Sequence record: MZ475898.1 | Length of the DNA: 64,000 nt | Reading direction: 5' to 3' (one strand) | In this document: piece after piece, positions 1 to 64,000 of the stretch | Numbering within the stretch: the stretch's first letter is position 1 | Layout: every line of letters starts with the position of its first letter | Program-made: the position numbers and the translations under genes | The notes under the pieces: generated by a model | Database searches by the model: none | What the model was told of the DNA's origin: nothing | The model's input: only the letters and a program-made list of their open reading frames with translations

Positions 1-621
1 GAACGTTACACCCTCGAACGTGGCGATCATACTCCACTGACGAAAGATGAACAGGCGTATCTGACCTGGGACTTCGACAACTGGAACGAAATCTACGACC
101 TGCTGGGCCGTCTGGACGAAGATGCTGCTATGGCAGACTTCAAAAAGATGGACGTTCTCGGCGGTGAGTCTCAAGTCGATGGAGACGACGATGAAGACGA
201 AGACGATGATGACGACATGGCGCTCGGTAAGAAAAAGAAAGGCGCCAAAGGCAAAGCGGACAAGAAAAAGCGCCGCTCAATGGACGATGATGACGAAGAC
301 GACGACGAAGACGATGAAGATGATCGTCCGTCAAAATCTAAGAAGTCCAAGTCCAAGTCGAAGTCTCGTGCTCTGTTAGACGACGATGAAGACGACGAAG
401 ACGATGACGATGAGCCTAAGAAGAAAAAGAAATCTTCTAAGGACAAGTCGTCCAAGTCGTCTAAAGTGAAATCCAAAAAGTCTAAGAAGTCAGATGATGA
501 CGACGAAGACGACGAAGATGATAAGCCGAAGAAGAAAAAGAAATCCTCTTCGGTGAAGTCGTCGTCTAAGAAAAAGTCTTCGAAGGACGATGAGCCTAAG
601 AAGAAAAAGAAAAAGAAGTAA
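1..621 (+). CDS. 5'-truncated protein with D/E-rich and K/S-rich low-complexity C-terminus (possibly an ssDNA-binding/recombination accessory protein)
   Basis: Frame 1 is open from base 1 (ERYTLERGDHTPLTKDEQAYLTWDFDNW...) to TAA at 619-621, so the track start at 130 is internal. Lies directly upstream of recA; function inferred from position only. Confidence 0.75.
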   Translation, partial: ERYTLERGDHTPLTKDEQAYLTWDFDNWNEIYDLLGRLDEDAAMADFKKMDVLGGESQVDGDDDEDEDDDDDMALGKKKKGAKGKADKKKRRSMDDDDEDDDEDDEDDRPSKSKKSKSKSKSRALLDDDEDDEDDDDEPKKKKKSSKDKSSKSSKVKSKKSKKSDDDDEDDEDDKPKKKKKSSSVKSSSKKKSSKDDEPKKKKKKK

Positions 622-629
622 AATGAATC

Positions 630-657
630 GGGGTGGCTAGCGCCGCCCCTTTCTTTT
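630..657 (+). terminator. Rho-independent terminator
   Basis: GGGGTGGC-TAGC-GCCGCCCC stem followed by TTTCTTTT. Confidence 0.65.
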
Positions 658-680
658 CTCCACTCAGGAATTATCTCTCA

Positions 681-3182
681 ATGGCAAAAGAGAAGAAGGC
701 CAAAGCAAGCAAGAAGGCGAAAGCTGTTGCTTCTGATGACATTGGCGGGACCGTAGTAGAACTGTTTAGTCTGGGTAGCTACATGGACGACGTCCTCGAT
801 GCTATCGAAAAGAAGACGAAAGTTAGTTCTGCTGATGCTGCCCGACATGCTCCTCGTATCTCGACCGGTGTGCTTGCTCTCGACATGTATCTGGATGGTG
901 GTATCGTGCCTGGCGGCTGGTACACGTTCAGCGGCGGTGAGCAATCATGTAAGTCAACCATGACCATGAGTATCATGGCCTCTCTTATTCGTCTCAAGTA
1001 CAGCGGCATTAGCGTTGTGTTTGACTACGAAGGTTCTACCGATGCCGACTACGTTGCTGGTCAGCTCAAAACATTCGGCGTTAAAGTCGATCCGAAAACT
1101 ATCTTCGGTGTGCGTGATGAAGAAGGCGGCTGGATCATCAAGCCTACCATTCGCTACTACGCGCCTGACAACGGTGAGCGCTTCTTCGATTATATGTCGA
1201 TGCTGCGTCGTCGCCTGCCTGACAAGATCGTTGAGAAAGACGGTTCAGCTTACTACCTCTTCGAGAACACCAAAGAGAACTCGAAGAAGCTGGCAGGCAA
1301 GTACGATAAGAAGTGGTTCAGTCGTAACAACCAGTTCAAAGTTCCTGCGCCAGATGGCCACATGCAGGCTGCTGTTATCGTTGACTCCTATCCGGCAATG
1401 CTGCCTGATCAGGTCGATGACGACGACGGTTCAAAAGCAATGGCTCTGCAAGCGCGTATGTTCTCCGATGGCATCAAACGTTTCCGTGGCGGTATGCGCC
1501 GTAAGATGATGACTATCGTGGGCGTTAACCAGTTGCGCCAGAAGCCTGCTGTAATGTTCGGCAGCCCTGAATATGAGCCGGGCGGGGACGCTCTCAAGTT
1601 CTATTGCTTCGCTGATGACACGCGCATTCGTACCGACCACGGTGTGTTGACTGCGCCTAAGATTAAAGCGTTGCTGGACGAAGGCAAAGAAGTTTGCGTT
1701 GAATCGTTCGAAGGCTTCCAGAAGATTAACGGTGCGTGGAAAGTTGAAGACGCTCCTTATCCGATTGAAGTCAATGCTGGTGGGCATGTGTATATCGGCA
1801 GTGCTGAGCATCGCCAGTTCACCTTCATGCATGACACAACCGCAGAAGGTATGCGTGTACTTCGTCCTGAGTGGAACACGCTTAGCCAGCTGGCGCAGTA
1901 CCCTTCTGCGGAAGGTCAGTATGCTGCGATTCGTCTTGCGTCTGTCGAAGAACTCAAGCAGAACACGCCTGATCAATTCGATGCATCAAGCAAGAACATC
2001 GAGCTGGTGTTGTCTAACTGCGGTCCTGAGAAGCGTGATATTAATATCCTCTCTCATGACGGTACAACGTACACGATGCCTGCTGTGCTGATCGATGCCG
2101 TTGGTCCTTACGATCACGTTGAAGACTTCGCGCATTACATTCAGGACTTCCTGAACATCGGTATCTATGCGTATGCAGACAACTCCGGTATCTGGATTCC
2201 TGGTCTGGTCGAAGCTGACCTGCACAACGCTATTGCACGCGATGCAGACTCTGGTTATCAGGGTGTTGACTTCTACGCTACCTCACGTCAGATCAGCTAC
2301 CAGATGATGGCAGTTATCTCTGACGTGTTCCCAGAGCTGACCCGCTTCGTTCTGGACTTCAACGCTAATCACGCGGAAGAGCAGGAAGAGCAAGTTTATC
2401 TGGCGCCTGGCTTTGACATAGCCGAAGCTATGGACGGCATTCTGCACAAAGAGATCAGCGGCTACGACGACCAGTACGATCTGCTGATGCAGCAACTGGC
2501 CTATGTCGAAGACTGGTTCAGTGTTGATGACCGTCTGCTGCCTGTACCGTTTACGCTACGTGCGCTTGACAAGCAAGTTGAGTTCTGGGATGTTAACGTC
2601 GATGAAACTTCCGTCGTTATTACCAACAACTTCGTTAGTCATAACAGTGACGTTCGCGTTCGTCTGGCTTCTCGTGCTGTGCCTGAAGGCTGGCCGAAAC
2701 TTAAAGACGCGCCTGGCGTTGTCGGTGAGAAGTCTGTTTCTGTTGAAGGCGGTACTGACCGCTATCGCTTCATTGCAGCCAAGACCATCAAGAACAAGAT
2801 GGGCGGTATCCCGAACCAGCAGACGTGGTTACGCCTGTGGGAAGCTGACGGTAATGGTGAAGCACGCGGCTTTGACCCAGTGTTCGATACATGGCACTAC
2901 GTCAAAACTCTCGGCCTCGTCAACGGCACGCGCAAGTCGTTCAAACTGAAAGCGCCATGCCCTGTAGCATCCGAAGTTAAGATGGATTGGGATGACTTCC
3001 GTACGCTGATCAACGGTAACAAAGAACAGATTGTTAGCGTGTGCAAAAAGCTGAAAGTCAAACCTGTATCTCTGCGTCTGTGGGCGTTCAAGTTCGTGCA
3101 GTCTCAGAAAGGCAAAGATATGTTGAAAGCGTCGATCAGTAAGTCCGTTAAGAACGTTAACGACGACGAAGACGACGATTAA
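681..3182 (+). CDS. recA: RecA/UvsX-family recombinase precursor containing an intein
   Basis: RecA motifs: ISTGVLALDMYLDGGIVPGG, Walker A-like SGGEQSCKST, DYEG, Walker B VIVDS, QARMFS, VNQLRQK, GGDALKFY, TIKNK. ATG 681 preferred (AGGA upstream; the GTG at 633 lies inside the terminator). Confidence 0.93.
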   Translation: MAKEKKAKASKKAKAVASDDIGGTVVELFSLGSYMDDVLDAIEKKTKVSSADAARHAPRISTGVLALDMYLDGGIVPGGWYTFSGGEQSCKSTMTMSIMASLIRLKYSGISVVFDYEGSTDADYVAGQLKTFGVKVDPKTIFGVRDEEGGWIIKPTIRYYAPDNGERFFDYMSMLRRRLPDKIVEKDGSAYYLFENTKENSKKLAGKYDKKWFSRNNQFKVPAPDGHMQAAVIVDSYPAMLPDQVDDDDGSKAMALQARMFSDGIKRFRGGMRRKMMTIVGVNQLRQKPAVMFGSPEYEPGGDALKFYCFADDTRIRTDHGVLTAPKIKALLDEGKEVCVESFEGFQKINGAWKVEDAPYPIEVNAGGHVYIGSAEHRQFTFMHDTTAEGMRVLRPEWNTLSQLAQYPSAEGQYAAIRLASVEELKQNTPDQFDASSKNIELVLSNCGPEKRDINILSHDGTTYTMPAVLIDAVGPYDHVEDFAHYIQDFLNIGIYAYADNSGIWIPGLVEADLHNAIARDADSGYQGVDFYATSRQISYQMMAVISDVFPELTRFVLDFNANHAEEQEEQVYLAPGFDIAEAMDGILHKEISGYDDQYDLLMQQLAYVEDWFSVDDRLLPVPFTLRALDKQVEFWDVNVDETSVVITNNFVSHNSDVRVRLASRAVPEGWPKLKDAPGVVGEKSVSVEGGTDRYRFIAAKTIKNKMGGIPNQQTWLRLWEADGNGEARGFDPVFDTWHYVKTLGLVNGTRKSFKLKAPCPVASEVKMDWDDFRTLINGNKEQIVSVCKKLKVKPVSLRLWAFKFVQSQKGKDMLKASISKSVKNVNDDEDDD
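1605..2645 (+). mobile_element. Intein (347 aa) in RecA
   Basis: Interrupts ALKFY|SDVR. Begins with Cys (CFADDTRI), has block-B-like SAEH, ends ..FVSHN, and the +1 residue is Ser. Confidence 0.93.
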
Positions 3183-3189
3183 TTAACTC

Positions 3190-3207
3190 GCGGTCCTTCG
3201 GGGCCGC
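3190..3207 (+). terminator. UUCG-tetraloop hairpin (terminator or stability element)
   Basis: GCGGTCC-TTCG-GGGCCGC after the recA stop; identical 18-mer at 50326-50343; weak U tail. Confidence 0.5.
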
Positions 3208-3226
3208 CCTCTATCTGGAGAAAGAA

Positions 3227-3610
3227 ATGCGTACTCTGATTCATACCGCAGACGTAACCAATCTGTCTGTGCTGGAACTGGAAGAAGGCTCGGTAGCAAA
3301 GCCTGTTACTCCAAATCTGATTTCTGATCTCAAAGAGTTGCTGTCACGCGAAGACCTGAGTCAGAACATTCGCCACGTTGTATTCATCTCTGCTGATCAG
3401 GTCGGTGTGTTTACCGAACCTGAGATGATCAACTACTTCGATCCAATCGAACAGGTGTCTGAAATCAACGCAGGCAATATCGGTACTGTGCTGGCTATGC
3501 AGGTTATTCGTGTCGATGACAAGACTAATCTGATCGCAGTGGCTGGTGTCACTGATGTGGAAGAAGGCGTTACTATCAACGAGTTCAACGCATCGCCTGT
3601 AAATCTGTAA
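3227..3610 (+). CDS. hypothetical protein
   Basis: 127-aa ORF, GGAG RBS, phage-typical codons. Confidence 0.8.
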   Translation: MRTLIHTADVTNLSVLELEEGSVAKPVTPNLISDLKELLSREDLSQNIRHVVFISADQVGVFTEPEMINYFDPIEQVSEINAGNIGTVLAMQVIRVDDKTNLIAVAGVTDVEEGVTINEFNASPVNL

Positions 3611-3680
3611 ATAAAACAAGTGAGGGCAATCGTGTCCTCACTTAACTCACTCTGATAGGGCATTGACCCAGGAGATAAAC

Positions 3681-4403
3681 ATGACAATCAAATTTGTCGA
3701 AGTACCGAACATTAGTATGTTCGAGGGTCTGGTGCATGGCGCCAACCGACACGCACAAAACACCAACATCGGCGGCAAGGCGCGTTATGCATTCTACGTG
3801 GATGTGACAGAAGCTGCGGCAGAAGCTGCACTGTATTCAATGTTGCGCAAGAAGGCACACGCAGATGTTAGAGCTGTGGGCTACTCTGTTTCTCATACTG
3901 TTCGAGGTATGACTCAACCCAAAGAGATTCCTGTTTTCTTGTCGGACAATTTGTCGCACATATCATTGGATTCTTTGAAACAAAATTTATGTGAGTTGCT
4001 TCGTGCGCTGTGTCGTTCAGCCGCCAGCTCGGATAGCAATATCATTCTGTATTACCAAAAGGACATGGCTTTCATCAAAAGCAAAATGTTCGATTGGGTT
4101 CTTGAAGGCAAGTTAAGCAGGCCTTCAAAAGTAAACAGCGAACTATATGTTCGTTCCTCAAACATTGATCTTAACGTCCTTCTTAACATCGTTAGAGATC
4201 ACGATTATATCGGACACTTTGCATCTAACATACCACAAGAGATTACAATAGGCTCTGATGCGAGTGCCATAGATGCAGTCAAGTTATGTGACACAGCCGA
4301 CGTACTGGCTGCTCAAGGTCGCAAAGTGCATCTGTGCAATGACATTTACCGCAAAGCGTTGTCTATCTCCTTTGCCGACGGTATTCCGCGTAATCAACTG
4401 TAA
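3681..4403 (+). CDS. hypothetical protein
   Basis: ORF with AGGAG RBS before ATG 3681. Confidence 0.75.
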   Translation: MTIKFVEVPNISMFEGLVHGANRHAQNTNIGGKARYAFYVDVTEAAAEAALYSMLRKKAHADVRAVGYSVSHTVRGMTQPKEIPVFLSDNLSHISLDSLKQNLCELLRALCRSAASSDSNIILYYQKDMAFIKSKMFDWVLEGKLSRPSKVNSELYVRSSNIDLNVLLNIVRDHDYIGHFASNIPQEITIGSDASAIDAVKLCDTADVLAAQGRKVHLCNDIYRKALSISFADGIPRNQL

Positions 4404-4447
4404 ACCAAACACATTGCTGTGTGTAGTCTTTGGCCAAACTTAGGCTC

Positions 4448-4478
4448 GGGAGTCCAGGACGGGCTCCCATTTTTATTT
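4448..4478 (+). terminator. Rho-independent terminator
   Basis: GGGAGTCC-AGGAC-GGGCTCCC followed by ATTTTTATTT. Confidence 0.7.
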
Positions 4479-4491
4479 CGGAGACAGAACA

Positions 4492-5556
4492 GTGACTGAC
4501 ATTAGAAGCAAAACAGCCTACGAATATCTGCACGACACGTATCTTGAAAACAATTTCTTTGTTGGCGTTCCTCGATCTAAACTCACTGCAAAGTTTCAAG
4601 AGTACCTGAAGACAACTAACGGTAGGCTGCATCGTCATGGTCTTCCTCTCGCTGACTTTATGACGTGGGCCAACATGCGTCCTGAGATCAAAAAGGGCGA
4701 ACAGCAATTTGATGCCGTCATGAGACTGCACAAACTTTCTTTTGATGCAGCCGCCGTGTACACACAATTCGTATGGTCGTTTACCAAAGGTGTGTTCAAG
4801 ATCGATCAAGAGATATGGAAACATCTCGCAGAAGGTGAGCCACCCAAGATACTGCCTTCTGATACGCTCAAGAGACTGCCTAACTGGTCACAGTGGTTAG
4901 ATACATCGCTGAGAATGGTTCGCCACGATAGCGCCAGTGACACGCTATTTGCTTTGACCACTGAGGGCTTCTGGTCAACGTATCTGTGCTACGATCATCA
5001 AAACAGAACGCACATGTTCCTCGTAGCGCCTACCGTTATGCAGATAGGCAAAGATAGTTTCATCGCAACCACTCTGGTTATGTTTGACATAACAAAAGAC
5101 CATGAGATGGAAGACAACATGGATTGGCAAATCACCGCCACATCAACTGACGGTCAAACTTCCGTACGCTTTACTAAAGAGCATGAAACGTACGGCAAGA
5201 TACTTGACGGTTTGGTTAGTGCTTGGATTGACTCTGCTGTCAATGCATTGTTGTTTGTCGCTTCATCCGTTGATAACGTTTATAAAGGAGGTGTAAAGGG
5301 CATCGTCCCACGCAAACAAGGTAAGACGTTCAAAGTTCTACCGATACGTGACGTGCGTGTATGGCATGTAGGTTCAGAGTTGCTTAACGAGATACGCCAG
5401 TATGAATCTGATGTAGCCTCAGAGAGTTCTCAGAATCGTCGTGCTCACATTCGTCGTGGTCATTATCATAACTACTGGTATGGCCCACGTGATGGTGAAC
5501 GTGTTCTAAAAGCCAAATGGCTTCCACCGTGTGTCGTTCGAGGCACCGCAGAGTAA
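4492..5556 (+). CDS. AcrVA2/FinQ-family protein (putative)
   Basis: W..TKGVFKIDQEI..LP....RLPNWSQWLD, GFWSTY and C-terminal RAHIRRGHYHNYWYG...KWLPP match the AcrVA2 pattern as recalled from memory. Confidence 0.65.
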   Translation: MTDIRSKTAYEYLHDTYLENNFFVGVPRSKLTAKFQEYLKTTNGRLHRHGLPLADFMTWANMRPEIKKGEQQFDAVMRLHKLSFDAAAVYTQFVWSFTKGVFKIDQEIWKHLAEGEPPKILPSDTLKRLPNWSQWLDTSLRMVRHDSASDTLFALTTEGFWSTYLCYDHQNRTHMFLVAPTVMQIGKDSFIATTLVMFDITKDHEMEDNMDWQITATSTDGQTSVRFTKEHETYGKILDGLVSAWIDSAVNALLFVASSVDNVYKGGVKGIVPRKQGKTFKVLPIRDVRVWHVGSELLNEIRQYESDVASESSQNRRAHIRRGHYHNYWYGPRDGERVLKAKWLPPCVVRGTAE

Positions 5557-5605
5557 TCACAATCAACCTTATCTTCCACAAAGGCGTTTAGCCTAGGAGA
5601 ATCTT

Positions 5606-6364
5606 ATGTCAAGAGTACAAACGTTGTTCATCCCTGAAGTTGAACGTTTTGAAGCGTATGTTAAGTCGTTGCTGCACATGGCACGCACGCTAGATAACAG
5701 CGGTCGTCAATATGATCGCACGAAACATGTTGTCGTCGTTGGCTCAACAACTCGCACAGTCGAAGCCTACGTCAAAACAACAATCGGCTCTAACACAGTT
5801 CCAGATGGCGTTTTCTGCCTCGGACTGAACCAAGCGCCTGACCTCTATAAGAAATATGACTTCGGCTCGGCTCATGTTGTACTGATGTTCGATCTGATGT
5901 ATACGTCGGAGAGCGCAATCCAATCACTGGCCCACAGACTATTTGATATTATCCTGACGCTCAAGCAGCGACCAGAAGACAGAGAACTGAAAAACCTTCC
6001 GATACATATCGTTGGCCAGAACTGGAAGGTGTGGGATGCTATGATGGAGTCCGGTGCAGGCAACGCAGCAAACTACGAATGCTATTCTAAGGGATTGCAG
6101 TTTGCGCCCAATCAAACTTTCGAAACAGCTTCATGCATCACGTTTGACCAGCTACTCACGCAGGACCCGAACACTTACGCCAAGCACGACATTTCGATTG
6201 GCCGAGAGTTCACCGTGATTGATCATGCTACGCTGATTCAAAAACTCCATAACATCAAATGGGTGTTGCAGTCGGGCCAGACACAACACAAACTCATCCT
6301 CGACCACGCGTTTCAGCGCATTTTGTTCGAGCAATATCTCTGCTATGAGTTTCAGGGTCTTTAA
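5606..6364 (+). CDS. hypothetical protein
   Basis: 252-aa ORF, AGGAG RBS. Confidence 0.8.
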   Translation: MSRVQTLFIPEVERFEAYVKSLLHMARTLDNSGRQYDRTKHVVVVGSTTRTVEAYVKTTIGSNTVPDGVFCLGLNQAPDLYKKYDFGSAHVVLMFDLMYTSESAIQSLAHRLFDIILTLKQRPEDRELKNLPIHIVGQNWKVWDAMMESGAGNAANYECYSKGLQFAPNQTFETASCITFDQLLTQDPNTYAKHDISIGREFTVIDHATLIQKLHNIKWVLQSGQTQHKLILDHAFQRILFEQYLCYEFQGL

Positions 6365-6438
6365 GAATAATCTTAGTCCGCTAACTAATTTAAAAACGTT
6401 GGCAAGTAGTGCTGACGTCTAGTTATCGGAGACATAAC

Positions 6439-6702
6439 GTGTACGAACGTAGCCTCGTGCGATTGAAGTACCACGCCAGAGCACACCTCTGGTACAATAA
6501 TACAGAACACGCTTGCAGTGAGCGGAAGGCTACTAATGTGCAATGTGAACAATTCTTGGAAGCAACCAAGAACTGTCGCTCTGTGCAGGAGTCGCCTAGT
6601 GTTGTTTCTTTCTACTCAGGAGCCGAGCTTGTTGGTCAAGCAATATGGCAGCATGATGCAGACAGTGACAGCACACTTCAATTCCGGCTTCTACTTGCGT
6701 AA
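6439..6702 (+). CDS. hypothetical protein
   Basis: GTG start after GGAG within track ORF 6409..6702. Confidence 0.55.
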   Translation: MYERSLVRLKYHARAHLWYNNTEHACSERKATNVQCEQFLEATKNCRSVQESPSVVSFYSGAELVGQAIWQHDADSDSTLQFRLLLA

Positions 6703-6766
6703 CATCCTAAAGGGCTTTCAGATACCTCTGGCGGCCCTTTATCATTTCAATACACGGAGAAAGCCA

Positions 6767-7033
6767 ATGTCTGTTCAGATTCAACTGTCAGAGAAAAACC
6801 TCGACGATATTATGCAGCACTCCACCAGCCGCATCAGCCTGTCTGAGTTGAATGCGCGTCTGGCGCAAGATGAAATCATCATGCAGAACGTGCTGGTGGA
6901 ACGCCCTGTAGGCGCCGGTGTGCCTATCACTGTCGTGCGTGATATTGTTGATCGCTATCTGGAGCTGATTCGCAATCCAGGTCCGATTGACGGTCAATGG
7001 CAGCCGCAAGAATACGCTATCGTGCAATACTGA
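6767..7033 (+). CDS. hypothetical protein
   Basis: ATG 6767 (MSVQIQL) after GGAG; 3' part of track ORF 6518..7033. Confidence 0.75.
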   Translation: MSVQIQLSEKNLDDIMQHSTSRISLSELNARLAQDEIIMQNVLVERPVGAGVPITVVRDIVDRYLELIRNPGPIDGQWQPQEYAIVQY

Positions 7034-7037
7034 TCTC

Positions 7038-7059
7038 ATGGGTGCCTTAGGGCGCCCAT
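7038..7059 (+). terminator. Intergenic hairpin (probable terminator)
   Basis: ATGGGTGCC-TTAG-GGCGCCCAT followed by ATTCGTTT. Confidence 0.5.
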
Positions 7060-7107
7060 ATTCGTTTATATGCTAATTTCTACCTACATTCAACTAGGAG
7101 AGACAGC

Positions 7108-7767
7108 ATGAAAATATTCGTTTCGCTGTCGGCCCCACAAAAACAAAAAGAACCGCCGATTGTAACTGAATCTGATCAAAAGAATCCTCGCGTAAACGAT
7201 AACAGCAAACTCGGTCAAGTGTTTGATGTGTTCGTGCTCCAGCAAATGTCCTATCTCGATATGAAAGAGATTCGTGGCTCTGCTGGTCCAAAGTACGCGC
7301 AGGTTATTGCCGACTGGCTCAACAGCCAACGCAGTATCGACAATAAGTTCCGTGTGTCTAAGCGCAGTAAGATCTCTATTGCTGTCAAGAACACCCAACA
7401 GCTTGCCGCTCGCTATACGGACATTTACCTGTTGAGTCCTGAGAGCAATAAAGAGCGTTCGTGGTTGCTTAAAGGCGAAGGCCCACAAGGCAACAACAAG
7501 ACGATTGAGATTGGTCGTAATCTCTTATTAGACGTCCTATATGCTTCTGCTCTGACGTTGCTTGGTGCACACCTCGTAACAGAAGAATGGCCAGGCAACA
7601 GCACGTATGATCAAGTGTTGTTTGAAATGGACAAGCGAAGTAAACGTGGTAAAAGGATTGGTAAGCGCTACCCACGCATTGCCAAAGAAAATGAAAACAC
7701 ACTAATCACGATGATGCAGGACGGGTTGTCTATTGCAGAAATCACCGATTGGGTTCTGAAACAGTAA
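7108..7767 (+). CDS. hypothetical basic protein (possible internal virion protein)
   Basis: 219-aa ORF, AGGAG RBS; N-terminal VSLSAPQK. Confidence 0.8.
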   Translation: MKIFVSLSAPQKQKEPPIVTESDQKNPRVNDNSKLGQVFDVFVLQQMSYLDMKEIRGSAGPKYAQVIADWLNSQRSIDNKFRVSKRSKISIAVKNTQQLAARYTDIYLLSPESNKERSWLLKGEGPQGNNKTIEIGRNLLLDVLYASALTLLGAHLVTEEWPGNSTYDQVLFEMDKRSKRGKRIGKRYPRIAKENENTLITMMQDGLSIAEITDWVLKQ

Positions 7768-7776
7768 GAGGAATCT

Positions 7777-8589
7777 ATGTCACTCGTAAAACTTCAAGGC
7801 GTCCCGTCCTTGTCCGCGCCTACCAAGGCCCAGAAAGATGCAGCTATCTATATGTTTGGCTCTAAAGGCCATTCTATCGTTGCTGTGTTGGATAAATTCA
7901 GTCGTGCCAAAGAAGTGCGTGCACCGCATCTCGATGGTCTGTTGAAGCTGATGAAGGAAGGCGAAGATGATGAGATCATCAAATTCGTTTCATCTGCTGC
8001 CGGTAAGAAAGCTCTGGCTAACGCGAAAGTCTTTGCCGTTGCAAAGACACTGACCGCAAGCATCAAAGCACTGAAACTGATTCGCGTTCCGATGAAGTGG
8101 ATCGACGGTCACTCGGATGTTGCTGCTGCACGCAACGAAGAAACCAAAGAGATTCGCGCACGCAAGACCGCGGGCAATCGTCCTGAGAAACCTATCAAGC
8201 TCGATAACCCGCAGGCACCTGCACCTGTTACTCCTAAGGCCAAGCCTGTTCACATCCCTTCTGGTAAGTCTGCTGACACGCTGGTTGATGAGATGGGGGA
8301 AATCGCTGCGCGTAAGATCTCAGGCAAGAGCCTGCAACAGCGTGAAGAGTATATGAATGCTCTCGGCTTTGTTATCCAGCGTAATATTCCGCGTGCAAAA
8401 GTCAACGTCTCGGCTGATAGTGTTATGGTAACTAAAGGCTCCAAGATTTATACCATTGCATTGACCCCACAAGCGTGGACGCTGCAAGAAGGTGTGACTA
8501 AGAAACCTAAGCGCATCGGCACAACGTTCGACATTGTTGACCTGCTGTCCGCGATTGATTCTTCGTTCGCTCCTGTACTGATGAAGTAA
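7777..8589 (+). CDS. hypothetical basic protein (possible internal virion protein)
   Basis: 270-aa ORF, GAGG RBS; N-terminal PSLSAPTK. Confidence 0.8.
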   Translation: MSLVKLQGVPSLSAPTKAQKDAAIYMFGSKGHSIVAVLDKFSRAKEVRAPHLDGLLKLMKEGEDDEIIKFVSSAAGKKALANAKVFAVAKTLTASIKALKLIRVPMKWIDGHSDVAAARNEETKEIRARKTAGNRPEKPIKLDNPQAPAPVTPKAKPVHIPSGKSADTLVDEMGEIAARKISGKSLQQREEYMNALGFVIQRNIPRAKVNVSADSVMVTKGSKIYTIALTPQAWTLQEGVTKKPKRIGTTFDIVDLLSAIDSSFAPVLMK

Positions 8590-8593
8590 CAAC

Positions 8594-8622
8594 AAAAGGG
8601 TGGCCTAAGGGTCGCCCTTTTT
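8594..8622 (+). terminator. Rho-independent terminator (possibly bidirectional)
   Basis: AAAAGGGTGGCC-TAAG-GGTCGCCCTTTTT. Confidence 0.75.
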
Positions 8623-8844
8623 CGATCTATTTGCGTGCCAATCGTAAATAACCTTTCCTCTGCGTTGCCTCTCCTACTCCTGCCTCGACGTACACACGCT
8701 GCATACTCATTCCATTTGTCTCTACTAACTCTGGCTCTAACTCAAAACCTGCCTCAGTTTCCTGCTCACCTGATCGCTAATTCCTATCTGCAAGCCAAGT
8801 TCTTGCATACGCAAATTTGCTATTAGGTTAAGAGGAATATTCCC

Positions 8845-10683
8845 ATGATTGAAGTAAACTGTTTCGCAGATTTACGCACTACCGCTCCAGCAAAGGCTGG
8901 CGACATGGCGTTACTGAAACGTTACTATGACAAAGACAGTTCGTTTCGTGGGGGCGGCTACTTCATCGGCTTTCCGCAGACAAAAGATCTGCCTGCAGAT
9001 GATGGTGGTATTACGGCAGTAGATGCAAACAAAAGTTTCTTCTGGAAGCGTGTTGTGAATGACCCAGAAGAGATTAACCTGTTCCACTTCGGTGGTCGCT
9101 GCGACGGCAAGACAGATGACAGTGACGCGTTCCTGCGTAACTTCATGTGGACGTGTAAGTCTGCTGACGGCAACGACACTATTGGTGTTCGCTTCCCGAC
9201 AGGCACAACGTTGATCAACCCTATCGATCTTACTCACTTGGGTGAGATACCTGTGTTCGCTATCTATGGTGACACACGTTCTGATAAGGGCTGGCGTCCT
9301 CGTGTCAAGCTGATCAGTAACCAAGGCGAAGCTACTGTATTCAAGTTCAACGCTCGCCGCACTATTGTTCGTGGCCTGAACTGGAACGGTCAGTGCTATC
9401 CTGTGAAGGACGGCAAGAAGGTAGACGTGTCCACGATCGTGGGTGCTGTCATGCCTGAGCAGCGTTCAAACAATCAGATCTTCCTTGAGAACATCTGTAC
9501 TATGGGTCAGTACATTGGCGTACAGTGCTTCCGTGCTGAGAGCAACGGCGGATCTGCATTGAAGTTCCAAGACACCATCGATACTTCTATCACAGAGATC
9601 TATGGCAGTAAGAGCTACGGTGCTGTGATTGAGGCCAAGTGGTCGAACACAGTGCAGGCAGGTTGGAACCACTCTACTGCTGTGCGCTTAGAGAACGGTA
9701 ACTTCCAGTACGGCTACGGCCCTGCTGTGTTAGACATGCCGCGTATGACTCAGGCGTTCATGAAGAACGTCTGGATTGAACACACGCGCTTCCCAGGTAA
9801 TATGAATGATGGTCAATGGGTGCTTGAAGGTAACTCTATTGAGAGTTCTGACAACCCACTCAATCTGGCCAACACTCGTTGCGTGATCAATGGCTACTAC
9901 TTCCAAGGCGTTGGGACAATGAACTTGGAACGTGCGTCAAGCCCTGACAACTGGCTGAGTGGCTACGAGCGCGGCAACATTCGTACTGAAACATACGGTA
10001 TCATCATGACCGATGCTTGCTTCCGCGCAGGCTATTACACGGGTTATAAGATTACCAACAATACAGATCAGGACAAATGGTTCTATCTGGGCAGCTATTC
10101 ATTCCCGAAAGTGAATCAAGTGTGGCAGATTGAACTTCTGGGTACTGCACCAAACGTTGTACCGAACACGAAGCTGCAACAGCCTACACAGATGGATGGC
10201 ATGGGTCGTCGTGTTATCACAATGCAACGCTGTATCTCACCGCAGAAGAAAGTGTATGCTGATATGCACATGGAAGGAACGGACGCAATCGCCGATGTTG
10301 TGTACCAGCGTCTGTGGGAAGACTACGGCAAGGTGTGGGTTAAGCTGAAAGCCAACAGTGGCGATACTATCTTCAACCTGACCACCACTGGTCCGACTCG
10401 TTTCGAAGCAGGTGTTTGTACGTTGTTCAGCGACGGTCCAATTGAATGCGTGGATCCCGTTCTGACCGAGATGACCACCAGTGTCGAAAAGAATCAGAAG
10501 GACTATGCGCGACCTCAGGCTCGTTTCAGTTTGCACAATGGCCTTGCAGGTGTAGGCGCAAACGAGCAGGGTCTCATCACTATTCAAACCAAAGACGCTA
10601 CAGCACCGAAAGATACCACTAAGCCTGCTGGCTATGTGAGTGTCAATATCAACGGTGTTGATCGTCTCTTGCCTTACTACTAA
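8845..10683 (+). CDS. Tailspike-fold exopolysaccharide depolymerase, AmsF/WceF-like
   Basis: 612 aa. N-terminal ADLRTT..LLKRYY..FRGGG and INLFHFGGRCDGKTDDSDAF (pectate-lyase-3-type entry into a beta-helix); N/G/aromatic-rich beta-helix-like body; C-terminal GYVSVNINGVDRLLPYY. Confidence 0.7.
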   Translation: MIEVNCFADLRTTAPAKAGDMALLKRYYDKDSSFRGGGYFIGFPQTKDLPADDGGITAVDANKSFFWKRVVNDPEEINLFHFGGRCDGKTDDSDAFLRNFMWTCKSADGNDTIGVRFPTGTTLINPIDLTHLGEIPVFAIYGDTRSDKGWRPRVKLISNQGEATVFKFNARRTIVRGLNWNGQCYPVKDGKKVDVSTIVGAVMPEQRSNNQIFLENICTMGQYIGVQCFRAESNGGSALKFQDTIDTSITEIYGSKSYGAVIEAKWSNTVQAGWNHSTAVRLENGNFQYGYGPAVLDMPRMTQAFMKNVWIEHTRFPGNMNDGQWVLEGNSIESSDNPLNLANTRCVINGYYFQGVGTMNLERASSPDNWLSGYERGNIRTETYGIIMTDACFRAGYYTGYKITNNTDQDKWFYLGSYSFPKVNQVWQIELLGTAPNVVPNTKLQQPTQMDGMGRRVITMQRCISPQKKVYADMHMEGTDAIADVVYQRLWEDYGKVWVKLKANSGDTIFNLTTTGPTRFEAGVCTLFSDGPIECVDPVLTEMTTSVEKNQKDYARPQARFSLHNGLAGVGANEQGLITIQTKDATAPKDTTKPAGYVSVNINGVDRLLPYY

Positions 10684-10688
10684 CAGAC

Positions 10689-10707
10689 GAGGGGCGCAAT
10701 GCCCCTC
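10689..10707 (+). terminator. Intergenic hairpin
   Basis: GAGGGGC-GCAAT-GCCCCTC after the stop codon; no U tract. Confidence 0.45.
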
Positions 10708-10768
10708 AACTAAGTCAAATCTCTGTACTCTCCCTAACTCAAATAAGATACGCCGCACAGCGTACTAT

Positions 10769-10821
10769 GCACTAATAAGGTCAAAATGACCATTCTCTGT
10801 GATATGCGCCTATGCTATAAT
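10769..10821 (+). promoter_or_regulatory. Box promoter P1
   Basis: GCACTAATAAGGTCAAAAT, 28 nt, then TATAAT (10816) preceded by TGC. Confidence 0.75.
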
Positions 10822-10867
10822 AGTTGCGAGCGCATTGCTCAATACAATCATGCTGAGGAGCATAACA

Positions 10868-11209
10868 ATGAACGCATCTACTTTCGATTTTTCTATCATC
10901 TGCACCGAGAGCTTCAACATTAACGAGCTGAACAAAATCGCCGTTGAGCTGAATAAGCTGATCACTAACTCGCAGATCAAAATTGAAGCCGCAGAAATCG
11001 ACGATGAAGGCGCCGAGTGTATTCTTCTGGCTGTCGGTCTTGATGAAGACGGCGAAGAGACTGGCGAGAACGGCTACTCCCTGCATCTGGACAACGGCGA
11101 CTATCAGATCGTGTATCTCGGCGTGCCGCATCCTGACTTCGATAAGCACGAACTTGCGACCAGCGACTTTGAGTTGTTCATCAAATCAGTGAACGGCCTT
11201 GAGTTCTAA
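10868..11209 (+). CDS. hypothetical acidic protein
   Basis: ATG 10868 after hairpin SD; the longer track start overlaps promoter P1. Confidence 0.8.
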   Translation: MNASTFDFSIICTESFNINELNKIAVELNKLITNSQIKIEAAEIDDEGAECILLAVGLDEDGEETGENGYSLHLDNGDYQIVYLGVPHPDFDKHELATSDFELFIKSVNGLEF

Positions 11210-11262
11210 GCATTGATCTGGCAGAAATCGCCGTTGTGTTTAGACGCTCAACGGCATACTAT
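11210..11262 (+). promoter_or_regulatory. Box promoter P2
   Basis: GCATTGATCTGGCAGAAAT; TTGTGT-17-TACTAT (11257). Confidence 0.6.
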
Positions 11263-11311
11263 TATGTCTCTAGCGCAATGACGCGCTACAACAACGAAAG
11301 AGAGAAACAAC

Positions 11312-11566
11312 ATGAGCGAAGACGTTAAAGTAACAATCGACTTAGTAGCTGACTTTGTATCACGCACCGAAGTTGTGTTTGAAGACGGTCAATCATCTAA
11401 TGACTGGCTCGCGCCGTATGATCTGCGCCTGAACGTAACTGAGCCTCAAGGGCCGAACGGCTACCCCGAAGTTGAAATCGTCGGCCAGCGCGATAACGTC
11501 TTGCGCTTCTTTGATGAGCAGATGCCTGACAGCGACATTACAGAAGACTCGCTTGAATCTGCATAA
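11312..11566 (+). CDS. hypothetical protein
   Basis: 84-aa acidic ORF downstream of P2. Confidence 0.8.
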   Translation: MSEDVKVTIDLVADFVSRTEVVFEDGQSSNDWLAPYDLRLNVTEPQGPNGYPEVEIVGQRDNVLRFFDEQMPDSDITEDSLESA

Positions 11567-11581
11567 GCAACAAACAACACT

Positions 11582-11605
11582 GTGGCGTTACGGCGCCACT
11601 TTTCT
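11582..11605 (+). terminator. Rho-independent terminator
   Basis: GTGGCG-TTACGG-CGCCAC followed by TTTTCT. Confidence 0.65.
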
Positions 11606-11625
11606 ATTTCTGATCTGAGGTCAAT

Positions 11626-12165
11626 ATGAAACAAAAATTCTTATTCTTGCGCATGAGCCGACACGAGCTGAATCAGCATTTGTTTTTACTTCGTGGCATG
11701 AGCCGTGAGCGTCTTGAATCATTCACTGGTATTATCGCCGTTGTCAAAGACGATACGACGATGGCGAACATCGATGATACTGACCTGTATTATTTCAGCG
11801 AAGTAACAGCCGAAGAGACAACATCAGAGACGCAACAAACCTGGTGGAACCTGATTCATTACTACGACAATCAGATTGCTATCGGCTCACTCCCACGTAT
11901 AGAGCCGCTGCTGCCTGACGATTTAGTTGAGCGCATCAAAACAACTCGCAGCAATCGCTTCTACTACGAGTTCGATACGCAAATGCCAGAAGTGTTGGCC
12001 ACTGTTGATCTTGACCTACACTTCTTACCGTCTGCCGCTCAGCCTCGTGTGAAGAAGCCTAAAGAAGAACAGCCAGAAGTTAATCCCCTGGCCGCATACA
12101 CAGTCGAACAACTGTGTGCCGAACTGCGTACTCGCCTGAGTGCAAAAATCACTATCGAATTTTAA
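11626..12165 (+). CDS. hypothetical protein
   Basis: 179-aa ORF, GAGG RBS. Confidence 0.8.
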   Translation: MKQKFLFLRMSRHELNQHLFLLRGMSRERLESFTGIIAVVKDDTTMANIDDTDLYYFSEVTAEETTSETQQTWWNLIHYYDNQIAIGSLPRIEPLLPDDLVERIKTTRSNRFYYEFDTQMPEVLATVDLDLHFLPSAAQPRVKKPKEEQPEVNPLAAYTVEQLCAELRTRLSAKITIEF

Positions 12166-12182
12166 TCAACTAGCACAGGGAC

Positions 12183-12812
12183 GTGCCTCTAACTGAGATC
12201 AAAACTATGTTCACCAAAGCATTCTTCTTCAAAACTAACTACTCTGTATTGGCCGAAGGTGAGTTCGCGCTGCCTGTTGACTCACTGACCTCTCTCGTCA
12301 ACTCGCGCATTTTCATCTGCATCACAGAAGACAACCTGCGCTTTGCACTGACCAACATCACTGTGCAGCCGATTCGCAATGGCTTCTTGCGCGTTGGCTT
12401 CGAGCCGAAGACTGACGTGAATGCAATCACTACTCCAATCATCACGCCTAAAACGATGTGGAGCGAATATGATTTTGATGCGTGCAGTGTTGAAAACATC
12501 CCGTCATTCAATATCAGTACGCATGAAGACAAGAACAACGAACAACTGATTGCACTGTCATATGACCTTCGTATGGCTCTCATGCATTATCGTGAAGGCA
12601 TGTACTGCGTGACCGACATCGTTTTGCGTCTGCATGAGTATGGCATCTTTGTCGTAGACATTGATCAGAATCTCAAGGCTGCTCTCTCGCCTATCGCCGT
12701 GCTTAGCGAACGACCTACACATGCGATTAGTCTGAGCAAAGACAACGGTGTGCTGTCTCGCATTGATGACTTCGAACTGCCTGATCTCGCCAAACTGATC
12801 GTCCTACTGTAA
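12183..12812 (+). CDS. hypothetical protein
   Basis: 209-aa ORF; start uncertain. Confidence 0.75.
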   Translation: MPLTEIKTMFTKAFFFKTNYSVLAEGEFALPVDSLTSLVNSRIFICITEDNLRFALTNITVQPIRNGFLRVGFEPKTDVNAITTPIITPKTMWSEYDFDACSVENIPSFNISTHEDKNNEQLIALSYDLRMALMHYREGMYCVTDIVLRLHEYGIFVVDIDQNLKAALSPIAVLSERPTHAISLSKDNGVLSRIDDFELPDLAKLIVLL

Positions 12813-12864
12813 ACAAACAACTCTAGCCTCGCATCGTGCGGGGCTTTCTGCTTTGGAGAACACC

Positions 12865-13125
12865 ATGTATCAATATGACCGCGATGAATTGAATGATCTG
12901 CCGCTTGACGTGCTGCATAGCGAAGCTGAAAAGCGTGGCTTGCTCGCTGACCTGGACGACGATGATGATTGTCCTGACCGTGCAGTGCTGGTGGGCATGA
13001 TCCTTGATGATCAGAACGAGCGCAATGCCGAAAACGAAGAGGAAGAGCAGCGCCGTCAGATGCAAGATGACGCTGACGATCACCGTCGCATGTTAGACGA
13101 ACGCGACGGCTCAGACGACTGCTAA
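12865..13125 (+). CDS. small acidic protein with a helix-extended-helix-like module
   Basis: GGAG RBS; LNDLPLDVLHSEAEKRGL...DRAVLVGMIL. Confidence 0.75.
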   Translation: MYQYDRDELNDLPLDVLHSEAEKRGLLADLDDDDDCPDRAVLVGMILDDQNERNAENEEEEQRRQMQDDADDHRRMLDERDGSDDC

Positions 13126-13126
13126 C

Positions 13127-13465
13127 ATGCTATACTCTGGGCAGCAATACGATACACTCAGTCCTGACCAGTTGAATGAGTGTTTCAATCTGATTGAAAG
13201 TTGCATGGTGGCCTCTGGCTGTCGTGGCTTTCAAATAGTGTTATCACCATCTGGTCATGGCGATTGTCGTAGCGTCGTCCACATTCAGCATCCACAGTAT
13301 GCAGGTCACATTGAGTTCCCCTCAGTTGACCGTGATACTTTTCGTGTAACACTCGTCGCAACACGCGGTTGCTATGACAGCCGCACAGTGTTCGTACCAA
13401 ATTCAGATACAGCCTATTCAGTGATAGGTCTGTATCTCTCAAACTTTATAGGGGCTACAAAATGA
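13127..13465 (+). CDS. hypothetical protein
   Basis: 112-aa ORF in operon. Confidence 0.65.
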   Translation: MLYSGQQYDTLSPDQLNECFNLIESCMVASGCRGFQIVLSPSGHGDCRSVVHIQHPQYAGHIEFPSVDRDTFRVTLVATRGCYDSRTVFVPNSDTAYSVIGLYLSNFIGATK

Positions 13466-13806
13466 AACGCCGTGTTATTCTTATTGAGCAGTCAGAGTTC
13501 ACGGGTGACCCTCTGGTGTTCCCCACCGCTTTCAATTTCACAGGCATTGACGTTGTGGTGCTTGTGACAGTGACGCATCAAGACTTTGGTGGTGTGAAGT
13601 TTCACGACACCTATCGTGTGAACGAGATGCGTGTAAGTGAACACACAGATCCCCTGCGTCAGGAGATTGAGATTGTAGAGTACAGCAAACTGCCGAACAA
13701 GGAAGAAGACTTCCAGGCGCTGCTTGCTGTCGATTACTTCGACGAAGAGATCGCAGAACGTGACCTGCGTCTGTACGATACACCAACCACAATCGTCACT
13801 GCGTAA
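13462..13806 (+). CDS. hypothetical protein
   Basis: 114-aa ORF, ATGA overlap with the previous stop. Confidence 0.75.
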   Translation: MKRRVILIEQSEFTGDPLVFPTAFNFTGIDVVVLVTVTHQDFGGVKFHDTYRVNEMRVSEHTDPLRQEIEIVEYSKLPNKEEDFQALLAVDYFDEEIAERDLRLYDTPTTIVTA

Positions 13807-13813
13807 TAACCTT

Positions 13814-13841
13814 AGGGCTGCCATCTTGGTGGCCCTTTTTT
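13814..13841 (+). terminator. Rho-independent terminator
   Basis: AGGGCTGCCA-TCT-TGGTGGCCCT followed by TTTTT. Confidence 0.75.
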
Positions 13842-13889
13842 GTTTTCTGTAAACTACACGCACAATCCCAACAATGCGAGAACGCACAG

Positions 13890-14264
13890 ATGCCAAAGCG
13901 CCGCTTTTATTTGATGTTCTTTATCAGTCAGGCAGAACTCGACGCCAAGACTTTCTATCAACACAACATGCGCATCCTGACAACGATACGCCGCACACGC
14001 TGCATCTTCCTTGTGGTCAGAGAGACTGGTGAAGTCTATGTGCCAGGCAGCGCCGTGTATCAGTCTGCAATCGAAGAAGATCTGACGCAGATGGTCTTTG
14101 ACGATCTGCACAAGGTCACCGAGTCTGTGAATGCCGTTGAGTCATTCGCTCAGGCTATCGCAGTAAACAAAAACGATAAGACAGTTCGCTACTGCGGCCG
14201 CAATCCAGAGGTGAGTGTCGTCTTCTTTGATCGCATGTTCACGAAAGTGGAGGTTCATATATGA
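13890..14264 (+). CDS. hypothetical protein
   Basis: 124-aa ORF. Confidence 0.7.
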   Translation: MPKRRFYLMFFISQAELDAKTFYQHNMRILTTIRRTRCIFLVVRETGEVYVPGSAVYQSAIEEDLTQMVFDDLHKVTESVNAVESFAQAIAVNKNDKTVRYCGRNPEVSVVFFDRMFTKVEVHI

Positions 14265-14536
14265 GTTACGATCCGCCTAAGCCAACTACGTCTCTTGGCG
14301 CTTCCCTTGCTTCACGTTGTGCGCACTCGACCCGAGAGAAAGCAAACAAGACGCGCAAGAAGTATCCCGCAACAAAGACTGTGGTCGCTACGCTGACAGC
14401 ACCTATGCACGCCGCTGTGCAACGTCTGGCCAACAAGCGCAATGTGTCTATTCAACGTTGCTTAGTCAACATGCTCGAAGCCGAGTTGGCGAAAGAGGGT
14501 ATCACTTACGCTAAAGAACAGGACGAAGACGAATGA
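14261..14536 (+). CDS. ribbon-helix-helix-like DNA-binding protein (putative)
   Basis: TVVATLTAPMHAAVQRLANKRNVSIQRCLVNMLEAEL fits the beta-alpha-alpha RHH pattern; GGAGG RBS. Confidence 0.55.
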   Translation: MSYDPPKPTTSLGASLASRCAHSTREKANKTRKKYPATKTVVATLTAPMHAAVQRLANKRNVSIQRCLVNMLEAELAKEGITYAKEQDEDE

Positions 14537-15168
14537 AACGTTTAGGTACAGTCATGGCGTTAGGTCTAAAAGACAAAGCGCCAAAGAATACTGACCTCGA
14601 CATTACGCCCGTTTCGAAAGATGCAGAATGGGGCTCTTTGAGTCCCTTTCACTTGGGGCCGTGTCGAAGCGCAGATGGTATTATGTTCCACAACTTCGAA
14701 AACCTCTGGCAGTATAGCAAGGTCTACGAAGAACATTTGGAGAACACAAACCTCATCCTCGCTGGAGAGATAAACTCTGATTGGTATCAGTGGCATCTTA
14801 AAGGTGCAAGATCAAAACAGGCGCATCGCTATCCTATGGGAAAAGGCCAGAAGGCTTTATTCTCCAGATGGGGCGACTTGCGCCTTTCGTACATTCCCGC
14901 ACGTAAACAGATCTATGTTCCAGGCTATGCCGAGCTACTTCTGCCTCAAAAGAAATTCAAACAACTCCTCAAGCAATACAAGGCCGGCGCCAACATAATC
15001 GTCCGGGACTACGACACCTACGATCTGCTGAAAGCCTATCCCAATTCTAATCGCATGTGGCTTGATGCTCTCAACAACCCAAACGCCAAGTTCGGTCACA
15101 GTTTCGTGATCGCCCTTGCTCTCATACTGCACGACAGACCTCTATGGTACAATCAATGGGTGATATAA
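14533..15168 (+). CDS. DUF6939/NADAR-like protein (putative)
   Basis: LSPFHLGP..FHNFENLWQYSKVY..YIPARKQIYVPGY..GHSFVIA. Confidence 0.5.
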   Translation: MKRLGTVMALGLKDKAPKNTDLDITPVSKDAEWGSLSPFHLGPCRSADGIMFHNFENLWQYSKVYEEHLENTNLILAGEINSDWYQWHLKGARSKQAHRYPMGKGQKALFSRWGDLRLSYIPARKQIYVPGYAELLLPQKKFKQLLKQYKAGANIIVRDYDTYDLLKAYPNSNRMWLDALNNPNAKFGHSFVIALALILHDRPLWYNQWVI

Positions 15169-15467
15169 TCTACGAATGGGTCCACGACCTTGAAGGTAAC
15201 GAAAGTCAGAATCTGCCTATCTTACCTCCAGACATTTATGCGTATGTGCGCGATGCCGTTACTGGCGCACGTACCCCAATCAACTTTGAAGGCCGCACTG
15301 AGTTGCAGCGTCAAGACAAGAAAGTCATAGGCATTGTCTACTGGTCTAATCGAGCTAATCTGATTTCATGGACGGGCGTCGAGCGCTTTCGTTTTACGCT
15401 GTATGTAGTACGCGCCGCACGTAAGTCAAATGAGCAACATGAGGAAGCTCAAGTCTGCACTAATTAG
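15156..15467 (+). CDS. hypothetical protein
   Basis: ORF overlapping the previous stop. Confidence 0.6.
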   Translation: MGDIIYEWVHDLEGNESQNLPILPPDIYAYVRDAVTGARTPINFEGRTELQRQDKKVIGIVYWSNRANLISWTGVERFRFTLYVVRAARKSNEQHEEAQVCTN

Positions 15468-15509
15468 GCTGAAATAGCTATCGCGCATAATACGCTCCTG
15501 TGCTATACT
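15457..15509 (+). promoter_or_regulatory. Box promoter P3
   Basis: GCACTAATTAGGCTGAAAT, 28 nt, then TATACT (15504) preceded by TGC. Confidence 0.7.
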
Positions 15510-15554
15510 CATAGACGAAGCAACACATAATCTATTCACGCTAAGGAGCGTACT

Positions 15555-15986
15555 ATGACTATCAACAAGTTTGACTTTCAAACACTGACTACCCCAGAAC
15601 AATGGTCTTCCGCTGCTTGGGGTTTCTATCGTGACTTCGCAGATCGTTTACGCGATGTTATCGGCCGCGATGATCTTTTCTTCGACATTGAAGTTGATGG
15701 TGGCAGCGATAGTGACCAAGTTGCCGAAGAGATGGTCGATGATGGTGTGATTCATTTACTTATCTCGTACAAAAACGAAGATGAAGATTTCATTAACGCC
15801 AAAGGCGTCTGGCTGTTCCAAGTCACTTACCCAACAGAAAGTGATATTGACGGTGAGTGGTCTAACCGCTTCGTGGTAGATGTGCAGACCGTTGATATGG
15901 AAATCTTAGAGCTGGTGGATTTTGATAACGGCCACCCACGTTTGCTTGAAGATATTGCAGCGCGGGTTAATCACTGGTTAGTGTAA
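15555..15986 (+). CDS. hypothetical acidic protein
   Basis: 143-aa ORF with hairpin SD. Confidence 0.8.
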   Translation: MTINKFDFQTLTTPEQWSSAAWGFYRDFADRLRDVIGRDDLFFDIEVDGGSDSDQVAEEMVDDGVIHLLISYKNEDEDFINAKGVWLFQVTYPTESDIDGEWSNRFVVDVQTVDMEILELVDFDNGHPRLLEDIAARVNHWLV

Positions 15987-16051
15987 TTGCTTGCGGGTCT
16001 TTTACGAAGGGCCCGTCGTCAACAACACAAACCTGTTCTAAGGAGAACAAC

Positions 16052-16369
16052 ATGTCATCATTAGTTAAACTGCAATTCATCTTTCCAGAACTGACCTCAG
16101 TTACTGTAACTGTTTCTGATTCTGACATTCCTCGCTATCTCAATATTGCAGCGGGCGCCGAAGTAACATACGAAGGCCAGACGGCGCTGGAGCGTATTAC
16201 TGACGTAAACCTGCTGCGCAATCTTCTCGTGATTGATCGTAAAATCCTAGAGATGTTGCTTGAGCGTCACAACAGCGCAAACGTTTCTAGTGAAATCGCT
16301 CACGCTGTAGACCAGATTAAGTTTGTACCTAATCGTGGCCTAAAGTTAATCGTCAATCGTTACCGCTGA
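16052..16369 (+). CDS. hypothetical protein, paralog A
   Basis: FIFPE..VTV..P.Y..I.A..E....G.TA shared with the next gene. Confidence 0.8.
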   Translation: MSSLVKLQFIFPELTSVTVTVSDSDIPRYLNIAAGAEVTYEGQTALERITDVNLLRNLLVIDRKILEMLLERHNSANVSSEIAHAVDQIKFVPNRGLKLIVNRYR

Positions 16370-16407
16370 GATTTGTGAAGGGCATTTGCGAGTGCTCTTT
16401 GAAAATC
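16362..16407 (+). repeat. Intergenic direct repeat copy 1 (with hairpin)
   Basis: ACCGCTGAGATTTGTGAAGGGCATTTGCGAGTGCTCTTTGAAAATC; near-identical copy at 16743-16790. Confidence 0.9.
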
Positions 16408-16432
16408 CTAAACCCGTTCTATGGAGAACAAC

Positions 16433-16750
16433 ATGTCATCATCTACTGAATTTCATTTCATCTTTCCAGAGTCAACCACTCTTATCGTTACTGTGGGTAA
16501 CGGCATCGTCCCTGAGTATATGGGCATCCCTGCTAATCAAGAAACCCACCTGACTGGTGAGACTGCATTCAACTTTATGCAGAACTCTAACATCGTGGGC
16601 GTTATGAATCGTTTTGATCAGTCGCTTCTCAATCTGCTTATTGATCGCCATGAGCAGAACGAAGAAGAGGAGAGTGCGTTGCGTCAAGCACACATGCAGA
16701 AGCACACAAAGAACTTCGGCGTGTATCTGCTGATCAAACATCACCGCTAA
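16433..16750 (+). CDS. hypothetical protein, paralog B
   Basis: ATG 16433 after GGAG; homologous to 16052..16369. Confidence 0.8.
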   Translation: MSSSTEFHFIFPESTTLIVTVGNGIVPEYMGIPANQETHLTGETAFNFMQNSNIVGVMNRFDQSLLNLLIDRHEQNEEEESALRQAHMQKHTKNFGVYLLIKHHR

Positions 16751-16790
16751 GATTTGTGAAGGGCATTCGTATGAGTGCTCTTTGAAAATC
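16743..16790 (+). repeat. Intergenic direct repeat copy 2
   Basis: ACCGCTAAGATTTGTGAAGGGCATTCGTATGAGTGCTCTTTGAAAATC. Confidence 0.9.
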
Positions 16791-16813
16791 AACCCTGTTC
16801 TGAGGAGAACAAT

Positions 16814-17224
16814 ATGAAACATCCACAACCTGGCTCTGTATACACCCTGCGTGAAATGCTGACTGAACTGAGTCTGCGCGACACGCCGAATCTTGGCTTC
16901 ACTCCTGTTTCTGTGCGCTATCCCGAAACGAAGGAAATCGTCCAGCAGACGGTTCAGGATTCGCATCTGACCGAAGAAGAGATGCTCGCTCTTCCTGGCT
17001 GGGCAGAAACGAAGTGGCGCTACATTCGTGAAACCCACGAGTGGATCCCTGTGTTCGTCGCTGTTGACGATGCAGAGGTTGAAGCGCTGTGTGTCATTGA
17101 ACCCAACACTGACCGCTACTTCCGTAATGAGGGTATCATGCACGTTTACCCACGTGGCGTTGAGCGCGAGCAGCATAAAGCGTATGACCCAGAAACGCAC
17201 GGCACACTGGTTAAAGTGGCCTAA
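16814..17224 (+). CDS. hypothetical protein
   Basis: ATG 16814 after hairpin SD. Confidence 0.8.
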   Translation: MKHPQPGSVYTLREMLTELSLRDTPNLGFTPVSVRYPETKEIVQQTVQDSHLTEEEMLALPGWAETKWRYIRETHEWIPVFVAVDDAEVEALCVIEPNTDRYFRNEGIMHVYPRGVEREQHKAYDPETHGTLVKVA

Positions 17225-17238
17225 GCACAAACTACCTC

Positions 17239-17262
17239 AAGCGGCTTACGGGCCGCTTTTCT
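17239..17262 (+). terminator. Rho-independent terminator
   Basis: AAGCGGC-TTACGG-GCCGCTT followed by TTCT. Confidence 0.65.
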
Positions 17263-17281
17263 TAAACATCAGGAGTCTATC

Positions 17282-17803
17282 ATGAAAACCACCGACGTAG
17301 TTCATATCGCTCATCACCTCATGACCCATCTCGCATCGGCTCGTCTCATCAGTGCATTGACTTTCATCGGCCAGGACGCTGTGCGTTTCAAAGTTGGTTC
17401 GCAGACGTTTGACGTTCGTGGGCGCCACCCGAGCTTCATCGTCCATCAAGTTGAAGGTGGATGTTTGTGTGCAGACGCAGACTCTGCCGAGATTGAAGCG
17501 CAGTTGAACGGTGACCCAATATCGAGTATGCGTGATCAACTGCCGCATCCTGAGAACGTGCAATCTGCCATCATCGATCACGTCAACTCCATGCCAGACA
17601 AAGACGTGCAGAACTTTAGCGAGCATCAGGGTGGCCCAGACATGGACACGATGTTTGAGCAGCGTCTGTGGTTGAAGAACTGGTTGATTAGTCGTTCAAT
17701 CGTACTTGCCGACATGCTCGACATTGTTGCGTTTCTTGAAGGCACTGAGCGCCGTAACTCACTGGCTATGGCAATTGAACTCAACAAAGGGAAACGCGCA
17801 TGA
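17282..17803 (+). CDS. hypothetical protein
   Basis: 173-aa ORF, AGGAG RBS. Confidence 0.8.
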   Translation: MKTTDVVHIAHHLMTHLASARLISALTFIGQDAVRFKVGSQTFDVRGRHPSFIVHQVEGGCLCADADSAEIEAQLNGDPISSMRDQLPHPENVQSAIIDHVNSMPDKDVQNFSEHQGGPDMDTMFEQRLWLKNWLISRSIVLADMLDIVAFLEGTERRNSLAMAIELNKGKRA

Positions 17804-18300
17804 ACTTTGTACGCAGACTTAAAGCAATCGACCAGCTGCCGTTAATCACTGGTCAGTATTACAATGCGCAAGCCATGGCAGAACAATCAGCATTTGGTTC
17901 GTGTGCGTTTCACATAACTGATCGTGTGGAGCTTGACGGCATCTCGATGTACATTCGTTTCCGCACTAATCAGCAACGTCTGTGGATGCATCCTGTTTTG
18001 ATACTCGCATCAATCGACATTGAACATCAGGGCTGCGGTATCTTCACTGAACTTCTCGCAGAAGCCCAACGCGTATGTCGTGAGAACAAGTGGGTGCTGC
18101 AAATTGAGAACGTGCTTGAGCAACGCTTCCGCCGATTCTTGTTTGACCGTTCGTTCGAAACTATCGGCGTTGATAAAGATTGTGCGCACGGTAGCATGTT
18201 CTGGTTCTTTGATGAGAAGATCAAAGAGAACGCAACGCAGTTCCAAGCGATGGAAGAAAACATCCGAGAACGCGCCGCTGCACAGAAGGCAACAACATGA
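17800..18300 (+). CDS. GNAT-family acetyltransferase (putative)
   Basis: ILASIDIEHQGCGIFTELL resembles GNAT motif A (Q/RxxGxG/A). Confidence 0.55.
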   Translation: MNFVRRLKAIDQLPLITGQYYNAQAMAEQSAFGSCAFHITDRVELDGISMYIRFRTNQQRLWMHPVLILASIDIEHQGCGIFTELLAEAQRVCRENKWVLQIENVLEQRFRRFLFDRSFETIGVDKDCAHGSMFWFFDEKIKENATQFQAMEENIRERAAAQKATT

Positions 18301-18764
18301 ACATGCCATGGTACATGATGTTTGCTATCGGCTGTGTGCCGCTTTTCTTCTGCTATGTGACTATGCCGTGGTTTCGCGCTGCTGTCAAAAGACGTTTGCT
18401 GTTTAAACCACGTGATTACGATTCGGTGCAGGAGATCTTAGACACAGGCATCCCACCTGAGATCTCTATCGAATGCTTGCAGGCTAGCTATCGCAGCAAC
18501 ATGCCTGTCAAGTATGCACAACACATCGACTTCTATCCGCACAAGGAAGGCATCGTGTGTTGTCGCATGAAGTACGACGAGCAATTTCCAATCGCTCGTA
18601 TATTTAATGGTGTACTTGTCGCAAACATCGGACTGCTTGCTCTGCCTAGCAAAAAGATGCCGCGCATCACCATTAACTATTCCACTTATCAAGTCACGGA
18701 CTTTGATAGTGATAATGAGTACCTGCACATCTATCTTCAACATAAGGAAGGCAAGCATGAATAA
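18297..18764 (+). CDS. hypothetical protein with N-terminal hydrophobic segment
   Basis: 155-aa ORF. Confidence 0.7.
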   Translation: MNMPWYMMFAIGCVPLFFCYVTMPWFRAAVKRRLLFKPRDYDSVQEILDTGIPPEISIECLQASYRSNMPVKYAQHIDFYPHKEGIVCCRMKYDEQFPIARIFNGVLVANIGLLALPSKKMPRITINYSTYQVTDFDSDNEYLHIYLQHKEGKHE

Positions 18765-19809
18765 CGAATCTGCAATGATCGACGAAGACGTTCTTGAATG
18801 GCTCGAAGACCTGACCCGTCATAAGTTGCTGGACGTGATTGGCTTAATCAACAATCTGATTTTCGTCCATCGTCCTGTTCTCGATCTGCCGACTCTCGGT
18901 TCGGACGAAGATGTAGCTGCACTGTCGCACGCTGACCTGACAACGTTGTTCCGTCTGGTTGCACCAGAATGCTCTGTTGATACAAACACGCTGAGCAATC
19001 TACAACTGCTTGGGCTTATGCTCAATCAGAAAGGCGTTGTTGTGTTCTCGCTGCCAAACAACAACAGCCCGATTCTAACAGCCCGTACGTTCAACGTGCC
19101 TAATAAGCCGCAACGTTTAAACCCAGCCTCTTCTAAGGGTGAGATTGCTACTGCTGTTAGCGCGTGGTTATTCGGACTGTTCCCGCTTGAGCTACGCTCT
19201 GATCAAAACGACATGCCGCGTGAGAACGGTCTGTATCTTGCCAAAGACGAGCATGAGCAGATTCGTTTTGGGCGTTTGTTCCGTAACGGCGCAGAAGGTG
19301 ATGGCTGGACTTTCTGCGAAAGCTATTCTGATGCTACAGCTACTTACTGGCATCACAGCGATTCACCTGTGGACGACGAACTGCCTATGAGTTTGCTGCA
19401 TAGCTGGCTGCAAGTCTCCGCAACAACTTCACCAAACGAAGTGCATAACGAAAACGTCAGTGTGCTGGTAACTGACTCGCAGCGCATCTTTGCTTTCCTG
19501 CGCAGCCTGAGTCAACACGTTAAAGCTGAGCTGGTGGCCAACTTTGATGGTGTGCTTAACTCGACACATACCAGTGTTGAATCTATTGGGCGTCTGACGC
19601 GTGCTGACTGGACAGCCGCTGCCGTAGCAGTAGCAGATGATAAAGACATGAAGGACGGACTTGGCTCATGGGAAGAGCACAGCGCGTGGGATTGTTTCGT
19701 GGCTACGCTACAAAGTCTACGCTTCAATTTTGATACACGGGAATTCGACCCGATGTATGACTATGGGAAACACGACAATGAGACCGATATTGATCGAGGA
19801 GACGAATAA
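18757..19809 (+). CDS. hypothetical protein
   Basis: ATG 18757 (MNNESAM) after AAGGAAGG. Confidence 0.8.
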   Translation: MNNESAMIDEDVLEWLEDLTRHKLLDVIGLINNLIFVHRPVLDLPTLGSDEDVAALSHADLTTLFRLVAPECSVDTNTLSNLQLLGLMLNQKGVVVFSLPNNNSPILTARTFNVPNKPQRLNPASSKGEIATAVSAWLFGLFPLELRSDQNDMPRENGLYLAKDEHEQIRFGRLFRNGAEGDGWTFCESYSDATATYWHHSDSPVDDELPMSLLHSWLQVSATTSPNEVHNENVSVLVTDSQRIFAFLRSLSQHVKAELVANFDGVLNSTHTSVESIGRLTRADWTAAAVAVADDKDMKDGLGSWEEHSAWDCFVATLQSLRFNFDTREFDPMYDYGKHDNETDIDRGDE

Positions 19810-19816
19810 ACTAAGG

Positions 19817-19996
19817 ATGGCCTACGCACTGACTGCAATATTTCTATCTTGGCTTGAGCTGAGCATTGCAGTTCGGTATCTCGACTATACACAGATTTTT
19901 GATGCGCTGATCATTCTGGTTAGCGGTGTGAATCTGGTGATTGCTTTTATCTCGTCACTTGATGAGGTAGACCATATCTTTTCGTGGGAAGATTAA
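19817..19996 (+). CDS. small membrane protein
   Basis: AAGGA RBS; two hydrophobic stretches. Confidence 0.55.
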   Translation: MAYALTAIFLSWLELSIAVRYLDYTQIFDALIILVSGVNLVIAFISSLDEVDHIFSWED

Positions 19997-19997
19997 A

Positions 19998-20204
19998 ATG
20001 AAAGACATTGTGCTACACACAGCCCTTTTATTGACCATGATCGTTGTTAGCTTTTTGACTCTCCACTACATTCGCTTCCTGAGTCTGGGCTACTATATGC
20101 TGATCACTATGACAGCATTCGTACTGGCAGTCTATGCGTGCAAGCGTCTCGCAACTGCTGTCACTAAAAATCGTTTTAACAAAGTGAGAATCAATCGTGG
20201 CTAA
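19998..20204 (+). CDS. small membrane protein
   Basis: 68 aa, two hydrophobic stretches. Confidence 0.6.
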   Translation: MKDIVLHTALLLTMIVVSFLTLHYIRFLSLGYYMLITMTAFVLAVYACKRLATAVTKNRFNKVRINRG

Positions 20205-20742
20205 ATCTTTCGGTGTGTACCTGACGTTCATTCTGCGCCATCGACCGCAAGACATTGGCCTTGCAATGGACACTCAGGGCTGGGTATCAGTTCCTGACTT
20301 GCTCGAACGTGCTCAATACAAGAAGCAACCAATCACGTTAGAGATGTTGCGCGAAGAAGTTGCTACTGACGGTAAAGGCCGCTTCCAGTTCAACGCTGCC
20401 CACTCGCGCATTCGTTGTGTGCAGGGACATTCAGTTGAGCATGTGATTCTTAACCTCAAGCCGTACACGAATCACAATGACCCGCTGTATCACGGAACGG
20501 CCAGCAAGAACGTTGCGTCTATTCTTGCGCAGGGAATTCTTCGCGGTAAACGTAAACACGTCCACATCGCAACCAACACCGCTACTGCTAAGCAAGTTGG
20601 TCAGCGTCACGGTGAACCTGTTGTATTTGAGATCGACACGTATGCCATGATTACTCACGGCTACAAGTTCGAACAAGCCGAGAACGGTGTGATTCTTATC
20701 GAGCACGTCCCATCCCGATATCTAAGGTTGGTAGAGTTATGA
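20197..20742 (+). CDS. kptA: RNA 2'-phosphotransferase, Tpt1/KptA family
   Basis: ILRHRP..GL.MD.QGWV, KGRF, IRCVQGHS, LYHGT, RKHVH, VFEID, NGVIL..HVP. Confidence 0.92.
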   Translation: MAKSFGVYLTFILRHRPQDIGLAMDTQGWVSVPDLLERAQYKKQPITLEMLREEVATDGKGRFQFNAAHSRIRCVQGHSVEHVILNLKPYTNHNDPLYHGTASKNVASILAQGILRGKRKHVHIATNTATAKQVGQRHGEPVVFEIDTYAMITHGYKFEQAENGVILIEHVPSRYLRLVEL

Positions 20743-21146
20743 CTGAACAACGAATGAGTTATTGCGGTTCACGTTACATCCGTACATCTTCCGGCAGGTG
20801 GTATTTGCTTTTCGAACGAGCGGCCTGCTTGTGCATCAATCGTCATGGTACCCAGTACTGGCGAGCAGGTACGCAAGTGTGGAAAGATGTGTCCATCTCA
20901 ACTCGCGCCACTTTGGAAAACGAGTTTATCAGTCGTACCTGCAAAGATTTCAGGGAGTCGAAGTCTGCGTACAACAGATGGGGCAAGGTGATTCGTACAC
21001 TCATTCTAGGTGCAGGTACTAACGAGCATCTCCACGATTTAGCGTCTATTCTTGAGTCACTGAGACAGACGCATATAGGGCGCAAGCAACAGCAACTGCG
21101 CACTACATTGGATGAAATAGCTATTCAGTCAAGAACCACCCTATGA
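20739..21146 (+). CDS. hypothetical protein
   Basis: 135-aa ORF. Confidence 0.65.
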   Translation: MTEQRMSYCGSRYIRTSSGRWYLLFERAACLCINRHGTQYWRAGTQVWKDVSISTRATLENEFISRTCKDFRESKSAYNRWGKVIRTLILGAGTNEHLHDLASILESLRQTHIGRKQQQLRTTLDEIAIQSRTTL

Positions 21147-21152
21147 TATAAT
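21100..21152 (+). promoter_or_regulatory. Box promoter P4
   Basis: GCACTACATTGGATGAAAT, 28 nt, then TATAAT (21147) preceded by TGA. Confidence 0.7.
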
Positions 21153-21203
21153 AGCAGCGAACGCTAAACAGTCTCGTTTAGCTACTTACATGAGGATATG
21201 TAC

Positions 21204-21305
21204 ATGAATACCAACTACTGCCCGTTTCGCGCTGTGATGTACCACGCTTCAATCATCCTTCTCGCCATTTGCTCTGGCGTTGTTTTAGCCCATGCACATT
21301 TCTGA
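21204..21305 (+). CDS. 33-aa hydrophobic peptide (not in ORF track)
   Basis: GAGGA RBS; MNTNYCPFRAVMYHASIILLAICSGVVLAHAHF; first ORF after P4. Confidence 0.5.
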   Translation: MNTNYCPFRAVMYHASIILLAICSGVVLAHAHF

Positions 21306-21316
21306 GGAGAAAGATT

Positions 21317-21553
21317 ATGTCAGATCCAAAACCAAAACCAGAAGTAACAAAAGCTGATCTCCAACATCTGCTGCACGTAGCAGGTGCGTATGAAGGCAAC
21401 GACCGCCATCGCTGGTACGCAATGTTCGTCGTGCTCAAACTGAAACGTCAGATGGACGGTCAGAACCTGCCGCGCTCTTGTGCCAACATTACGCATGAGA
21501 GCCAAGACTACGAGATCGAAGAGGCTTGCTACAAGCTGGGGTATTTATCATGA
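21317..21553 (+). CDS. hypothetical protein
   Basis: ATG 21317 after hairpin SD. Confidence 0.75.
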   Translation: MSDPKPKPEVTKADLQHLLHVAGAYEGNDRHRWYAMFVVLKLKRQMDGQNLPRSCANITHESQDYEIEEACYKLGYLS

Positions 21554-21915
21554 AAGAGCGCCGTAACTATTACTGGGATAGCCCGTTCTATTACGGGCTG
21601 ATACTCTGGCGTAAGCGTATGCGCAATGTCGTGCTGTTTCTGATTGCTATCTTAATCTATCATGGCACGCACGCACCCGTAGTTGAGAACATGTGGATGT
21701 GGACAGGCACTATCTTCGGCATTCTCTTTCTCGTCTGCTATATCAAGATGTGGGAATACGAGCGCATGATTCTCGAAGCTATGGGGCCGCTGAATAATAA
21801 CTGCGTTATCGGTGCTCTTAACTTTGAGAGTCTTGAGCGCCGCCATGCTGTTTGGTATCGGAAGAAATTTAAATCCGAACCACCTAAGACTAACACGTAT
21901 TCGAGGGAAAACTAA
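21550..21915 (+). CDS. putative membrane protein
   Basis: Two hydrophobic segments; ATGA overlap. Confidence 0.7.
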   Translation: MKERRNYYWDSPFYYGLILWRKRMRNVVLFLIAILIYHGTHAPVVENMWMWTGTIFGILFLVCYIKMWEYERMILEAMGPLNNNCVIGALNFESLERRHAVWYRKKFKSEPPKTNTYSREN

Positions 21916-22277
21916 TGCCACGTATGTTCACACAGACTCATCGCAACAAATATAAACTGACCGAAGCTGATGCAGACTATCACGGTGATGCCTGCGAAGC
22001 TGTCTATCTTGAAGGTATGGAGTTGCTCAAAGAGCTTCACTATCTGAAAGGGCTTCTGCATGATCGTCACATTGCAGAAAAGCCGATGCCCATTCCTCCT
22101 GAGTCTAAGCGTTGGTCAAAGTGGATGGCTTGCACGAAAATGTCACAGCTTGATGTGCGCTCCACTGACCGTCTGCGCAAGCGCTATCGTCGTGTCATGG
22201 AAGAACTCAAGATTGCCCGCGTATCTTATACGCTGCTGCACACGGCACGACATGCACCGGCGGTTGAGGTTAAGTAA
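21915..22277 (+). CDS. hypothetical protein
   Basis: 120-aa ORF, TAATG overlap. Confidence 0.75.
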   Translation: MPRMFTQTHRNKYKLTEADADYHGDACEAVYLEGMELLKELHYLKGLLHDRHIAEKPMPIPPESKRWSKWMACTKMSQLDVRSTDRLRKRYRRVMEELKIARVSYTLLHTARHAPAVEVK

Positions 22278-22558
22278 TGCAGTTTACTTCAAAAGAAGAA
22301 ATAGACGAAACGTATGCAATGGTTGTTCATGCCATGCTGGCCGCCCTTGTGCCTGATGATACTCGCACAAAAGACCAACGCGTTCTCGACTACGTGGCGA
22401 AGCACTTAGCGCCCAATAACATTTTTGACAGGGACCTGTTTAGCATTTCATTTGAACATCGGTTCAAGTTTCAAACAACACACAGGATGATGCGCAACGC
22501 TAAAGTGAGCGGCGCACCTTTTCTATATCTAAAGCAGGCTCATAGCCTAAAGAATTGA
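22277..22558 (+). CDS. hypothetical protein
   Basis: 93-aa ORF, TAATG overlap, GAGG RBS. Confidence 0.7.
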   Translation: MQFTSKEEIDETYAMVVHAMLAALVPDDTRTKDQRVLDYVAKHLAPNNIFDRDLFSISFEHRFKFQTTHRMMRNAKVSGAPFLYLKQAHSLKN

Positions 22559-22568
22559 GGTTAGTATC

Positions 22569-22832
22569 ATGGCAGTAGGTTTCGCCAAAGATGATGACGT
22601 GTCCAACACCGTCGAAACAAACGTGCTGAATGAAATCGACCGCGCTCGTTCTGAGTTGCGTGGCGCTGGTAGTTCGCACTGTATCAACCCTGACTGTGGT
22701 GCAGAGATTCCCCTCATGCGCCGTGTAGCAATGCCGAACGCTCGCTACTGCGTTAGCTGTCAAGCACACCATGATGGTACGCCTACTGTTGGCTACAATC
22801 GTCGTGGTTCCAAAGATTCTCAACTGAGGTAG
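22569..22832 (+). CDS. TraR/DksA C4-type zinc-finger protein, YbiI-like
   Basis: C..PDCGAEIP..RR.AMPNARYCVSCQ; C-terminus GYNRRGSKDSQLR as in enterobacterial YbiI (from memory). Confidence 0.88.
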   Translation: MAVGFAKDDDVSNTVETNVLNEIDRARSELRGAGSSHCINPDCGAEIPLMRRVAMPNARYCVSCQAHHDGTPTVGYNRRGSKDSQLR

Positions 22833-22837
22833 AAACT

Positions 22838-23146
22838 ATGTTAAGCAAACTTTTGGCTGCCTTAGGGATAACTTATCCGTCAGTCGATAGCGCCCTACTC
22901 AAGAATGCAAAGTGTGTGCGTATAGGTCAGGACGGCTACTGCATTCGCTCTGCTTCTGGTTTTGCAGAAGCACTTACCCATCATATGGCCCGAGACTATG
23001 TTACTTTGGCTTCTGACACTGAGGCTAGAAAGAAGATTGTCGACCGAGCACAGTCTTTGACATACCCATGCGTTGTTTGGTTCACTGGTCATGATTTTAA
23101 TTCTATGTCTGTGGATGATCCAAACATGACCTACCCGGTACAATAG
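22838..23146 (+). CDS. hypothetical protein
   Basis: 102-aa ORF, GAGG RBS. Confidence 0.7.
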   Translation: MLSKLLAALGITYPSVDSALLKNAKCVRIGQDGYCIRSASGFAEALTHHMARDYVTLASDTEARKKIVDRAQSLTYPCVVWFTGHDFNSMSVDDPNMTYPVQ

Positions 23147-23165
23147 AAAACACGTGGAGAATAAA

Positions 23166-23306
23166 ATGTCCGAACCAGACAGAGAGAATGAAACACCTTG
23201 TGTGCGATGCACCAAGCCCACACCTGTTGTTGACTTGGGCGGCCCGTACGGTGATTTGTGTGATGACTGCGTAACGCTGATGCGTGAAGAACAGGAGGAA
23301 GAATGA
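23166..23306 (+). CDS. 46-aa CxxC..CxxC zinc-finger peptide (not in ORF track)
   Basis: GGAG RBS; MSEPDRENETPCVRCTKPTPVVDLGGPYGDLCDDCVTLMREEQEEE; stop overlaps the next ATG. Confidence 0.65.
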   Translation: MSEPDRENETPCVRCTKPTPVVDLGGPYGDLCDDCVTLMREEQEEE

Positions 23307-23485
23307 AACTGTCCGAATCTGAATTAGAGTCTTTGCGTTTTCGTATGCGTCTGCGTGAGCAACCCAAGCCGATGCCTGACACGCACAAAATGCCAGACAA
23401 AAAGTTTGACAGTCATAAGCTGGACAAGTCCACTGATATGACGCTCGGCGATGTTCGCCACCACTTCCCTCCAAAAGGAAATTGA
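23303..23485 (+). CDS. hypothetical protein
   Basis: 60-aa ORF, GGAGG RBS. Confidence 0.65.
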   Translation: MKLSESELESLRFRMRLREQPKPMPDTHKMPDKKFDSHKLDKSTDMTLGDVRHHFPPKGN

Positions 23486-23486
23486 A

Positions 23487-23819
23487 ATGGAAGAGATTCT
23501 TGATGTTGACAGCAAGATGTATGCTGTCTATGACGGTCACGTTGTTACCAACTATCATCATGAAGGTAGCGGCGTGATGTACATCGAAGACAGCTTCTGG
23601 TTGAGTTTGAATCTGCGCGACGATCTTTTCCCTGCGCCGCCAACTCGTTTGGCGCATTACAAAAATGTACACACGCGTTCTATTGATCGCGTTCGTGTTA
23701 GCACCATTCAAGATATACGCGAATCTTTGTATAAGGTTCGTCACTATATTCGTTGGTTCGAGTATATCTCCGAAGATAAGCTGCAAGGTTTGCAGCACCT
23801 GTTACGCGAACCTGATTAA
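23487..23819 (+). CDS. hypothetical protein
   Basis: ATG 23487 after AAGGA. Confidence 0.7.
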   Translation: MEEILDVDSKMYAVYDGHVVTNYHHEGSGVMYIEDSFWLSLNLRDDLFPAPPTRLAHYKNVHTRSIDRVRVSTIQDIRESLYKVRHYIRWFEYISEDKLQGLQHLLREPD

Positions 23820-23916
23820 AGGTAACGCTCATGTGTCTGCTAGTCAATTTCCTCAAGGACGAGGGTACGATGCGTATCTGTAAACGTTTACAACAACCCA
23901 ACTAAAGGTAGCGATC

Positions 23917-24282
23917 ATGATTTCTCGAATCAGTAATCTCCTCTTTGCCGAATCAATGTCCGTTGAGCAGTTAGCGCAGGCATTGCGTATTCAAAACTTC
24001 AACGCGACTGTTCGTGGTGAGTTCAAGTTGGTTGCTGGCACTAACTCCAGTGGCTATATCACTTCTGCACTGTCAAGTCCTGTCGAAGTGCTGCGCGACC
24101 TGAAAGGCGTTCAGACTTTGAAAGATGCAGGCTTCTCTGACCCTGACATTGCACTCGCTCTCGGCATCGACCGTTTGCGTCTCAAGAAAGTTTATAACGA
24201 GGCACGCAAGAGCAACAAGAAGCCTGTTGCGCCTGCTCCAGTGCAGCGTACCTCTAAAGCAATTTCACTCGACGATCTGTAA
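23917..24282 (+). CDS. hypothetical protein with C-terminal HTH-like segment
   Basis: LKDAGFSDPDIALALGIDRLRLKKVY. Confidence 0.7.
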   Translation: MISRISNLLFAESMSVEQLAQALRIQNFNATVRGEFKLVAGTNSSGYITSALSSPVEVLRDLKGVQTLKDAGFSDPDIALALGIDRLRLKKVYNEARKSNKKPVAPAPVQRTSKAISLDDL

Positions 24283-24292
24283 GGAAACAATC

Positions 24293-24997
24293 ATGACAAG
24301 TAAATTTGAAAAGTCGGATGCATCTACTCGCCGCGCCGAACTGCTGGTGCTGATGTGTGAGATCTATACGTCACTGCGTGACCAGTCGTTGTCTGAGTCA
24401 GAGACAAAAGCCTTTGCGTTGTTCAAAGACATTATGGATTTGGCTGACGTGCGTACAGTCGATGCCGTGTTCTCTGAAATCGAGCACGAGCTGGACCCTA
24501 AAGTTGAAGGTCTGCTGAATTATGTCCACAGAACGTTTATGCTGCATGACACTCTGTGCAAAGCTGAGGCAGAAGCCGCAGCAAAGCTCAAAGCCGAGGA
24601 AGCGCGTGAGCATGTACGCAAACACACGTACAAACCTCCTGTGGAAAAGCTCATTAGTAAAGAGCAGATTACCGAACTGTGTGCAGGCCTGACTGCATAC
24701 GTTGGGCGCGAAGATGTTCGACCTAAAGTCAACGTCGATCTTATCGATGATATTCTCGAATCATTGGATAAGAACTACACGTTCATCGATACGCTCGATC
24801 TTTCCAGTCACCTTGAAGGTGAAGATCTGAAAACTGCCGTCAAGCTGATTGAAGACGCAGTGACCGAGAGTCACCAACCATTGAAAGAAGTCATGGACAC
24901 TATCTGGTGCCACATGGCTAAACGCGATTTGCCTGCCGTTGACTTCTTTGACCAATACGGCAATGCCGAAGATGAGAACTATGCACTTGCACCTTAA
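24293..24997 (+). CDS. hypothetical protein
   Basis: ATG 24293 after AAGGA. Confidence 0.8.
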   Translation: MTSKFEKSDASTRRAELLVLMCEIYTSLRDQSLSESETKAFALFKDIMDLADVRTVDAVFSEIEHELDPKVEGLLNYVHRTFMLHDTLCKAEAEAAAKLKAEEAREHVRKHTYKPPVEKLISKEQITELCAGLTAYVGREDVRPKVNVDLIDDILESLDKNYTFIDTLDLSSHLEGEDLKTAVKLIEDAVTESHQPLKEVMDTIWCHMAKRDLPAVDFFDQYGNAEDENYALAP

Positions 24998-25178
24998 ACG
25001 TTATTGGCGGGCACTCATTGTATTGCTCGTCGTTTTCATCATTAGTTGTTTGCTGCCCATTCTTGAAGTGCGCAACCCAACACTGACTCTTATCGTAGTC
25101 GTGATTGTTGCCTGCTACTTCATTGCAGTCTGGGCATACAAACCTGTTAAAGCAATTAAGGAAGAGTTGGATGACTAG
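24981..25178 (+). CDS. small two-TM membrane protein
   Basis: Two strongly hydrophobic helices. Confidence 0.6.
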   Translation: MHLHLKRYWRALIVLLVVFIISCLLPILEVRNPTLTLIVVVIVACYFIAVWAYKPVKAIKEELDD

Positions 25179-25728
25179 TCGTAAGAACGAAGTCAAGTTG
25201 ACTGACGCTGAGGTAGCCGCAGGCGCACGGCAGATACTTGAGATGCTGGTGAGTATGCGTCTCAGTGCGCATCATCAGGATGTCGGCTATGAAACGCTGT
25301 ACACCGATTCTCTGGGTGAGACGCAGGGCGGTTGGTATGTAGCATTCGACAGCTTGAGCCGTGCTCGACTCAAAGAATCCAAAGCTGTGTCGTGGCGCAA
25401 CGTCGGTATGGTCTCTGGTGATTCGCTAGAAGATGTTCTCACAACGCTGCGAACTCTCCGCCGAGATATGTCCAATCGCGTACATGCGCCCACACCAGAA
25501 GAGCGTGAGCGTGTACTCAACTTGCGTGATAGCAACATACGCAACGCACTGACTAAGTTCCACAAGGGTGAGTCGCTGTCTGACGGTGAACTCAACCTGA
25601 GCATTAAGCATTTTCAGTCGTTAGAGAATGCGCTTCGCGTAGATGAGTTGTTGCAACTTGCAGCACCCTACATTACTCAGAATCTCAACGTGCTCTTAGG
25701 ATATAAAGAAGCACGCCGTCGCAAATAA
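25171..25728 (+). CDS. hypothetical protein
   Basis: ATG 25171 after AAGGAAG. Confidence 0.75.
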   Translation: MTSRKNEVKLTDAEVAAGARQILEMLVSMRLSAHHQDVGYETLYTDSLGETQGGWYVAFDSLSRARLKESKAVSWRNVGMVSGDSLEDVLTTLRTLRRDMSNRVHAPTPEERERVLNLRDSNIRNALTKFHKGESLSDGELNLSIKHFQSLENALRVDELLQLAAPYITQNLNVLLGYKEARRRK

Positions 25729-25733
25729 CAATC

Positions 25734-25764
25734 GGGAGATCCCTAACAAGGGGTTTCCCTTTTT
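25734..25764 (+). terminator. Rho-independent terminator
   Basis: GGGAGATCCC-TAACAA-GGGGTTTCCC followed by TTTTT. Confidence 0.75.
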
Positions 25765-25784
25765 GCATTTCTGGAGCAAATTTT

Positions 25785-26765
25785 ATGCGTTTTGGTTTCG
25801 CCTGCAAACTGCTTGATGACAACGGTAAGCAACCGTACACGAACAAGAGCCTGAGCTATGCTCACTTCTCCAAGCTGTCTCAGACAGAGCAGCAAGAAAA
25901 GCTGGTGCTCGTCGTCACACACAATCTGACCTCGTTGCTTGAGATGATCAGACACGTTGGCCGTCTGCGCACCGACTTGCGTATGTTTCGAATCACAAGC
26001 GAACTACTTCCGCTGTTCACGCACCCGATGGTAACGCGTATGTATCTCCAAACACACATGACCAAACTGACCGACACGATGTTGGCGACATGTGGTGCAG
26101 CGGCTAGACGTCTTGGTGTTCGACTGTCATTCCACCCAGGTCAGTTTACCGTGCTTGCGTCTGACCGACCTGACGTTATGCTCAACTCGATTAACGAAAT
26201 GGAGTATCACGCCTACTGTGCGCAGGCTATGGGCTACGGTCGTAAGTTCCAAGATTTCAAAATCAACATTCACCTGAGCGGTCGTCGTGGTTCCGCAGGT
26301 TTCAGAGACGCCTACTCTCGTCTAAGCGATCATTGCCGCAAGATGATCACGGTAGAAAACGATGAGTACACTTCCTCGATCGAGGATTGTCTTGAGCTTG
26401 CCGACATTTGTCCTATCGTTCTCGACATTCACCATCACTGGGTAATGACTAACGAATACATTCAGCCAACCGATGATCGTGTTCAACGTGTCATTGACTC
26501 GTGGCGCGGCGTTCGTCCTGTTGCGCATTACTCTGTGTCTCGCCCAGAGTTCATACCATCTACAGGTCTGCCTGATCAGAACAAGATAGAAGCAAAGTCT
26601 GCCTCGCTGCGTGCTCATTCTGACTACTACCACAACGACAGCGTAAACGAGTGGGCCCTCAGCTTCGAGCAATTCGACCTGATGTGCGAGTCTAAAGCGA
26701 AGAATCTAGCACGCACGAAACTAGCCCTTTTTAAGGGCAACTCTGCACAAATATGGTCAAAATAA
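25785..26765 (+). CDS. uvsE: UV-damage endonuclease (UvsE/UvdE)
   Basis: RFGFACK, MFRITSELLP, RLSFHPGQFTVLAS, INIH, TVENDE, VLDIHHHW, HYS, AHSDY, MCESKAKNLA. Confidence 0.93.
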   Translation: MRFGFACKLLDDNGKQPYTNKSLSYAHFSKLSQTEQQEKLVLVVTHNLTSLLEMIRHVGRLRTDLRMFRITSELLPLFTHPMVTRMYLQTHMTKLTDTMLATCGAAARRLGVRLSFHPGQFTVLASDRPDVMLNSINEMEYHAYCAQAMGYGRKFQDFKINIHLSGRRGSAGFRDAYSRLSDHCRKMITVENDEYTSSIEDCLELADICPIVLDIHHHWVMTNEYIQPTDDRVQRVIDSWRGVRPVAHYSVSRPEFIPSTGLPDQNKIEAKSASLRAHSDYYHNDSVNEWALSFEQFDLMCESKAKNLARTKLALFKGNSAQIWSK

Positions 26766-26798
26766 GGCTTGTTTTAGAAGGTGCCCCTATGATACACT
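26745..26798 (+). promoter_or_regulatory. Box promoter P5
   Basis: GCACAAATATGGTCAAAAT, 29 nt, then TACACT (26793) preceded by TGA. Confidence 0.75.
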
Positions 26799-26849
26799 GA
26801 TTACGAGCACTGTATGCTCGTTTCTACTGATTCAAGAGGATAAGACAAT

Positions 26850-27146
26850 ATGTTCATTACAACTCTAAACGCAAACACTGCGAAATCTGCACCGAAAGCA
26901 ATTAACCACATGAACCTCGACCTTGCACCTTCTGGTCGCATTTCTTGTGTCTGGCCGGGCGCACTCGATGTTCCTGCGAACATTAAACGTTTCTGCCGTG
27001 CTTGTGAAATCATTACCGACCTTGACCCATGTATGCGTCTTCGTTTCAAAGGTCGTCGCTCTGACGTTCTGGCGCTCATTACCAAGATCGCTCCTGACAA
27101 CCCTGACCTCGCAGCGCGAATTGCGGGCACTATCACTGAGGCTTAA
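26850..27146 (+). CDS. hypothetical protein
   Basis: 98-aa ORF, GAGGA RBS, after P5. Confidence 0.8.
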   Translation: MFITTLNANTAKSAPKAINHMNLDLAPSGRISCVWPGALDVPANIKRFCRACEIITDLDPCMRLRFKGRRSDVLALITKIAPDNPDLAARIAGTITEA

Positions 27147-27147
27147 A

Positions 27148-27411
27148 ATGAAAATCCCCTGTTTGAATGCTGTGTATGGTATTACGAACACCAATACTCC
27201 ACTCGTGGATAAACGCGGCTTTCGTTGTGTTGAATCGAAATATGTTGACGGAACGGAGGTTAGATTACAACGACAAGCCCATGACATTCATGAACGTGTG
27301 GTAGTGGCCTATGACCAGTATGGTCGTGCAGTGTATGGAACACTGACTCCGCCCGCATCGTTCGAAGTGCGTGACAGCAAGGAAAGCGACCAATATAACA
27401 AGGCGCCCTAG
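27148..27411 (+). CDS. hypothetical protein
   Basis: ATG 27148 after GAGG. Confidence 0.6.
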   Translation: MKIPCLNAVYGITNTNTPLVDKRGFRCVESKYVDGTEVRLQRQAHDIHERVVVAYDQYGRAVYGTLTPPASFEVRDSKESDQYNKAP

Positions 27412-27489
27412 CAAGCTCACAACGAAGCCATAGAATGAATACTAAGAAGTCTAACAATTCATGCGCTGACCTAATCGTGGGGTGTCAAA

Positions 27490-27867
27490 ATGATCGTAGT
27501 ATGTAACTCTTCAAAGGAATTTTCTGTTGAACGTTTGAAACACGGGGACGCATTTGTATTCGGCAAGACGCGAATGCTTCTGCGAGCGGACTATCTGATA
27601 CTAACAGATAAGCACAATGCTTTTTACGTGGTTCGCAAATCTGATGTTGTTTGGGCTCCCGAATTAACTGGCGCTACGCACATGATTAAGATCAGGGCGT
27701 ATGCCCAGATTAAGCCGTTCGAACTCCATGCAGCATGTCCACAATTCAATGGTCGTGTTTACGGAACAATCGCTTTCCGTAACCCACACTTTGAACATAG
27801 AATGAATACACTTCGTTATAGTGAGACAATCTTTGGAGGTCAACATGGCACGGTATCATGTGTTTAG
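27490..27867 (+). CDS. hypothetical protein
   Basis: 125-aa ORF. Confidence 0.6.
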   Translation: MIVVCNSSKEFSVERLKHGDAFVFGKTRMLLRADYLILTDKHNAFYVVRKSDVVWAPELTGATHMIKIRAYAQIKPFELHAACPQFNGRVYGTIAFRNPHFEHRMNTLRYSETIFGGQHGTVSCV

Positions 27868-28093
27868 TGCAGAAAGCAAATACTACGGCGAAGCATATGA
27901 GGGAACGCACTTAAAAGCGATTGATCTCGGGTACCCAGTTACCCACGCCGAGTTTAAAAATTTCGAGAGTGCTAAGGAATGCGCAGATAAGTTACATGAG
28001 GTTTGCGATATGGGCTGGATTGTATACAACGCTTTTTCAGAAGTATCTGTATACGACAGCCGCACTATTGAAGGTGAGTCTGTAAATAACTAA
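27845..28093 (+). CDS. hypothetical protein
   Basis: ATG 27845 after GGAGG. Confidence 0.75.
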   Translation: MARYHVFSAESKYYGEAYEGTHLKAIDLGYPVTHAEFKNFESAKECADKLHEVCDMGWIVYNAFSEVSVYDSRTIEGESVNN

Positions 28094-28164
28094 CAGACGA
28101 CCTTGCATCTTCCGTGTGATGCTTACGGGCGTCACGCACATTCACTGTGATAATGAGGTTCAAA

Positions 28165-28680
28165 ATGAAATACGCTTCAATCGTTCTTGCTACTCTGCTT
28201 GCCACTTCTTTCGCTGCGTCTGCCGCCAACTACAAAGCACCAGCGCCTGTTAAGGGTATGCAGTCTAGCGGTATGCACATCGATGATCAACTGGACGATA
28301 GCTGCAAGGCCAAACTTGCTCAAGCCATCGACTTGCGCGACTCTGTTGTTGACTTCACTGTTAGTCGCAATCAGATTGATACTGTGGCCGCTTGGCCGCT
28401 TGTGTGTTCCCCAACAGTCGAAGCAAAGACTGTTAGTGTTGAGCGTATGGGTTCTGACCTGACGATCACTTACGTTAACAACGACGATACCCTGCACCCG
28501 CTGACTCTGACCTTGCAGCGTGTTGAATCTGAATCCGAAGAGGACGCACCCGCGTATCAGATAGTCCAAGTAGGCGACATGAGCGCCATGGGTTATCAAG
28601 AGCAGGCTGACGTTAAAGATTGGCTGCTTGATTGCTACGCTGCTACCTTGCAGACTGGCATTCCACTGAGCATGAACTAA
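28165..28680 (+). CDS. secreted/periplasmic protein with signal peptide
   Basis: MKYASIVLATLLATSFAASA fits a Sec signal (basic-hydrophobic-AxA); GAGG RBS. Confidence 0.75.
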   Translation: MKYASIVLATLLATSFAASAANYKAPAPVKGMQSSGMHIDDQLDDSCKAKLAQAIDLRDSVVDFTVSRNQIDTVAAWPLVCSPTVEAKTVSVERMGSDLTITYVNNDDTLHPLTLTLQRVESESEEDAPAYQIVQVGDMSAMGYQEQADVKDWLLDCYAATLQTGIPLSMN

Positions 28681-28958
28681 TGCAGCACCGTCGTAAAGTA
28701 AAGGCCGAGTCAAAGCAACGTTCAATACCCGAAGACTGGCCTGTATTCAAAGACATGTTGCTGACGTTGCGCATCGCTGTACTCACGGACGAGAAGCCTC
28801 ACGCTAAACTGCGTGCGCTTGCTCTCCAATGGTATACAGATGGGAAGTATCGTAACCCTGTCTGTGATTCTGTTCTGCTTAGGCTAACCGCTGAGAAACG
28901 CCCTAAGCAAACTCTTGATCAATTGATCACTCTCTATAACTTTCTTGAGGAAGAATAA
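28680..28958 (+). CDS. hypothetical protein
   Basis: TAATG overlap. Confidence 0.65.
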   Translation: MQHRRKVKAESKQRSIPEDWPVFKDMLLTLRIAVLTDEKPHAKLRALALQWYTDGKYRNPVCDSVLLRLTAEKRPKQTLDQLITLYNFLEEE

Positions 28959-28960
28959 AA

Positions 28961-30169
28961 ATGGCTATCATTTCCGCAGAAGAACAAGCGCGTCTGGATT
29001 CACTTGCTGCTATCGTAGCTAAGATGTGGGCACAAGGCGGCCCTGCTGTGCGTGATGCTCTGCGCTACGTTGCTAACCAAATGCTGAGCGACGAGCATTC
29101 ATTCCTGTACGAAGAAGTGCCTGGTGTAACGCCTGACATTGAATCTGTCTACCACCATCTGGGCGATTTGCCACTGACGGGTATGACCCGCATCGTGCGC
29201 AATCCTGACTTGATCAGCTCGCTTGAAGATCTGATGAACAAAAACGAGCGTGAGATCTTCGGCTCTGCTGTGCGTAACAGCGCGTACACTATGTTCAAAC
29301 TTTTACCGCAGAATGAAACCTCGGTGTTCTGTCATCCAGGTAAAGGTGCTACCTCTCGCACCCAGCCACGTCAGGTCGCTGAAAGACTACATCGTGGTTT
29401 AAGCTACATGTTGTCCGTGCACGGTCTGGACGCGTATATCAAAAAGGCTGACAATCAAATTCGCTCTTACGGGCATACTCGCCTAGCCTCTCTGGTAATC
29501 GCAGTCGCAGTCAAAGGCGAACGCAGTGTTGCTACTCGCATCGTACCTCTGTGGCGTATGGACGATCACACGGAAGAGGTAGGCACGATTGAACTTGATC
29601 AAGATATTCCGAACGATCAGCCTGCTTACTCAACTGCGGTAGAAACCGATAGTCAGGTTTGGCAGAAGTTCGATGCAGAACACCTTATCGCTATCCTGCT
29701 CAAGCATGAAAATCATAGCGCGTCTAAGTTACGTGGCATGGACCGCGAAGAATTAGACGATACCTATGAAGCCTTCGTTGATGACTATCTTGACGACAAC
29801 CAAGATGAGGAAGAAGACGATGAGTGGGACGAAGAAGATGAAGACGAAGAAGATGCCTTCTGTCCTGAAATCCCTTCGCGTCTAGCTCTCCCTATCGAAC
29901 TGCCTATTGTTAATCTCGAACGTCAGAAGTTAGACATTCGTCCAGGCGTGCGTTTGAAGACCAAAAAGCCTAAACAGTCTCATATTCAGAATATTCTGAT
30001 TGATCCAGTTTGGCACGCAGTTGACCTACAAGACGAGAACAATATTCATTATTTCAGTGTGTCTATTGTTGCCCGTGATACTGTCGGTCATAAGGCTATT
30101 TCAGCTTCGCCGCTTGAAGCACTGACTATCTCCAACGTGCTGATGCAGATCGCTGAAACTAACACTTAA
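28961..30169 (+). CDS. hypothetical protein with acidic linker
   Basis: 402-aa ORF, GAGGA RBS. Confidence 0.85.
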   Translation: MAIISAEEQARLDSLAAIVAKMWAQGGPAVRDALRYVANQMLSDEHSFLYEEVPGVTPDIESVYHHLGDLPLTGMTRIVRNPDLISSLEDLMNKNEREIFGSAVRNSAYTMFKLLPQNETSVFCHPGKGATSRTQPRQVAERLHRGLSYMLSVHGLDAYIKKADNQIRSYGHTRLASLVIAVAVKGERSVATRIVPLWRMDDHTEEVGTIELDQDIPNDQPAYSTAVETDSQVWQKFDAEHLIAILLKHENHSASKLRGMDREELDDTYEAFVDDYLDDNQDEEEDDEWDEEDEDEEDAFCPEIPSRLALPIELPIVNLERQKLDIRPGVRLKTKKPKQSHIQNILIDPVWHAVDLQDENNIHYFSVSIVARDTVGHKAISASPLEALTISNVLMQIAETNT

Positions 30170-30214
30170 CTGGACAAAACAGCGCTTCTTAACGAGGCGC
30201 TTTTCTGCTATAAT
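30162..30214 (+). promoter_or_regulatory. Box promoter P6
   Basis: ACACTTAACTGGACAAAAC, 28 nt, then TATAAT (30209) preceded by TGC. Confidence 0.75.
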
Positions 30215-30280
30215 AGCAGCTAGAGCACAAGCTCTCACGTTTGCATTTACTATACGTTAAATACGGGAACCTCACATATT

Positions 30281-30583
30281 ATGGCACGTAACATTTCACG
30301 CAAGAAAGCGCTCGACCTGATGGCAAAAACTTACAACGAAAAACATCCAGAGTATTTGCCGCGCCTCATGAAAGAGGACATGAATGCGAAAGACCTGTTC
30401 GAATTCCGTGAAGATGTTGTAGCTCAAATTCAGGCAGGTTTGAATCCTGCGAAAGTTGTTGATGATATGATCGACAACGCAATACGCGTCACCACGATGC
30501 GCCGCCGTATGAGCAATGATTATAATCCGAAAATCTCCGACGTCCTTACCGATGAACTGCGTGAGGAACTTCGTAAACTCTAA
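30281..30583 (+). CDS. hypothetical protein
   Basis: 100-aa ORF after P6. Confidence 0.8.
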   Translation: MARNISRKKALDLMAKTYNEKHPEYLPRLMKEDMNAKDLFEFREDVVAQIQAGLNPAKVVDDMIDNAIRVTTMRRRMSNDYNPKISDVLTDELREELRKL

Positions 30584-30592
30584 GGAATAAAA

Positions 30593-31153
30593 ATGAAAAA
30601 CTACGGTTACTTCTTTATCCTGAATCACATCGCACTCGCCGTAGATAGCGCCAGCAAGGAAGCTGGCTTTAAAGATTTGGTTGAGCTGGACATGTTCAAC
30701 CGCGCTTCTGTTTTAGTTGTAGCTGACGCCGAGCCAAGGGGACGTCAGATTGCAAACGATTTGACCGCCGCACTTTATCCACGAGCGGCTGATTGTGTGC
30801 CAACAGTTGAGCAACGCATGATGTTAGTGCAAGCTCTGCATGATGCCGAAATCGAAAAGATTCTTGGCAACATCCGCTTCTTCGTACCGCACGCTCACAC
30901 GCGAGAAGATCTGATTTCGCGTTTCGGCTTTTACGTGGAGAACGATCAGCCTGCGCTGTTTATGCCGTACTACATGCGAAAGCATATTCTCAGTGACACC
31001 GCTGTGTTCTGCGAGGGGCGTCTGACTTCATTCAGAGACGCCTGCTCTAACGGAACTGTTACTGAGAACATCCGCGACTACGGCCTATTGACTGCGCAAG
31101 CGTACGGAAAAGACAACGTGCCTGAAATGTATCAGGACCTGCCTTTGTTTTAA
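30593..31153 (+). CDS. hypothetical protein
   Basis: 186-aa ORF, AAGGA RBS. Confidence 0.8.
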   Translation: MKNYGYFFILNHIALAVDSASKEAGFKDLVELDMFNRASVLVVADAEPRGRQIANDLTAALYPRAADCVPTVEQRMMLVQALHDAEIEKILGNIRFFVPHAHTREDLISRFGFYVENDQPALFMPYYMRKHILSDTAVFCEGRLTSFRDACSNGTVTENIRDYGLLTAQAYGKDNVPEMYQDLPLF

Positions 31154-31164
31154 GGAGACACCTC

Positions 31165-31632
31165 ATGGGTGTAGTTAACGGTATCAGTTCAACTAAGTTC
31201 CCGCGTCGAGGGCGGGACGAAGGTCTGACAGTCATTCTTCGTCGTCGCTGGGGATTGTTCCCAGCTACTATCATTCGCCAAGATCACGGCGAACCCAATA
31301 ACACGATCTACCGCATTGAAGCTAAGGCCTTGCCTAAACGTTTCTTCGACGGTAGTCATGAACTCTATGTTGCTGAGTATTATCAAACGAACTTTCCTAA
31401 AGACACTCCTATGTGTGCTGCTGGTGCAGTTGAAGGTCTGTTCGTTGAGATTGTATTCGACCATGACGTTCACAACAAATGCGAAGGCATCTGTGTGACT
31501 GATCGCGGTATGCAGAAAATCTTTTTGATCACGACAGGTCAACATGAAGGTCGTTACGTCACTGAGGCCGAGTGTGATTACAAAGTCAAACCTAAACTTG
31601 TAAAGGATAATAGAGATGACAGTAACATCTGA
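31165..31632 (+). CDS. hypothetical protein
   Basis: 155-aa ORF, AAGGAG RBS. Confidence 0.8.
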   Translation: MGVVNGISSTKFPRRGRDEGLTVILRRRWGLFPATIIRQDHGEPNNTIYRIEAKALPKRFFDGSHELYVAEYYQTNFPKDTPMCAAGAVEGLFVEIVFDHDVHNKCEGICVTDRGMQKIFLITTGQHEGRYVTEAECDYKVKPKLVKDNRDDSNI

Positions 31633-31921
31633 ACACTCAACAACATCTAGCTGCAAGCGTGCGACTACAGGCCTGGGTCGTTTGACTAGCGGTGATCAGT
31701 TCTTCCTGTCGCTGGCCGTCACTGGTTCTAAGACAGGTGAAGATGCGGGCTTCATTGATTCCGTTCGTGATCTGCACAAGCACATCGCTGCGTTTGCAGC
31801 AAAGCATGAGGTTACGCAAGTGACCGCGTTTCTTGGACATAACGTTATGTCCGACGCTGAGTACACGTTAGAGTTCAACGTGTCTCAAGTATTCACACTC
31901 AAAAAAGAAAGGACGTATTAA
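31616..31921 (+). CDS. hypothetical protein
   Basis: 101-aa ORF. Confidence 0.65.
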   Translation: MTVTSEHSTTSSCKRATTGLGRLTSGDQFFLSLAVTGSKTGEDAGFIDSVRDLHKHIAAFAAKHEVTQVTAFLGHNVMSDAEYTLEFNVSQVFTLKKERTY

Positions 31922-32466
31922 TGGAATTTCAAATTAAGCCAGACTTGCAGACCTACCCAAATTTCATTCTGCCTAAGCGCGGCTCTGCTCAGGCGGCGGG
32001 CCTCGATCTGTTCGCGCAGGAAGATATGATCTTCACTGAAACTACTGAGCTGTTTAATCTTGGCTTCCGCGCCGCTGTGCCTGAAGGCTACGTTGCCTTA
32101 ATCGTACCGCGCTCTGGCTTGGGTGCTAAGTTCAACATGCAACTGTCAAACACGATGGGCGTTATTGATAGTGACTATCGTGGTGATTGGATGGCAGCAT
32201 TCCATCTGGGCGGTAAAGGCACGCAAGCTGATACACTGCCACCATATGGTCAGTATCAGAAAGAGTTCTATCATCACGGCAGTGAGCTGTGGGAAAAAGC
32301 GAATCAAAACGAAGCGCCTATGCTCCTCGTTCCTAAAGGTGATGCATTTGCGCAGGTGCTGTTCTTTGAAGTACCGTTAATGCAAGTGACTCTGGTCGAC
32401 GAGCTGCCTGAAACAGAGCGTGGTGAAGGTGGCTTCGGTTCTACCACGAAGTCGCAAAGTGCCTGA
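31921..32466 (+). CDS. dut: trimeric dUTPase with an insertion between motifs III and IV
   Basis: AAGLDL (I), PRSGLG (II), GVIDSDYRG (III), GDAFAQ (IV), RGEGGFGST (V). Confidence 0.95.
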   Translation: MEFQIKPDLQTYPNFILPKRGSAQAAGLDLFAQEDMIFTETTELFNLGFRAAVPEGYVALIVPRSGLGAKFNMQLSNTMGVIDSDYRGDWMAAFHLGGKGTQADTLPPYGQYQKEFYHHGSELWEKANQNEAPMLLVPKGDAFAQVLFFEVPLMQVTLVDELPETERGEGGFGSTTKSQSA

Positions 32467-32674
32467 TTACCTTATCTTCATCTTGATCGCCTACTACATT
32501 GTAGGCTTCATGCAGTTTATGCGTGAAGTGTTCAGTTCTAAACTGAGTGAGAGCGAACGCTTGGCTGTCATTAAAGAAGATGAGGACACTCCAACGTCCG
32601 TAGTTTGGGCGCAGGCATTTAAGCTGATGTTATACGTTCTGTTCATTCACATACCGATGTGGATATTCAGATAA
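32420..32674 (+). CDS. small membrane protein (start uncertain)
   Basis: Hydrophobic ends; track ORF overlaps dut. Confidence 0.5.
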   Translation: MVKVASVLPRSRKVPDYLIFILIAYYIVGFMQFMREVFSSKLSESERLAVIKEDEDTPTSVVWAQAFKLMLYVLFIHIPMWIFR

Positions 32675-32684
32675 CGTCAATCGT

Positions 32685-32708
32685 TAGGTCCTTGCGGGGA
32701 CCTATTTT
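32685..32708 (+). terminator. Rho-independent terminator
   Basis: TAGGTCC-loop-GGGACCTA followed by TTTT. Confidence 0.65.
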
Positions 32709-32725
32709 ATCGTAATATAAACACT

Positions 32726-33046
32726 ATGAGCAAAAAGAAACCGCAGTACATTCTGCCTCGTGAGCGTCCTACGCGCTTGCCAAATCTGCGTGCTTATCTG
32801 ATGCATCTGGCACGCAACCCAAACAAACATCGTGCCGTCCTTGAGATGCATTGCAATGCAGCGCTGGCCCAGCTGCGTAAAGATCGTTTATTTCTTGGCA
32901 GACTGTTTGCTCATAAGGTGTATACGAAGTCGAACAAGGTCGCATACACAATAGTATGGATTGACCCGTACAACTACGATTGCCTTGTTCTAAATCATAT
33001 AAAAAGGAGAGTAGAGTTTAAAAACCTTTACGGCCTGATTCTTTGA
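32726..33046 (+). CDS. hypothetical basic protein
   Basis: 106-aa ORF. Confidence 0.65.
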   Translation: MSKKKPQYILPRERPTRLPNLRAYLMHLARNPNKHRAVLEMHCNAALAQLRKDRLFLGRLFAHKVYTKSNKVAYTIVWIDPYNYDCLVLNHIKRRVEFKNLYGLIL

Positions 33047-33079
33047 TTAGGTCCTAGCGCCTTCACACTAGGAGACAGA

Positions 33080-33760
33080 ATGACTATTCTTATTTCTAAC
33101 CGCACCGACGAGGTGATTCGCCAACTCAACGTAGCTATCTGGTCAAGCGTTCTATTCGGACTCATTGTACTCGCATCAATTCTGGTGCAGCCGAATGCAA
33201 CAGCCAGCGTCTCTACGGGCCCTGATAACGTTATCGATATGTCTTCAACAACTTCACTCGATCCCTCCAATCGTGTGGCAAGAGAATACAAGGAGATTGC
33301 AAAGACGCTAGTTGTGCAAGACGAGCGAAGGCCCTCGCGTTCTGTTACGAGAGAGCGCCTCCGACAATTGTACTCGCATCTACCGCACCCCAATGATTTA
33401 GGCAGGCAGATTGATTTGGCCGCTGCAAAGTATGCAGTGGACGCAAAGCTGATTCTTTCCATTTGCGTCTCCGAGTCGCATCTTCGTGCTAAAGTCAGAA
33501 ACAAGTCTGGTGCAACAGGCATCTGCCAAGTAATGGCCAAGATGCATGGGCATTCAGCAAAAGACCTCCTCGATTATCGTATCAACATTGATGCGGCAAC
33601 GAAGATAATTGCAGATCTTAATAAACAGTGTCGTGGTCGTACTGCTTGTGTTATTCAAGCGTACAACACAGGCTGGGGAGCATATTCGAAGGGTGCCCGT
33701 GCACCGCAATACTTGGCTAAAGTTAGATCAGAGATGCGCAAGCACCCATCATCATCCTAA
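33080..33760 (+). CDS. lytic transglycosylase (SLT domain) with N-terminal membrane anchor
   Basis: AAAKYAVD..LI.SI..SES (catalytic Glu), GATGICQVM, NIDAA, AYNTG; hydrophobic VAIWSSVLFGLIVLASILV. Confidence 0.85.
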   Translation: MTILISNRTDEVIRQLNVAIWSSVLFGLIVLASILVQPNATASVSTGPDNVIDMSSTTSLDPSNRVAREYKEIAKTLVVQDERRPSRSVTRERLRQLYSHLPHPNDLGRQIDLAAAKYAVDAKLILSICVSESHLRAKVRNKSGATGICQVMAKMHGHSAKDLLDYRINIDAATKIIADLNKQCRGRTACVIQAYNTGWGAYSKGARAPQYLAKVRSEMRKHPSSS

Positions 33761-33773
33761 AGAGGACATAATA

Positions 33774-34427
33774 ATGAGCACCGCCAACATCGCAGACTTG
33801 TACAAAATGCAGTTCCAGATTCTCAAACCACTTTCGCCTCGCCAAGAGTACGCACTGATTGTGCTACATGCTTCCGCGACCGAAGATGACGTTCGTGGTC
33901 TGGCCGAAGTTGTTGTTCGTGATTACCCGCACGTTGCGCGTCTGTATGATGCGTTTGCTGCTGCGACTGAGTACGGTGATAACTCTGTACCGTTCATCAT
34001 TCCAGTATCAAACAGTGAGCACGTCACCGAAGAGATTTACGCTATCGTTGACCACTCACTCGTCGTTGCGCCAAGTCTGCGCCAACTTTTGGAGCAAGCC
34101 CTTGAGCGTGTTCAATACATGCCAGAGACTGCTGACGAAAGACGTTTCGTAATTGAACGCGAACCCCTGACTATGGGCTGGTTCATTGATTGTGTCCTTG
34201 ACGCGTACAACTGTGGTCAACTGCCTATGGCTGTTCGTCCATCGAAAGCGCAACAGGAAATGCGTAACGAAAACCTGCTGTCGTTCAATCAGCTCCGTGA
34301 TGCTGATATGTTCAGCGGCGAGATCGACTACACGCAAGCCTTACAGCCAAGTATGCAAGCGCGTCACATTGCAGCTAAGCTGATCGCACGTCTGCAAAAC
34401 AGCAAGCGTGCCGTAACTGTTAACTAA
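33774..34427 (+). CDS. hypothetical protein
   Basis: ATG 33774 after GAGGA. Confidence 0.8.
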   Translation: MSTANIADLYKMQFQILKPLSPRQEYALIVLHASATEDDVRGLAEVVVRDYPHVARLYDAFAAATEYGDNSVPFIIPVSNSEHVTEEIYAIVDHSLVVAPSLRQLLEQALERVQYMPETADERRFVIEREPLTMGWFIDCVLDAYNCGQLPMAVRPSKAQQEMRNENLLSFNQLRDADMFSGEIDYTQALQPSMQARHIAAKLIARLQNSKRAVTVN

Positions 34428-34432
34428 CAACT

Positions 34433-34460
34433 CGGGAGACCTTAACTGGTTTCCCGTTTT
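34433..34460 (+). terminator. Rho-independent terminator
   Basis: CGGGAGACC-TTAACT-GGTTTCCCG followed by TTTT. Confidence 0.7.
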
Positions 34461-34491
34461 ACTTTCTCGCTGAATTTTTAAGGAAATTCCA

Positions 34492-35637
34492 ATGACTAAT
34501 TCATCTCTGCCTTTCGTTTCTTGGTTCGAACGTGACAACTACTTCGATGACATGATTGAGCGTCTCGACCTCAAACGTCTCTGGGGATATGTTGAAAAGA
34601 ACAACGTGGTCAACAAGACTAAATACAATCTGCCTAACCTCACTGCCTACCACACTACCGAGCACATGAAAGAAGTTGCGTGCATCGCGTCCTCCCTACT
34701 GCACCGCGAGTCGAACCACGACTGGCAGATTCGTCTGATGGAATATCCGTTAGTCGTCGCGTGCCTCTTCCACGATATGAATCACAGTTTGGGTAAATAC
34801 ACGGATGACGTGAACATCAACCATGCGCTCGTTGCGTTTAATGATTATCTCAATAGCAAAGATGAGAATCAGGGCAACGACAAGCTGCTGTTTGAATATC
34901 ACGATCAGATCTGTGCGTTGATTCGTTGCACTCAATTCCCGTTCCATGAATCACGTAACCCAACTAACCTGATGGAACGCTGCATTCGTGATGCGGACAT
35001 TTTATACGGCCTGCAGGATGACGCAATGCCTGCTGTTGTGATTGGTCTACTGGATGAAGTGAACGTTCGTTTGGCTCCAGAAAGCAAATACTCCACAGCT
35101 CAGTGGGTAGCTGGTCGTATTGAGTTCCTGTTGTCGTGTGAGATGTTCACCGAAACTGCTAACAAAATCTTCTGCGATGCTCTTAGCACCAACAGCCCGA
35201 ACTATCACGGTAATGTGCTGCAATCTTTCCTTGAGATGAAAGTGCGGCTGATCGATGTTCGTGCAGGTAAGCTACGTGGTGGTGATGTTATCTGGACAGA
35301 CACAGAGAACGACTCAACCTATCGTCCACGCCAAATCAGAAACATCGGCAACGAAGCGCTGCCAGACGTTAACGTGTATTTCACTGACGGTCAGGCTTGC
35401 GGCTATCGTAGCGGGGAGACCGTTCAGTTGCTGCCTAACACTGAGATGGTGAAGCTCGAAGACATTGTAGTTGGCGACATTATTCTTGAGCCTGCACAGG
35501 GTGAAGTGAAGCGCGATCTGCATCGCATCGTAAACATCGCTAACGGTGGCCTGCATGAAAGCGTGCTCTATCTCGAAAATGGCGGTGTGTTTACGTCAGC
35601 GCCCAAAGGCCGTGTCTGTCGTGTAGTCAGCAAATAA
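34492..35637 (+). CDS. HD-domain phosphohydrolase with two C-terminal SH3-like repeats
   Basis: YHTTEH, CLFHDMNH, RDADIL; repeats VRAGKLRGGDVIW.. and VKLEDIVVGDIIL.. Confidence 0.8.
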   Translation: MTNSSLPFVSWFERDNYFDDMIERLDLKRLWGYVEKNNVVNKTKYNLPNLTAYHTTEHMKEVACIASSLLHRESNHDWQIRLMEYPLVVACLFHDMNHSLGKYTDDVNINHALVAFNDYLNSKDENQGNDKLLFEYHDQICALIRCTQFPFHESRNPTNLMERCIRDADILYGLQDDAMPAVVIGLLDEVNVRLAPESKYSTAQWVAGRIEFLLSCEMFTETANKIFCDALSTNSPNYHGNVLQSFLEMKVRLIDVRAGKLRGGDVIWTDTENDSTYRPRQIRNIGNEALPDVNVYFTDGQACGYRSGETVQLLPNTEMVKLEDIVVGDIILEPAQGEVKRDLHRIVNIANGGLHESVLYLENGGVFTSAPKGRVCRVVSK

Positions 35638-35682
35638 CTGGACGAAATAAGGCTACTCTGCTTAGGCTGCTTATGCTATAAT
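35630..35682 (+). promoter_or_regulatory. Box promoter P7
   Basis: GCAAATAACTGGACGAAAT, 28 nt, then TATAAT (35677) preceded by TGC. Confidence 0.75.
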
Positions 35683-35724
35683 ATGCGTGAGCAGTCATTT
35701 ATCATATTCTCAAGGGAGAAACGT

Positions 35725-36399
35725 ATGTACAGATCATTCAATCCAGATATGACAGGCAAGTTTTTCGTAATCGAACACAGCTTTAAAATTCAAAACATCT
35801 TTTGGATGGGCTTCAAAACGATTGATGGCAGAGAAATCATTTTGCCTATTCCTGCACGTGACGCACAGAGTGGTTATCGTGTTGGCCGAGAAGCGGCCTT
35901 CCCTGTAATTCGCTCCAACATTAATACGAACGCTGACCCAGATTCAGACGTCTTGTTCGAACATACGGTAGGCATCTTGCATATGCGAGCACGCCGTTTC
36001 GAAACTCAGATCATGACGCGCACTGCCGTCTCTTATACTGGCTTGCTGCCTGACGTCCGTATGGCAAAAGAGGGCGAGCGCTATGTTACGCCTCTTAATT
36101 CGTTTGAAGGTCCTCTTATTCCTGCACTGAGTCGTCGTCTTACTCATTTCTGCGAAGAAACGCCGATGCTGCACAGTTCTTTCCTTGAGACGTTCTCTGA
36201 CGAAGAGTGGTCGAAACTGAAAGCCGCACCTGTATCAATCAATGATTGGCATAGTGTTTCTAACTCTATTCGTGAGGGTAAGCTAAAGCCTACAGTTAAT
36301 ATCCCAGACTTCTATCTGTCTACCCGTAAAGAAGATACGACAATACCGTCAGACGTTATCGAATATTACGCCGAAGCTAACGCACGAGGTGACATATAG
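35725..36399 (+). CDS. hypothetical protein
   Basis: ATG 35725 after GGGAG; the track ATG at 35683 is upstream of the predicted P7 start site. Confidence 0.75.
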   Translation: MYRSFNPDMTGKFFVIEHSFKIQNIFWMGFKTIDGREIILPIPARDAQSGYRVGREAAFPVIRSNINTNADPDSDVLFEHTVGILHMRARRFETQIMTRTAVSYTGLLPDVRMAKEGERYVTPLNSFEGPLIPALSRRLTHFCEETPMLHSSFLETFSDEEWSKLKAAPVSINDWHSVSNSIREGKLKPTVNIPDFYLSTRKEDTTIPSDVIEYYAEANARGDI

Positions 36400-36632
36400 T
36401 GAGCAACGTCATTCATCAAACGTCCGAGACTGTCTTCTACGTTCTCGGTGCTGTAACCCTTTTGGCTCACCTTGTGGGCTTCGTTAAGAACTGGCTAAAG
36501 ATTCATGAGATGCGCCAGAAGCGCCGCGACAAACTCGCAAAAGCTAAAACTCCGCACGAAAAGATGCAACGCCGTCTGGGCAAAGCTCGGCGCGATGCTC
36601 TGCTTTATAAACCTCGCAAAGTAAGGAATTGA
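36399..36632 (+). CDS. small protein with one TM helix and a basic tail
   Basis: GAGG RBS, GTG start. Confidence 0.65.
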   Translation: MSNVIHQTSETVFYVLGAVTLLAHLVGFVKNWLKIHEMRQKRRDKLAKAKTPHEKMQRRLGKARRDALLYKPRKVRN

Positions 36633-36634
36633 TT

Positions 36635-36937
36635 ATGTCTTCTGATTTACGCCGCAAGCTCATGGCTGTGCTTGACAAGATGTTTGAGCACAAGTCTGAA
36701 AACAATCTCGCAGACGACACGGCCTACTCCGTACCTCGTTCTGAGTTCTCTATGATTGCACCTGAGAGTGCTGCTGAGAAATGCGCGGTCATTACCGAGA
36801 TGCTGCGTGATGGCCACATCATCAATCTGTACGGCCCGTATGCTGTTACTGTCAGTCGTGACAGTGAAGGCCAACAGGTGTTTGTGTTCGTCCGCGTTCC
36901 AGACTATCAAGACATTGTTGCTGTGGAGAAACTGTGA
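36635..36937 (+). CDS. hypothetical protein
   Basis: AAGGA RBS. Confidence 0.75.
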   Translation: MSSDLRRKLMAVLDKMFEHKSENNLADDTAYSVPRSEFSMIAPESAAEKCAVITEMLRDGHIINLYGPYAVTVSRDSEGQQVFVFVRVPDYQDIVAVEKL

Positions 36938-37485
36938 TGGAACAGATCGACATGTTCTACCAAGATCAGCCTCAGCAAACAACAACGCGTGCTGAATACT
37001 ATAACCCGCATATCTCAGAAGAAGATCGTCTTCGCCAGTGGCGTTATGTGCAAGCTGCATTCGGGGGCGGTCCTGCAGGTAGTCCTATTCGCATCGAGAA
37101 GATGCCGAAAGACATTACCAACATTCATGAGTTCATCATTGTACCTAACGAGAAACAGCGTAAGGAAATGAAGGAACTCATGGGCGATCCCGAAGACCCG
37201 TCCGACCAGAAGTATCTGACGATGCTGTACACGTACACGACAAAAGTCGGTATGATGGTACGCTCGTTCCAAGAGCTGGCTGAACGTGGTGGCCCTATGG
37301 GTTGTCTCAACGTGTTCACTACAACGAACATCTATGAGTCTCGTCTGCTTGTGTTCTGGAATAAGAATCCTCTCGAAGACCAAGAGGAGTACACACAGTG
37401 GCTTGACCACATTCGCGGCAACTTCAACAAGAAGTCCCGACGCTTCTACGAGATTTCCTCAGAGCGTGAACTTTACTCAGCATAA
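36937..37485 (+). CDS. hypothetical protein
   Basis: GGAG RBS; TGATG overlap. Confidence 0.8.
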   Translation: MEQIDMFYQDQPQQTTTRAEYYNPHISEEDRLRQWRYVQAAFGGGPAGSPIRIEKMPKDITNIHEFIIVPNEKQRKEMKELMGDPEDPSDQKYLTMLYTYTTKVGMMVRSFQELAERGGPMGCLNVFTTTNIYESRLLVFWNKNPLEDQEEYTQWLDHIRGNFNKKSRRFYEISSERELYSA

Positions 37486-37522
37486 TTCATTTTGGCCTTG
37501 CGGGGCCAATTAGGAGAACATC

Positions 37523-38908
37523 ATGATTTTCGATCTGCGCAAAAGTTTGGCCATGGTTCGTACCGTAATCGATGACCAAGTAATCTATAACTTCTACAAC
37601 ATGATTGGCCGCGATATGCAATTGCCCGGTACTACTCTCAAAGAGATTATCGACGTGCAGCGTAAGGGCGAACTGTCCACCTGCATCATGTGGGGTACTC
37701 AGAAGATGGAGTATCGCACACTCAGATTCGATGAGCGTGGTGATCTCCTCTTAGACGTGACCGTTGGTCCGCATTGCTACGCACGGCTTTCTTACGATCA
37801 GATTGAACACTATGGGCGCAAAGAGTTTAAGATTATTAACTGCATCGAGATTGATAGCTACCTAGCCCGTGACATTAGAGCGCATCTCCGTGCAGTAGGT
37901 CAGACTGAGCCTAAGCTCGAATGGTATGACAACATATCGGATGATGAACTAAAGGACGCGCTCCTTTCTATCGGTTACATGGGACCTCTGGCGTATGAAG
38001 GTAAATCTCGTAACCAGTTAGAGGATATGTTTGAGAAATTCCAGCGTAAGCACGATGCAGAATACAAATATACGCACGCGCATATTGGCATAGACCCAGA
38101 CGAAAAGCTGCCTGCTGATCTGTACGAAGATGAGGCCCGCTCAATCACTCGTCGTTCGTTTGCTCCTCAGAAGACTGTCGATATGATGATCACTGAGATC
38201 TCAAACGTGATGCGCATGTTCGATATCTGGGACTCAGCGCCGACCTCTGAGACGCATGAGTGGTCAATGCAAGAGGCGTACATGGCCTTCTATAACAGCT
38301 TAGTGATTGATAGCGATGGCAGCCGTCTGCGTGAACTGAAAGATAATCCACAGTTCGCTATCAACTTCATCTACGGCATGGCGGCTGACCTGAACTGGAT
38401 TCACATCAATGAAATGACCGAAGACTATCGTGGCTCGGTTGTGAATCGCATCCTGCAGGAGATTGCTGTTGAGATCAGCACCTCTGATGATTACTGCACG
38501 ACGGAGCACGGCATTGCTCTTATTCAGAAAGAAATAGAAGAGGAAGAGGAGGATGCTTCTGAGCCTGTCTCCATCGAAAAGAAAAAGAAGAAAGGCTTCC
38601 CGGATATTCGTTCAGTAGAAGAGGTGAACTATGACACACTGCATATCATCGAGACTACATACGCGATGCCCAAGCAGCCTAAGCTGCGCACTAAGCTAGA
38701 CGTACTGCAATCTCGTGAGTGCTATCTTGAGCACTTCTTCGGTTGTTTGAAAGAAAATGATTGGCATAGATTACACAATATCACTAATCTTGACCTGCGT
38801 CGTATTGTCGGTGCTGTGACAAACTCTAATGGCGGTAGATTCAGTCACAACGCCCTGTTAAACATAATTAAACGTGCAGCTAAGAAACTGGCTGCTACTG
38901 AGTTCTAA
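37523..38908 (+). CDS. hypothetical protein containing a helix-extended-helix-like module
   Basis: 461 aa; YDNISDDELKDALLSIGY..GKSRNQLEDMF. Confidence 0.85.
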   Translation: MIFDLRKSLAMVRTVIDDQVIYNFYNMIGRDMQLPGTTLKEIIDVQRKGELSTCIMWGTQKMEYRTLRFDERGDLLLDVTVGPHCYARLSYDQIEHYGRKEFKIINCIEIDSYLARDIRAHLRAVGQTEPKLEWYDNISDDELKDALLSIGYMGPLAYEGKSRNQLEDMFEKFQRKHDAEYKYTHAHIGIDPDEKLPADLYEDEARSITRRSFAPQKTVDMMITEISNVMRMFDIWDSAPTSETHEWSMQEAYMAFYNSLVIDSDGSRLRELKDNPQFAINFIYGMAADLNWIHINEMTEDYRGSVVNRILQEIAVEISTSDDYCTTEHGIALIQKEIEEEEEDASEPVSIEKKKKKGFPDIRSVEEVNYDTLHIIETTYAMPKQPKLRTKLDVLQSRECYLEHFFGCLKENDWHRLHNITNLDLRRIVGAVTNSNGGRFSHNALLNIIKRAAKKLAATEF

Positions 38909-38942
38909 TCCACTATTATACCTAACATTGTAGGGAACCAAA

Positions 38943-39365
38943 ATGAATTTCAATCCAAACATCATTGTTGTTGATCGTGTTGTTGTCATGGCCACCAAAG
39001 AGACCACAGACAAGTGGGCCGTGGCGGCTAAGCAAGATCGTGACAACGCGCAGTTCGGTATGGCTTTATTGCACGCGGAGCTTCAACGTAAAATCAGTAG
39101 CACGCTGCGTAACGCCAACCCTGAATCGATGTTCCGTCCAGAAATGTTCTGGGCAGACTACGGCCCACTTACAGTTAGCGGCTTCATGTACATTGAGAGC
39201 AGCGCGGACGAAGAGGTGTTGAATCAGGCCGATGACCGCGATTACCTGTGTCATCTCGAAGCGATCAAAAACATCGCCGCATCTATGGGACACAACGTTG
39301 TTATTCAGCGCGTGAAAGCCCAGTTCCCTATTGTCGATACTCGCATACCTGTTGCTTATGCCTGA
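38943..39365 (+). CDS. hypothetical protein
   Basis: 140-aa ORF. Confidence 0.8.
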   Translation: MNFNPNIIVVDRVVVMATKETTDKWAVAAKQDRDNAQFGMALLHAELQRKISSTLRNANPESMFRPEMFWADYGPLTVSGFMYIESSADEEVLNQADDRDYLCHLEAIKNIAASMGHNVVIQRVKAQFPIVDTRIPVAYA

Positions 39366-39375
39366 GAGGTGACCT

Positions 39376-39672
39376 ATGTCTGAACAAGCTCAATTGCCTG
39401 GCCAAGTCGTTATCGTTTGTGTTATGCAGGAATCTGATTCTTTCATGGGCCAGAAGTTTGATGGCTATGTGTACTTGCTCAACCTCGAACACAAAGCGAT
39501 GTTTGAGCGTCACCTGCAGGCGCACAAGAGCCGTGAAAACTACTCACGCATTATCACCCACGCTAATCACTATATAACTAGCACGGGCTTCGATGCGCTT
39601 CATGCTGCTATACGCAAAGACGCAAACAGACCCTGGCTGTGGTCAGATACTGACTACACGATAACTGCATAA
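39376..39672 (+). CDS. hypothetical protein
   Basis: 98-aa ORF, GAGG RBS. Confidence 0.75.
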   Translation: MSEQAQLPGQVVIVCVMQESDSFMGQKFDGYVYLLNLEHKAMFERHLQAHKSRENYSRIITHANHYITSTGFDALHAAIRKDANRPWLWSDTDYTITA

Positions 39673-39719
39673 ATCTGGACAAAATAGAGGTAGCTAGAAA
39701 AAGCTGCCCCTGATATACT
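39667..39719 (+). promoter_or_regulatory. Box promoter P8
   Basis: GCATAAATCTGGACAAAAT, 28 nt, then TATACT (39714) preceded by TGA. Confidence 0.8.
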
Positions 39720-39773
39720 TAAAAGCGTAGCTTGTGCTGCGCTTTTTTACTTTCTGTCTGAGGAGACAACGAA

Positions 39774-40229
39774 ATGAAACCAATCAAAGCAACTGAGGCT
39801 GACAAAGCGCTTCAAAACGAATGTATGGATGCTGTTGCTCAGTGTATTATCCTGAACACGCCTGACTGGCGAGATGTAGCGATTGCAGGTTTGCGCCTGT
39901 ATCTGGTTGCATCGAGTATGAGCGGTGCGGAACTTCCATGTATGCAGTTCGAACACAACGGCAAGCCTTGTCGTTTGTCGTTTAAGATGAACGTTGTCGA
40001 TGAAGGCGAAGACTTCACTCCAAACGAAGTCAACCAAGCGCACCAACAAGAAATGGTCGAATGCATTCTTGCTAAGACCGAAGCTCTTGGCGGTTACAGT
40101 TACTTTGATTTGTTCATTTGTGCAGGACGCCTGTTTATGATTGGCTTCGACGGTATGGCCGACACCGTTCCTGCTCTGATGTTCCGCTCAGACAAAAAGA
40201 ACTACCGTGTTAACTTGATCAACGGATAA
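39774..40229 (+). CDS. hypothetical protein
   Basis: 151-aa ORF with hairpin SD. Confidence 0.8.
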   Translation: MKPIKATEADKALQNECMDAVAQCIILNTPDWRDVAIAGLRLYLVASSMSGAELPCMQFEHNGKPCRLSFKMNVVDEGEDFTPNEVNQAHQQEMVECILAKTEALGGYSYFDLFICAGRLFMIGFDGMADTVPALMFRSDKKNYRVNLING

Positions 40230-40232
40230 GCT

Positions 40233-40415
40233 GTGAAGACCACCAACGACCTGATTAAAGAATTAAAGCAACATCGTGTTATCATCATTGAAGAACACGA
40301 CAAGCATATTCTGCCTGACCTGACATTCGCCCTGAGTTGCTTGTGCATCGATCATACTAAACGTGTGGTCGAAACAAAGCGTAGTGCTCAGGCAACCAAA
40401 ATCAAACTCGCATGA
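40233..40415 (+). CDS. hypothetical protein
   Basis: 60-aa ORF, GTG start. Confidence 0.55.
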   Translation: MKTTNDLIKELKQHRVIIIEEHDKHILPDLTFALSCLCIDHTKRVVETKRSAQATKIKLA

Positions 40416-40422
40416 GGTTACT

Positions 40423-40860
40423 ATGAAATTTGATCAAGCACCAACGAAAGCACAACTCGTACTGCTGGCCCTCGCGCTTGAATCCGTTCTCCTCTCTATG
40501 GAGAAAACGTTTATCAACCGTAATCTGCTGGAGCAGTTACTTGCGAAGTACGGCATCTCGTTTAACGATCTGAAAGAGTTGCGAGAGTACGGCGAAAAGC
40601 ATTCCGCCATCGGTACCAGCGTTGCTCAAGTTATGGAGATAGCTGCCTTGCATGTGGCTCATCTGAAAACAGAACCTGTGCCTGAATACAGTCAAGACGA
40701 CCTTGATCTAATTCGCGTAGAATACGAGCCAATCGATACGTCTGTCCTGCGCCAGGGCGCTGTGAATGATGGGGTTATCACAGTGCAGCAAGCAGCCGCT
40801 TTTGAGCGCGATCAGATACTGACTGCTATTCTTGAGTACCGACTGCGCTCAGAAGCATAA
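40423..40860 (+). CDS. hypothetical protein
   Basis: ATG 40423 after GAGG. Confidence 0.75.
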   Translation: MKFDQAPTKAQLVLLALALESVLLSMEKTFINRNLLEQLLAKYGISFNDLKELREYGEKHSAIGTSVAQVMEIAALHVAHLKTEPVPEYSQDDLDLIRVEYEPIDTSVLRQGAVNDGVITVQQAAAFERDQILTAILEYRLRSEA

Positions 40861-40907
40861 ATCTGGACAAAATCGTGGTTGTAGCAAAAACCGTCCTATG
40901 TTATAAT
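40855..40907 (+). promoter_or_regulatory. Box promoter P9
   Basis: GCATAAATCTGGACAAAAT; TTGTAG-17-TATAAT (40902) with TG extension. Confidence 0.8.
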
Positions 40908-40913
40908 AGAGAT

Positions 40914-40998
40914 GTAGCGTAGACGTGAGGTATGCGCTATAAATTGAATGACGCGTTTTTGCTTGACTGTAAGGTAGCGGTATCTTACAGTCCTTTTT
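40914..40998 (+). ncRNA. Candidate small RNA or attenuator leader 1
   Basis: P9 followed about 50 nt later by GACTGTAAG/CTTACAGTC hairpin + CTTTTT; no ORF. Confidence 0.4.
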
Positions 40999-41116
40999 CA
41001 AGTGGCTTCGAAGTTTGAGGCTTCTTGCGAAAGGTCAAATGTACCTTTGAGCGTTTTCGGATTTACGCGGTTTTCACCGACTGCGCTCTCACTTTAAACC
41101 GCAAAGGAAATACATC

Positions 41117-41938
41117 ATGCCAGAAGCACGCAAACCTCGCCCAGCTGATCGTTTCGCTAAAGCCCGTGCAGAGAAAAACTCACCGGAGCGTCAAGATGCG
41201 GCAGCCCAGCGCACGTATAAAGACACTCCGCCTAAATCTGTTCAGGTGAAACTTGATGCTGTGGCAGCTTCTAAGAAGAAAGTTTCACGCGGCCCCAAGG
41301 CATCTCGTCCGCGTCAGTCGCCTGTTGTTGACGCAGCACCAAAGCCTCGCATTCGTGATGAGGAACGTGTGTACAATCTCGTACACATGATTCTCTCTGC
41401 GTGGAAAGCCGATGCAGAAAACGCGGCGGTAAGTGTGGGAATCATTAAAGTGTCTCGCCGTAAGATCGAGGGTGCGTTACGCGATCTCAAGAATACGCGC
41501 TTCACTAAAATCCCAGGCTTAATCAATGACGTGCTTGTCTACAATGAACTGGTAGCTGAGTTCGGACAGTGGGTGTACGTCGAGCACGACAGTCCTGATT
41601 GGATTTTTGTGCGCCTGCCTGAAAACAGCACGCCTGTGATTCGCGCTGACATTAGTTACGCCAAGACGGGTGAAACTTCCACGTCTGTTTCGACTTCTAG
41701 TGAAGTTCTGCTGAAAGATCTTAGCGAAGACGAAGAAGATGAGATCCCCGATAATGTCGAGTACGACGATGCGGACGAGACTGACGAAGACGAAGCTGAG
41801 CCGTATGACTACAGCGCTTGGTCGCTGAGTGACCTGCAGGCTTATGCAAAGCGTTATGACTTCCTGCAGCCCGACACTGAGGGGTTCGATGATCGCGAGA
41901 AGTTGATAGCAGCCATCGAGCTGGGGGAACAGCACTAA
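41117..41938 (+). CDS. hypothetical protein: basic N-terminus, acidic C-terminus with HeH-like module
   Basis: 273 aa; YSAWSLSDLQAYAKRYDF..DDREKLIAAI. Confidence 0.85.
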   Translation: MPEARKPRPADRFAKARAEKNSPERQDAAAQRTYKDTPPKSVQVKLDAVAASKKKVSRGPKASRPRQSPVVDAAPKPRIRDEERVYNLVHMILSAWKADAENAAVSVGIIKVSRRKIEGALRDLKNTRFTKIPGLINDVLVYNELVAEFGQWVYVEHDSPDWIFVRLPENSTPVIRADISYAKTGETSTSVSTSSEVLLKDLSEDEEDEIPDNVEYDDADETDEDEAEPYDYSAWSLSDLQAYAKRYDFLQPDTEGFDDREKLIAAIELGEQH

Positions 41939-41992
41939 GCACAAATATGGACAAAATAGTGGTAGTATCTAAAGCATGACCTGTGCTACACT
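41939..41992 (+). promoter_or_regulatory. Box promoter P10
   Basis: GCACAAATATGGACAAAAT, 29 nt, then TACACT (41987) preceded by TGC. Confidence 0.75.
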
Positions 41993-41998
41993 ATAGAT

Positions 41999-42053
41999 CG
42001 AATGCCTTGTAGTTTTTTGACTGTGAGTTACTTTCCGGCTCACAGTCCTTTTT
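41999..42053 (+). ncRNA. Candidate small RNA or attenuator leader 2
   Basis: P10 followed by GACTGTGAG/CTCACAGTC hairpin + CTTTTT; covaries with 40965-40998. Confidence 0.4.
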
Positions 42054-42111
42054 AAAGTGCTCTCACAAGAACGCTTTAAAAAGCACAGACTGCCTGCGCT
42101 TTTGATAGACA

Positions 42112-42164
42112 GCATAAATCTGGACAAAATCATGGTTGTATCAGAATGCTGCCTGTCATACACT
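42112..42164 (+). promoter_or_regulatory. Box promoter P11
   Basis: GCATAAATCTGGACAAAAT; TTGTAT-17-TACACT (42159). Confidence 0.8.
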
Positions 42165-42225
42165 TTAATGAGTCGAGCAATAGTGCTCGCAACAAACTAA
42201 ATCCCAATACTGAGGAGTATTACAC

Positions 42226-43833
<1,608 letters not shown>

Positions 43834-43856
43834 GTAACCTGTAGTTCTGAATACAT

Positions 43857-43874
43857 GCGGCTCGAAAGGGCCGC
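43857..43874 (+). terminator. GAAA-tetraloop intergenic hairpin
   Basis: GCGGCTC-GAAA-GGGCCGC; no U tract. Confidence 0.45.
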
Positions 43875-43908
43875 ACACTGACAACAAAGTTGATTGAGGA
43901 ATCACATT

Positions 43909-45171
43909 ATGTCAAACGCAAATAAAACTCTGCTTAACGCTCGTGTACGTCTGTCCACTGGCACAACTACTTTCATCAACAAGATTAACGCGAACGGCTA
44001 CGGCATCGATGCTAAGGGCCCACAGATTTCTGTGAAGCGTCTTGTTATTGCAGGCAAAATGCTCAAAGAGCTGGCTGAGCCGCTGCCGCAAGGTGAATAC
44101 GTTGTGCTGAACGGCGTCACTGTGAAACTGAACAAGCGCCAGCAACGTGAGCTTGCAGAGAAAACGCTCGACACTAAAGCGCTGCTGCCTGATTTAAGCA
44201 AGCTGACCTACGTTGACCCGCAGACAGGCAAAGTCACTGATTCAAAAGTGAAGGCGCCTAAAGCTGGCGCGAAAGCAAGTCTGAAAGCAACGCGTGAGCA
44301 CAACAAAGAGCCGAAGCGTAGTCGCAAACAGCACAAAGCTGAAACGAACGATCTCAAAGACAGTCTGGACATTATCGACGAACGCAAATCACCGAAAGCG
44401 TCTCTGATTGAACGTCTGGATGCAGCAATCGCCGAAGCGAAAACGAAAGCACGCCGTAAGCTGTTAGCCGAAACGTTCGACATGGACTGGGCTGATATTA
44501 AAAAGCATGGCGGTGCAGGTATCGTTAAGCAGCATGGCCGCAAGAACGCCCAGAAGTTTATTGATCGTCAGACAGTGCAGGTCGATAGCACAACGTTCAT
44601 CAAACAAATGCCAGCGCCGCTCAAGCGTCTTATTCAGGACACTGAGTTGCGTCTCAATCAAAAGCAGATTGAGCAAGTGCTTGGTGCGCTGGGGCTTGAT
44701 ACGCAATTCTACGCAGTCGCCGTGCAAGAGCTGCTGGGCAAACTCAAACTGTCCATAGGCGGCCGCGTGATCGAAGGCGAAGTTGTTCGAAAGGAGAACA
44801 CGCCGAAGCCAAAAAGGTTCGTACACGCTGAGGCGCAATACGCAGATAAGAAAGAAGCGAAACGCCGCGTAAGCAAAATGAAATACGCGCTGCTGATTCC
44901 GCCTACGAAAGGTCTGCCTGCGTTACGCATTCATCAGGCAGAGGCAAAGCAGTCACTCGCCGTTATGCTGCACCTGAAGCCTGGGAACATCAAGCGTGGT
45001 CTGCTTGCGTATGACAACAAAGGCCGTGAGTATATGTATGTCGCTTGCGATATGACGGGCCCTGTGTTCATCGATAAAGATAGCAACGAGCTGGCGTTCA
45101 CGTATGCCAATCTGATCGATAACTTCAAACTCAAAGCGCAGCCTGTGTCTGAACTGGACGTGGCCGTATGA
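43909..45171 (+). CDS. lysine-rich multi-domain protein (basic paralog of 42226..43833)
   Basis: ATG 43909 after hairpin SD; N-terminal about 50 aa align without gaps to the previous gene. Confidence 0.88.
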   Translation: MSNANKTLLNARVRLSTGTTTFINKINANGYGIDAKGPQISVKRLVIAGKMLKELAEPLPQGEYVVLNGVTVKLNKRQQRELAEKTLDTKALLPDLSKLTYVDPQTGKVTDSKVKAPKAGAKASLKATREHNKEPKRSRKQHKAETNDLKDSLDIIDERKSPKASLIERLDAAIAEAKTKARRKLLAETFDMDWADIKKHGGAGIVKQHGRKNAQKFIDRQTVQVDSTTFIKQMPAPLKRLIQDTELRLNQKQIEQVLGALGLDTQFYAVAVQELLGKLKLSIGGRVIEGEVVRKENTPKPKRFVHAEAQYADKKEAKRRVSKMKYALLIPPTKGLPALRIHQAEAKQSLAVMLHLKPGNIKRGLLAYDNKGREYMYVACDMTGPVFIDKDSNELAFTYANLIDNFKLKAQPVSELDVAV

Positions 45172-45554
45172 GAACTGAAATCATCGTAGCGGGAGTTCTC
45201 TCTCAACTTTACACGCGGCTGATTACGGCCGCTATAATGAAAGCGCATGTGTATTACTCAGACCTTGCGCCGGTGGTGTTCGGTGTGCAGCTTACCAAAG
45301 TCGGTAAGTCGCAGTATCAAGCGCTGTGGGATTTAGTAGCGCTGACGATGCAGATGGACCACGCACACGGCCGACCGCCTGTTGCTGCTCTGTATGTGTC
45401 TCGCGCTAATGCATCAAAACGACCGCCGCAAGCATTCTTCGCTGAATACGAGCGGCTAACTGGTAAGCGACTCAATGACGACGACTGGGAAGAGTTAGTC
45501 GATGAAGTATGGGCAGCTTACTCTCCACCAGAAATCTGTCAGGAGCCGACATGA
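45168..45554 (+). CDS. hypothetical protein (possible winged-helix fold)
   Basis: VYYSDLA..GRPPVAALYVS..PPQAFF pattern. Confidence 0.7.
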   Translation: MRTEIIVAGVLSQLYTRLITAAIMKAHVYYSDLAPVVFGVQLTKVGKSQYQALWDLVALTMQMDHAHGRPPVAALYVSRANASKRPPQAFFAEYERLTGKRLNDDDWEELVDEVWAAYSPPEICQEPT

Positions 45555-46009
45555 AGAAGTTGAAAGCCGTAAAGGTTAAAATTAGCCGCGGTGGTTATAA
45601 GCCTTCTTCTAAGGAAGAGGCAAAGAAGCTGGTGGCAGAGTTTCTGCTCGGTACCATCGGCATTAGCCCAACGCAAGTCAGTCAACAACTGCTGTTGAAT
45701 ATCACGAACTACAACTATCTGACCTCTGTTGCGTATTCTGGACGTTCTACAGATTACAGCCAAGCGGCAGCGCACAAAACTGTAAAAGAACTAAATGAAT
45801 TTTGTCGAAAGCATAAAATTCAACTGGGCTTGCTAATTATGCCCCACACGTCGGCGTCTGAATATGATGGTGACGTAATTGTTGCAATCCCGTGGGAGCA
45901 TGTTAAGAACAATCCGCAAATCCAGTCTGCCGTTAATTCTCTGTTTGAATCGGTTGAAGCAGACGGCTACCCACAGTATGTGACTGATGCTAAAACAGTA
46001 GAGGGATAA
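45551..46009 (+). CDS. hypothetical protein
   Basis: ATG 45551 after AGGAG. Confidence 0.75.
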   Translation: MKKLKAVKVKISRGGYKPSSKEEAKKLVAEFLLGTIGISPTQVSQQLLLNITNYNYLTSVAYSGRSTDYSQAAAHKTVKELNEFCRKHKIQLGLLIMPHTSASEYDGDVIVAIPWEHVKNNPQIQSAVNSLFESVEADGYPQYVTDAKTVEG

Positions 46010-46010
46010 G

Positions 46011-47291
46011 ATGTTCTACGACTATGTATTCAACTTCGACGAGCGCCAGACGCTACTGTCGTTAGCGGAATCCAAGTATCTTCTTAAACGGGACATTCCC
46101 GAGTATCTTAAAAAGTCCAAACACGCAATTGAGATTCGTCACACTGTGACCAATCGTGGACGCGAGCGCCGCTCAGGAACAATAACAACTCCTATCGTGC
46201 CGCGTATTCACACCCGTGATGTTATGCGCTTGCTTGATGATATTCGTGACAACGCGACTTACAGCTCCTGCCAAAGTCTCGCTGAACTGTTTGAATTGGG
46301 CTTGGGCGTTCCGCGCCAGAAAGATATTGCTACTTACCTTCATGCTTATTCGCGTGAGCACGACAAGAAAGGTATCGGTATCAAGTATATCCGCAAGCTG
46401 GTGGTTGATTATCATCGTAAGCACCGTCGTAGTATGGCGGGCAGTCGCTGGTTAATGCCTGCTGCTTACACGGCCAATCTGCTGAACATGCAGAACTTCA
46501 TTCATCTGAAAGAAGACGGCTACAAGGGTAAAGTCAAAACGCCAGACGGCATCCCTGTAGTCTTGATTTACCAGAGCACTGAATACGCGACTGGCGAGTT
46601 TACTTTGTGTGACGCATTCATGATTAGTCCGATGGGATATCCAATGCCGTTCGCACAGATTGCGCTGCGTCCCGAGTTCAAGGCTGTGCCTAAAACGTTT
46701 TGCTCCCAAGCTCTGCGCGGCAAAGGCATGTACTCAATGGTTCTCGGTATGATTTACTGGGAGAAAGGTGATTCAGTCGAATTGACCCGCGAAGTCATGG
46801 AGATTGATGATAACCAGTATCTCACGTTGCTTGATGATGAACGTTACGCTGACCGTCGCTCTGATGAATATTCAGCGATGCTGGTCAAGCGTGAAGAGTT
46901 CCGTCGTAATCGTGACAAGTGGCAGTCAGTGATTGATAAGTACGGCCAAACAGTTCGAACTCTCAAGCCTGAGATTAGCGCTCGTCTTGATCGTGCTCGT
47001 CAGTTCTTCTACGACCGTGCCGAGTTCCTGAAAGAGTTCGAGTCTCAGGAGAAGCGTGAGAACACCCGCGCATCAAAACGTTTTGCTGTAGCGTCTGCGA
47101 TGTTTGCAGCGGTTGACTGTGGGACAATTGCTGATCGTCAGACCTACCTTGCAGTAAGCACAAAGATTGATAAAGTGCATGACATTCTCGGTAAGTGGGG
47201 ATTCAACACTGTAAAATCTGTTAATGCTAGTTTGAAGAAGTCTCTTTTAACCTATGACGAATCAGGCGTATCTCGCGTCTGGTCACTATAA
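46011..47291 (+). CDS. hypothetical protein with a Sel1-like repeat
   Basis: 426 aa; CQSLAELFELGLGVPRQKDIATYLH. Confidence 0.8.
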   Translation: MFYDYVFNFDERQTLLSLAESKYLLKRDIPEYLKKSKHAIEIRHTVTNRGRERRSGTITTPIVPRIHTRDVMRLLDDIRDNATYSSCQSLAELFELGLGVPRQKDIATYLHAYSREHDKKGIGIKYIRKLVVDYHRKHRRSMAGSRWLMPAAYTANLLNMQNFIHLKEDGYKGKVKTPDGIPVVLIYQSTEYATGEFTLCDAFMISPMGYPMPFAQIALRPEFKAVPKTFCSQALRGKGMYSMVLGMIYWEKGDSVELTREVMEIDDNQYLTLLDDERYADRRSDEYSAMLVKREEFRRNRDKWQSVIDKYGQTVRTLKPEISARLDRARQFFYDRAEFLKEFESQEKRENTRASKRFAVASAMFAAVDCGTIADRQTYLAVSTKIDKVHDILGKWGFNTVKSVNASLKKSLLTYDESGVSRVWSL

Positions 47292-47312
47292 CCCTTATCT
47301 GAGGAGATAAAC

Positions 47313-50300
47313 ATGTCCGAGAACAATCAAAGCGGAGCTACTCGCTTCGGCACAGAAGTGCAGGCCGGCATCGCAGAAGCGCAACGCCGTGCTAACTCTG
47401 CTGAGAGTGGCAAGCTGAACAAATGCACGATCATCGTGCTGACTTCGATTGACGCCAACCAGCGTTACTCTTATCTGTCCGCAGACGAACAACTGCGCGA
47501 AGAACTGGTGCGTGGTAAAGTAATCAATCGTCTTCCTGATCTGTTAGAGCGTGCTGGTGGTAATACCGCTGCTGACAATAACAGCGCGTTCCACATCCTG
47601 CACCCGAACAACGGTGTGCCTACCTCGATCGATGCTCGCATCAAAGTGGGCGAAGGCAATGCGGTCATTCTGTCATATACTGTAAACAAAGCAGTGACAG
47701 AGATGCACGGTAGCTTATCGCTTGCTCTGTTTGCATCTGGCGCCGAAGACTTAAATGATCTGGCCGCTGATTTCGGTATTCACGCAATTGCGATTGTTGA
47801 AGAATCGAAAGCCGCTGAGTTCATCAAAGGACTTGAAGCTCAGGTGGAAGCGTTGAATATTGTAAATCTCACTAGCATTGATGATTCTAACGATTCGTTA
47901 GACCTGCCAGTGATTGACTTCGCTGCATTAGCGGGCAATCCTACAACAGTGCTTACGGGCGCTGTGCGTACCTTCATCATGCAATCAATCAGCGGCGAAG
48001 TCTTCGCTGCAATCCCTAATAACGGAGAACTGAACGTGAAAAACGATAACGTGGCTCAGCCTGCTGACCTGGAAGAAGACTTCGACAACAATGATGAGAT
48101 TGTTGATCAGAACGGCGGCGAAGGCGAAGTTACTGGCGAAGAGCTGCTGGGCTACAAAGCAGAAAATCTTTCGCTCGACCAAATGCGTAGTGCGCTTGAA
48201 GCGATCAACTACGACCTGTCTGAAATGACGGAAGAAGCAATCCGTGAAGCGTTCGAAACTGAACAGAACCTTTACCTGGGTGGTGGCGATGATGAATCTT
48301 CCGAAGAAGAGGAAGATGAAGACGCCGCTGATGTTGACAGCGACGACGAAGAAGAGGAAGAAGACGAGGAGTTCGATGCTCCTGCGTATCTGGCTCAAGC
48401 GCTCGCTGCTGAAAACTTTAGCCGTAGCGATCTGAAACTGCTGGTCAAGTCGCAAGACCTGAAAGTGATGAAGAACGACACTCCTGAAACTCTGGTGCAG
48501 AAGCTGCTGGATCTGGTACAGGATGCATCGTCTGATGAAGTGTTCGAACTGATCACTGTGTTCGTTGAACTGCTGGACGAGCACGGCGTTGAATGTGACG
48601 CGCTGCGTGCTACCATCGCTGAGGATGAAAGCGATGAAGACGAAGAAGAGGACGGCGAAGACGAAGACGCCGATGAAGATGGCGACGACGAAGAAGAGGA
48701 AGATGAAGAGGAGTCTGATGAAGACGAATCTGAAACCGAATCTGACGACGAACCAGCAACGCTGTTTTCTCCCTCTGACGTTACTGATCCTCTCGACTAC
48801 TTCCAGTTCGAAGGTGGTGACCTGACTCACGAACAACGCGCCGCTGCCGTACAGGCGATGGGCTCAAGCACCGCCGGTCTGAACATCGTTCAGGTCATGA
48901 AAGCGTTCAATCAAATCCGTTCGCAGTCTAACGCGATTGACATTGCCGCTGATGAAGCAGACTCTGCGCTGTACGATGTGCTGACTGCGCTGCCGTATGC
49001 AACGCTGCTGAGCTTCGCTCAAGAGATTGAGCTGGACGTTGATGGCGAAGAGTCTGCCGAAGATCTCGTCACTCTGCTGATGGACGAATCTACTGCCGAC
49101 AGCGATACGCTGAAAGCGTTGGCGTATGTGTTCGAAACCTACGGCGGCCTGGGTGTTGAAGCAGATGATATCCTGCTGATGGACTGGCATGAAGCGCTGG
49201 CGCTGGTTATTCCTGTGTATGCATCGTCAGACGAAGTTGAGTCCGATGCAGAAGAAGACGAAGACGTTATCGCTGATGAAGATTCGTCTAACGCTAACCT
49301 GAAGTTCCTGAAATCTGTTGACGTCAACAACCCTGTCGGCCCGATGCTCGAAGTTGATATGGACCGCACTCTGGTTATCAACTACACCTTCACTGACGGT
49401 AACACTTACCGCGATGTGCAAGATGAGCTGGCTGATATCGGTGGCGTTAACTACCGCTTCCCGTTCAATCTGGGCAAAGCTGGTAAAGCAAACAAGAGCA
49501 GCGCGCCTGGTAGCCTGATTGCTCCTGCTGAACATCTGATCGCAATGTTAGACCGCGCCGGTACTACTCGCTTCTTAGCTGACCCGAACACCTTCGATGT
49601 TGGTGTGTGGGCAGAATCTCTGGAGCGTATGCTGAACGCAGAAATCGCTAACAACCTGTACGCTGGTCGCATTGAAGACGGCGCTGACCCGCAGCAAGCT
49701 GGCATCGTAGTCGGTGACTTCATCGATGAAGACGAGCAAGCAGAAGTTGCTGACCTCGGCCTGCTGGATGAAGATGAGCTGGAAGCGTACACTGGTGATC
49801 ATCTGCCGATTGCAAGCCTGTACAATGCGCAAGCCCGCGTCCGTCCAGTCAACGTCGATAGCTCTTACGTTGCACTGAGCACCGTAGTGCTGAACGTTGC
49901 AGTCCCTGGCTTCTGGTGTGACTCTGATGTTGGCCGTCTGGTGCAAGCGTGTGTTAATCGCGTAATCAGCCTGGCGGAAAGCGTTGAAGGCATCAAAGTG
50001 TATGCAGGCTTCACTCTGGAATCTGCTGCGCTGCTGAACAACGGTCGCCTGTACGAAGTTGTTGGTGCGCTGCGTGAGATGGACGGTGTGCAGTCTTACT
50101 CTGCCGCTGACGCTGCTAACTTCTCAGAAGCGGAAGACATTATCGAAGTAGCGTCTTCTATCGATGATCGTGACCTGCCGTTCACTGTACTGGCAAGCGG
50201 CCTGTCTGGCGCAACGTTTGAAAACGGCGGTGACCTGACCGTGCTGGTTCCGTGCTCTGTCTTCGACGAAGAGGAAGATGAGTCCGAAGAGGACGAGTCA

Positions 50301-50318
50301 GAAGAAGACGAAGAGTAA
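47313..50318 (+). CDS. very large acidic protein with several HeH-like modules
   Basis: 1001 aa, D/E-rich tracts, hairpin SD, strong codon bias. Confidence 0.92.
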   Translation: MSENNQSGATRFGTEVQAGIAEAQRRANSAESGKLNKCTIIVLTSIDANQRYSYLSADEQLREELVRGKVINRLPDLLERAGGNTAADNNSAFHILHPNNGVPTSIDARIKVGEGNAVILSYTVNKAVTEMHGSLSLALFASGAEDLNDLAADFGIHAIAIVEESKAAEFIKGLEAQVEALNIVNLTSIDDSNDSLDLPVIDFAALAGNPTTVLTGAVRTFIMQSISGEVFAAIPNNGELNVKNDNVAQPADLEEDFDNNDEIVDQNGGEGEVTGEELLGYKAENLSLDQMRSALEAINYDLSEMTEEAIREAFETEQNLYLGGGDDESSEEEEDEDAADVDSDDEEEEEDEEFDAPAYLAQALAAENFSRSDLKLLVKSQDLKVMKNDTPETLVQKLLDLVQDASSDEVFELITVFVELLDEHGVECDALRATIAEDESDEDEEEDGEDEDADEDGDDEEEEDEEESDEDESETESDDEPATLFSPSDVTDPLDYFQFEGGDLTHEQRAAAVQAMGSSTAGLNIVQVMKAFNQIRSQSNAIDIAADEADSALYDVLTALPYATLLSFAQEIELDVDGEESAEDLVTLLMDESTADSDTLKALAYVFETYGGLGVEADDILLMDWHEALALVIPVYASSDEVESDAEEDEDVIADEDSSNANLKFLKSVDVNNPVGPMLEVDMDRTLVINYTFTDGNTYRDVQDELADIGGVNYRFPFNLGKAGKANKSSAPGSLIAPAEHLIAMLDRAGTTRFLADPNTFDVGVWAESLERMLNAEIANNLYAGRIEDGADPQQAGIVVGDFIDEDEQAEVADLGLLDEDELEAYTGDHLPIASLYNAQARVRPVNVDSSYVALSTVVLNVAVPGFWCDSDVGRLVQACVNRVISLAESVEGIKVYAGFTLESAALLNNGRLYEVVGALREMDGVQSYSAADAANFSEAEDIIEVASSIDDRDLPFTVLASGLSGATFENGGDLTVLVPCSVFDEEEDESEEDESEEDEE

Positions 50319-50325
50319 TTGACAT

Positions 50326-50343
50326 GCGGTCCTTCGGGGCCGC
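50326..50343 (+). terminator. UUCG-tetraloop hairpin
   Basis: GCGGTCCTTCGGGGCCGC followed by AATCTTTCT; identical to 3190-3207. Confidence 0.55.
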
Positions 50344-50369
50344 AATCTTTCTCAACAGGAACTGTCTAA

Positions 50370-51191
50370 ATGTCAGAACAAGTTGACCACGCAACTAACA
50401 TCATTAAGATGGTTAGTGACCGTGATGCTAAGATTAGCGAGCTGTCCGTTACGGCAAACGAGCTGCAAGGTCAGGTTAATGACTATGCAGCCGAACTCGC
50501 CGCATCTGCTGTGCGTGAAACTGCATTGCGTTTGAAGCTACGTTCTCAAGAGCGCCAGACGAATACTGATTTAGTTCGTCTGGAAACTCGCACGAAAGAG
50601 CTGGTGGATATTTCAAACACTCAGATGGCCGAAAGCAACGAGCTTAAAGCACGCGTTGAAGAAATGAACGCTAAGCTGGCGCAAGTTGACCCGATGCCGT
50701 TCGTGCTGCATCTGGTTGCTGTGCAAGCCGCATCTGTGTTCTCGTACATGGTGCAGTCGTTTGCTCATGCTCATGTTAACCAGCGCACCAACGATACCAC
50801 ACGCACACTCAGTGCTCTGATGGTAGGCGAGACAGCGCGGCGCTATCAGTCTTTCGAAAAGACCATCGCTCGCTACTGCAACTCGATTGGCGCTGAACGT
50901 CCGAAAGCAAATGATGTGCGTAACGCTTTCCCTGACTTCATGCGTAATGAAGCTGATTTATTCTGTAAAGACCCGAAGTACAGTCACGATTGCATGGCGT
51001 TAGCTGCTATGCTTAATCTGCCTCGTACATCGTGGATGTATCGAAAGTCTCTGGACGCCGTAAACCACTTCGCGTGGATTGCAGCTTTCGAAGGCAGTCC
51101 TCAAGAGTTTGAGTCAGAATCAGATTACAACGAATTATACGTTAACTCGCTTATCGATATTGCAAGCGCGTTAATCGGGCAAAACTTTTAA
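50370..51191 (+). CDS. hypothetical protein with N-terminal coiled coil
   Basis: 273 aa; heptad-like N-terminal half. Confidence 0.85.
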   Translation: MSEQVDHATNIIKMVSDRDAKISELSVTANELQGQVNDYAAELAASAVRETALRLKLRSQERQTNTDLVRLETRTKELVDISNTQMAESNELKARVEEMNAKLAQVDPMPFVLHLVAVQAASVFSYMVQSFAHAHVNQRTNDTTRTLSALMVGETARRYQSFEKTIARYCNSIGAERPKANDVRNAFPDFMRNEADLFCKDPKYSHDCMALAAMLNLPRTSWMYRKSLDAVNHFAWIAAFEGSPQEFESESDYNELYVNSLIDIASALIGQNF

Positions 51192-51236
51192 TCTGTAAAA
51201 CTTCCCTGTGATTTATTCTGTAAACACTAATTGAAG
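51190..51236 (+). promoter_or_regulatory. TCTGTAAA motif pair 1
   Basis: AATCTGTAAAA (51190) and TCTGTAAACACTAATTGAAG (51217). Confidence 0.55.
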
Positions 51237-51286
51237 TTCGCAACGGGCAAAAGCCCAAATCGAAAAATTAACGGAGTTCCACTACA

Positions 51287-51856
51287 ATGGCAAAAGCTAC
51301 TAAGTCAACTAACCTGGTTCCTACCCTGGTTTCTCGCATCGCTAAAAAGTCTGGCTCTATCGGTACTTCGAAAGCAAAAGCAACTGACCTGCCGCATGAC
51401 ATTCTGATCGAATCTCAGCACGTTGTCGAAATCATCGGTTATATCACTGACCGTTCTGCGAACCACGTTACTCTGCGTCACAAAAAAGGCCACGGTTCTT
51501 CTTCTCAGATCGTTTCAACCTTCGGCCCGGGTCAACTGCTGACCGTTCTGGGTGAAGCTGGTTCACACGGTTCTGTGCGTGCGCTGATTACTGCTCCGGT
51601 CTGCGAACTGAAAGGCTTCACCATTAAGTATGACGGCGATACCATCATCGCTACTTCTATCGAAACTGGCGAAGTGATTCACGTTAACACCCAGCTGGCC
51701 GGTCACACCGTTCGCGCTACTGTGAACGAAACTGCCGCCGCTAAGAAATACGGCACGCCTGCTCCAGGCAAAGGCAAGAAAGATGCTAAGCCTGCTAAAG
51801 CAGACAAAGCAGCGAAAGGCGGTAAGAAAAAGAAAGGTAGCGACGAAGACTTTTAA
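51287..51856 (+). CDS. highly expressed hypothetical protein with beta-rich core and basic tail
   Basis: 189 aa; tail KADKAAKGGKKKKGSDEDF; strong codon bias. Confidence 0.88.
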   Translation: MAKATKSTNLVPTLVSRIAKKSGSIGTSKAKATDLPHDILIESQHVVEIIGYITDRSANHVTLRHKKGHGSSSQIVSTFGPGQLLTVLGEAGSHGSVRALITAPVCELKGFTIKYDGDTIIATSIETGEVIHVNTQLAGHTVRATVNETAAAKKYGTPAPGKGKKDAKPAKADKAAKGGKKKKGSDEDF

Positions 51857-51869
51857 TCGCTGATCTGAA

Positions 51870-51949
51870 AATCTGTAAAAACTGATTATGCAGAGCAACA
51901 AAAATAAAGTTGCTCTGCCGTTAAACGAATCTGTAAACATTAATTGAAG
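51870..51949 (+). promoter_or_regulatory. TCTGTAAA motif pair 2 flanking a hairpin
   Basis: AATCTGTAAAA (51870), GCAGAGCAAC/GTTGCTCTGC hairpin, TCTGTAAACATTAATTGAAG (51930). Confidence 0.55.
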
Positions 51950-51985
51950 CAAGTCGCTTCTCATCCCATACAGGAAATAAAAACC

Positions 51986-52786
51986 ATGGCTAAATCTGCT
52001 AAAGTAACCGTAACCGTCGCACAGAAAGTTCTGGCTCAGATGCTGGGTGTTGTTGTAGCGAACGCAAGCGAGAAAGAACTCGTTGCGATTCTGTCTGACC
52101 TGGGCCTGACTGTTGCTGCGAAAGGTAAAGGTGCTAAAGCTGAGAAAGCTGCGAAGGGCGGCAAGAAAGCTAAAGCCGCTACCGTTGCTCAGATCGTTAA
52201 GGCCGTTGAAGAAGAGGAAGCTATCTCCCTCGACGGCGTGAGTGAAGATGACCTGCGTGCAGCGGTCGTCAAAGCTAAGCTGGCTAAGGCCAACAAAGCT
52301 AAAGCGCTGGACGAAGAGGAGTTGACTGAACTCCTGACCGACGCAATGGGTGCCGAGTCTGATGAAGACGAGGAAGAGGACGAAGAAGAAGAGGACGAGG
52401 ACGAAGACGAGGACGAAGACGACTCGGACGACGAAGACGAAGATGAAGACGACGAGGACTCAGATGATGAAGATGAGGACGAAGACGACGAAGATTCGGA
52501 CGACGAAGACGAGGACGAAGATGATGAGGAGGAAGACGAAGACGAGGATGAAGATGAGGACGAAGATGAAGATCTCGACCTCGACGGCCTCGACGAAGAC
52601 GAACTCCGCGCCCTCGTGATCGATAACAAGCTGGCCACTAAGGCCAAAGCTAAAAAGATGGACGAAGACGAACTTCGTGAACTGTGTGAATCCCACTTCG
52701 GCGGCGACGATGAAGACGAAGACGAAGATGAGGACGAAGACGATGAAGACTTCGACGATGAAGACGAAGACGAAGACGACGAATAA
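51986..52786 (+). CDS. poly-acidic protein with two HeH-like modules
   Basis: 266 aa; ATG 51986 after AGGA; about 70-residue D/E/S tract including DSDDEDEDEDDE x3. Confidence 0.9.
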   Translation: MAKSAKVTVTVAQKVLAQMLGVVVANASEKELVAILSDLGLTVAAKGKGAKAEKAAKGGKKAKAATVAQIVKAVEEEEAISLDGVSEDDLRAAVVKAKLAKANKAKALDEEELTELLTDAMGAESDEDEEEDEEEEDEDEDEDEDDSDDEDEDEDDEDSDDEDEDEDDEDSDDEDEDEDDEEEDEDEDEDEDEDEDLDLDGLDEDELRALVIDNKLATKAKAKKMDEDELRELCESHFGGDDEDEDEDEDEDDEDFDDEDEDEDDE

Positions 52787-52999
52787 GTCCTGATCTGCCG
52801 CTGCCCTGCAAGACTGATGAGTGTCTGCGCAGGGCAAGAAATATTCGAAAAATAGTTCGAATTATTTCGCAAAAAGTTTGAAAAATTCCTGTCGTTGTTT
52901 ATTGCACATAGTAATATTCGACTACAGGAATTAAACCTGAAAAATTTTACTTTTATCCAACGCGACGAGTCGCACACAATAAATTCACGGAGCATTACG

Positions 53000-53512
53000 A
53001 TGACTAAGAAAATCATTTCTGGCCTGAACAAAAACCTGAAAGCTATCGCTAAATCAGAAGCTGCCCTGGCCAAAACTGTTGTTGCTACCAACAAAGAGAT
53101 CGAAAACCTGGGTTCACAGCGTGCTGGTATCGAAGCGCAGATCGCTGAACTGTCTGGTGTTGCTGCTCCTGCCAAAGCTGATAAAAAAGCTAAAGGCGCG
53201 AAAGCAGAAAAAGCGGCCAAGCCTGCTAAAGCTGAAAAAGCAGCTAAAGCCGGTAAGAAAGAAAAAGCTGCTAAAGCTGAAAAGCCAGCCAAAGCTGATA
53301 AAAAAGCGAAAGGCGCCAAAGCTGAAAAAGCTGCTAAGCCTGCTAAAGCTGAAAAAGCTGGCAAGAAAGAAAAAGCTGCTACCAAGCCTGCTAAAGCTGA
53401 TAAAAAAGCTAAAGGCGCCAAGGCCGACAAAGCTGCTAAAGGCGGTAAAGCTGACAAAGCCGGTAAGAAAAAGAAAGCGCAGTCTGATGACTTCGAATTC
53501 GAAATGGAATAA
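53000..53512 (+). CDS. histone H1-like Lys/Ala-rich protein with N-terminal coiled coil
   Basis: 170 aa; ATG 53000 after GGAG; PAKADKKAKGAKA(E/D)KAAK x3; acidic tip SDDFEFEME. Confidence 0.85.
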   Translation: MTKKIISGLNKNLKAIAKSEAALAKTVVATNKEIENLGSQRAGIEAQIAELSGVAAPAKADKKAKGAKAEKAAKPAKAEKAAKAGKKEKAAKAEKPAKADKKAKGAKAEKAAKPAKAEKAGKKEKAATKPAKADKKAKGAKADKAAKGGKADKAGKKKKAQSDDFEFEME

Positions 53513-53609
53513 GCAAGCGGTCGCATAGCGCGATAACTTGATCGAGAGGGCAGCGCTGACGGGCGTTTGCCCTCTTGTCGTATCTATCTCATTTTCGAGG
53601 CTCTTTAAA

Positions 53610-54095
53610 ATGTCCAAACAAGAAGTATTCAACAGGCTTGATGATCTTCACTCCAAAGAACGTGAGCGCAGCAAACAAGCCAAGCAAGGCCCCTCCTATT
53701 TCGAACTGACGAACCTGCGTATTGAAGCAGCCGCTCGTCTAGCTCGTGCCCTCCAAACTCTCAAAGCCGCAAACGTTGTTGGTGACGTTGAAGGTATCTC
53801 TCTGCAGGAAGATGCGCTTGAAGTCGCTCAAGCCTACTGGACTGCTATCTTAGATGGCTTAACCCCTGTAGCAGTTGATGGCTCGCCTATGCGCAAGCTG
53901 CTTGCTGGTATGCCTGCATGTATCGAAGCGTTCCGTGTTGTAGTAATGGAAAGCGCTATGCGTGAACATCTGGTCGTTCAATGCAATGCGATTGCAGATG
54001 ACATTAAGGGTTTCCCGCAACTGACTGGGCATGTTCTGCCTACTATTCAACACACCTGCGAAGAGGGATGCAACTGTGGCTCAATCACTGAGTGA
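53610..54095 (+). CDS. hypothetical protein
   Basis: ATG 53610 after GAGG; C-terminal HTCEEGCNCG. Confidence 0.75.
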   Translation: MSKQEVFNRLDDLHSKERERSKQAKQGPSYFELTNLRIEAAARLARALQTLKAANVVGDVEGISLQEDALEVAQAYWTAILDGLTPVAVDGSPMRKLLAGMPACIEAFRVVVMESAMREHLVVQCNAIADDIKGFPQLTGHVLPTIQHTCEEGCNCGSITE

Positions 54096-54846
54096 AAAGA
54101 TTAACCGTTACTTCAATCTGATGGAGGACATCCGTGCTGAGATGTTCCGCGTGATTGATGTATCTGACCGTTACTTCGGTATTGTTAGTTTCAACACTAA
54201 CATGCAGGCACTGCAAACCACACTGGTGAGCAAGTCCACCCTGATGGAAGTTAAGCTGCTTGAGGGTATCAAAGGAGCGGAGCTGATTGCGTTTGGCAAT
54301 ATGGTTCACACTGTAGAGCAATGGGTTGCTGGTGGCATGAAGGGCGCTTTCCCTATCGAGCAGACCAAAGACGTGTATGCCAAATATCGCGCTGCTACCT
54401 CAGATGGGCCACAGGCACAGAACGAACCTGAGCCTGCTAATGTACCTCAGACTGATGCAGATGTGTTAGATCCCCAAGAGCTGGACAATATCAAAGTTCA
54501 ACTTCTGTCCTTCGATGACTCTGAACTGATCGACCATGCTGCTCAGTTTAAACTCGGCACTCGTACACGCCTGCGTTGCATGGGCCGTGACGATCTGCTG
54601 GACATGCTGTTTGACCATCATGGTATCTATGCAGAAAACGACCAGCGCCGCAATGAAAGTGTCGCAGACTGGTTAGAGCGCATACCTCTTGATGATGCGC
54701 TCCGTGAAGTCGACCGCATAGATGATAGCAGTGTACTTGATCACGTTGCGGACGATATGAGCGTTATGTCGGGCGTTAATGACGCTGTGACGCGAGCGCG
54801 TATAAAGCAGTCGCTGAAAGAGCTACACACTAAGCCTGCGCAGTAA
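54076..54846 (+). CDS. hypothetical protein with HeH-like module(s)
   Basis: GTG 54076 after GAGGG; LLSFDDSELIDHAAQFKL..MGRDDLLDML. Confidence 0.75.
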   Translation: MAQSLSEKINRYFNLMEDIRAEMFRVIDVSDRYFGIVSFNTNMQALQTTLVSKSTLMEVKLLEGIKGAELIAFGNMVHTVEQWVAGGMKGAFPIEQTKDVYAKYRAATSDGPQAQNEPEPANVPQTDADVLDPQELDNIKVQLLSFDDSELIDHAAQFKLGTRTRLRCMGRDDLLDMLFDHHGIYAENDQRRNESVADWLERIPLDDALREVDRIDDSSVLDHVADDMSVMSGVNDAVTRARIKQSLKELHTKPAQ

Positions 54847-54861
54847 GTCAAATTTGTCTCT

Positions 54862-54915
54862 ACACTAAGCTGGACAGATCGTGGGTAGCGTCTGACGCTC
54901 TGCCTATGTTATAAT
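54862..54915 (+). promoter_or_regulatory. Box promoter P12 (upstream of gyrB)
   Basis: ACACTAAGCTGGACAGATC, 29 nt, then TATAAT (54910) preceded by TGT. Confidence 0.7.
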
Positions 54916-54986
54916 ACATATAGGACAAGTAGTGTCTGAATATGCTAATATCGAGTGGTCAACGCTACTCATTAGGAGAAACGAAA

Positions 54987-57014
54987 ATGGCGAAAACGCC
55001 TAAAGCCGCAAAAGTCAAAAAGGGTGACGGCTCCCAAGATGGCTTCACTATCGCAGAAGGCCTCGACGGGATTCGATTAAACCCTGGCATGTACATGGGT
55101 CAACAGGGTGCGGACATGGCGTATCGCGCTGTGAAAGAACCTGTGGACAATGACTACGATGAATACATCGCAGGTCGTAACAAGTTGATCGAAGTGGTCA
55201 TTGATTACGATAGCGACCTGAACATCGTAGCTGACCAAGCAGGCGGCATTCCTACCGATTTCAAGAAACTGAAAGACGGTACGAAAGAAACGATCATGAC
55301 CGCAGCGTTTAGCCGTGTTCATGCGGGTGGTAAATTCAACGATCAGGCATATAAGACCTCTGCTGGTACACACGGTGTAGGTGTAGCGGCACTGAACGCA
55401 ATCTCCAGTCAGTTGCGCGTGTGGTCAATGTACAAAGGTAGTTGCGCTTATCAGATGTGGCAGTGCGGCGAAGTCAAGTCTGGCAAAGACCCTAAGAAAG
55501 TCAAGACCATCGACAAAGACGTTATGAGCCTGCTGCGCGATAAGAAGCACAGCAAGTACGGTACTGTGGTAGCGTGGACGCTTGACCAGACCGTTGTGTC
55601 CGCTGATGCACAGCGCGGTAAGAAGCTGCCTAAGAACTATCGCCACGCTGCTCCAAACCCAGCTCAGCTTGGTGAGTGGCTGCGTAACATGTCAATGCTC
55701 AACCCAGGCCTTGAGATTCGCCTGACGTTGATCAAGAAGGGCAAGCGTAAAGAGTTCACGTTCATCAACAAAAAAGACCTGAACTATGTTGTGAAGACTA
55801 TGTGTGAAGAACGCGAGCTGGGAACTGTCGGCAAGCCGTTCATCTTCAAGTCTGACAATATCACTGCTGCGCTTGCTTGGACAGATCATGCAGACACTGA
55901 CAACTTCCTCAGTTTCGTTAACACCAGCCCAACAGTTGATGGCGGGTGGCACGTAGTAGGTTTCCGTGATGCGCTGTTTGATGCAATCAAGCCGTTCATG
56001 AAAGAACCGAAAGGTAAGGGCAAGAAGAAGAAGCAGGGCTTCAAACAAGAAGACTTGTTGATTGGCCTGACCGGTATGTTCGACTGGCGTATGCACGGTG
56101 CTCAGTACACCTCGCAGGTAAAAGACAAGCTGGCCAGCCGCGTCGAGAAGGACGTGTACGAAATGCTGAAAGATGCTTTCGTGAAATACTTCAAGGACAA
56201 TAAGAAGGTCGCTACGACAATCATCAAACGTGCCGAAGCGATGAACAAGGGACGTGAAGAACTCAGCGCTGTCGTTAAGTCTATGGCTGACACGAAGAAG
56301 AAGCTGAAAGGCAACGCACTGCCTGCCGACCTCGTTGTCGCAAACAAGTGTAAGCCGCATGAGCGTGAGCTTGTCGTGGTGGAAGGGGACTCTGCTGGTG
56401 GTACTGCGAAAGATGCGCGTAACCCTGACTATCAGGAAGTTATGAAAGCTGGTGGTAAGCCGCTGAACGGTCTGAAAGCAAGTCTGGCTGACGTACTCAA
56501 GCACAAAGAAGTGCAGGGTATGCTGGTGAGTATCGGTGCCGACCTGAAGTCGCTTGACCCGAAAGCAGAAGCACCAAAGCTAAGCACAAAGAATCTGCGT
56601 ATCGGCAACATCCTGTTCCTTGCTGATGCTGACCCAGATGGCTTCCACATCAACGTGCTGTTCCTCGGCGTTATCTATCGCTTGCTGCCTGACTTGATGA
56701 AAGAAGGTCGTGTGTGGATTGTTGACGCACCGCTGTATAACGTTATTCATCAGGGCAAACACTACGGTGGTATGACGTTTGAAGAATGCCGTGCTAAAGC
56801 GCCGTCTGCTGTAAAAGACAAAGACATTGTACGCGCTAAAGGTTGGGGTGAAGTTGAACCTGACGTGCTTGAAGCAATCGCGTTCAATCCGAAAACTCGT
56901 CGTCTCATTCGTGTTAACCCGTTTGAGAACGTTGAGCAGGAGCGGTTCTTTAGAGGTGTAGTTGCAGAAGATGCAGTTCACCGTCGTCGCTTGCTCGGTC
57001 TGGAGGCAGCATAA
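54987..57014 (+). CDS. gyrB: Type IIA topoisomerase B subunit (GyrB/ParE-like)
   Basis: IRLNPGMYMG, KEPVDN, HAGGKF, GTHGVGV, DGGWHVVGF, VEGDSAGG, ADADPDGFHI, RAKGWGE; 675 aa from ATG 54987 after AGGAG. Confidence 0.93.
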   Translation: MAKTPKAAKVKKGDGSQDGFTIAEGLDGIRLNPGMYMGQQGADMAYRAVKEPVDNDYDEYIAGRNKLIEVVIDYDSDLNIVADQAGGIPTDFKKLKDGTKETIMTAAFSRVHAGGKFNDQAYKTSAGTHGVGVAALNAISSQLRVWSMYKGSCAYQMWQCGEVKSGKDPKKVKTIDKDVMSLLRDKKHSKYGTVVAWTLDQTVVSADAQRGKKLPKNYRHAAPNPAQLGEWLRNMSMLNPGLEIRLTLIKKGKRKEFTFINKKDLNYVVKTMCEERELGTVGKPFIFKSDNITAALAWTDHADTDNFLSFVNTSPTVDGGWHVVGFRDALFDAIKPFMKEPKGKGKKKKQGFKQEDLLIGLTGMFDWRMHGAQYTSQVKDKLASRVEKDVYEMLKDAFVKYFKDNKKVATTIIKRAEAMNKGREELSAVVKSMADTKKKLKGNALPADLVVANKCKPHERELVVVEGDSAGGTAKDARNPDYQEVMKAGGKPLNGLKASLADVLKHKEVQGMLVSIGADLKSLDPKAEAPKLSTKNLRIGNILFLADADPDGFHINVLFLGVIYRLLPDLMKEGRVWIVDAPLYNVIHQGKHYGGMTFEECRAKAPSAVKDKDIVRAKGWGEVEPDVLEAIAFNPKTRRLIRVNPFENVEQERFFRGVVAEDAVHRRRLLGLEAA

Positions 57015-57268
57015 TGGTTAAAAGTGAAAACCTATCCATCGGAACGCAAGTTCGTTTTCTCGATATGCCTGTCTTTCAGCACCCGCCAATGACCGAAGAA
57101 CAACGCAAGCAGTATGAAGCGTTAATGGCAAAAGGTCGTGAGTTGTCGAAAAACGTTACCGTATCTGCATTCAGTGTAGTTGATGGTAAGCCTGCTGAAC
57201 GTGTGCAGGTGCAGATGAGTCGCACAACTCTCGATAAGATTAATGCGATGCACTCAGGAGATCAGTAA
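57014..57268 (+). CDS. hypothetical protein
   Basis: 84 aa, TAATG overlap. Confidence 0.65.
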   Translation: MVKSENLSIGTQVRFLDMPVFQHPPMTEEQRKQYEALMAKGRELSKNVTVSAFSVVDGKPAERVQVQMSRTTLDKINAMHSGDQ

Positions 57269-57507
57269 TGCTCAAGGGTAAGAAAGTCAACCAAGCGCCG
57301 TCGCGTGCTGCACGAATCTTTCCTGTAGTCGCTGGTACAGAGCACTGGCCTATCCCGTTGTTCGATATGCCTGACATTCACATCAATATGAGCGATGACC
57401 AGAAAGCTCGTCTTGATTCTGCTATGGCTAACGTCAAGCAACACATTAAAGATAGCCCGTACAACGGGAAGCGATTCTTTACTATGCCTGGAGATGCTCA
57501 TGAATAA
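57268..57507 (+). CDS. hypothetical protein
   Basis: 79 aa, AGGAG RBS. Confidence 0.7.
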   Translation: MLKGKKVNQAPSRAARIFPVVAGTEHWPIPLFDMPDIHINMSDDQKARLDSAMANVKQHIKDSPYNGKRFFTMPGDAHE

Positions 57508-57739
57508 GTTCCAGCGTCACATTAAATCTCTGCCTGAATCTGGTGCCAGCTTTCAGCAAGCAGCACCGCTAGGCCGTACTGTCGTAACACGTTCAGCGGG
57601 TATCACACGCGGTGTAACTCGCATGGCTTATCCTCAGTTGCAGCAAATCCCGCGCAACTTATCGGGCCTGAATGATGTGAACGTTCGTCGCATCGATATT
57701 AACTTGGATGGAAATGTTTTCATCCAGACGCATTCGTAA
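57500..57739 (+). CDS. hypothetical protein
   Basis: ATG 57500 after GGAG. Confidence 0.65.
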   Translation: MNKFQRHIKSLPESGASFQQAAPLGRTVVTRSAGITRGVTRMAYPQLQQIPRNLSGLNDVNVRRIDINLDGNVFIQTHS

Positions 57740-57748
57740 GAGGCTGGC

Positions 57749-59410
57749 ATGCCAATCAAACCTAAGAAAGTCAAAGCGGCCAAAGCAGTTAAGCCTGCTA
57801 AAGCGACCGCTGTTGCAAAGCCACTTAAAGTCAAAGTGAAATCGAAAGCCGTTTCTGTCGATGACATTAAGACGAAGAAAAAGTCGAAAGAAGTCGCCAC
57901 AGTGCAGACAGGCGCATCGCTCTATCCGATGATTGGTCAAGACGAATCGAACATTCGTGATCAGGGCCTTGCAGATTACACACGCCACGCGCTGGGTGTG
58001 TACGGTTCTTACGTTGTTGAAGACCGTGCTATCGCTGACTATCGTGATGGCCTTAAGCCTGTGCACCGTGCGCTGCTGTGGTCGTTGTCTGATCTTAACT
58101 TGCGTCCTGGCGGTGCGTTCAAGAAATCTGCGCGTACTGTTGGTGACACGATTGGTAAGTATCACCCGCACGGCGATGCAGCCTGCTACGGTGCGATGGT
58201 AACGATTGCAAACACAGTGCCACCAGCTGTTGCTGGTTCTGGTAACTGGGGTAGCCCTGTTGACCCAGCGGCTGCTATGCGTTACACCGAAGCGAAGATG
58301 AGTAAGTTCACGGGCACGTTCTTGCTCGACTCTGATTACTTAGAAGTTGTACCGCGTGTGCCTAACTTCTCAAACGATCTTGAGCTACCTCTGTATCTGC
58401 CTGCGCTGCTGCCGTATATGTTGTTCAATGGCTCTGTGCCTGCACCAGCGTACGGCGTCAAGTGTGGTAACCCGTCATTCAGCTTCACGTCCGTATCTAA
58501 AGTCGTGTGTGAGATGCTGAGTGGCAAAGAGTACACAGCGAAGACTCTGGCTAAGACGCTTGAGATTCGCCATGAGTTCGGCTGTATCGACGTTAGCTCT
58601 GACGAAGATATGTATCAGCTTATCTCAACCGGTCGTGGCAAAGTCACATACGAACCGCTGATTAAGATCGATGAGAAGTCGAAGACCATCACGATTCAAA
58701 CGTATGTGCCTGCTGGCATGTCCAACACTGCTGGTATCACGAAGAAGCTGGAGAAGATTTCTGAGTGGCCCGGCATTAGCTCCGCAGCAAACGCCAGTGG
58801 CAAGAAGAACAAGAACGCAGGTCCTTACGGTGCAGCGTTTGAGTTCCGCGTACGTGGTAGTGAAGACCAGTTGTACGAACTCGCCTCACGCATTCAGAAG
58901 GAAGTGACTGCTGGCGTCAACTACAATCTGGGCGTTACGATTCGTCGCGCCGATAAGCCGAACACCTTCAAGTATCTGAACTATCTGGATTACTTCAAGG
59001 CGTGGGTAGCGTATCGTATCAAACTCGAAACAGCCATGCTGAACAACAAGCTGGCCAAAGCAGAGAAAGCCCTGCACTTGCAGCAAGTTTATCTGTGGGC
59101 AGTTGACAACATGAAGCAACTGCTGGCTGCCTTGCCTAAAGTGTTAGTCGCAGAAGACCCAGACAAAGCGCTGGCCAAAGCGTGCAAGATTCCAGTTGAA
59201 GATGCGAAGATCATCCTCGACCGTCAAGTGCGTAAGCTGGCCAAGCTGGAGCGTGGTGGTCTGATTGCCAAAATCAAAGACATTAAGGAAGAGATTGCTG
59301 GTTATAAGGCAGGCTTGAAAGCGCCAGGCAAACATGCAGCACAGAGCACGGCTGCTAAAGTTAAAGCGTACATCAAATCACCTGATGACAAGCTGCCCGT
59401 AAGTCTTTGA
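57749..59410 (+). CDS. gyrA: Type IIA topoisomerase A subunit (GyrA/ParC-like), lacking the C-terminal pinwheel
   Basis: RAIADYRDGLKPVHR, KKSARTVG, GKYHPHGD, GNWGS, AAAMRYTEAK (catalytic Tyr); only 553 aa. Confidence 0.9.
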   Translation: MPIKPKKVKAAKAVKPAKATAVAKPLKVKVKSKAVSVDDIKTKKKSKEVATVQTGASLYPMIGQDESNIRDQGLADYTRHALGVYGSYVVEDRAIADYRDGLKPVHRALLWSLSDLNLRPGGAFKKSARTVGDTIGKYHPHGDAACYGAMVTIANTVPPAVAGSGNWGSPVDPAAAMRYTEAKMSKFTGTFLLDSDYLEVVPRVPNFSNDLELPLYLPALLPYMLFNGSVPAPAYGVKCGNPSFSFTSVSKVVCEMLSGKEYTAKTLAKTLEIRHEFGCIDVSSDEDMYQLISTGRGKVTYEPLIKIDEKSKTITIQTYVPAGMSNTAGITKKLEKISEWPGISSAANASGKKNKNAGPYGAAFEFRVRGSEDQLYELASRIQKEVTAGVNYNLGVTIRRADKPNTFKYLNYLDYFKAWVAYRIKLETAMLNNKLAKAEKALHLQQVYLWAVDNMKQLLAALPKVLVAEDPDKALAKACKIPVEDAKIILDRQVRKLAKLERGGLIAKIKDIKEEIAGYKAGLKAPGKHAAQSTAAKVKAYIKSPDDKLPVSL

Positions 59411-59439
59411 AAATCTGTAAATAGACTATGATAAACTCT

Positions 59440-59491
59440 GCACTAAGTTGGACAGAAGCCGCTTGAGATTATTCTTAGTCTATGATATACT
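59440..59491 (+). promoter_or_regulatory. Box promoter P13
   Basis: GCACTAAGTTGGACAGAAG; TTGAGA-17-TATACT (59486) with TG extension. Confidence 0.75.
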
Positions 59492-59629
59492 GGTACTGTT
59501 GATTGCAGACATTCTGACGAGGGTTTTCTGCAATCAAGCCAGAAAAAGGAGGGTAGCGTATATAAGCAAAAGACGTAGCATAAGTTGGGATGAAAATTCG
59601 AGCCGAAAAGGCCGGACGCTGTTTCAAGA

Positions 59630-59658
59630 TTGACCTCTGAAACGGCAAATATTATAAT
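59630..59658 (+). promoter_or_regulatory. Canonical sigma70-type promoter
   Basis: TTGACC-17 nt-TATAAT. Confidence 0.65.
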
Positions 59659-59764
59659 CGACCTACAGAATACTAATATGTAGTTGCAGCACATTAGTTT
59701 CGACGTGTCGCTAGGGCCAAGAGTACGGTCCTCAACTCTTTTATGAGAAGTTTGGAATCCGCAA

Positions 59765-61039
59765 ATGAAAAATCAGGTACACAACCTCAAAGCTGGTTTG
59801 AACGTAGTTGTCACCTCACTGACGGAACTGCGTTCTGGAAAAAACATGAAGCGCCAGCATGTTGTTGAAGTATTAGGTCAGCCGTCTTCCGTTTTGACTG
59901 ACCTCACAAAGGCATTGAAAAGTAATACCTTCAAGTCATATCCTGATGTACTCCAGTTGCGCGACTCAGTTCGTGCGACAAGCACTACCTGTCTTAACCT
60001 GTTAGAGCAAGTGGTATCTCGCCGTATCAAGCCACGCGATCTGATGGAAAAACTTGGTGAAGTTGTGAAGTCGTTTGAAGCCGACGTTAAGCTGGCTGAT
60101 TCGACCCTCGGGTATCTGCCTGAATCTCGTAAGACTCTCTCGCTCGATGACGTTGAGCGCGATGCTGATGGTAAGCTGAATCTCAAATCCTTGAATGCGG
60201 TCAGTGAAAAGATCTATGAGCAAGAGACGAACGATAAGGCGATACGCAGAGAGCAACGTGAAGACGCAGCGACAGTAAAGACCAGTCGTGTGCTCCAGCG
60301 TCTCAAAGATTCGTATGCTCACAAAGTCCCAAGAACGTTCAATAAAGCCATTCAAATAATCCAATTGCCTGTGATGGCACGATTCGGTACGCTCGCTATG
60401 AGTCCTGAGTCGCTGTCTAAGATGGGATTCAAAATTCAAACTGCTGGTCTGCACTCCACCCCGAGTTCTGACTTAGGTATTGTCTTTGAAAACCAGTTGC
60501 TGCTTTTCTTCCGTATGTCTGACGCTAAAGGCGTTGCAGAAGAAGCTGCAAAGAAACACAAGGACCTCGATGGAACTCTCGTAGAACGCAAACGCCTCCA
60601 GAAAGAAAGAAACGCAGAACGCCGCGACATTAAAAAGCTCACTCAGCTTTTGGCGGAAAACAAGTCACTCGTAGCCAAGCGCAAAATCCGTGAGCAGATT
60701 GCGGAAGCACATGGCAACGTTGACGACATTACTGCGACTCTTGACGACATGGACCAAAAGGTGCGCTCATCGAACTCCAAAGAGCGTGTGTATCGTCAAA
60801 TGAAAACATCAAGCGATCACGCGATGCTGGATTACCTTAACCCTATCGTCGATATGCTCAACGAGAAAAGCAGTTCAACTCTCGGTCTGTTTACTACCAT
60901 GCCGTTACGCGGTGTCATGAAAGACGCTGACGTGCATTGCGCATGGCTCATGGAACAATCAGCTATTCGACTTCTGTTACGCCATTGCGGCGGTGACGTG
61001 AAGTTGCAGAACTGGTTCTTGCCGTGGACTAATGGCTAA
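59765..61039 (+). CDS. hypothetical protein with coiled-coil region
   Basis: 424-aa ORF. Confidence 0.85.
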   Translation: MKNQVHNLKAGLNVVVTSLTELRSGKNMKRQHVVEVLGQPSSVLTDLTKALKSNTFKSYPDVLQLRDSVRATSTTCLNLLEQVVSRRIKPRDLMEKLGEVVKSFEADVKLADSTLGYLPESRKTLSLDDVERDADGKLNLKSLNAVSEKIYEQETNDKAIRREQREDAATVKTSRVLQRLKDSYAHKVPRTFNKAIQIIQLPVMARFGTLAMSPESLSKMGFKIQTAGLHSTPSSDLGIVFENQLLLFFRMSDAKGVAEEAAKKHKDLDGTLVERKRLQKERNAERRDIKKLTQLLAENKSLVAKRKIREQIAEAHGNVDDITATLDDMDQKVRSSNSKERVYRQMKTSSDHAMLDYLNPIVDMLNEKSSSTLGLFTTMPLRGVMKDADVHCAWLMEQSAIRLLLRHCGGDVKLQNWFLPWTNG

Positions 61040-61571
61040 CGAAAATCGTTTACCAGCGGAAACAAAAGGTGCGTTAACACGGTGTATCATCTGCGGTCAG
61101 TTTAGCCGAGCGATTCACTACCACCATACTGTTCCCCGCTCACTGGGAGGCGAGCACTCGCTCCAAATCCCAATAGACGGTAACTGCCACACAACGCTCC
61201 ATGCGAAAGCAGAAGCTGTGGTAGCGCGTTTGGCCGGTAACCGTAAACAACCAATTGGTCAGTTCTGGGACGACCCAGATGCTGAACAACGAGCTGAAAT
61301 GTGGCTAACGATTCTGGTAGATGCAATGCTTAATCCTCCAGTGCAGCCCGGACAGAAAGAAGTCCTGTTGCCGATGATTAAGGTTGATTTAGAAACCAGA
61401 CATGCGTTAGAATTGTTGAAGCGTGACACACCAGGCATAACAAACATGGGCCAAGTGTTGCGCTACTGTATTGAGACAACGTTAAAGGTTAAGGGGTTAA
61501 AAAATGGCAAATCAGAAAATCCGCACTCTGGACATCAAAGCACTCGTAAAAAGCGAGATGACCTGTGGTGA
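61032..61571 (+). CDS. HNH endonuclease-like protein with C-terminal RHH-like segment
   Basis: CIICG..IHYHHTVPRSLGG..IDGNCHTTLH; IKVDLETRHALELLK..NMGQVLRYCIE. Confidence 0.7.
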   Translation: MANENRLPAETKGALTRCIICGQFSRAIHYHHTVPRSLGGEHSLQIPIDGNCHTTLHAKAEAVVARLAGNRKQPIGQFWDDPDAEQRAEMWLTILVDAMLNPPVQPGQKEVLLPMIKVDLETRHALELLKRDTPGITNMGQVLRYCIETTLKVKGLKNGKSENPHSGHQSTRKKRDDLW

Positions 61572-62367
61572 TTGCAGAGGGTTGACGCGGGATGCGTTAT
61601 TACCTACAGCGGAAAAACCATGTGCTACTCAAGGGCAGTTGCCAGATGCTAAGATCTGCAAACACTATCGCCCTGACAGCGCATCACTGACTACCTTAAT
61701 GTCTGAGAATGGCGATTCATTGATCGCTATGTTCAACACAGTAAAAGACTTTAGCACCAAAGACCTGCACGTTGTTGCTGGTCTGTTGTTACGTGAAGCG
61801 AAGACACGTAGCTACGGTGTGCGCATAGGTCAAGCTGTGTTCGTGCGCTATCAAGGCCGCGAGACGCGTAACTATCTCAACAACTTTATGGCAGCGCGTG
61901 TGCTTGACGTTGACGATGAAACGATTCGCCTTATTTCCGAGAAGGGTGACATTGTTCTGACTTACGCCAACACAGGGTTCTCTGGACCGTCTGTCTATTC
62001 TAAACAGCAATTCACCAAACTGCGCAAGGAGATGAAAGCCAGTGGTAAGTTGATCGATCCTGAACGTCAGATCAAGACTACGAAACGCATGTTACCTATG
62101 GAAGACAATGTTAGCTTCTCCGCACCGAGTTCGCTCGATGGCTTCTCAATCCCGATGATGGATGAAGTTGTCAAAGGCCGTGGTGCTAAGCGTAAGGGCA
62201 AGAAGACCAACACGCTGGTGGACATTGTGAGCATGATCGATAACGGTTATGACATGGGTGCAGAGCAAGACGAGTCTGGTGTTATGTCGCTGGGCAGTAA
62301 CAGCTACAAGAACAAAGGCAAGCGCATTCAGAAAGGCGCTGTCGAACTGTCTGACCTCGAAGGTTAA
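61504..62367 (+). CDS. hypothetical protein with N-terminal Cys cluster (start 61504 or 61558)
   Basis: CGDC..C..CKHY. Confidence 0.8.
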   Translation: MANQKIRTLDIKALVKSEMTCGDCRGLTRDALLPTAEKPCATQGQLPDAKICKHYRPDSASLTTLMSENGDSLIAMFNTVKDFSTKDLHVVAGLLLREAKTRSYGVRIGQAVFVRYQGRETRNYLNNFMAARVLDVDDETIRLISEKGDIVLTYANTGFSGPSVYSKQQFTKLRKEMKASGKLIDPERQIKTTKRMLPMEDNVSFSAPSSLDGFSIPMMDEVVKGRGAKRKGKKTNTLVDIVSMIDNGYDMGAEQDESGVMSLGSNSYKNKGKRIQKGAVELSDLEG

Positions 62368-62409
62368 TCTGAACAACTCTTACCATAATATACGATTAGG
62401 ATCTCGGAA

Positions 62410-63549
62410 ATGATCACAGAAGAAATCACTCTTAATGCTTACCTCTCACAGCGTCTGAACCTCGAAGAAGATTCAGAGCAATTCCGCCGAGTATACGCAG
62501 CCACGATCAAATATATTGGCAGCGGTTATAAGTCTATCGCAGGTTATCATCGTGACCTGCAATCCGAAGTAGATTTTAAGCAATTTGAGTTCACAGCGCC
62601 AGACTTGCGTATTGATATTTCTTCCGTATGTCGTTTTACTCTCAAGCTGCGTTTCTTTGTGCTGGCTGTATGCTTGCACAAGGACCCAAAAGAGATTGTT
62701 CAGAAGTATGCAGCGTATGGTCTCTCCAAGCGTGAGGCCGTGCTTGCATGGAATACATTGTTGAAAGAAGTCGCAGCCCGCACACAGATTCGTCGTATGG
62801 CCAAACAGAAGTCCAAGACTAAGGGCGGCCTTGATGTTACGATGGTTAGTAGTCGTGAGCTTCGTCTTCGCCTTGACCAGACAGCCAGCCTGTTTGCTGA
62901 ATTGCATCGCAGTGCGAAGCGTCTGGTCAGAAAGAATCTTATGTGGGTGAGCAAGAGCGAGAACATCCCTCTGCCAGATCTGACCTGTGACATTATGTGC
63001 AAGGTGCTGTTGTCGTATTATCAGTCGCTGCCTAATCGTTTCTCAGAAGCCCACCAGCTCAACTACCTGCGTGCGTCTCTGAACAACCGCATCAACAACA
63101 TGAACAACTACTACAGTGCAGACTGCCGCAAGCGTATGCACAAAGTAGGCGAAGACAAGTATGAGATTCTTGTTATGTCTGACAATCAGATGTGGCATAA
63201 TCCAGAAGATGATTCGTCTGCCTCGTACGAGGACCTGTTGGCTTCTGATGCGCGCGTTCATACCGAAGAGATGGAAAACAATCTGACTATTAATCGCCTT
63301 CTTGAGGAAGCTGAAGGCACTAAGCGCCACAAGCTGTACAGTACGGTGTTAGGCCGAGACTGTGCCGAGTTCACTGAGTATCTCCGCGACAACGGTATGC
63401 TCAAACAGACAATGACGTGTGCGACTCAATGGTTCATGGCCAAGCCCTACAAGTTCATTCGTAAGCATCTTGCGCAATGGCTTGAAGTGGCAGTTGAGAC
63501 GGTTAACGCCGGTCTGGTAACATTACGTGGTTCTTTGCAGGCAGCATGA
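62410..63549 (+). CDS. hypothetical protein, possible sigma-factor-like (region 2) transcription factor
   Basis: The 379-aa ORF is solid; the segment DLTCDIMCKVLLSYY..LNYLRASLNNRINN only loosely resembles sigma regions 2.2-2.4. Confidence refers to the sigma-like call. Confidence 0.35.
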   Translation: MITEEITLNAYLSQRLNLEEDSEQFRRVYAATIKYIGSGYKSIAGYHRDLQSEVDFKQFEFTAPDLRIDISSVCRFTLKLRFFVLAVCLHKDPKEIVQKYAAYGLSKREAVLAWNTLLKEVAARTQIRRMAKQKSKTKGGLDVTMVSSRELRLRLDQTASLFAELHRSAKRLVRKNLMWVSKSENIPLPDLTCDIMCKVLLSYYQSLPNRFSEAHQLNYLRASLNNRINNMNNYYSADCRKRMHKVGEDKYEILVMSDNQMWHNPEDDSSASYEDLLASDARVHTEEMENNLTINRLLEEAEGTKRHKLYSTVLGRDCAEFTEYLRDNGMLKQTMTCATQWFMAKPYKFIRKHLAQWLEVAVETVNAGLVTLRGSLQAA

Positions 63550-63938
63550 GAGGTCACCAATTAGATATGCAGCAGTCAATCATCAATACTGATTTGGAGC
63601 GCTCAGCTTTCGCTCTGTTCAGCCGTTCTCAGTTAGCTGAGGACTATAAGCGTACCGTATTGTATCTCGTGTATAAGACTGTAAATCGTAATGGCATGAT
63701 GCAGGTTAATCGCCTCATCTATGAACTCGGTCAGAAGTATGAACTCAACCGCGAAGATGTTAAGTCAGCTATCGGTGCACTCAAAGCTCCGTTCGCGTTT
63801 AACGCGCTGTCTGTGTTCGTGCCTCGTGCCGACGTTAAAACAAATCGAGTGTGTCGTACTAGCTCTAACCCTGCGATTGATAATTGGTTAGCAGAAGTAG
63901 AGCACAATTTCCCACACATCAGTCGTATGTTGCAGTAG
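63546..63938 (+). CDS. hypothetical protein (possible winged helix)
   Basis: 130 aa; ATGA overlap. Confidence 0.75.
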   Translation: MRGHQLDMQQSIINTDLERSAFALFSRSQLAEDYKRTVLYLVYKTVNRNGMMQVNRLIYELGQKYELNREDVKSAIGALKAPFAFNALSVFVPRADVKTNRVCRTSSNPAIDNWLAEVEHNFPHISRMLQ

Positions 63939-63946
63939 GGGCGCAG

Positions 63947-64000
63947 ATGGAAATGTTTTCGCTTGGCCTTGAGATCAGGGCCATCCGAACTATAACTAAT
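63947..64000 (+). CDS. 5' end of an ORF truncated by the window edge
   Basis: MEMFSLGLEIRAIRTITN.. open to base 64000. Confidence 0.5.
   Translation, partial: MEMFSLGLEIRAIRTITN

Follow-up and report, generated by a model that had tools for sequence, protein, structure and literature searches.

Boxed extended -10 promoters of an Erwinia jumbo phage as candidate immediate-early promoters for the host sigma-70 holoenzyme

Thirteen promoters, each combining a 19-bp upstream box with an extended -10 element, are probably the immediate-early promoters of an Erwinia jumbo phage without an RNA polymerase (RNAP) of its own, where they would be used by the host sigma-70 holoenzyme. From sequence patterns we infer the sigma-70 dependence, the early timing, the contact with the alpha-CTD and a stabilising role of the 5' hairpin. 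The window, the whole stretch of 64,000 nucleotides to which all positions refer unless stated otherwise, is the final 64 kb of Erwinia phage pEa_SNUABM_25 (MZ475898.1; 263 kb, an Alexandra-like jumbo phage).

Results

Number and location of the boxes

A weight matrix was derived from the 13 boxes and scanned over both strands of the entire 263,017-bp genome. The boxes scored 18.4-29.4 bits and the next best site in the whole genome 12.6 bits, a gap of about 6 bits between boxes and background. Since no other site exceeded 12.6 bits, the set is complete; the scan returned exactly the 13 copies listed in the preliminary description, every coordinate of which was correct. All 13 lay on the plus strand, co-oriented with the genes, and were confined to 10769-59440 of the window (about 49 kb). 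Allowing up to 3 mismatches to the IUPAC consensus recovered 10 of the 13 boxes and one false positive at 47158; the expectation was 0.61 matches against these 11, and none of 100 shuffles gave that many. The match at 47158 was rejected as a box, being located inside a gene, without a -10 hexamer and with a score of 11.7 bits. The pattern T[AG]TGnTAYAMT occurred 11 times in the genome, 9 of them behind a box, and box and extended -10 co-occur almost exclusively. The box also extended weakly upstream, as aaCTCT preceding GCA.

The architecture given earlier was reproduced as well. The hexamer began 38 nt from the TGG of the box in nine copies, 39 nt in three and 37 nt in one, a count that takes TACTAT at 11257 as the hexamer of Promoter 2, as had been done before, and TGn was present in 11 of the 13 copies (Table 1). 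Overlap of boxes with upstream stop codons had also been noted, and seven upstream genes indeed end in or near a promoter, while 10769 is wholly intergenic. The stop codons occupied box positions 4-6, 6-8, 9-11 and 19-21, that is, differing frames, and at Promoter 4 the stop coincided with the TG extension of the hexamer. Because frame and position of the stop codons differ, the box does not reflect a coding constraint.

Table 1. Predicted boxed promoters and their downstream features (window positions; scores from the weight matrix; spacing from the TGG of the box to the hexamer, in nt)
Promoter	Extent	Strand	Box	-10 element	Bits	Spacing	Hairpin or terminated RNA	Gene	Remarks
1	10769..10821	+	10769-10787	TGn + TATAAT 10816-10821	25.0	38	5' hairpin 10828-10840 (GAGCG/TGCTC)	10868-11209	intergenic
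2	11210..11262	+	11210-11228	TACTAT 11257-11262, without TGn	20.3		5' hairpin 11271-11288 (TAGCGC/GCGCTA)	11312-11566	-10 and hairpin retained in Alexandra ortholog
3	15457..15509	+	15457-15475	TGn + TATACT 15504-15509	21.7	38	no clear 5' hairpin	15555-15986	stop codon of upstream gene overlaps box
4	21100..21152	+	21100-21118	TGn + TATAAT 21147-21152	21.4	38	hairpin 21163-21182	21204-21305	TG supplied by TGA stop of upstream gene (ends 21146)
5	26745..26798	+	26745-26763	TGn + TACACT 26793-26798	27.1	39	5' hairpin 26803-26821 (7 bp, -9.0 kcal/mol)	26850-27146	conserved in Alexandra
6	30162..30214	+	30162-30180	TGn + TATAAT 30209-30214	22.4		5' hairpin 30222-30235	30281-30583	terminator-like spacer hairpin 30181-30201, -11.7 kcal/mol, with T-run
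7	35630..35682	+	35630-35648	TGn + TATAAT 35677-35682	22.8	38		35725-36399	
8	39667..39719	+	39667-39685, perfect consensus	TGn + TATACT 39714-39719	29.4		5' hairpin 39723-39744, -13.9 kcal/mol, then T6	39774-40229	
9	40855..40907	+	40855-40873, perfect	TGn + TATAAT 40902-40907	29.4		predicted 87-nt terminated RNA or leader 40914-41000; terminator 40965-40992	41117-41938	RNA fold -28.7 kcal/mol, z -3.3
10	41939..41992	+	41939-41957, perfect	TGn + TACACT 41987-41992	29.2		predicted 56-nt terminated RNA 42000-42055; terminator 42019-42047	no ORF after	fold z -3.9
11	42112..42164	+	42112-42130, perfect	TACACT 42159-42164, without TGn	29.4		5' hairpin 42174-42189; Shine-Dalgarno hairpin 42206-42221	42226-43833	
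12	54862..54915	+	54862-54880	TGn + TATAAT 54910-54915	18.4	39	5' hairpin 54923-54937	54987-57014	topoisomerase II large subunit, GyrB-like
13	59440..59491	+	59440-59458	TGn + TATACT 59486-59491	22.2	37	long 5' hairpin 59499-59537 (z -3.2)	59765-61039	-35 TTGAGA; 266-nt leader

Related phages and distribution of the box

A further 28 promoters of the same build were found in Alexandra, Yoloswag and a Yersinia phage, giving 41 in four phages, none on the minus strand. Identity to pEa_SNUABM_25 was 67-85% for Alexandra (blastn blocks) and 73-79% in the topoisomerase gene for the Yersinia phage and Yoloswag. The promoter of this gene (Promoter 12) had orthologs in all three phages, and Promoter 13, which was also caught by the classical -35/-10 scan (10/12, with TG), had a weaker ortholog in Alexandra. 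The boxed region contained mostly small genes without Pfam matches. Blastn blocks against Alexandra started exactly at the boxes at 30162, 39667, 42112 and 54862, and at 39667 only the 127-bp promoter and leader aligned. In PaBG, a relative infecting Pseudomonas, the extended -10 promoters carry another upstream box. In IMG/VR, all box matches with GCA in register were on jumbo contigs of about 260 kb, except for one match at chance level, and the only non-chance matches in 185,579 species genomes were three mis-binned fragments of a related phage. Within these two collections, the full box was confined to this phage lineage.

Promoter architecture and information content

Information content was computed over the 13 copies and over the 41 promoters of the four phages. 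Across the 41, the box held about 21 bits, TRTGnTAtAaT was conserved and the spacer held about 0 bits. Individual positions of the extended -10 reached 1.3 bits (T-15), 1.5 bits (G-14) and 1.9 bits (T-12, A-11 and T-7), and T-17 was also conserved (0.9 bits), which gives the TRTG motif. All 13 hexamers fitted TAnnnT. The -35 region had been called degenerate, which holds for most of it but not for the T at -35, six bases after the box, which is essentially invariant (1.8 bits in the 13 copies, 1.6 bits across the 41) and sits at the normal 17-18 bp spacing from the -10. Conservation of the box, T-35 and TRTGnTAtAaT around a free spacer indicated position-specific selection.

The box lies at about -59 to -41, centred near -50, and combines two G.A.AWAA units with a 10-bp phasing. 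The A-tracts of the box fall at about -57 to -53 and -45 to -42; the A-rich runs had been assigned to UP positions, and they do coincide with the two UP subsites, near -54 and -43. Four box positions were invariant (G-59, C-58, G-49 and G-48), and C-46 was conserved. The earlier assignment to a sigma-70 type of promoter with an extended -10 is supported, and so is the proposal that the 13 copies form one co-regulated set. The set includes gyrB, as stated before: Promoter 12 is located about 125 nt before the gene for the GyrB-like large subunit of topoisomerase II (Pfam DNA_gyraseB 2.7e-27, Toprim, GyrB_C).

Transcript starts, hairpins and short units

The segment from 4 nt past the hexamer folded at a mean of -7.46 kcal/mol, compared with -3.72 ± 0.32 kcal/mol for shuffles and -4.94 ± 0.43 kcal/mol for random genomic segments. 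A hairpin started 4-10 nt past the hexamer in about 35 of the 41 promoters, and about 6 had no clear 5' hairpin. Orthologous stems differed in sequence yet stayed paired (CGAGCA/TGCTCG, GACGCA/TGCGTC, TTGAGC/GCTCAA, GTGTTG/CAACAC); at Promoter 11 the 5' stem sequence differed in each of the four phages, and the Shine-Dalgarno hairpin showed one compensatory change. Stems that vary but remain paired lend indirect support to a transcript 5' end at the predicted position. Transcription would begin about 7 nt past the hexamer and run straight into a short stem-loop, which plausibly protects the RNA 5' end against RNase E and RppH.

A Shine-Dalgarno sequence and start codon followed 35-64 nt after the promoter in 9 cases, and two leaders were long (about 200 nt at Promoter 9, and that of Promoter 13). 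The terminator of Promoter 9 lay 87 nt into the leader, and Promoter 10 would give a short terminated RNA. In the spacer, a stem-loop of -7 kcal/mol or lower was present in 8 of the 41 promoters, and of -5.5 kcal/mol or lower in 10, several with a T-run; the mean spacer MFE was -4.21, against -2.45 ± 0.27 for shuffles. The units appear to be short, with terminators placed after the promoters or nested in a probably dispensable -35 spacer, and together they would span about 49 kb, occupied largely by small ORFan genes and also by the topoisomerase II genes.

Polymerase, phage sigma factor and a second promoter class

According to published reports, a phage RNAP is absent from the lineage whereas sigma factors are encoded (PMC7412058; PMC7824862). 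Among the nine largest ORFs of pEa_SNUABM_25 no RNAP subunit was found; they comprised tail proteins, DNA polymerase, terminase, an SbcC-like protein, a methyltransferase-like protein and three families of unknown function. A full-length, RpoD-like sigma homolog is encoded at 197303-198340 of the record, just upstream of the window (33.9% identity to PaBG gp118, E 2e-60; PHROG 'RNA polymerase sigma factor' 3e-156). In the genome scan, classical -35/-10 sites were at or below chance, which leaves the boxed promoters as the only sigma-70-like class of the genome for first transcription. A second motif, CTGTAAAT, was present in 28 copies, all co-oriented with the genes, also ahead of the sigma gene. 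It is identical to a motif annotated as 'putative middle/late promoter' in Lu11 and would serve the remainder of the genome; most of its copies lie outside the boxed region. The preliminary description had not contained this class, the phage sigma gene, the 5' hairpin or the copies in related phages.

Discussion

Recognition by the host holoenzyme and alternatives

In the favoured reading, sigma regions 2 and 3 would read the extended -10 (TRTGnTAtAaT), region 4 would be left with a vestigial -35 of a single conserved T, and the 19-bp box would supply the affinity missing there. Since the A-tracts coincide with the distal and proximal UP subsites, they most likely dock two alpha-CTDs. The invariant GC (-59/-58) and GG (-49/-48) would add a contact beyond the known repertoire of the bare alpha-CTD. 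Quite possibly this contact is made by RNAP alone, perhaps after a modification of alpha upon infection like that by T4 Alt; more tentatively, it could be attributed to a separate box-binding protein. Two features count against recognition by the host holoenzyme: the invariant G/C positions do not fit the A/T minor-groove reading of the alpha-CTD, and the information in the box is far above that of known UP elements. Moreover, the alpha-CTD is highly conserved across the hosts of these phages, and the different box of PaBG therefore points to a lineage-specific reader. It is doubtful, but conceivable, that this reader is a protein present at DNA entry, either virion-delivered or an exploited host protein, which recruits the sigma-70 polymerase from about -50. 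If true, RNAP-less jumbo phages would possess a dedicated immediate-early activator system, and lineage-specific box variants (Erwinia/Yersinia versus PaBG type) would co-evolve with their reader.

More generally, a dedicated sequence-specific activator near -50 could recruit the sigma-70 holoenzyme in a class I manner, which we consider somewhat unlikely overall. It might be virion-delivered, an immediate-early gene product or a host protein, probably a monomer with two heads or a tandem dimer, and if it were phage-made the boxed promoters would be delayed-early or middle. About 21 bits of information and invariant GC and GG at a 10-bp phasing characterise protein sites rather than UP elements, and both the difference of the box in PaBG and the restriction of the full box to this lineage agree with such an activator. 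The asymmetric box, with two blocks one helical turn apart, also resembles the sites of MarA/SoxS/Rob-type and tandem winged-helix regulators. The marbox consensus itself does not fit, its halves being 3 bp closer (compared by eye). However, Pfam and PHROGs searches of about 40 proteins of the region showed no DNA-binding domain and gave no candidate, a phage-made activator needs another promoter to fire first and none was visible in the classical scans, and we are aware of no lytic phage in which a DNA-binding activator works at the immediate-early promoters.

The two remaining alternatives change the timing or the sign of the regulation. The RpoD-like phage sigma on host core polymerase might in principle read a TATAAT-like -10, in which case the boxed promoters would be a middle class; the gene is full-length, its -10 preference could resemble TATAAT, and the regulon contains genes of replication type (topoisomerase II). 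This is very improbable, because T-17, TG, TAtAaT and T-35 at 17-18 bp match host sigma-70 in detail, the sigma gene itself lies behind CTGTAAAT rather than a boxed promoter, and apart from the 13 no promoters readable by the host were seen in the genome. In holoenzyme geometry, -50 is also too far upstream for contact by sigma region 4, which puts the box beyond its reach. Still less credible is the box as an operator at which a phage protein would turn early transcription off later in infection, for example by blocking upstream contacts, and not as an activating element. Most lytic phages do silence their early classes, scattered asymmetric operators control many units in the case of phage P1 C1, and the high information of the box suits a protein site. 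Repressors, however, usually overlap the core promoter rather than -59 to -41, and the strict register with the -10 (±1 nt) together with the weak -35 suggests that the box is needed for initiation, which speaks against an operator.

Comparison with known systems

An early promoter of the phiKZ type was rejected for the boxed class, since the lineage is reported to lack an RNAP, the nine largest ORFs include no RNAP subunit, a sigma homolog is encoded and the motif is a canonical TGnTATAAT with -35 spacing; phiKZ-type phages differ in using a multisubunit virion RNAP and an AT-rich early motif of about 10 nt at -10. The CTGTAAAT class, which has the Lu11 motif and may be set beside T4 late TATAAATA, represents a partner class in the same genome and, in contrast to the boxed class, has no box, -35 or TGn. 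Class I and phage activator sites (marbox, Mu Mor and C, P2 Ogr, T4 MotA) share with the box an asymmetric extent of about 20 bp, the definition of a regulon and a constant distance to a downstream -10 of good quality, paired with a poor -35. The Mu Mor, C and P2 Ogr sites are dyads, whereas the box is asymmetric. The analogy to T4 MotA drawn earlier is not close, because the MotA box replaces the -35 at about -30 by sigma appropriation and the present box is near -50 with the -35 T kept. Among the proteins scanned (about 40 of the region and nine large ones elsewhere), there was no homolog of MarA/SoxS/Rob, Mor, C, Ogr or MotA, and no AsiA match.

With UP elements of the rrnB P1 type (subsites at about -42 and -52) the box shares its position, two A-tracts one turn apart and the junction with the -35. 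UP elements are A/T-rich throughout and degenerate, whereas in the box four positions are invariably G or C and, like the conserved C-46, foreign to the UP consensus; the box also changes from one phage lineage to another although their hosts have the alpha-CTD in common.

The best reading is that the boxed promoters are akin to the T4 'über' early promoters and to PeSL cassettes. A precedent is set by T4 early promoters, whose UP/-35/TGn/-10 structure includes further consensus positions for which no reading factor is known (PMC2988021). Common to both classes are the extended -10, A-rich tracts near -42 and -52, a phage without its own polymerase, extra family-specific consensus positions, many copies among small non-essential genes and, presumably in the present phage, immediate use by the host sigma-70 holoenzyme. 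They differ in that the T4 -35 is strong and idiosyncratic whereas a single T survives here, and in that the T4 upstream region is A/T-rich whereas the box has invariant GC and GG and about 21 bits; T4 and the pEa_SNUABM_25 lineage are unrelated at the sequence level. In PeSL cassettes of T4-type phages, an early promoter resembling those of sigma-70 is joined to an A/T-rich part upstream and to a terminator with a stem-loop; the cassettes occupy plastic, ORFan-rich regions and serve there as exchange points (PMC2839356, PMC4122927). The boxed promoters likewise repeat a sigma-70-like promoter part, lie among ORFans in plastic regions and mark gene-replacement boundaries between relatives, as seen in the Alexandra blocks that start at four boxes; they may also act as sites of exchange. 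The stem-loop is upstream of the promoter in PeSL, whereas in the boxed class it lies, where present (about 10 of 41), inside the spacer, and a second hairpin is found at +1.

Number and architecture of the boxed promoters

The 13 promoters with a 19-bp box upstream of an extended -10 hexamer form a complete set because of the gap in score between them and all other sites. When a weight matrix built from the 13 boxes was scanned over both strands (526 kb), they scored 18.4-29.4 bits and the best site elsewhere 12.6 bits. Exactly the 13 copies of the preliminary description were recovered, all on the + strand between window positions 10769 and 59440. A consensus search with up to three mismatches gave 11 matches against 0.61 expected, ten of them at these sites; the eleventh, at 47158, was rejected as a promoter, being inside a gene and without a -10. 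The spacing claimed earlier was reproduced on recounting, with 38 nt from TGG to the hexamer in nine copies, 39 in three and 37 in one, and TGn in 11 of 13. The -35, which had been called degenerate, required refinement, since the T at -35, six bases past the box, was invariant. T-17 was conserved as well, and the box was faintly extended at its 5' side by aaCTCT. The pattern T[AG]TGnTAYAMT occurred only 11 times in the genome, nine of them behind a box.

Every copy lies at a gene boundary. An SD sequence and a start codon follow the predicted start by 35-64 nt in nine cases, and the leaders of two promoters, P40855 among them, are longer, at about 200 and 266 nt. In Alexandra, Yoloswag and Yersinia phage fHe-Yen9-02, a composite scan picked up 28 further promoters of this architecture, with none on the minus strand. 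Over the resulting 41 promoters the box held about 21 bits (G1 1.3, C2 1.9, A3 1.9 and A5 1.3 in its first half; T10 0.9, G11 1.9, G12 1.7, C14 0.9, A15-18 1.1-1.9 and T19 0.8 in its second), T-35 held 1.6 bits, and the -10 side had the consensus T-17, T-15, G-14, TAtAaT. Because these elements are informative but the 17 intervening positions are near zero bits, selection has been position-specific, and not merely a matter of recent duplication.

The start region was also structured. The 34 nt beginning 4 nt past the hexamer had a mean folding energy of -7.46 kcal/mol, compared with -3.72 +/- 0.32 for shuffled sequences and -4.94 +/- 0.43 for random genomic segments. In four orthologs of P42112 the 5' stems were CGAGCA/TGCTCG, GACGCA/TGCGTC, TTGAGC/GCTCAA and GTGTTG/CAACAC. 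This covariation was taken directly from the ortholog stems; alignment of these leaders by MAFFT with RNAalifold placed the 5' hairpins wrongly, since the stems have no common sequence. A compensatorily kept hairpin anchored a few bases past the -10 has the look of a transcript 5' end, and the predicted start was placed there.

Layout, conservation, information profile, start-region hairpin and covariation thus point to promoters, and the earlier interpretation appears right in kind, with the identity of the box reader left between RNAP and a separate protein. Coding constraint was rejected as the cause of box conservation, as four copies are wholly intergenic and the upstream stop codons are spread over four frames. 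Origin, packaging or partition sites were likewise rejected, all copies being co-oriented with genes and coupled to a -10 hexamer followed by hairpin, SD and start codon. Rfam (gathering threshold) and ARAGORN returned nothing on the window, which sets boxes and leaders outside known RNA families and tRNAs. A literature search found no published description of these promoters.

Probable transcription of the phage by the host polymerase

Most jumbo phages lack an RNA polymerase of their own, and to our knowledge the first-minute takeover of the host polymerase by such phages has been little described except for T4. Erwinia phage pEa_SNUABM_25 (MZ475898.1; the window is record bases 199018-263017), a jumbo phage with a genome of 263,017 bp, belongs to the group of Alexandra, Yoloswag, Y3, AD1, PaBG and Lu11; searches recovered about 50 genomes of this lineage. 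Its genes are on the + strand from about 185 kb, across the record origin, up to 46 kb; between 46 and 185 kb they are on the - strand. All are annotated as hypothetical. No RNAP subunit was found among the nine largest ORFs, which encode tail proteins, DNA polymerase, terminase, SbcC-like and methyltransferase-like proteins and three families of unknown function. Papers on the lineage report sigma factors and no phage RNA polymerase (PMC7412058, PMC7824862); PaBG gp118 was termed RpoD-like (PMC7412058), and group 2 jumbo phages are reported to encode sigma factors and a gp33 ortholog (PMC7824862). A gp118 homolog (33.9% identity, E 2e-60) is located at record 197303-198340, shortly upstream of the window, and matched the PHROG family "RNA polymerase sigma factor" at 3e-156; Pfam and PDB sequence searches did not detect it, and PHROGs and PaBG homology alone identified it. 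Window 62410-63549 encodes a homolog of PaBG gp112, which the PaBG paper treats as a second, weak candidate for a sigma factor; Pfam was blind to this homolog too.

A second, promoter-like motif, CTGTAAAT, was present in 28 genome copies against about 8 expected, all along the local gene direction. It spans the structural block, one copy lies 41 nt before the sigma gene, and the Lu11 record annotates the identical motif as "putative middle/late promoter"; it resembles the T4 late motif TATAAATA. A scan for classical -35/-10 sites, which did not detect the boxed class, gave counts at or below chance, with only 18 sites of at least 10/12 matches genome-wide, the majority inside coding sequence. 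Because classical sites are at chance and CTGTAAAT is the middle/late motif of Lu11 type, the boxed promoters would be the sole class readable by a naive host holoenzyme. Since their -10 side also agrees with sigma-70 throughout, we conclude from sequence that they probably form the immediate-early class.

Genes, leaders and predicted short RNAs

The 13 units span genes from 10868 to at least 61039, mostly small and without family matches. Besides an HD phosphohydrolase-like gene they include two topoisomerase II genes, and the gyrB assigned earlier to the regulon corresponds to the large subunit. In relatives the same region is annotated with RNA 2'-phosphotransferase, endonuclease, transglycosylase, dUTPase and a DksA-like protein. 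Directly before the first boxed promoter, 8845-10683 is EPS depolymerase/tail-fibre-like (PHROG 4250, 2e-195), so that a structural-type gene adjoins the early region.

Features located in the window
Feature	Positions	Strand	Remark
Topoisomerase II large subunit	54987-57014		In boxed regulon
Topoisomerase II A-like subunit	57749-59410		In boxed regulon
SD hairpins	10855, 16802, 21304, 28947, 39760, 42212, 43896, 47301	+	Eight perfect cases
CTGTAAAT motif	3597-3612, 28080-28087, 59415-59422, 63679-63686

P41939 is followed only by a predicted 56-nt terminated RNA (42000-42055), and for P40855 a terminator within the leader gives a predicted 87-nt RNA (40914-41000). The two terminators are near-identical (GACUGURAG...CUYACAGUC, then CUUUUU), and the products are possibly attenuated leaders or small RNAs. 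An odd 95-nt "tRNA-Glu" was called by ARAGORN in pEa_SNUABM_13, across the first terminator and a T-arm-like GGTTCGATACC; in the window the T-arm-like sequence is mutated and no such tRNA is called.

A short hairpin with a stem of 5-6 bp (nnnCT-GAGG-AGnnn) was also seen shortly before the start codon, with the SD in its loop. All eight perfect cases fall within the boxed-promoter region, with no gene-sense copies elsewhere in the 263-kb genome, and in the Yersinia phage ortholog one stem has U-A in place of A-U, a compensatory change. The 354-bp intergenic region 59411-59764 contains a CTGTAAAT motif, the thirteenth boxed promoter, a 5' hairpin of 39 nt and, at 59630-59658, the near-consensus TTGACC-17-TATAAT, which is unconserved in Alexandra. 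Because several of its blocks are conserved with Alexandra, the region may be a structured leader or non-coding RNA.

Recognition of the box

The box occupies -59 to -41; its A-tract at -57..-53 falls on the distal UP subsite and that at -45..-42 on the proximal one, and the conserved block G.A.AWAA comes twice, 10 bp apart. This arrangement fits two alpha-CTDs and fits T4. The invariant GC at -59/-58 and GG at -49/-48, together with the roughly 21 bits of the box, argue against alpha-CTD alone, as do the different upstream box of PaBG and the limitation of the full box to this lineage. In PaBG, which has a Pseudomonas host, the TGnTATAMT promoters carry a box ending about 30 nt before TG. An exact-pattern scan of IMG/VR gave 78 matches (71 stretches), 37 with GCA in register; one of these 37 was at chance level, and the other 36 lay in contigs of about 260 kb from jumbo phages. 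A stricter pattern, run on 185,579 species genomes, hit nothing beyond two sites at chance level and three fragments of a related phage that had been mis-binned; as both scans need exact matches and degenerate host sites are beyond their reach, absence from hosts is weak evidence. Three contigs (JAVWLC01) of a "Raoultibacter sp." (actinobacterial) MAG were 65-80% identical to the phage early region with the same promoters, and are almost certainly mis-binned jumbo-phage fragments.

We tentatively favour reading of the box by RNAP alone, possibly modified, as a prospect somewhat short of even. A separate box-binding protein, which would account for the points against alpha-CTD alone, is somewhat less likely; no DNA-binding domain, and so no candidate reader, was found by Pfam and PHROGs in about 40 proteins around the promoters and beside the topoisomerase gene. 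Reading by a phage sigma, with the -10 side matching sigma-70, and a role of the box as a shut-off operator were given only small weights. Compared by eye, none of the known host sites (Fis, IHF, CRP, sigma-54 -24/-12, pho box, marbox) fits, the marbox halves being 3 bp closer together.

The reader of the invariant GC and GG is a pointed question posed by this promoter set. Reading by RNAP alone would mean an unrecognised sequence preference of alpha-CTD or some other surface; a protein reader would be a new kind of early activator, and either outcome would raise the importance of the set. The analysis provides the complete set of predicted early promoters of one RNAP-less jumbo lineage (13 in the genome, 41 in four genomes). 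Together with the middle/late motif that accompanies them and the location of the sigma gene, both also defined, this gives a map for transcript profiling. The boxed cassette is probably a compact, strong and portable promoter module for Enterobacterales.

Comparison with known systems

In working, the boxed promoters are likened to T4 early promoters, which consist of UP, -35, TGn and -10 with additional consensus regions and respond to alpha modification by the injected Alt protein (PMC2988021). Identity with MotA-type promoters, the analogy drawn in the preliminary description, was rejected: the box lies at -50, where a MotA box would stand at -30, and a T at -35 is retained with its spacing. 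Identity with phiKZ-type early promoters was also rejected. A strong hairpin lies within the spacer between box and -10 in about 10 of the 41 promoters (e.g., 30181-30201, and about 28640-28660 of Yoloswag), and a T-run comes after some of these hairpins. The terminator of the upstream unit is thereby predicted to be nested in the dispensable -35 region.

In appearance, the boxed promoters are likened to the PeSL cassettes of T4-type phages, in which repeated early promoters and stem-loops among ORFans serve as exchange points (PMC2839356, PMC4122927). Four boxes (30162, 39667, 42112 and 54862) coincide exactly with the starts of blastn blocks against Alexandra, and the alignment at 39667 consists only of a 127-bp cassette of promoter and leader. 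Like the PeSLs, these cassettes seem to act as sites of recombination by which ORFan genes are shuffled.

Follow-up and report, generated by a model that had tools for sequence, protein, structure and literature searches.

The window analyzed here is the last 64 kb of the genome of Erwinia jumbo phage pEa_SNUABM_25; the rest of the genome comprises 199 kb. All annotated starts in the window (n = 96) were scanned for 4-nt loops closed by a perfectly paired stem of 5 bp or more. Perfect 5–6 bp stems around a 4-nt NNGG loop precede 12 of the 96 genes. The loop lies on the Shine-Dalgarno (SD) sequence in all 12, at position -12 to -14 from the start codon, which is ATG in every case, and the 3' end of each hairpin falls 2–5 nt before it. 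An earlier note on this DNA had listed ten of these hairpins; all ten are where it placed them, each with this spacing from an annotated ATG, and two that it missed (28942 and 35707) bring the total to 12. The features, named by their first positions, are as follows.

10850..10863, + strand: ATGCT-GAGG-AGCAT, 4 nt before the ATG of gene 10868 (113 aa)
15538..15551, + strand: ACGCT-AAGG-AGCGT, before gene 15555 (143 aa)
16034..16049, + strand: TGTTCT-AAGG-AGAACA, before gene 16052 (105 aa), tandem paralogue 1
16416..16429, + strand: GTTCT-ATGG-AGAAC, before gene 16433 (105 aa), tandem paralogue 2
16796..16811, + strand: TGTTCT-GAGG-AGAACA, before gene 16814 (136 aa), tandem unit 3
21299..21312, + strand: TTTCT-GAGG-AGAAA, before gene 21317 (78 aa)
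28942..28955, + strand: TTCTT-GAGG-AAGAA, before gene 28961 (402 aa)
35638..35682, + strand: promoter-like box CTGGAC..N..TGCTATAAT, with gene 35725 the first gene downstream
35707..35720, + strand: TTCTC-AAGG-GAGAA, before gene 35725 (224 aa)
39675–39719: similar promoter-like box, with gene 39774 the first gene downstream
39721–39746: terminator-like stem, upstream of hairpin 39755
39755..39768, + strand: TGTCT-GAGG-AGACA, before gene 39774 (151 aa)
42120–42164: similar promoter-like box, with gene 42226 the first gene downstream
42206..42221, + strand: AATACT-GAGG-AGTATT, before gene 42226 (535 aa)
43891..43904, + strand: TGATT-GAGG-AATCA, before gene 43909 (420 aa) and downstream of a terminator-like stem
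47295..47310, + strand: TTATCT-GAGG-AGATAA, before gene 47313 (1001 aa)

By our reading, five hairpin genes are the first after a promoter-like site: 10868 (after TGCTATAAT), 15555 (after TGCTATACT), 35725, 39774, and 42226. Should the 33-aa ORF at 21204 prove spurious, gene 21317 would join them as the sixth. The earlier note had recognized promoter-first genes among the set but counted only four. The promoter-like box has 7 matches on the + strand versus 1.2 in shuffles, and was not detected by a -35/-10 consensus scan. Hairpins 28942 and 47295 are intra-operon; the 5' arm of the former lies within the upstream CDS, and the intergenic gap at the latter is 21 nt.

The number of hairpins far exceeds expectation. 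Mononucleotide shuffles of the upstream 30 nt, a comparison that the earlier note had proposed genome-wide, yielded 1.5 +/- 1.2 hairpins, so the 12 observed stand above background. A second null, in which 5' and 3' arms were exchanged between genes and position-specific composition was preserved, gave an expectation of 0.36 (binomial p = 4e-15). Genes 16052, 16433, and 16814 stem from one duplication, as previously noted; with two of these three paralogues removed, 10 hairpins remain versus 0.28 expected by arm swap (p = 4e-13). Stem lengths at the starts in the window are bimodal, with 0–3 bp or 5–6 bp and none of 4 bp. An annotation-free scan found 83 perfect 5-bp/4-nt hairpins on the + strand. 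Of the 14 hairpins with NNGG loops on the + strand (versus 4 on the - strand), 12 lie directly upstream of a start codon (2–5 nt before ATG). The element is specific to the RNA strand and lies at a fixed distance from the AUG.

Amid diverging flanks, the hairpin is preserved in front of orthologues (assigned from protein homology) in Alexandra, AD1, Y3, Yoloswag, a Yersinia phage, SNUABM_5, and JA11. Among 511 SD-like sites in eight phages, 46 hairpins were observed versus 1.78 expected. The most conserved member is hairpin 42206, kept in every relative examined and in 20 of 20 IMG/VR relatives of the 535-aa gene. Its stem passes by double substitutions from TAATACT to TAATTCT to TATTTCT, the last with TAGG or TTGG, a drift of the loop that occurs in the JA11-like clade, where the 7-bp stem is retained. 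The outer pair of hairpin 39755 covaries, being T-A in SNU25, Alexandra, and AD1, A-T in Y3, and C-G in Yoloswag and SNUABM_5. The SNUABM_7 counterpart of gene 16433 encodes a protein that is 100% identical, yet its hairpin is TAAGCT-GAGG-AGCTTA. Orthologues of gene 16814 have the stems TAAGCT (AD1), ATGCT (Y3), ATGTTCT (Yen9-02), and TGCT plus two G-U pairs (SNUABM_5), and the hairpin is lost in Alexandra and JA11. Other sites keep their stem sequence: ACGCT-GAGG-AGCGT precedes the gene 15555 orthologues of Alexandra and Y3 (28% aa identity) with diverged flanks, hairpin 43891 is identical in Alexandra, AD1, and Y3 despite diverged flanks (absent in Yoloswag, Yen9-02, and SNUABM_5), and hairpin 47295, which has been lost from Yen9-02 and JA11, retains (T)TATCT/AGATA(A) in Alexandra, AD1, Y3, Yoloswag, and SNUABM_5. 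Hairpin 10850 is identical in SNUABM_7, and the gene 28961 orthologue in AD1 has only 4 bp (CCTT-GAGG-AAGG). Hairpin 21299, whose 5' arm overlaps the end of the doubtful ORF at 21204, is absent in SNUABM_7, Alexandra, and Y3 and is therefore the least secure member. Selection acts on the pairing, and the earlier description of stems that vary in sequence while remaining paired is borne out by these compensatory changes.

The hairpins are also inverted repeats in DNA, and they might act at that level, as a cruciform or the operator of a protein, or reflect SD composition by chance. We give this reading almost no weight. Arm sequences differ between sites and therefore could not be read by one DNA-binding protein, and strand and distance to the ATG are fixed. 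The use of G-U pairs at two orthologous sites, as intermediates, fits RNA rather than DNA. Chance is opposed by arm-swap and shuffle nulls exceeded 25- to 30-fold and by identical SD cores elsewhere in the genome that lack a hairpin. Together, the arm-swap null, the fixity of strand and position, the hairpin-free SD cores, and the G-U pairs effectively refute it.

In at least seven phage genera, compensating mutations preserve the pairing, and the SD hairpins are therefore a real, shared translation-control element, selected at the RNA level and apparently not previously described. Our literature search found no published description of such SD hairpins, and they have no match in Rfam. The core reading, an RNA-level element of the initiation region in which pairing is constant and sequence variable, has strong support from the excess over chance, the confinement to one genome region, the persistence in different genera, and the compensatory changes. 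This part of the earlier note's inference, a shared translation-region element, stands; the trans-acting mechanisms it named (RegB-like, CsrA/RsmA-type) found no confirmation.

Hairpin energies average -3.8 kcal/mol (sd 1.2) and lie between -1.7 and -6.2 kcal/mol. AU content rises with stem length, the GC fraction being 0.37 at 5 bp, 0.27 at 6 bp, and 0.18 at 7 bp (the longest seen), and stability is confined to a narrow, weak range. In local-context folds, hairpin 10850 has -4.1 kcal/mol and a pairing probability of 0.84, and 3 of the 12 have probabilities below 0.2 or about 0.4; hairpin 21299 is weak (-1.8 kcal/mol, P 0.13), as is hairpin 28942. The hairpins accompany the strongest SDs (-8.3 kcal/mol with a hairpin versus -5.65 kcal/mol without, p = 2e-5), and the net energy of hairpin SDs, about -4.5 kcal/mol, is near that of an average SD.

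In our best, though tentative, reading, the hairpin is a self-contained mask that would be opened by the ribosome's anti-SD from the exposed GAGG loop. It forms part of the ribosome-binding site, with a perfect 5–7 bp stem, inner pairs U-A and C-G, and the loop G-A-G-G. In free mRNA, the loop would display the GG of a very strong SD, (U)GAGGAG, and the AG and the next 3–5 nt would be paired with the upstream complementary arm. The 16S anti-SD would nucleate on the four exposed loop bases and then displace the 5' arm. The energies would allow such a toehold invasion, since the SD:anti-SD duplex, at about -8 to -9.5 kcal/mol, has roughly double the stability of the hairpin, at about -2 to -6 kcal/mol. 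The purpose would be protective or insulating: the mask would exclude whatever else acts on single-stranded GGA/GGAG, including repressors of the CsrA/RsmA type, endonucleases specific for single strands, and long-range pairings that compete for the site. The outcome would be an insulated, protected initiation site with the net strength of about an ordinary SD and slow on- and off-rates, which may benefit the phage over a plain weaker SD. Such a mask would serve a particular gene set, mostly leaders of transcription units. The literature searched held no expression, structure-probing, or decay data for these phages. The MS2 coat-gene initiator hairpin is likewise a weak RBS hairpin with a narrow stability window that the 30S subunit can still open, but it is a single RNA-phage site with the AUG in the loop, whereas here a dsDNA-phage family of at least 12 sites has the SD looped and the AUG outside. 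De Smit and van Duin reportedly found the MS2 hairpin tuned to a stability threshold and proposed a standby-binding model.

The distribution of the element is regulon-like. Outside the window, about 1 hairpin occurs among 244 genes (199 kb) versus 12 among 96 inside, and [GA]AGGAG SDs are within hairpins in 8 of 9 cases in the window versus 0 of 28 elsewhere. The hairpin genes are confined to one arm, in one 36-kb stretch, which suggests a time- or factor-specific role and is not easily explained by a purely intrinsic device. The main rival to the mask, possible but somewhat unlikely, is a translational operator of a post-transcriptional regulon: an RNA-binding protein, which could be phage-encoded or host CsrA/RsmA, would clamp the GAGG loop on the U-A/C-G-closed stem, block the 30S subunit, and shut off or tune the gene set jointly. 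This distribution argues for it, as do a core, CUGAGGAG, that is nearly invariant between genera with free outer stems and the presence of GGA in 45 of 48 distinct hairpins. CsrA/RsmA sites share the short SD-overlapping hairpin, GGA core, variable stems, and many target mRNAs. Opening the closing U-A pair, at a cost of 2.4 kcal/mol, would yield a C-G-closed hexaloop, UGAGGA, equal in size and closing pair to the RsmE/CsrA consensus hexaloop. To our knowledge, CsrA/RsmA is present in all hosts (Erwinia, Dickeya, Yersinia). The canonical register is not found, however: in the 4-nt phage loop GG is all of GGA that is unpaired, its A belongs to the closing pair, and the hairpin is one nucleotide off the ANGGAN hexaloop. 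Canonical CsrA binds GGA inside a penta- or hexaloop, usually at two sites, whereas no second GGA lies within 65 nt upstream in 12 of 12 hairpins. The JA11-like clade varies the loop and keeps the stem, no CsrA homologue was detected among all phage ORFs, no candidate trans-factor was found, and the protein of the 151-aa hairpin gene lacks any known RNA-binding fold. Loop position 1 is G in 34 of 38 hairpins versus 8 of 51 non-hairpin NAGGAG SDs, and G rather than A there adds -1.0 kcal/mol of stability in the nearest-neighbour model. All conserved nucleotides, this G included, can be explained by SD function and hairpin stability, leaving no sequence conservation that demands a protein; a dedicated factor may thus exist but need not be invoked.

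GGAG occurs in about 40 of the 48 distinct hairpins, with the GG|AG bond at the loop-stem boundary, and could be cut there by a structure-specific endoribonuclease like T4 RegB for timed mRNA inactivation. We regard this as improbable. RegB/S1 sites are likewise GGAG SDs of a phage gene subset with the scissile bond at a structural junction, the SD of T4 regB is itself a target, and the sole SELEX substrate cut without S1 has a looped GGA with the next two nucleotides paired, one nucleotide from the hairpin geometry. Natural sites, however, are single strands of 11 nt (GG*AGRAYARAA), and secondary structure shields them from cleavage, whereas in pEa_SNUABM_25 the AG and the next 3–5 nt are paired. 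Six hairpins carry GGAA, which RegB cuts poorly, phmmer found no homologue among 2,912 ORFs (best E = 0.45, non-coding strand), and a 50-kb T4 region rich in early genes contains zero such hairpins.

Hairpin stability shifts by about 1.1 kcal/mol between 28 and 37 C, and the hosts are plant-associated with variable temperature, as would suit an RNA thermometer coupling early-gene translation to ambient temperature through hairpin melting. This option, raised in the earlier note, is very improbable, given that the stems have little stability at either temperature and always leave the GG core unpaired. In addition, the SD:aSD duplex outcompetes the hairpin at 28 and 37 C, the Watson-Crick stems are perfect and lack the mismatches typical of ROSE or fourU, and no Rfam match exists.

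The helices of T4 e, soc, 49, and I-TevI also hold a phage SD in secondary structure. They provide temporal control, being stable and fully sequestering the SD and/or AUG, and late transcripts start inside the helix and bypass it. The pEa_SNUABM_25 hairpins, by contrast, have marginal stems and an exposed GG, with the promoter-like sites 35–60 nt upstream.

The window is identical to positions 199018–263017 of the genome of Erwinia phage pEa_SNUABM_25 (MZ475898.1, 263 kb). This is a Snuvirus-type jumbo phage with Alexandra, AD1, Y3, and Yoloswag as relatives, and a published comparison placed this group with Pseudomonas phage PaBG (PMC7412058). A sigma-70-type factor gene was predicted in PaBG, with relatives only within this group and Mieseafarmvirus (PMC7412058). 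The deposited record has 96 CDS within the window, on the plus strand throughout and every one named hypothetical. RefSeq names of the orthologues in phage SNUABM_7 were available for the following genes, all hypothetical in MZ475898.1:

8845–10683, plus strand, EPS depolymerase
20197–20742, plus strand, RNA 2'-phosphotransferase (Tpt1/KptA-like)
25785–26765, plus strand, UvsE-like endonuclease
33080–33760, plus strand, transglycosylase
34492–35637, plus strand, phosphohydrolase

A 336-nt gap without annotation in MZ475898.1 contains a 112-aa ATG ORF (13127–13465) that is annotated in SNUABM_7 (gp262) and is probably a gene missed by annotation.

The 30 nt upstream of each annotated start were scanned for perfect stems of at least 5 bp around a 4-nt loop. 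Twelve genes in the window have such a stem (starts at 10868, 15555, 16052, 16433, 16814, 21317, 28961, 35725, 39774, 42226, 43909, and 47313), and in 12/12 the loop lies on the Shine-Dalgarno (SD) sequence, 12–14 nt before the ATG. All ten hairpins reported in the earlier note are present, and two further sites were found at 28942 (TTCTT-GAGG-AAGAA) and 35707 (TTCTC-AAGG-GAGAA). Shuffles of the upstream sequences predicted 1.5 genes, so the excess over shuffled background on which the earlier claim depended is confirmed. A stricter null, in which genes were anchored on the GG and arms were swapped between genes with position-specific composition kept, predicted 0.36 genes (P = 4e-15); with two of the three tandem paralogues left out, 10 were observed and 0.28 predicted. 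Stem lengths were bimodal (0–3 bp, then 5–6 bp, with zero genes at 4 bp), a pattern that points towards a separate class and not one end of a continuous spread. An annotation-free scan of the window identified 83 perfect hairpins with a 5-bp stem and a 4-nt loop on the plus strand. Loops of the form NNGG numbered 14 on the plus strand versus 4 on the minus strand, and 12 of the 14 end 2–5 nt before an annotated ATG. Across eight phages, 46 of 511 SD-like sites are enclosed by a perfect stem of 5 bp or more, versus 1.78 expected by arm swapping.

For controls, the remainder of the phage genome and a 50-kb T4 sequence were used. Outside the window, the annotation-free scan of the rest of the genome returned one clear SD hairpin, at gene 00181 (TCTTTT-AAGG-AAAAGA), and none occurred in the T4 sequence, which is rich in early genes. 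Genes with an [GA]AGGAG SD have it inside a hairpin in 8/9 cases in the window versus 0/28 elsewhere in the genome (Fisher's exact P about 2e-7, calculated by hand from the counts), so the hairpin is not a by-product of the SD core. CT precedes 7 of the 28 SDs of this type outside the window, yet no hairpins form there. The hairpin marks a particular gene set at record positions 209.8–246.3 kb. An orphan hairpin (TACTC-AAGG-GAGTA) lies outside the window on the minus strand, near record position 87107, with no ORF of at least 30 aa after it. It sits in 1.3 kb without annotated genes (minus strand, L004 36479–37796, record 86379–87696).

Syntenic stretches of 42–48 kb were taken from eight phages, in which the number of SD hairpins declines as evolutionary distance grows:

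SNUABM_7, 11 SD hairpins
Alexandra, 7 SD hairpins
AD1, 7–8 SD hairpins
Y3, 8 SD hairpins
Yoloswag, 4 SD hairpins
Yersinia phage fHe-Yen9-02, 3–4 SD hairpins
SNUABM_5, 5 SD hairpins
JA11, 1 SD hairpin

Orthologues were assigned from protein homology only and their upstream regions inspected afterwards; they keep the hairpin though the leader flanks have diverged beyond recognition. Upstream of the 535-aa gene (start 42226), the stem is AATACT/AGTATT in SNUABM_25, SNUABM_7, Alexandra, and Y3, TAATACT/AGTATTA in Yoloswag and SNUABM_5, TAATTCT/AGAATTA in the Yersinia phage, and TATTTCT-TAGG-AGAAATA in JA11, where protein identity is 34%–36%. An alignment-based search of IMG/VR for relatives of the 535-aa protein retrieved 20 loci, metagenomic contigs among them, and 20/20 have a perfect SD hairpin. 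In the JA11-like clade the 7-bp stem is kept and the loop drifts to TAGG and TTGG. The outer pair at the 151-aa gene (start 39774) is T-A, A-T (Y3), or C-G (Yoloswag, SNUABM_5), and 5' arms in the small tandem family include TGTTCT, TAAGCT, AAGCT, TAGCT, TTAGCT, ACGCT, ATGCT, and ATGTTCT. At two orthologous sites G-U pairs complete the stem, consistent with a helix formed in RNA; the overall enrichment of G-U-containing hairpins was not significant (6 vs 3.6). The covariation score was 0.62 versus 0.14 in shuffles and collapsed once partners were slid, a descriptive comparison only because the alignment used (A1) was picked for perfect stems. The hairpin is a strand- and position-specific RNA helix at the ribosome-binding site, and its pairing is under selection. 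A repeat acting at the DNA level, or chance, is left with negligible probability.

Individual hairpins have also been lost. The one at 21317 is missing in SNUABM_7 despite a 99% identical protein, that at 43909 in the three most distant Erwinia and Yersinia relatives, and that at 16814 in Alexandra and JA11. At 16433, about 8 hairpin positions differ between SNUABM_25 and SNUABM_7 while protein and flank are 100% identical, a change more likely to reflect gene conversion from the neighbouring paralogues than serial independent substitutions. Within 15987–16813, a near-identical 63-nt unit precedes 16433 and 16814, with the order stem-loop, TTTGAAAATC..AACCC, and SD hairpin; a similar 65-nt unit with stem-loop and SD hairpin precedes 16052. 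The hairpins aid start-codon annotation in this phage group. In the Alexandra homologue of the 1001-aa protein (start 47313 in the window), the annotated start (L008 41619) overlaps the upstream gene, and the conserved SD hairpin indicates the ATG at 41658.

The consensus element begins with an A/C-rich leader, frequently with CC at its end, and 3–5 free pairs, followed by C-U, G-A-G-G, A-G, the complementary arm, and AUG after 2–5 nt. Hairpin free energy at 37°C ranges from −1.7 to −6.2 kcal/mol (mean −3.8, SD 1.2); AU content rises with stem length, which reaches a maximum of 7 bp. In local context, a pair probability above 0.7 is predicted for 8/12 hairpins. All hairpin genes start with ATG and have the strongest SDs in the window, with 9 of the top 15 and SD:anti-SD energies of −8.3 versus −5.65 kcal/mol (P = 2e-5). 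This pairing exceeds hairpin stability, so opening by the ribosome should be feasible, and the net energy comes close to that of an average SD. The hairpin set is restricted to one gene set and tied to the strongest SDs, and its stability is weak and confined to a narrow range. The general reading of the earlier note, a shared translational control element, is supported, without a specific factor being singled out. Loop position 1 is G in 34/38 hairpins versus 8/51 non-hairpin NAGGAG SDs. This preference was rejected as evidence for a protein, since G at this position is worth 1.0 kcal/mol more stability than A in the nearest-neighbour model; SD function and hairpin stability then cover every conserved nucleotide.

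Three known types of element had been proposed for the hairpins, and each was compared with them. CsrA/RsmA sites have a GGA core, which the hairpins share (GG is followed by A in 45 of 48 distinct hairpins). In those sites an unpaired GGA sits in a stem-closed penta- or hexaloop, A(N)GGA(N), whereas the minimum-energy structure here is a tetraloop that leaves GG alone unpaired, the A being paired with U. Adopting the hexaloop state would cost +2.4 kcal/mol and even then leave GGA one position off the canonical register. CsrA/RsmA targets usually have at least two GGA sites 10–63 nt apart; here GGA is absent from the 65 nt upstream of 12/12 hairpins, with one within 40 nt downstream. This upstream depletion is modest relative to other genes (P about 0.002–0.01). 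No CsrA homologue was found among all ORFs of the phage genome. Register, the missing second GGA, and the lack of a phage homologue speak against a canonical CsrA/RsmA site, though the host protein may bind. GGA is under-represented genome-wide, at 0.49 per 65 nt versus about 0.7 expected from composition.

T4 RegB cuts GG|AG in early-gene SDs, and its natural site is the 11-nt single-stranded RNA GGAGRAYARAA, which secondary structure protects from cleavage (PMC1702504, PMC3014915). Its target with S1, GGAG (or GGAU) in an intergenic translation initiation region, is shared by about 40/48 distinct hairpins as GGAG; six others have GGAA and a few GGG or GGC. RegB needs 11 single-stranded nt, whereas here the AG and the next 3–5 nt are base-paired. 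The single S1-independent RegB substrate has GGA in the loop and the next two nucleotides paired; with GG looped and A-G paired, the present hairpins are one nucleotide off and would fit only if the closing U-A frays. A phmmer search with T4 RegB against all 2,912 genomic ORFs with a length of 40 aa or more detected no homologue (best E = 0.45, on the non-coding strand), though a remote one may have escaped it. Cleavage of the hairpins by a RegB-like nuclease, as proposed earlier, is improbable.

RNA thermometers such as ROSE and fourU hold the SD core in an imperfect helix that melts at physiological temperatures, whereas the hairpins leave GG unpaired and have perfect Watson-Crick stems. They are weaker than the SD:anti-SD duplex at 28 and 37°C alike, and the 64-kb window has no Rfam match at gathering score. 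All of this speaks against the thermosensor suggested before, and we consider a thermometer highly improbable.

The reading we tentatively prefer is that the hairpin acts as a self-contained mask. The anti-SD would nucleate on the exposed GAGG and then displace the 5' arm, while agents needing single-stranded GGA or GGAG, such as CsrA-type repressors, single-strand endonucleases, and competing folds, would be kept out. Its main rival is possible, though we find it less probable: the hairpin could be the operator at which a repressor acts in trans, with a phage protein and host CsrA/RsmA as the candidates. This would better account for the regional restriction. A further proposal, which we regard as unlikely, is that the hairpins are operators of a phage-wide post-transcriptional regulon under a candidate phage repressor or nuclease that reads the GG|AG loop-stem junction. 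If true, the factor would be functionally analogous to T4 RegA or RegB, with specificity for structure, and PaBG/Alexandra-type jumbo phages of Enterobacterales would share a conserved, new family of translational regulators.

No prior description of these hairpins was found in the searchable literature. Regulatory hairpins with the ribosome-binding site inside have been known as isolated examples or as sites targeted by global regulators, and as far as we found no jumbo phage has been described with a family of a dozen in its genome. Perfectly paired, only marginally stable, and with the SD in the loop, the hairpins are confined to a single gene class, and compensatory changes accompany their conservation at protein identities as low as 34%. 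They offer a clean natural system in which to relate weak local structure at a strong SD to initiation kinetics and mRNA protection, and one suited to the study of escape from host regulators such as CsrA. The element is cleanly testable and provides a handle on a possible new phage post-transcriptional regulator.

Five of the 12 hairpin genes (10868, 15555, 35725, 39774, and 42226) are each the first gene behind a promoter-like site that has an extended −10 element, TGnTATAAT/TGnTATACT, or CATACACT at 42226. In three strict cases, a CTGGAC box starts about 39 nt before the −10 hexamer. An annotated 33-aa ORF (21204–21305) ends in the 5' arm of the 21299 hairpin and itself comes directly after a TATAAT-like sequence. 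It may be spurious; if it is not real, 21317 is promoter-proximal and a sixth first gene. Intergenic stem-loops precede four hairpin genes (16052, 16433, 16814, and 43909), and two (28961 and 47313) are intra-operon, with the 5' arm within the upstream coding sequence. The full promoter-like motif consists of the box CTGGAC(A/G)AAA, a spacer of about 33 nt, and the extended −10 (TGnTATAAT/TATACT), without a −35 element. In its strict form it occurs 7 times on the plus strand, versus 1.2 in shuffles and once on the minus strand, and roughly half of the first genes behind it bear an SD hairpin. Copies were located as follows:

30170–30214, plus strand, box motif
35638–35682, plus strand, box motif
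39675–39719, plus strand, box motif
40863–40907, plus strand, box motif
42120–42164, plus strand, box motif
54870–54915, plus strand, box motif
near 10760–10820, looser copy
near 15470–15520, looser copy

The T4 gene e/soc helix is stable, covers the SD and/or AUG, and is bypassed by a transcript starting inside it; here the stem is weak, the AUG lies 2–5 nt outside, and the promoter-like boxes end 42–71 nt upstream of the ATG. A consensus −35/−10 scan missed the box promoters. Canonical −35/−10 sites are depleted at 10–29 kb (8 vs 21.8 expected) and not at 29–48 kb (17 vs 19.9). Terminator-like sites occur at about twice the shuffle frequency across 10–48 kb (39 vs 17.8 and 33 vs 18.7). Downstream of the box promoter and ahead of the SD hairpin of 39774 lies one terminator-like stem (39721–39746; 11 pairs, then a T-run), a possible leader attenuator or 5' stabiliser.

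PHROGs and Pfam searches with the hairpin genes returned only families of unknown function or sub-threshold matches from acidic tracts. The 151-aa protein (39774–40229) has only two near-identical matches in a homologue search. Its AlphaFold model (pLDDT 85, pTM 0.83) matches nothing in the PDB at E 0.001 or better, RegB/RelE-like structures included; given a confident model, this argues against a nuclease of the RegB/RelE type and against any RNA-binding fold that could be recognised, and the predicted structure may represent a new fold. Profile searches with two alignments (A2 and A3) against PDB sequences gave no significant match, and Pfam, PDB, and the named PHROGs contain no match to the 535-aa protein (42226–43833). 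The latter combines a conserved N-terminal domain with a basic, Lys/Ala/Pro-rich stretch and long tracts of Glu/Asp, and is possibly a very abundant early protein. Its gene has the most conserved hairpin and is preceded by a 287-nt intergenic region.

Follow-up and report, generated by a model that had tools for sequence, protein, structure and literature searches.

The window analysed here is a 64-kb stretch comprising the last 64 kb of the Erwinia jumbo phage pEa_SNUABM_25 (MZ475898.1), whose host is the fire-blight bacterium. All segments given with coordinates are located on the + strand, and coordinates refer to positions in the window. The first-pass annotation had proposed that a single helix-extended-helix module is reused in at least seven proteins (g258, g312, g318, g319, g324, g327 and g330) and may serve as a common docking tag that brings them to one scaffold or to DNA. 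The peptides quoted in its support were all found as written, each in the gene to which it had been assigned, and the genes concerned are annotated coding sequences (CDSs) in MZ475898.1, every one labelled 'hypothetical protein'. A loose motif pattern, devised after inspection of the data, gave six matches in five proteins (among 339 open reading frames), all situated at 37.5–54.8 kb of the window; since 200 shuffles yielded 0.22 matches on average and never more than 2, the number found is beyond chance. Genes g312, g319, g327 and g330 are neighbours in an early/middle block directly upstream of the type II topoisomerase genes, and this block of charged proteins is kept throughout the group of jumbo phages to which pEa_SNUABM_25 belongs, with members from Erwinia, Dickeya and Yersinia.

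Comparison by hhalign reduced the proposed set to one family in four proteins (g312, g319, g327 and g330), whereas g318, g324 and g258 remained unlinked to it. The core family consists of five modules, one each in g312, at the C-terminal end of g319 and in g330 and two in g327, which align without gaps over 45 columns and are connected by hhalign probabilities of 88–99% (E 3e-6 to 4e-16); reversed controls reached at most 11.5% (E 2.6e-3 or weaker). These links were made between separate ortholog sets and provide support independent of the seed of the family profile. An alignment of 36 modules of five positional types was also gap-free. Conserved in the 45-column alignment are L9, R10, L18, T-K-K-x-A-K-K, D28, L32 and L35-36; among 131 non-identical modules, L9 was retained in 91% and L32 in 90%, with L18, L35/36, R10, D28 and A24 conserved as well. 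The latter set displays one conserved basic patch, formed by R10 and the T-K-K-x-A-K-K segment between the helices, in an otherwise acidic module (net charge about -3 to -7) that is flanked by polyanionic tracts. The family profile scored the five window modules at 46–66 bits, all five having been included in its seed, and when applied to the whole 263-kb genome it found only these five, the next match (7 bits) being noise; a core-only HMM recovered no further member. Pairwise phmmer searches within the genome linked only the two g327 copies with each other and, weakly, g319 with g327 copy b.

The g319 module (43708–43830; CDS 42226–43833) forms the extreme C-terminus of its protein, is preceded by a poly-D/E tract and a D-F-x-F motif, and was kept in six of six relatives examined, with hhalign probabilities of 98–99% against both g327 copies. 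In g327 (CDS 51986–52786), copy a (52220–52354) is conserved by all relatives and matches copy b (52571–52705) with a probability of 98.4%; copy b is flanked on both sides by poly-D/E tracts. The g330 module (54490–54627; CDS 54076–54846) lies within a variable C-terminal extension that is missing from Yoloswag, SNUABM_5, Yen9-02 and JA29. Together with its eight orthologous modules, it was linked to g327 copy b at 95.4% (E 1.8e-8) and to the g319 module at 94.5%, with reversed controls at E 0.1 or weaker. The probable core module of g312 (37916–38056; CDS 37523–38908) is internal, is conserved in eight orthologues and aligns ungapped with the g319 module (88.6%, E 2.6e-6). The additional claim that the modules sit beside acidic linkers was borne out for g319 and g327, as well as for the segments in g324, g318 and g258, but it is weak for g330 and does not apply to g312, whose module has no adjoining acidic tract.

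Structure prediction with AlphaFold2 yielded compact folds for both g327 copies, with helices at residues 87–96, 102–107 and 110–120 for copy a (pLDDT about 90) and at residues 204–213, 219–224 and 227–238 for copy b (pLDDT 91–94), while the acidic tracts around them were disordered (pLDDT below 50). When the g327 modules were compared with 48,161 solved chains using VIA, at least 16 of the nearest 50 were SAP, LEM or Rho N-terminal domains, including 2do1, 1zrj, 1a62 (residues 1–47), 7ndy, 1h1j and 1jjr, with Z scores of 3–4.8; such low absolute values are to be expected at about 45 residues. The initial assignment of a SAP/HeH/LEM/Rho-N-like fold is thus supported for the core family by AlphaFold2 models with pLDDT above 90, by these neighbours and by sub-threshold Pfam matches to SAP, LEM and Ish1. 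For g327, the models support an independent helix-linker-helix unit of the SAP/LEM/HeH clan; for the g319, g330 and g312 modules, we infer the same type of fold from homology. As modelled, the core module is a self-folding unit of 40–45 residues composed of a helix, a Lys-rich turn or short helix, and a second helix.

Existing domain libraries detect this family only faintly. A Pfam scan of the originally quoted segments gave no model at threshold, the sub-threshold matches going to SAP, LEM and Ish1. For the core modules, no model of the SAP/HeH/LEM clan reached its gathering score, and the weak matches obtained fell in this clan only. The SAP model (PF02037; gathering score 23.9 bits) reached at best 19.0 bits for the g319 module (E 1e-3; LEM was also sub-threshold, with E 0.03) and 20.5 bits for P0131; it matched two of 21 core modules at E<1, with the alignment limited to helix 1. 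Rho_N (PF07498; cut-off 24.9 bits) matched no module in the window and scored 14.1 bits for relative P0117. Profile searches of PDB sequences with four module alignments returned nothing significant, and a Foldseek search of the PDB with the g327 model gave no match.

Among the closest parallels is the SAP domain (PF02037), as found in Ku70, PIAS1, THO1 and SAF-A/Hcc-1, which is similar in length (about 35–45 residues) and likewise comprises two amphipathic helices and a conserved loop with basic residues. SAP structures (2do1, 1zrj, 2do5, 1h1j, 1v66 and 1jjr) are among the nearest to the g327 modules, and SAP is the best sub-threshold Pfam match of the family, at 19–20.5 bits. In chromatin proteins, SAP domains often have acidic or disordered neighbouring stretches, and they use the loop and the beginning of helix 2 to bind DNA (S/MAR or duplex). 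The core module differs from them in its longer inter-helix segment (about 10 residues, containing T-K-K-x-A-K-K) with a predicted short third helix, and in its strongly acidic helices. Similarity to the Rho N-terminal domain (1a62, residues 1–47; Z 4.1) and to HeH/LEM domains (PF12949, PF03020), represented by emerin LEM (7ndy, 2odc) and LAP2 (1h9e, 1h9f), is seen among the g327 neighbours as well. However, the Pfam Rho_N, HeH and LEM models miss the core family both in the window and in ten module-bearing DUF669 proteins, and it therefore constitutes a sequence family of its own within the HeH/LEM clan.

The remaining segments did not join this family. When HMMER profiles were built with one family left out at a time, no left-out family was recovered above shuffled noise (about 8 bits), so that a common HMM for all seven proteins could not be upheld; a mixed HMM of all modules was too diluted to recover anything. 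Alignments of the g318 tail, g324 repeats R1–R4 and g258 with the core family gave hhalign probabilities at or under the control level. The C-terminal module of g318 (41801–41935; CDS 41117–41938), which follows an acidic stretch, is of an Ish1-like HeH type. It narrowly missed the Pfam Ish1 model (PF10281; 25.2 bits vs a cut-off of 26.6, E 2.1e-5, profile positions 1–33 of 37), which was matched by three of five g318 orthologues, and shares with it the motif W-(S/T)-L..L..(F/Y) ... D-R..LI. It differs in being a single copy at the C-terminus of a phage protein, as opposed to a eukaryotic nuclear-envelope repeat protein.

In g324 (CDS 47313–50318), AlphaFold2 predicted helix-loop-helix structures for three of the four repeats, whose sequence types differ from the core: R1 (48150–48284; helix, 9-residue loop, helix; pLDDT about 90), R3 (48804–48938; helix, 9-residue loop, long helix) and R4 (48981–49115; helix, 10-residue loop, helix, followed by more helices; pLDDT about 90). 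R1 is homologous to R3 (hhalign 96%, E 5e-9) and not linked to the core family; R3 has the VIA neighbours 8fn4_2 and 9sob_C16 in common with the g327 modules; and the R4 region matches FAN1 residues 464–533 (VIA, Z 4.6), whereas by sequence hhalign connected R4 with none of the other modules. The segment termed R2 (48399–48533) was rejected as a free-standing HeH module, since it is integral to a predicted five-helix bundle (48366–48650; residues about 352–446; pLDDT 90–95). The 50 best VIA neighbours of this bundle are almost without exception PYD, DED, DD or CARD domains, with Z scores of only 5–6.7, a range common for helical bundles, and without sequence support. The death-fold superfamily is defined by a six-helix antiparallel bundle of death-domain topology; five helices are predicted for g324. 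The g258 segment (12880–13014; CDS 12865–13125) is HeH-like by pattern only; it is the conserved portion of the protein in relatives (68–70% identity) and showed no hhalign link to any module, no Pfam match and no usable ESM Atlas match. A conserved two-helix segment at the N-terminus of g327 (52019–52123; helices 11–19 and 29–38) was modelled with a pLDDT of only 62–66, its hhalign links being at control level. The g318 tail, g324 R1, R3 and R4 and perhaps g258 appear to be distinct HeH-like modules with sequence types of their own, not copies of the core module.

The core module behaves as a mobile cassette. It is located at protein ends or amid disordered poly-D/E linkers, its copy number differs among relatives, and across related phages it has been gained, lost or exchanged for another HeH type at one position. 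The last case concerns g318, where Alexandra-like relatives carry a core-type module instead (hhalign 93.3% vs the g319 module); this alternation of core and Ish1 types looks like cassette replacement rather than divergence. A search of 1.84 billion protein clusters found the family in only 42, of which 36 hold full-length modules (55 in total, with at least two copies in 17 proteins); 26 modules have a flank with at least 50% D/E.

In other phages, the core module forms tandem arrays within the charged tails of single-strand DNA-binding proteins (SSBs) of the DUF669 type, and 56 of 121 DUF669 homologues carry it in the tail; in the case of P0114, the neighbouring genes encode AAA_24, PDDEXK and DNA polymerase A proteins. 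Searches of ten module-bearing DUF669 proteins against Pfam matched DUF669 alone, providing no direct bridge to SAP or Rho_N. The architecture is similar to that of phage SSBs annotated as 'DUF669/Rho termination factor N-terminal domain-containing protein', which bear Pfam SAP or Rho_N domains in their tails, and in an Atlas cluster of 442 DUF669 proteins, SAP was found in 34% and Rho_N in 31%. Experiments have established DUF669 (Gp63) as an OB-fold SSB whose C-terminal region is acidic and flexible (PMC13687109). As in the tails of bacterial SSB (tip), T4 gp32, T7 gp2.5 and Gp63, a disordered acidic tail would here form an interaction platform on a DNA-metabolism protein, except that the core modules are folded mini-domains embedded in the tail, as opposed to a short linear tip motif, and that the carriers in pEa_SNUABM_25 are not SSBs. 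The SSB of this phage, g244, has a charged tail without a core module. A classification of P0111 as T4 gp32-like was dropped, having no backing from Pfam or PHROGs. The recurrence on DUF669 SSB tails points to DNA metabolism for the core family.

On balance, we favour the reading that g312, g319, g327 and g330 share one SAP-like cassette family and that this cassette would act as a DNA or replication tether. By analogy and genomic context, the module would anchor its carrier to the phage DNA or to the replication/recombination machinery. The patch of R10 and T-K-K-x-A-K-K is the likely contact surface predicted on the acidic module and would touch nucleic acid as in SAP domains, with the acidic linkers serving as spacers or competitors. 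Simple non-specific DNA binding is disfavoured because the module is net acidic and its flanks are polyanionic. The same charge distribution, with its single conserved basic patch, would also suit a docking tag that binds one common protein, as in LEM-BAF, and gathers the four carriers on one scaffold, for instance the topoisomerase, SSB g244 or g328, an H1-like protein rich in Lys and Ala. Protein binding is known for LEM and some SAP-like members of the clan, the g327 neighbours include 7ndy, a complex of LEM with BAF (rmsd 1.9 over 39 residues), SSB tails are classical protein-recruitment hubs, and the carriers all lie within one gene block; yet many unrelated phages without this block also possess the family, so that the partner would need to be widely conserved, e.g. 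DNA or a core replication protein, and we regard this alternative as rather unlikely. More speculative, and improbable at present, is a chromatin- or condensate-like multivalent compartment around replicating phage DNA, built from the SAP-like modules together with the disordered poly-acidic and poly-basic regions of g319, g324, g327, g328 and SSB g244. The module would then be an address tag admitting proteins, a job that it would also do on the DUF669 SSB tails of many smaller phages.

That all seven proteins carry the same tag, its weak members having diverged past the reach of sequence methods, would agree with the fact that every segment fits a helix, a 9–12-residue loop and a helix and can be plausibly aligned by eye, with the predicted structures of g324 R1, R3 and R4, with the match of the g318 tail to a model of the same Pfam clan and with the true core module at this position in relatives. 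We consider it very unlikely, however, given the failure of the leave-one-family-out profile for every family, the control-level hhalign results for the Ish1-type g318 module, R1–R4 and g258, the place of R2 within a bundle and the replacement-like alternation at g318. Still harder to credit is a compositional artefact, in which the similarity would reflect only amphipathic D/E/K/L-rich helices beside low-complexity tracts, with no discrete domain. The proteins do have an extreme compositional bias, the matches of their acidic tracts to PHROG and Pfam are plainly compositional, and many matches in a word search with g327 were acid tracts. Against this stand the in-register conservation of hydrophobic and specific polar positions over the 131 modules, the negative reversed and shuffled controls, and the contrast in pLDDT between the compact modules and the acidic tracts.

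Currently, these data amount to a sound annotation and do not establish a new mechanism. The core modules give a first handle on a conserved block of large, highly charged jumbo-phage proteins and define a SAP-like family, specific to phages, that is overlooked by current domain libraries and decorates many phage SSB tails. A tether to DNA or the replisome would explain how accessory proteins are recruited to replicating phage genomes and would offer a small portable tag for experiments.

One further helix-loop-helix-like candidate, absent from the first-pass annotation, is located in g297 (29672–29785; CDS 28961–30169). Its match to the core profile was not significant; it recurred as a weak match of up to 13.5 bits with the mixed profile and is directly followed by a poly-D/E tract.

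The window matched the genome of Erwinia phage pEa_SNUABM_25 (MZ475898.1, 263,017 bp) at 100% identity and corresponds to the last 64 kb of this record (window position = record position minus 199,017). Each CDS throughout the record is annotated as 'hypothetical protein', and genes were named by their locus-tag numbers. The first-pass annotation had proposed that a single HeH/SAP/LEM-like module of ~35 residues recurs as a common docking tag in at least seven proteins, encoded by the CDSs g258 (12865-13125), g312 (37523-38908), g318 (41117-41938), g319 (42226-43833), g324 (47313-50318), g327 (51986-52786) and g330 (54076-54846). All of the peptides it quoted were found in these genes as stated. 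The type II topoisomerase genes (54987-57014 and 57749-59410) come after g330, and the gene order from g319 to g330 is the same in the phages Alexandra, Y3, Yoloswag, pEa_SNUABM_5, Dickeya JA29 and Yersinia fHe-Yen9-02.

The recurrence is real and non-random but does not extend as far as proposed: four proteins share a single family, present in five copies, and the remaining segments are several unrelated HeH-like modules and one false member. A loose helix-loop-helix pattern, composed post hoc with the data already seen and thus evidence for clustering rather than homology, gave 6 matches in 5 proteins among the 339 ORFs of the whole genome, all located at 37.5-54.8 kb (200 shuffles: mean 0.22 matches, maximum 2). 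Pairwise phmmer searches of the six-frame genome linked the two copies in g327, a and b (4e-7), and weakly g319 and copy b (0.016), with no other links. Profile-profile comparisons were performed with the orthologous modules of six relatives, later supplemented with IMG/VR copies of 15 relatives, using reversed alignments as controls (best values E 2.6e-3, probability 11.5%). The C-terminal module of g319 (g319C) and both copies in g327 matched each other without gaps at 98-99% (E 1e-12 to 4e-16) and, judged by these profiles, are clearly homologous. The g330 module, together with its orthologues, reached 95.4% to g327b (E 1.8e-8) and 94.5% to g319C, with the orthologues in AD1, SNUABM_1, _3, _17 and _33 carrying plainly g327b-like sequence at the module position, and g312 matched g319C at 88.6% (E 2.6e-6). 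When the five positional types were aligned (36 sequences), 45 columns were essentially gap-free.

Among the four repeat segments (R1-R4) of g324, R1 and R3 form a homologous pair (96%, E 5e-9) that showed no profile-profile links to any module outside the pair. The g318 tail, R2, R4, the N-terminal segment of g327 and g258 gave nothing above the control level in this comparison, and in leave-one-family-out HMMER searches no family that had been left out rose above shuffled noise (~8 bits). By the measure that the first-pass annotation had itself proposed, a significant common profile, the seven proteins therefore do not belong together; g312, g319, g327 and g330 do form one profile, which detected only its five modules in the whole 263-kb genome.

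No Pfam family was matched by the modules at threshold. The weak matches fell into one clan throughout, with sub-threshold LEM and SAP matches for 4 and 2 of 21 core modules, respectively, and SAP (19 bits) plus LEM, likewise sub-threshold, for g319C; the Ish1 match of the g318 tail described below, under its cut-off too, also belongs to this clan. AlphaFold2 (16-sequence alignment) predicted g327 to contain two compact units (pLDDT about 90-94), with helices at residues 87-96, 102-107 and 110-120 in copy a and 204-213, 219-224 and 227-238 in copy b, separated by acidic tracts with pLDDT <50. A Foldseek search of the PDB with the g327 model returned no match. An exhaustive VIA-align comparison of copy b with 48,161 chains placed among the best 50 the SAP domains 2do1, 1zrj, 2do5, 1h1j, 1v66 and 1jjr (Ku70), the SAP-type regions of FAN1, SLX4, MANF and CDNF, the LEM domains 7ndy (rmsd 1.9, 39 residues), 2odc, 1h9e and 1h9f, and residues 1-47 of Rho (1a62). 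As expected at 45 residues, Z-scores were only 3-4.8; the result draws its weight from one rare fold class being enriched, not from the Z values. The models and their SAP, LEM and Rho neighbours thus support the proposed HeH/SAP/LEM/Rho-N-like fold for the core family, which represents a new sequence family within a known module type.

The assignment did not hold for R2. In an AlphaFold2 model of g324 residues 270-660 (22-sequence alignment; pLDDT ~90 per unit), R1, R3 and R4 were each predicted to form a helix, a 9-10-residue loop and a helix, whereas R2 makes up helices 2-3 of a confidently predicted five-helix bundle (residues ~352-446, window 48366-48650); as an integral part of this bundle, it was ruled out as a free-standing HeH module. 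Nearly all of the 50 best structural neighbours of the bundle are death-fold domains (PYD, DED, DD, CARD; Z 5-6.7). Since such Z values are common among helical bundles, the resemblance of the model is only a lead. It would be unusual for a protein of a jumbo phage to contain a death-like domain.

A search of 1.84 billion cluster representatives with the core-family profile identified 42 proteins at E<=1e-3, 36 of which contained full-length modules (55 in total). Two to four copies were present in 17 proteins; 26 modules had a 30-residue flank consisting of at least half D/E, and 19 were located at the extreme C-terminus. Several carriers are DUF669 proteins. The N-terminal domain of one carrier, P0114, matched DUF669 clusters of the ESM Atlas (TM 0.76-0.79), and its gene adjoins genes for AAA_24 (Sak4-like), a PDDEXK nuclease and DNA polymerase A. 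One of the matched clusters, titled 'DUF669/Rho termination factor N-terminal domain-containing protein', comprises 442 viral proteins; Pfam annotates SAP in 34% of these and Rho_N in 31%. For the DUF669 protein P0148, 56 of 121 homologues had the module within a tail in which acidic and basic blocks alternate. Experiments on a DUF669 protein showed it to be an SSB of the OB-fold type whose C-terminal region is acidic and flexible, and found the protein to work together with a Sak4-like ATPase (2026; PMC13687109). In ten module-bearing DUF669 proteins, Pfam did not detect the module; within the clan, the core family therefore constitutes a branch of its own, one missing from current libraries.

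Three groups of positions are conserved across 131 non-identical modules: those of the hydrophobic core (L9, positions 12-14, L18, A24, L/M27, L32, L35-36), helix-capping acidic residues and one basic patch (R10 plus T-K-K-x-A-K-K between helices). The rest of the module is acidic. From the analogy to SAP domains and the location on SSB tails, we infer that the module probably tethers its carriers to phage DNA or to DNA-bound replication or recombination proteins, the basic patch being the putative contact. Its net negative charge and polyanionic flanks make plain non-specific DNA binding less likely and leave a serious rival, in which the module would act as a protein-docking element, as in LEM-BAF.

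Between relatives, the modules vary in the manner of cassettes. The SNUABM_25 group, Y3 and AD1-like phages share the module-bearing extension of g330, which differs in Alexandra and is lacking from Yoloswag, SNUABM_5, Yen9-02 and JA29. The g318 tail matched Pfam Ish1 at 25.2 bits (cut-off 26.6), and 3 of 5 orthologues also hit this model; this Ish1-like tail occurs in SNUABM_25, SNUABM_7, Yoloswag and JA29, a true core-type module (93.3% to g319C) is found at this position in Alexandra-like phages, and the tail is missing in SNUABM_5. Three b-type copies are present in one g327 homologue (P0016), and a homologue of g312 (P0126) and one of g319 (P0113) each contain a second copy after an acidic tract. 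In pEa_SNUABM_17 (IMG/VR copy, L032:10135-10617), a g318 orthologue terminates in an acidic tract, and the g318-family Ish1-like module is encoded further downstream in a reading frame of its own; a split gene, a frameshift or a sequencing error could account for this. The C-terminus of g330 (54682-54843) contains, after the core module, a second, degenerate helix-loop-helix-like segment; the corresponding segments of Alexandra- and AD1-like phages show better conservation, with the pattern L-(S/T)-K-x-E-L ... M-x-S-L-(I/V)-K-G. The N-terminal domains of g319 (42226-42440) and g320 (43909-44100) appear related (phmmer of g319 against the JA29 g320 orthologue, E 1.9e-5); an internal domain duplication and an H1-like stretch rich in Lys, Ala and Pro were also seen in g319.

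Further charged proteins were noted. g328 (53000-53512) is a repeat protein resembling histone H1, rich in Lys and Ala (49 K/R in 170 residues); at its C-terminus, an acidic tip of the form (D/E)(D/E)-F-(D/E)-F is kept in 6 of 6 relatives. A conserved D-F-x-F motif also lies just upstream of the g319 module (43650-43710), and g326 ends (51840-51856) in S-D-E-D-F here and S-D-E-N-F in JA29; by analogy with the SSB tail tip, motifs of this type may be short docking motifs. g244 (record 198388-199638; gene end at window 1-621) matched the PHROG 'single strand DNA binding protein' (E 1.5e-151), and its tail of alternating poly-D/E and poly-K/S blocks closely resembles the DUF669 SSB tails of other phages but lacks the SAP-like module. 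Long poly-D/E tracts without this module were also present in three proteins of the structural-gene region, encoded on the minus strand outside the window (MZ475898.1, 106217-106621, 108599-110689 and 118001-119947), one of which contains repeated D-F-D-S-E-S units.
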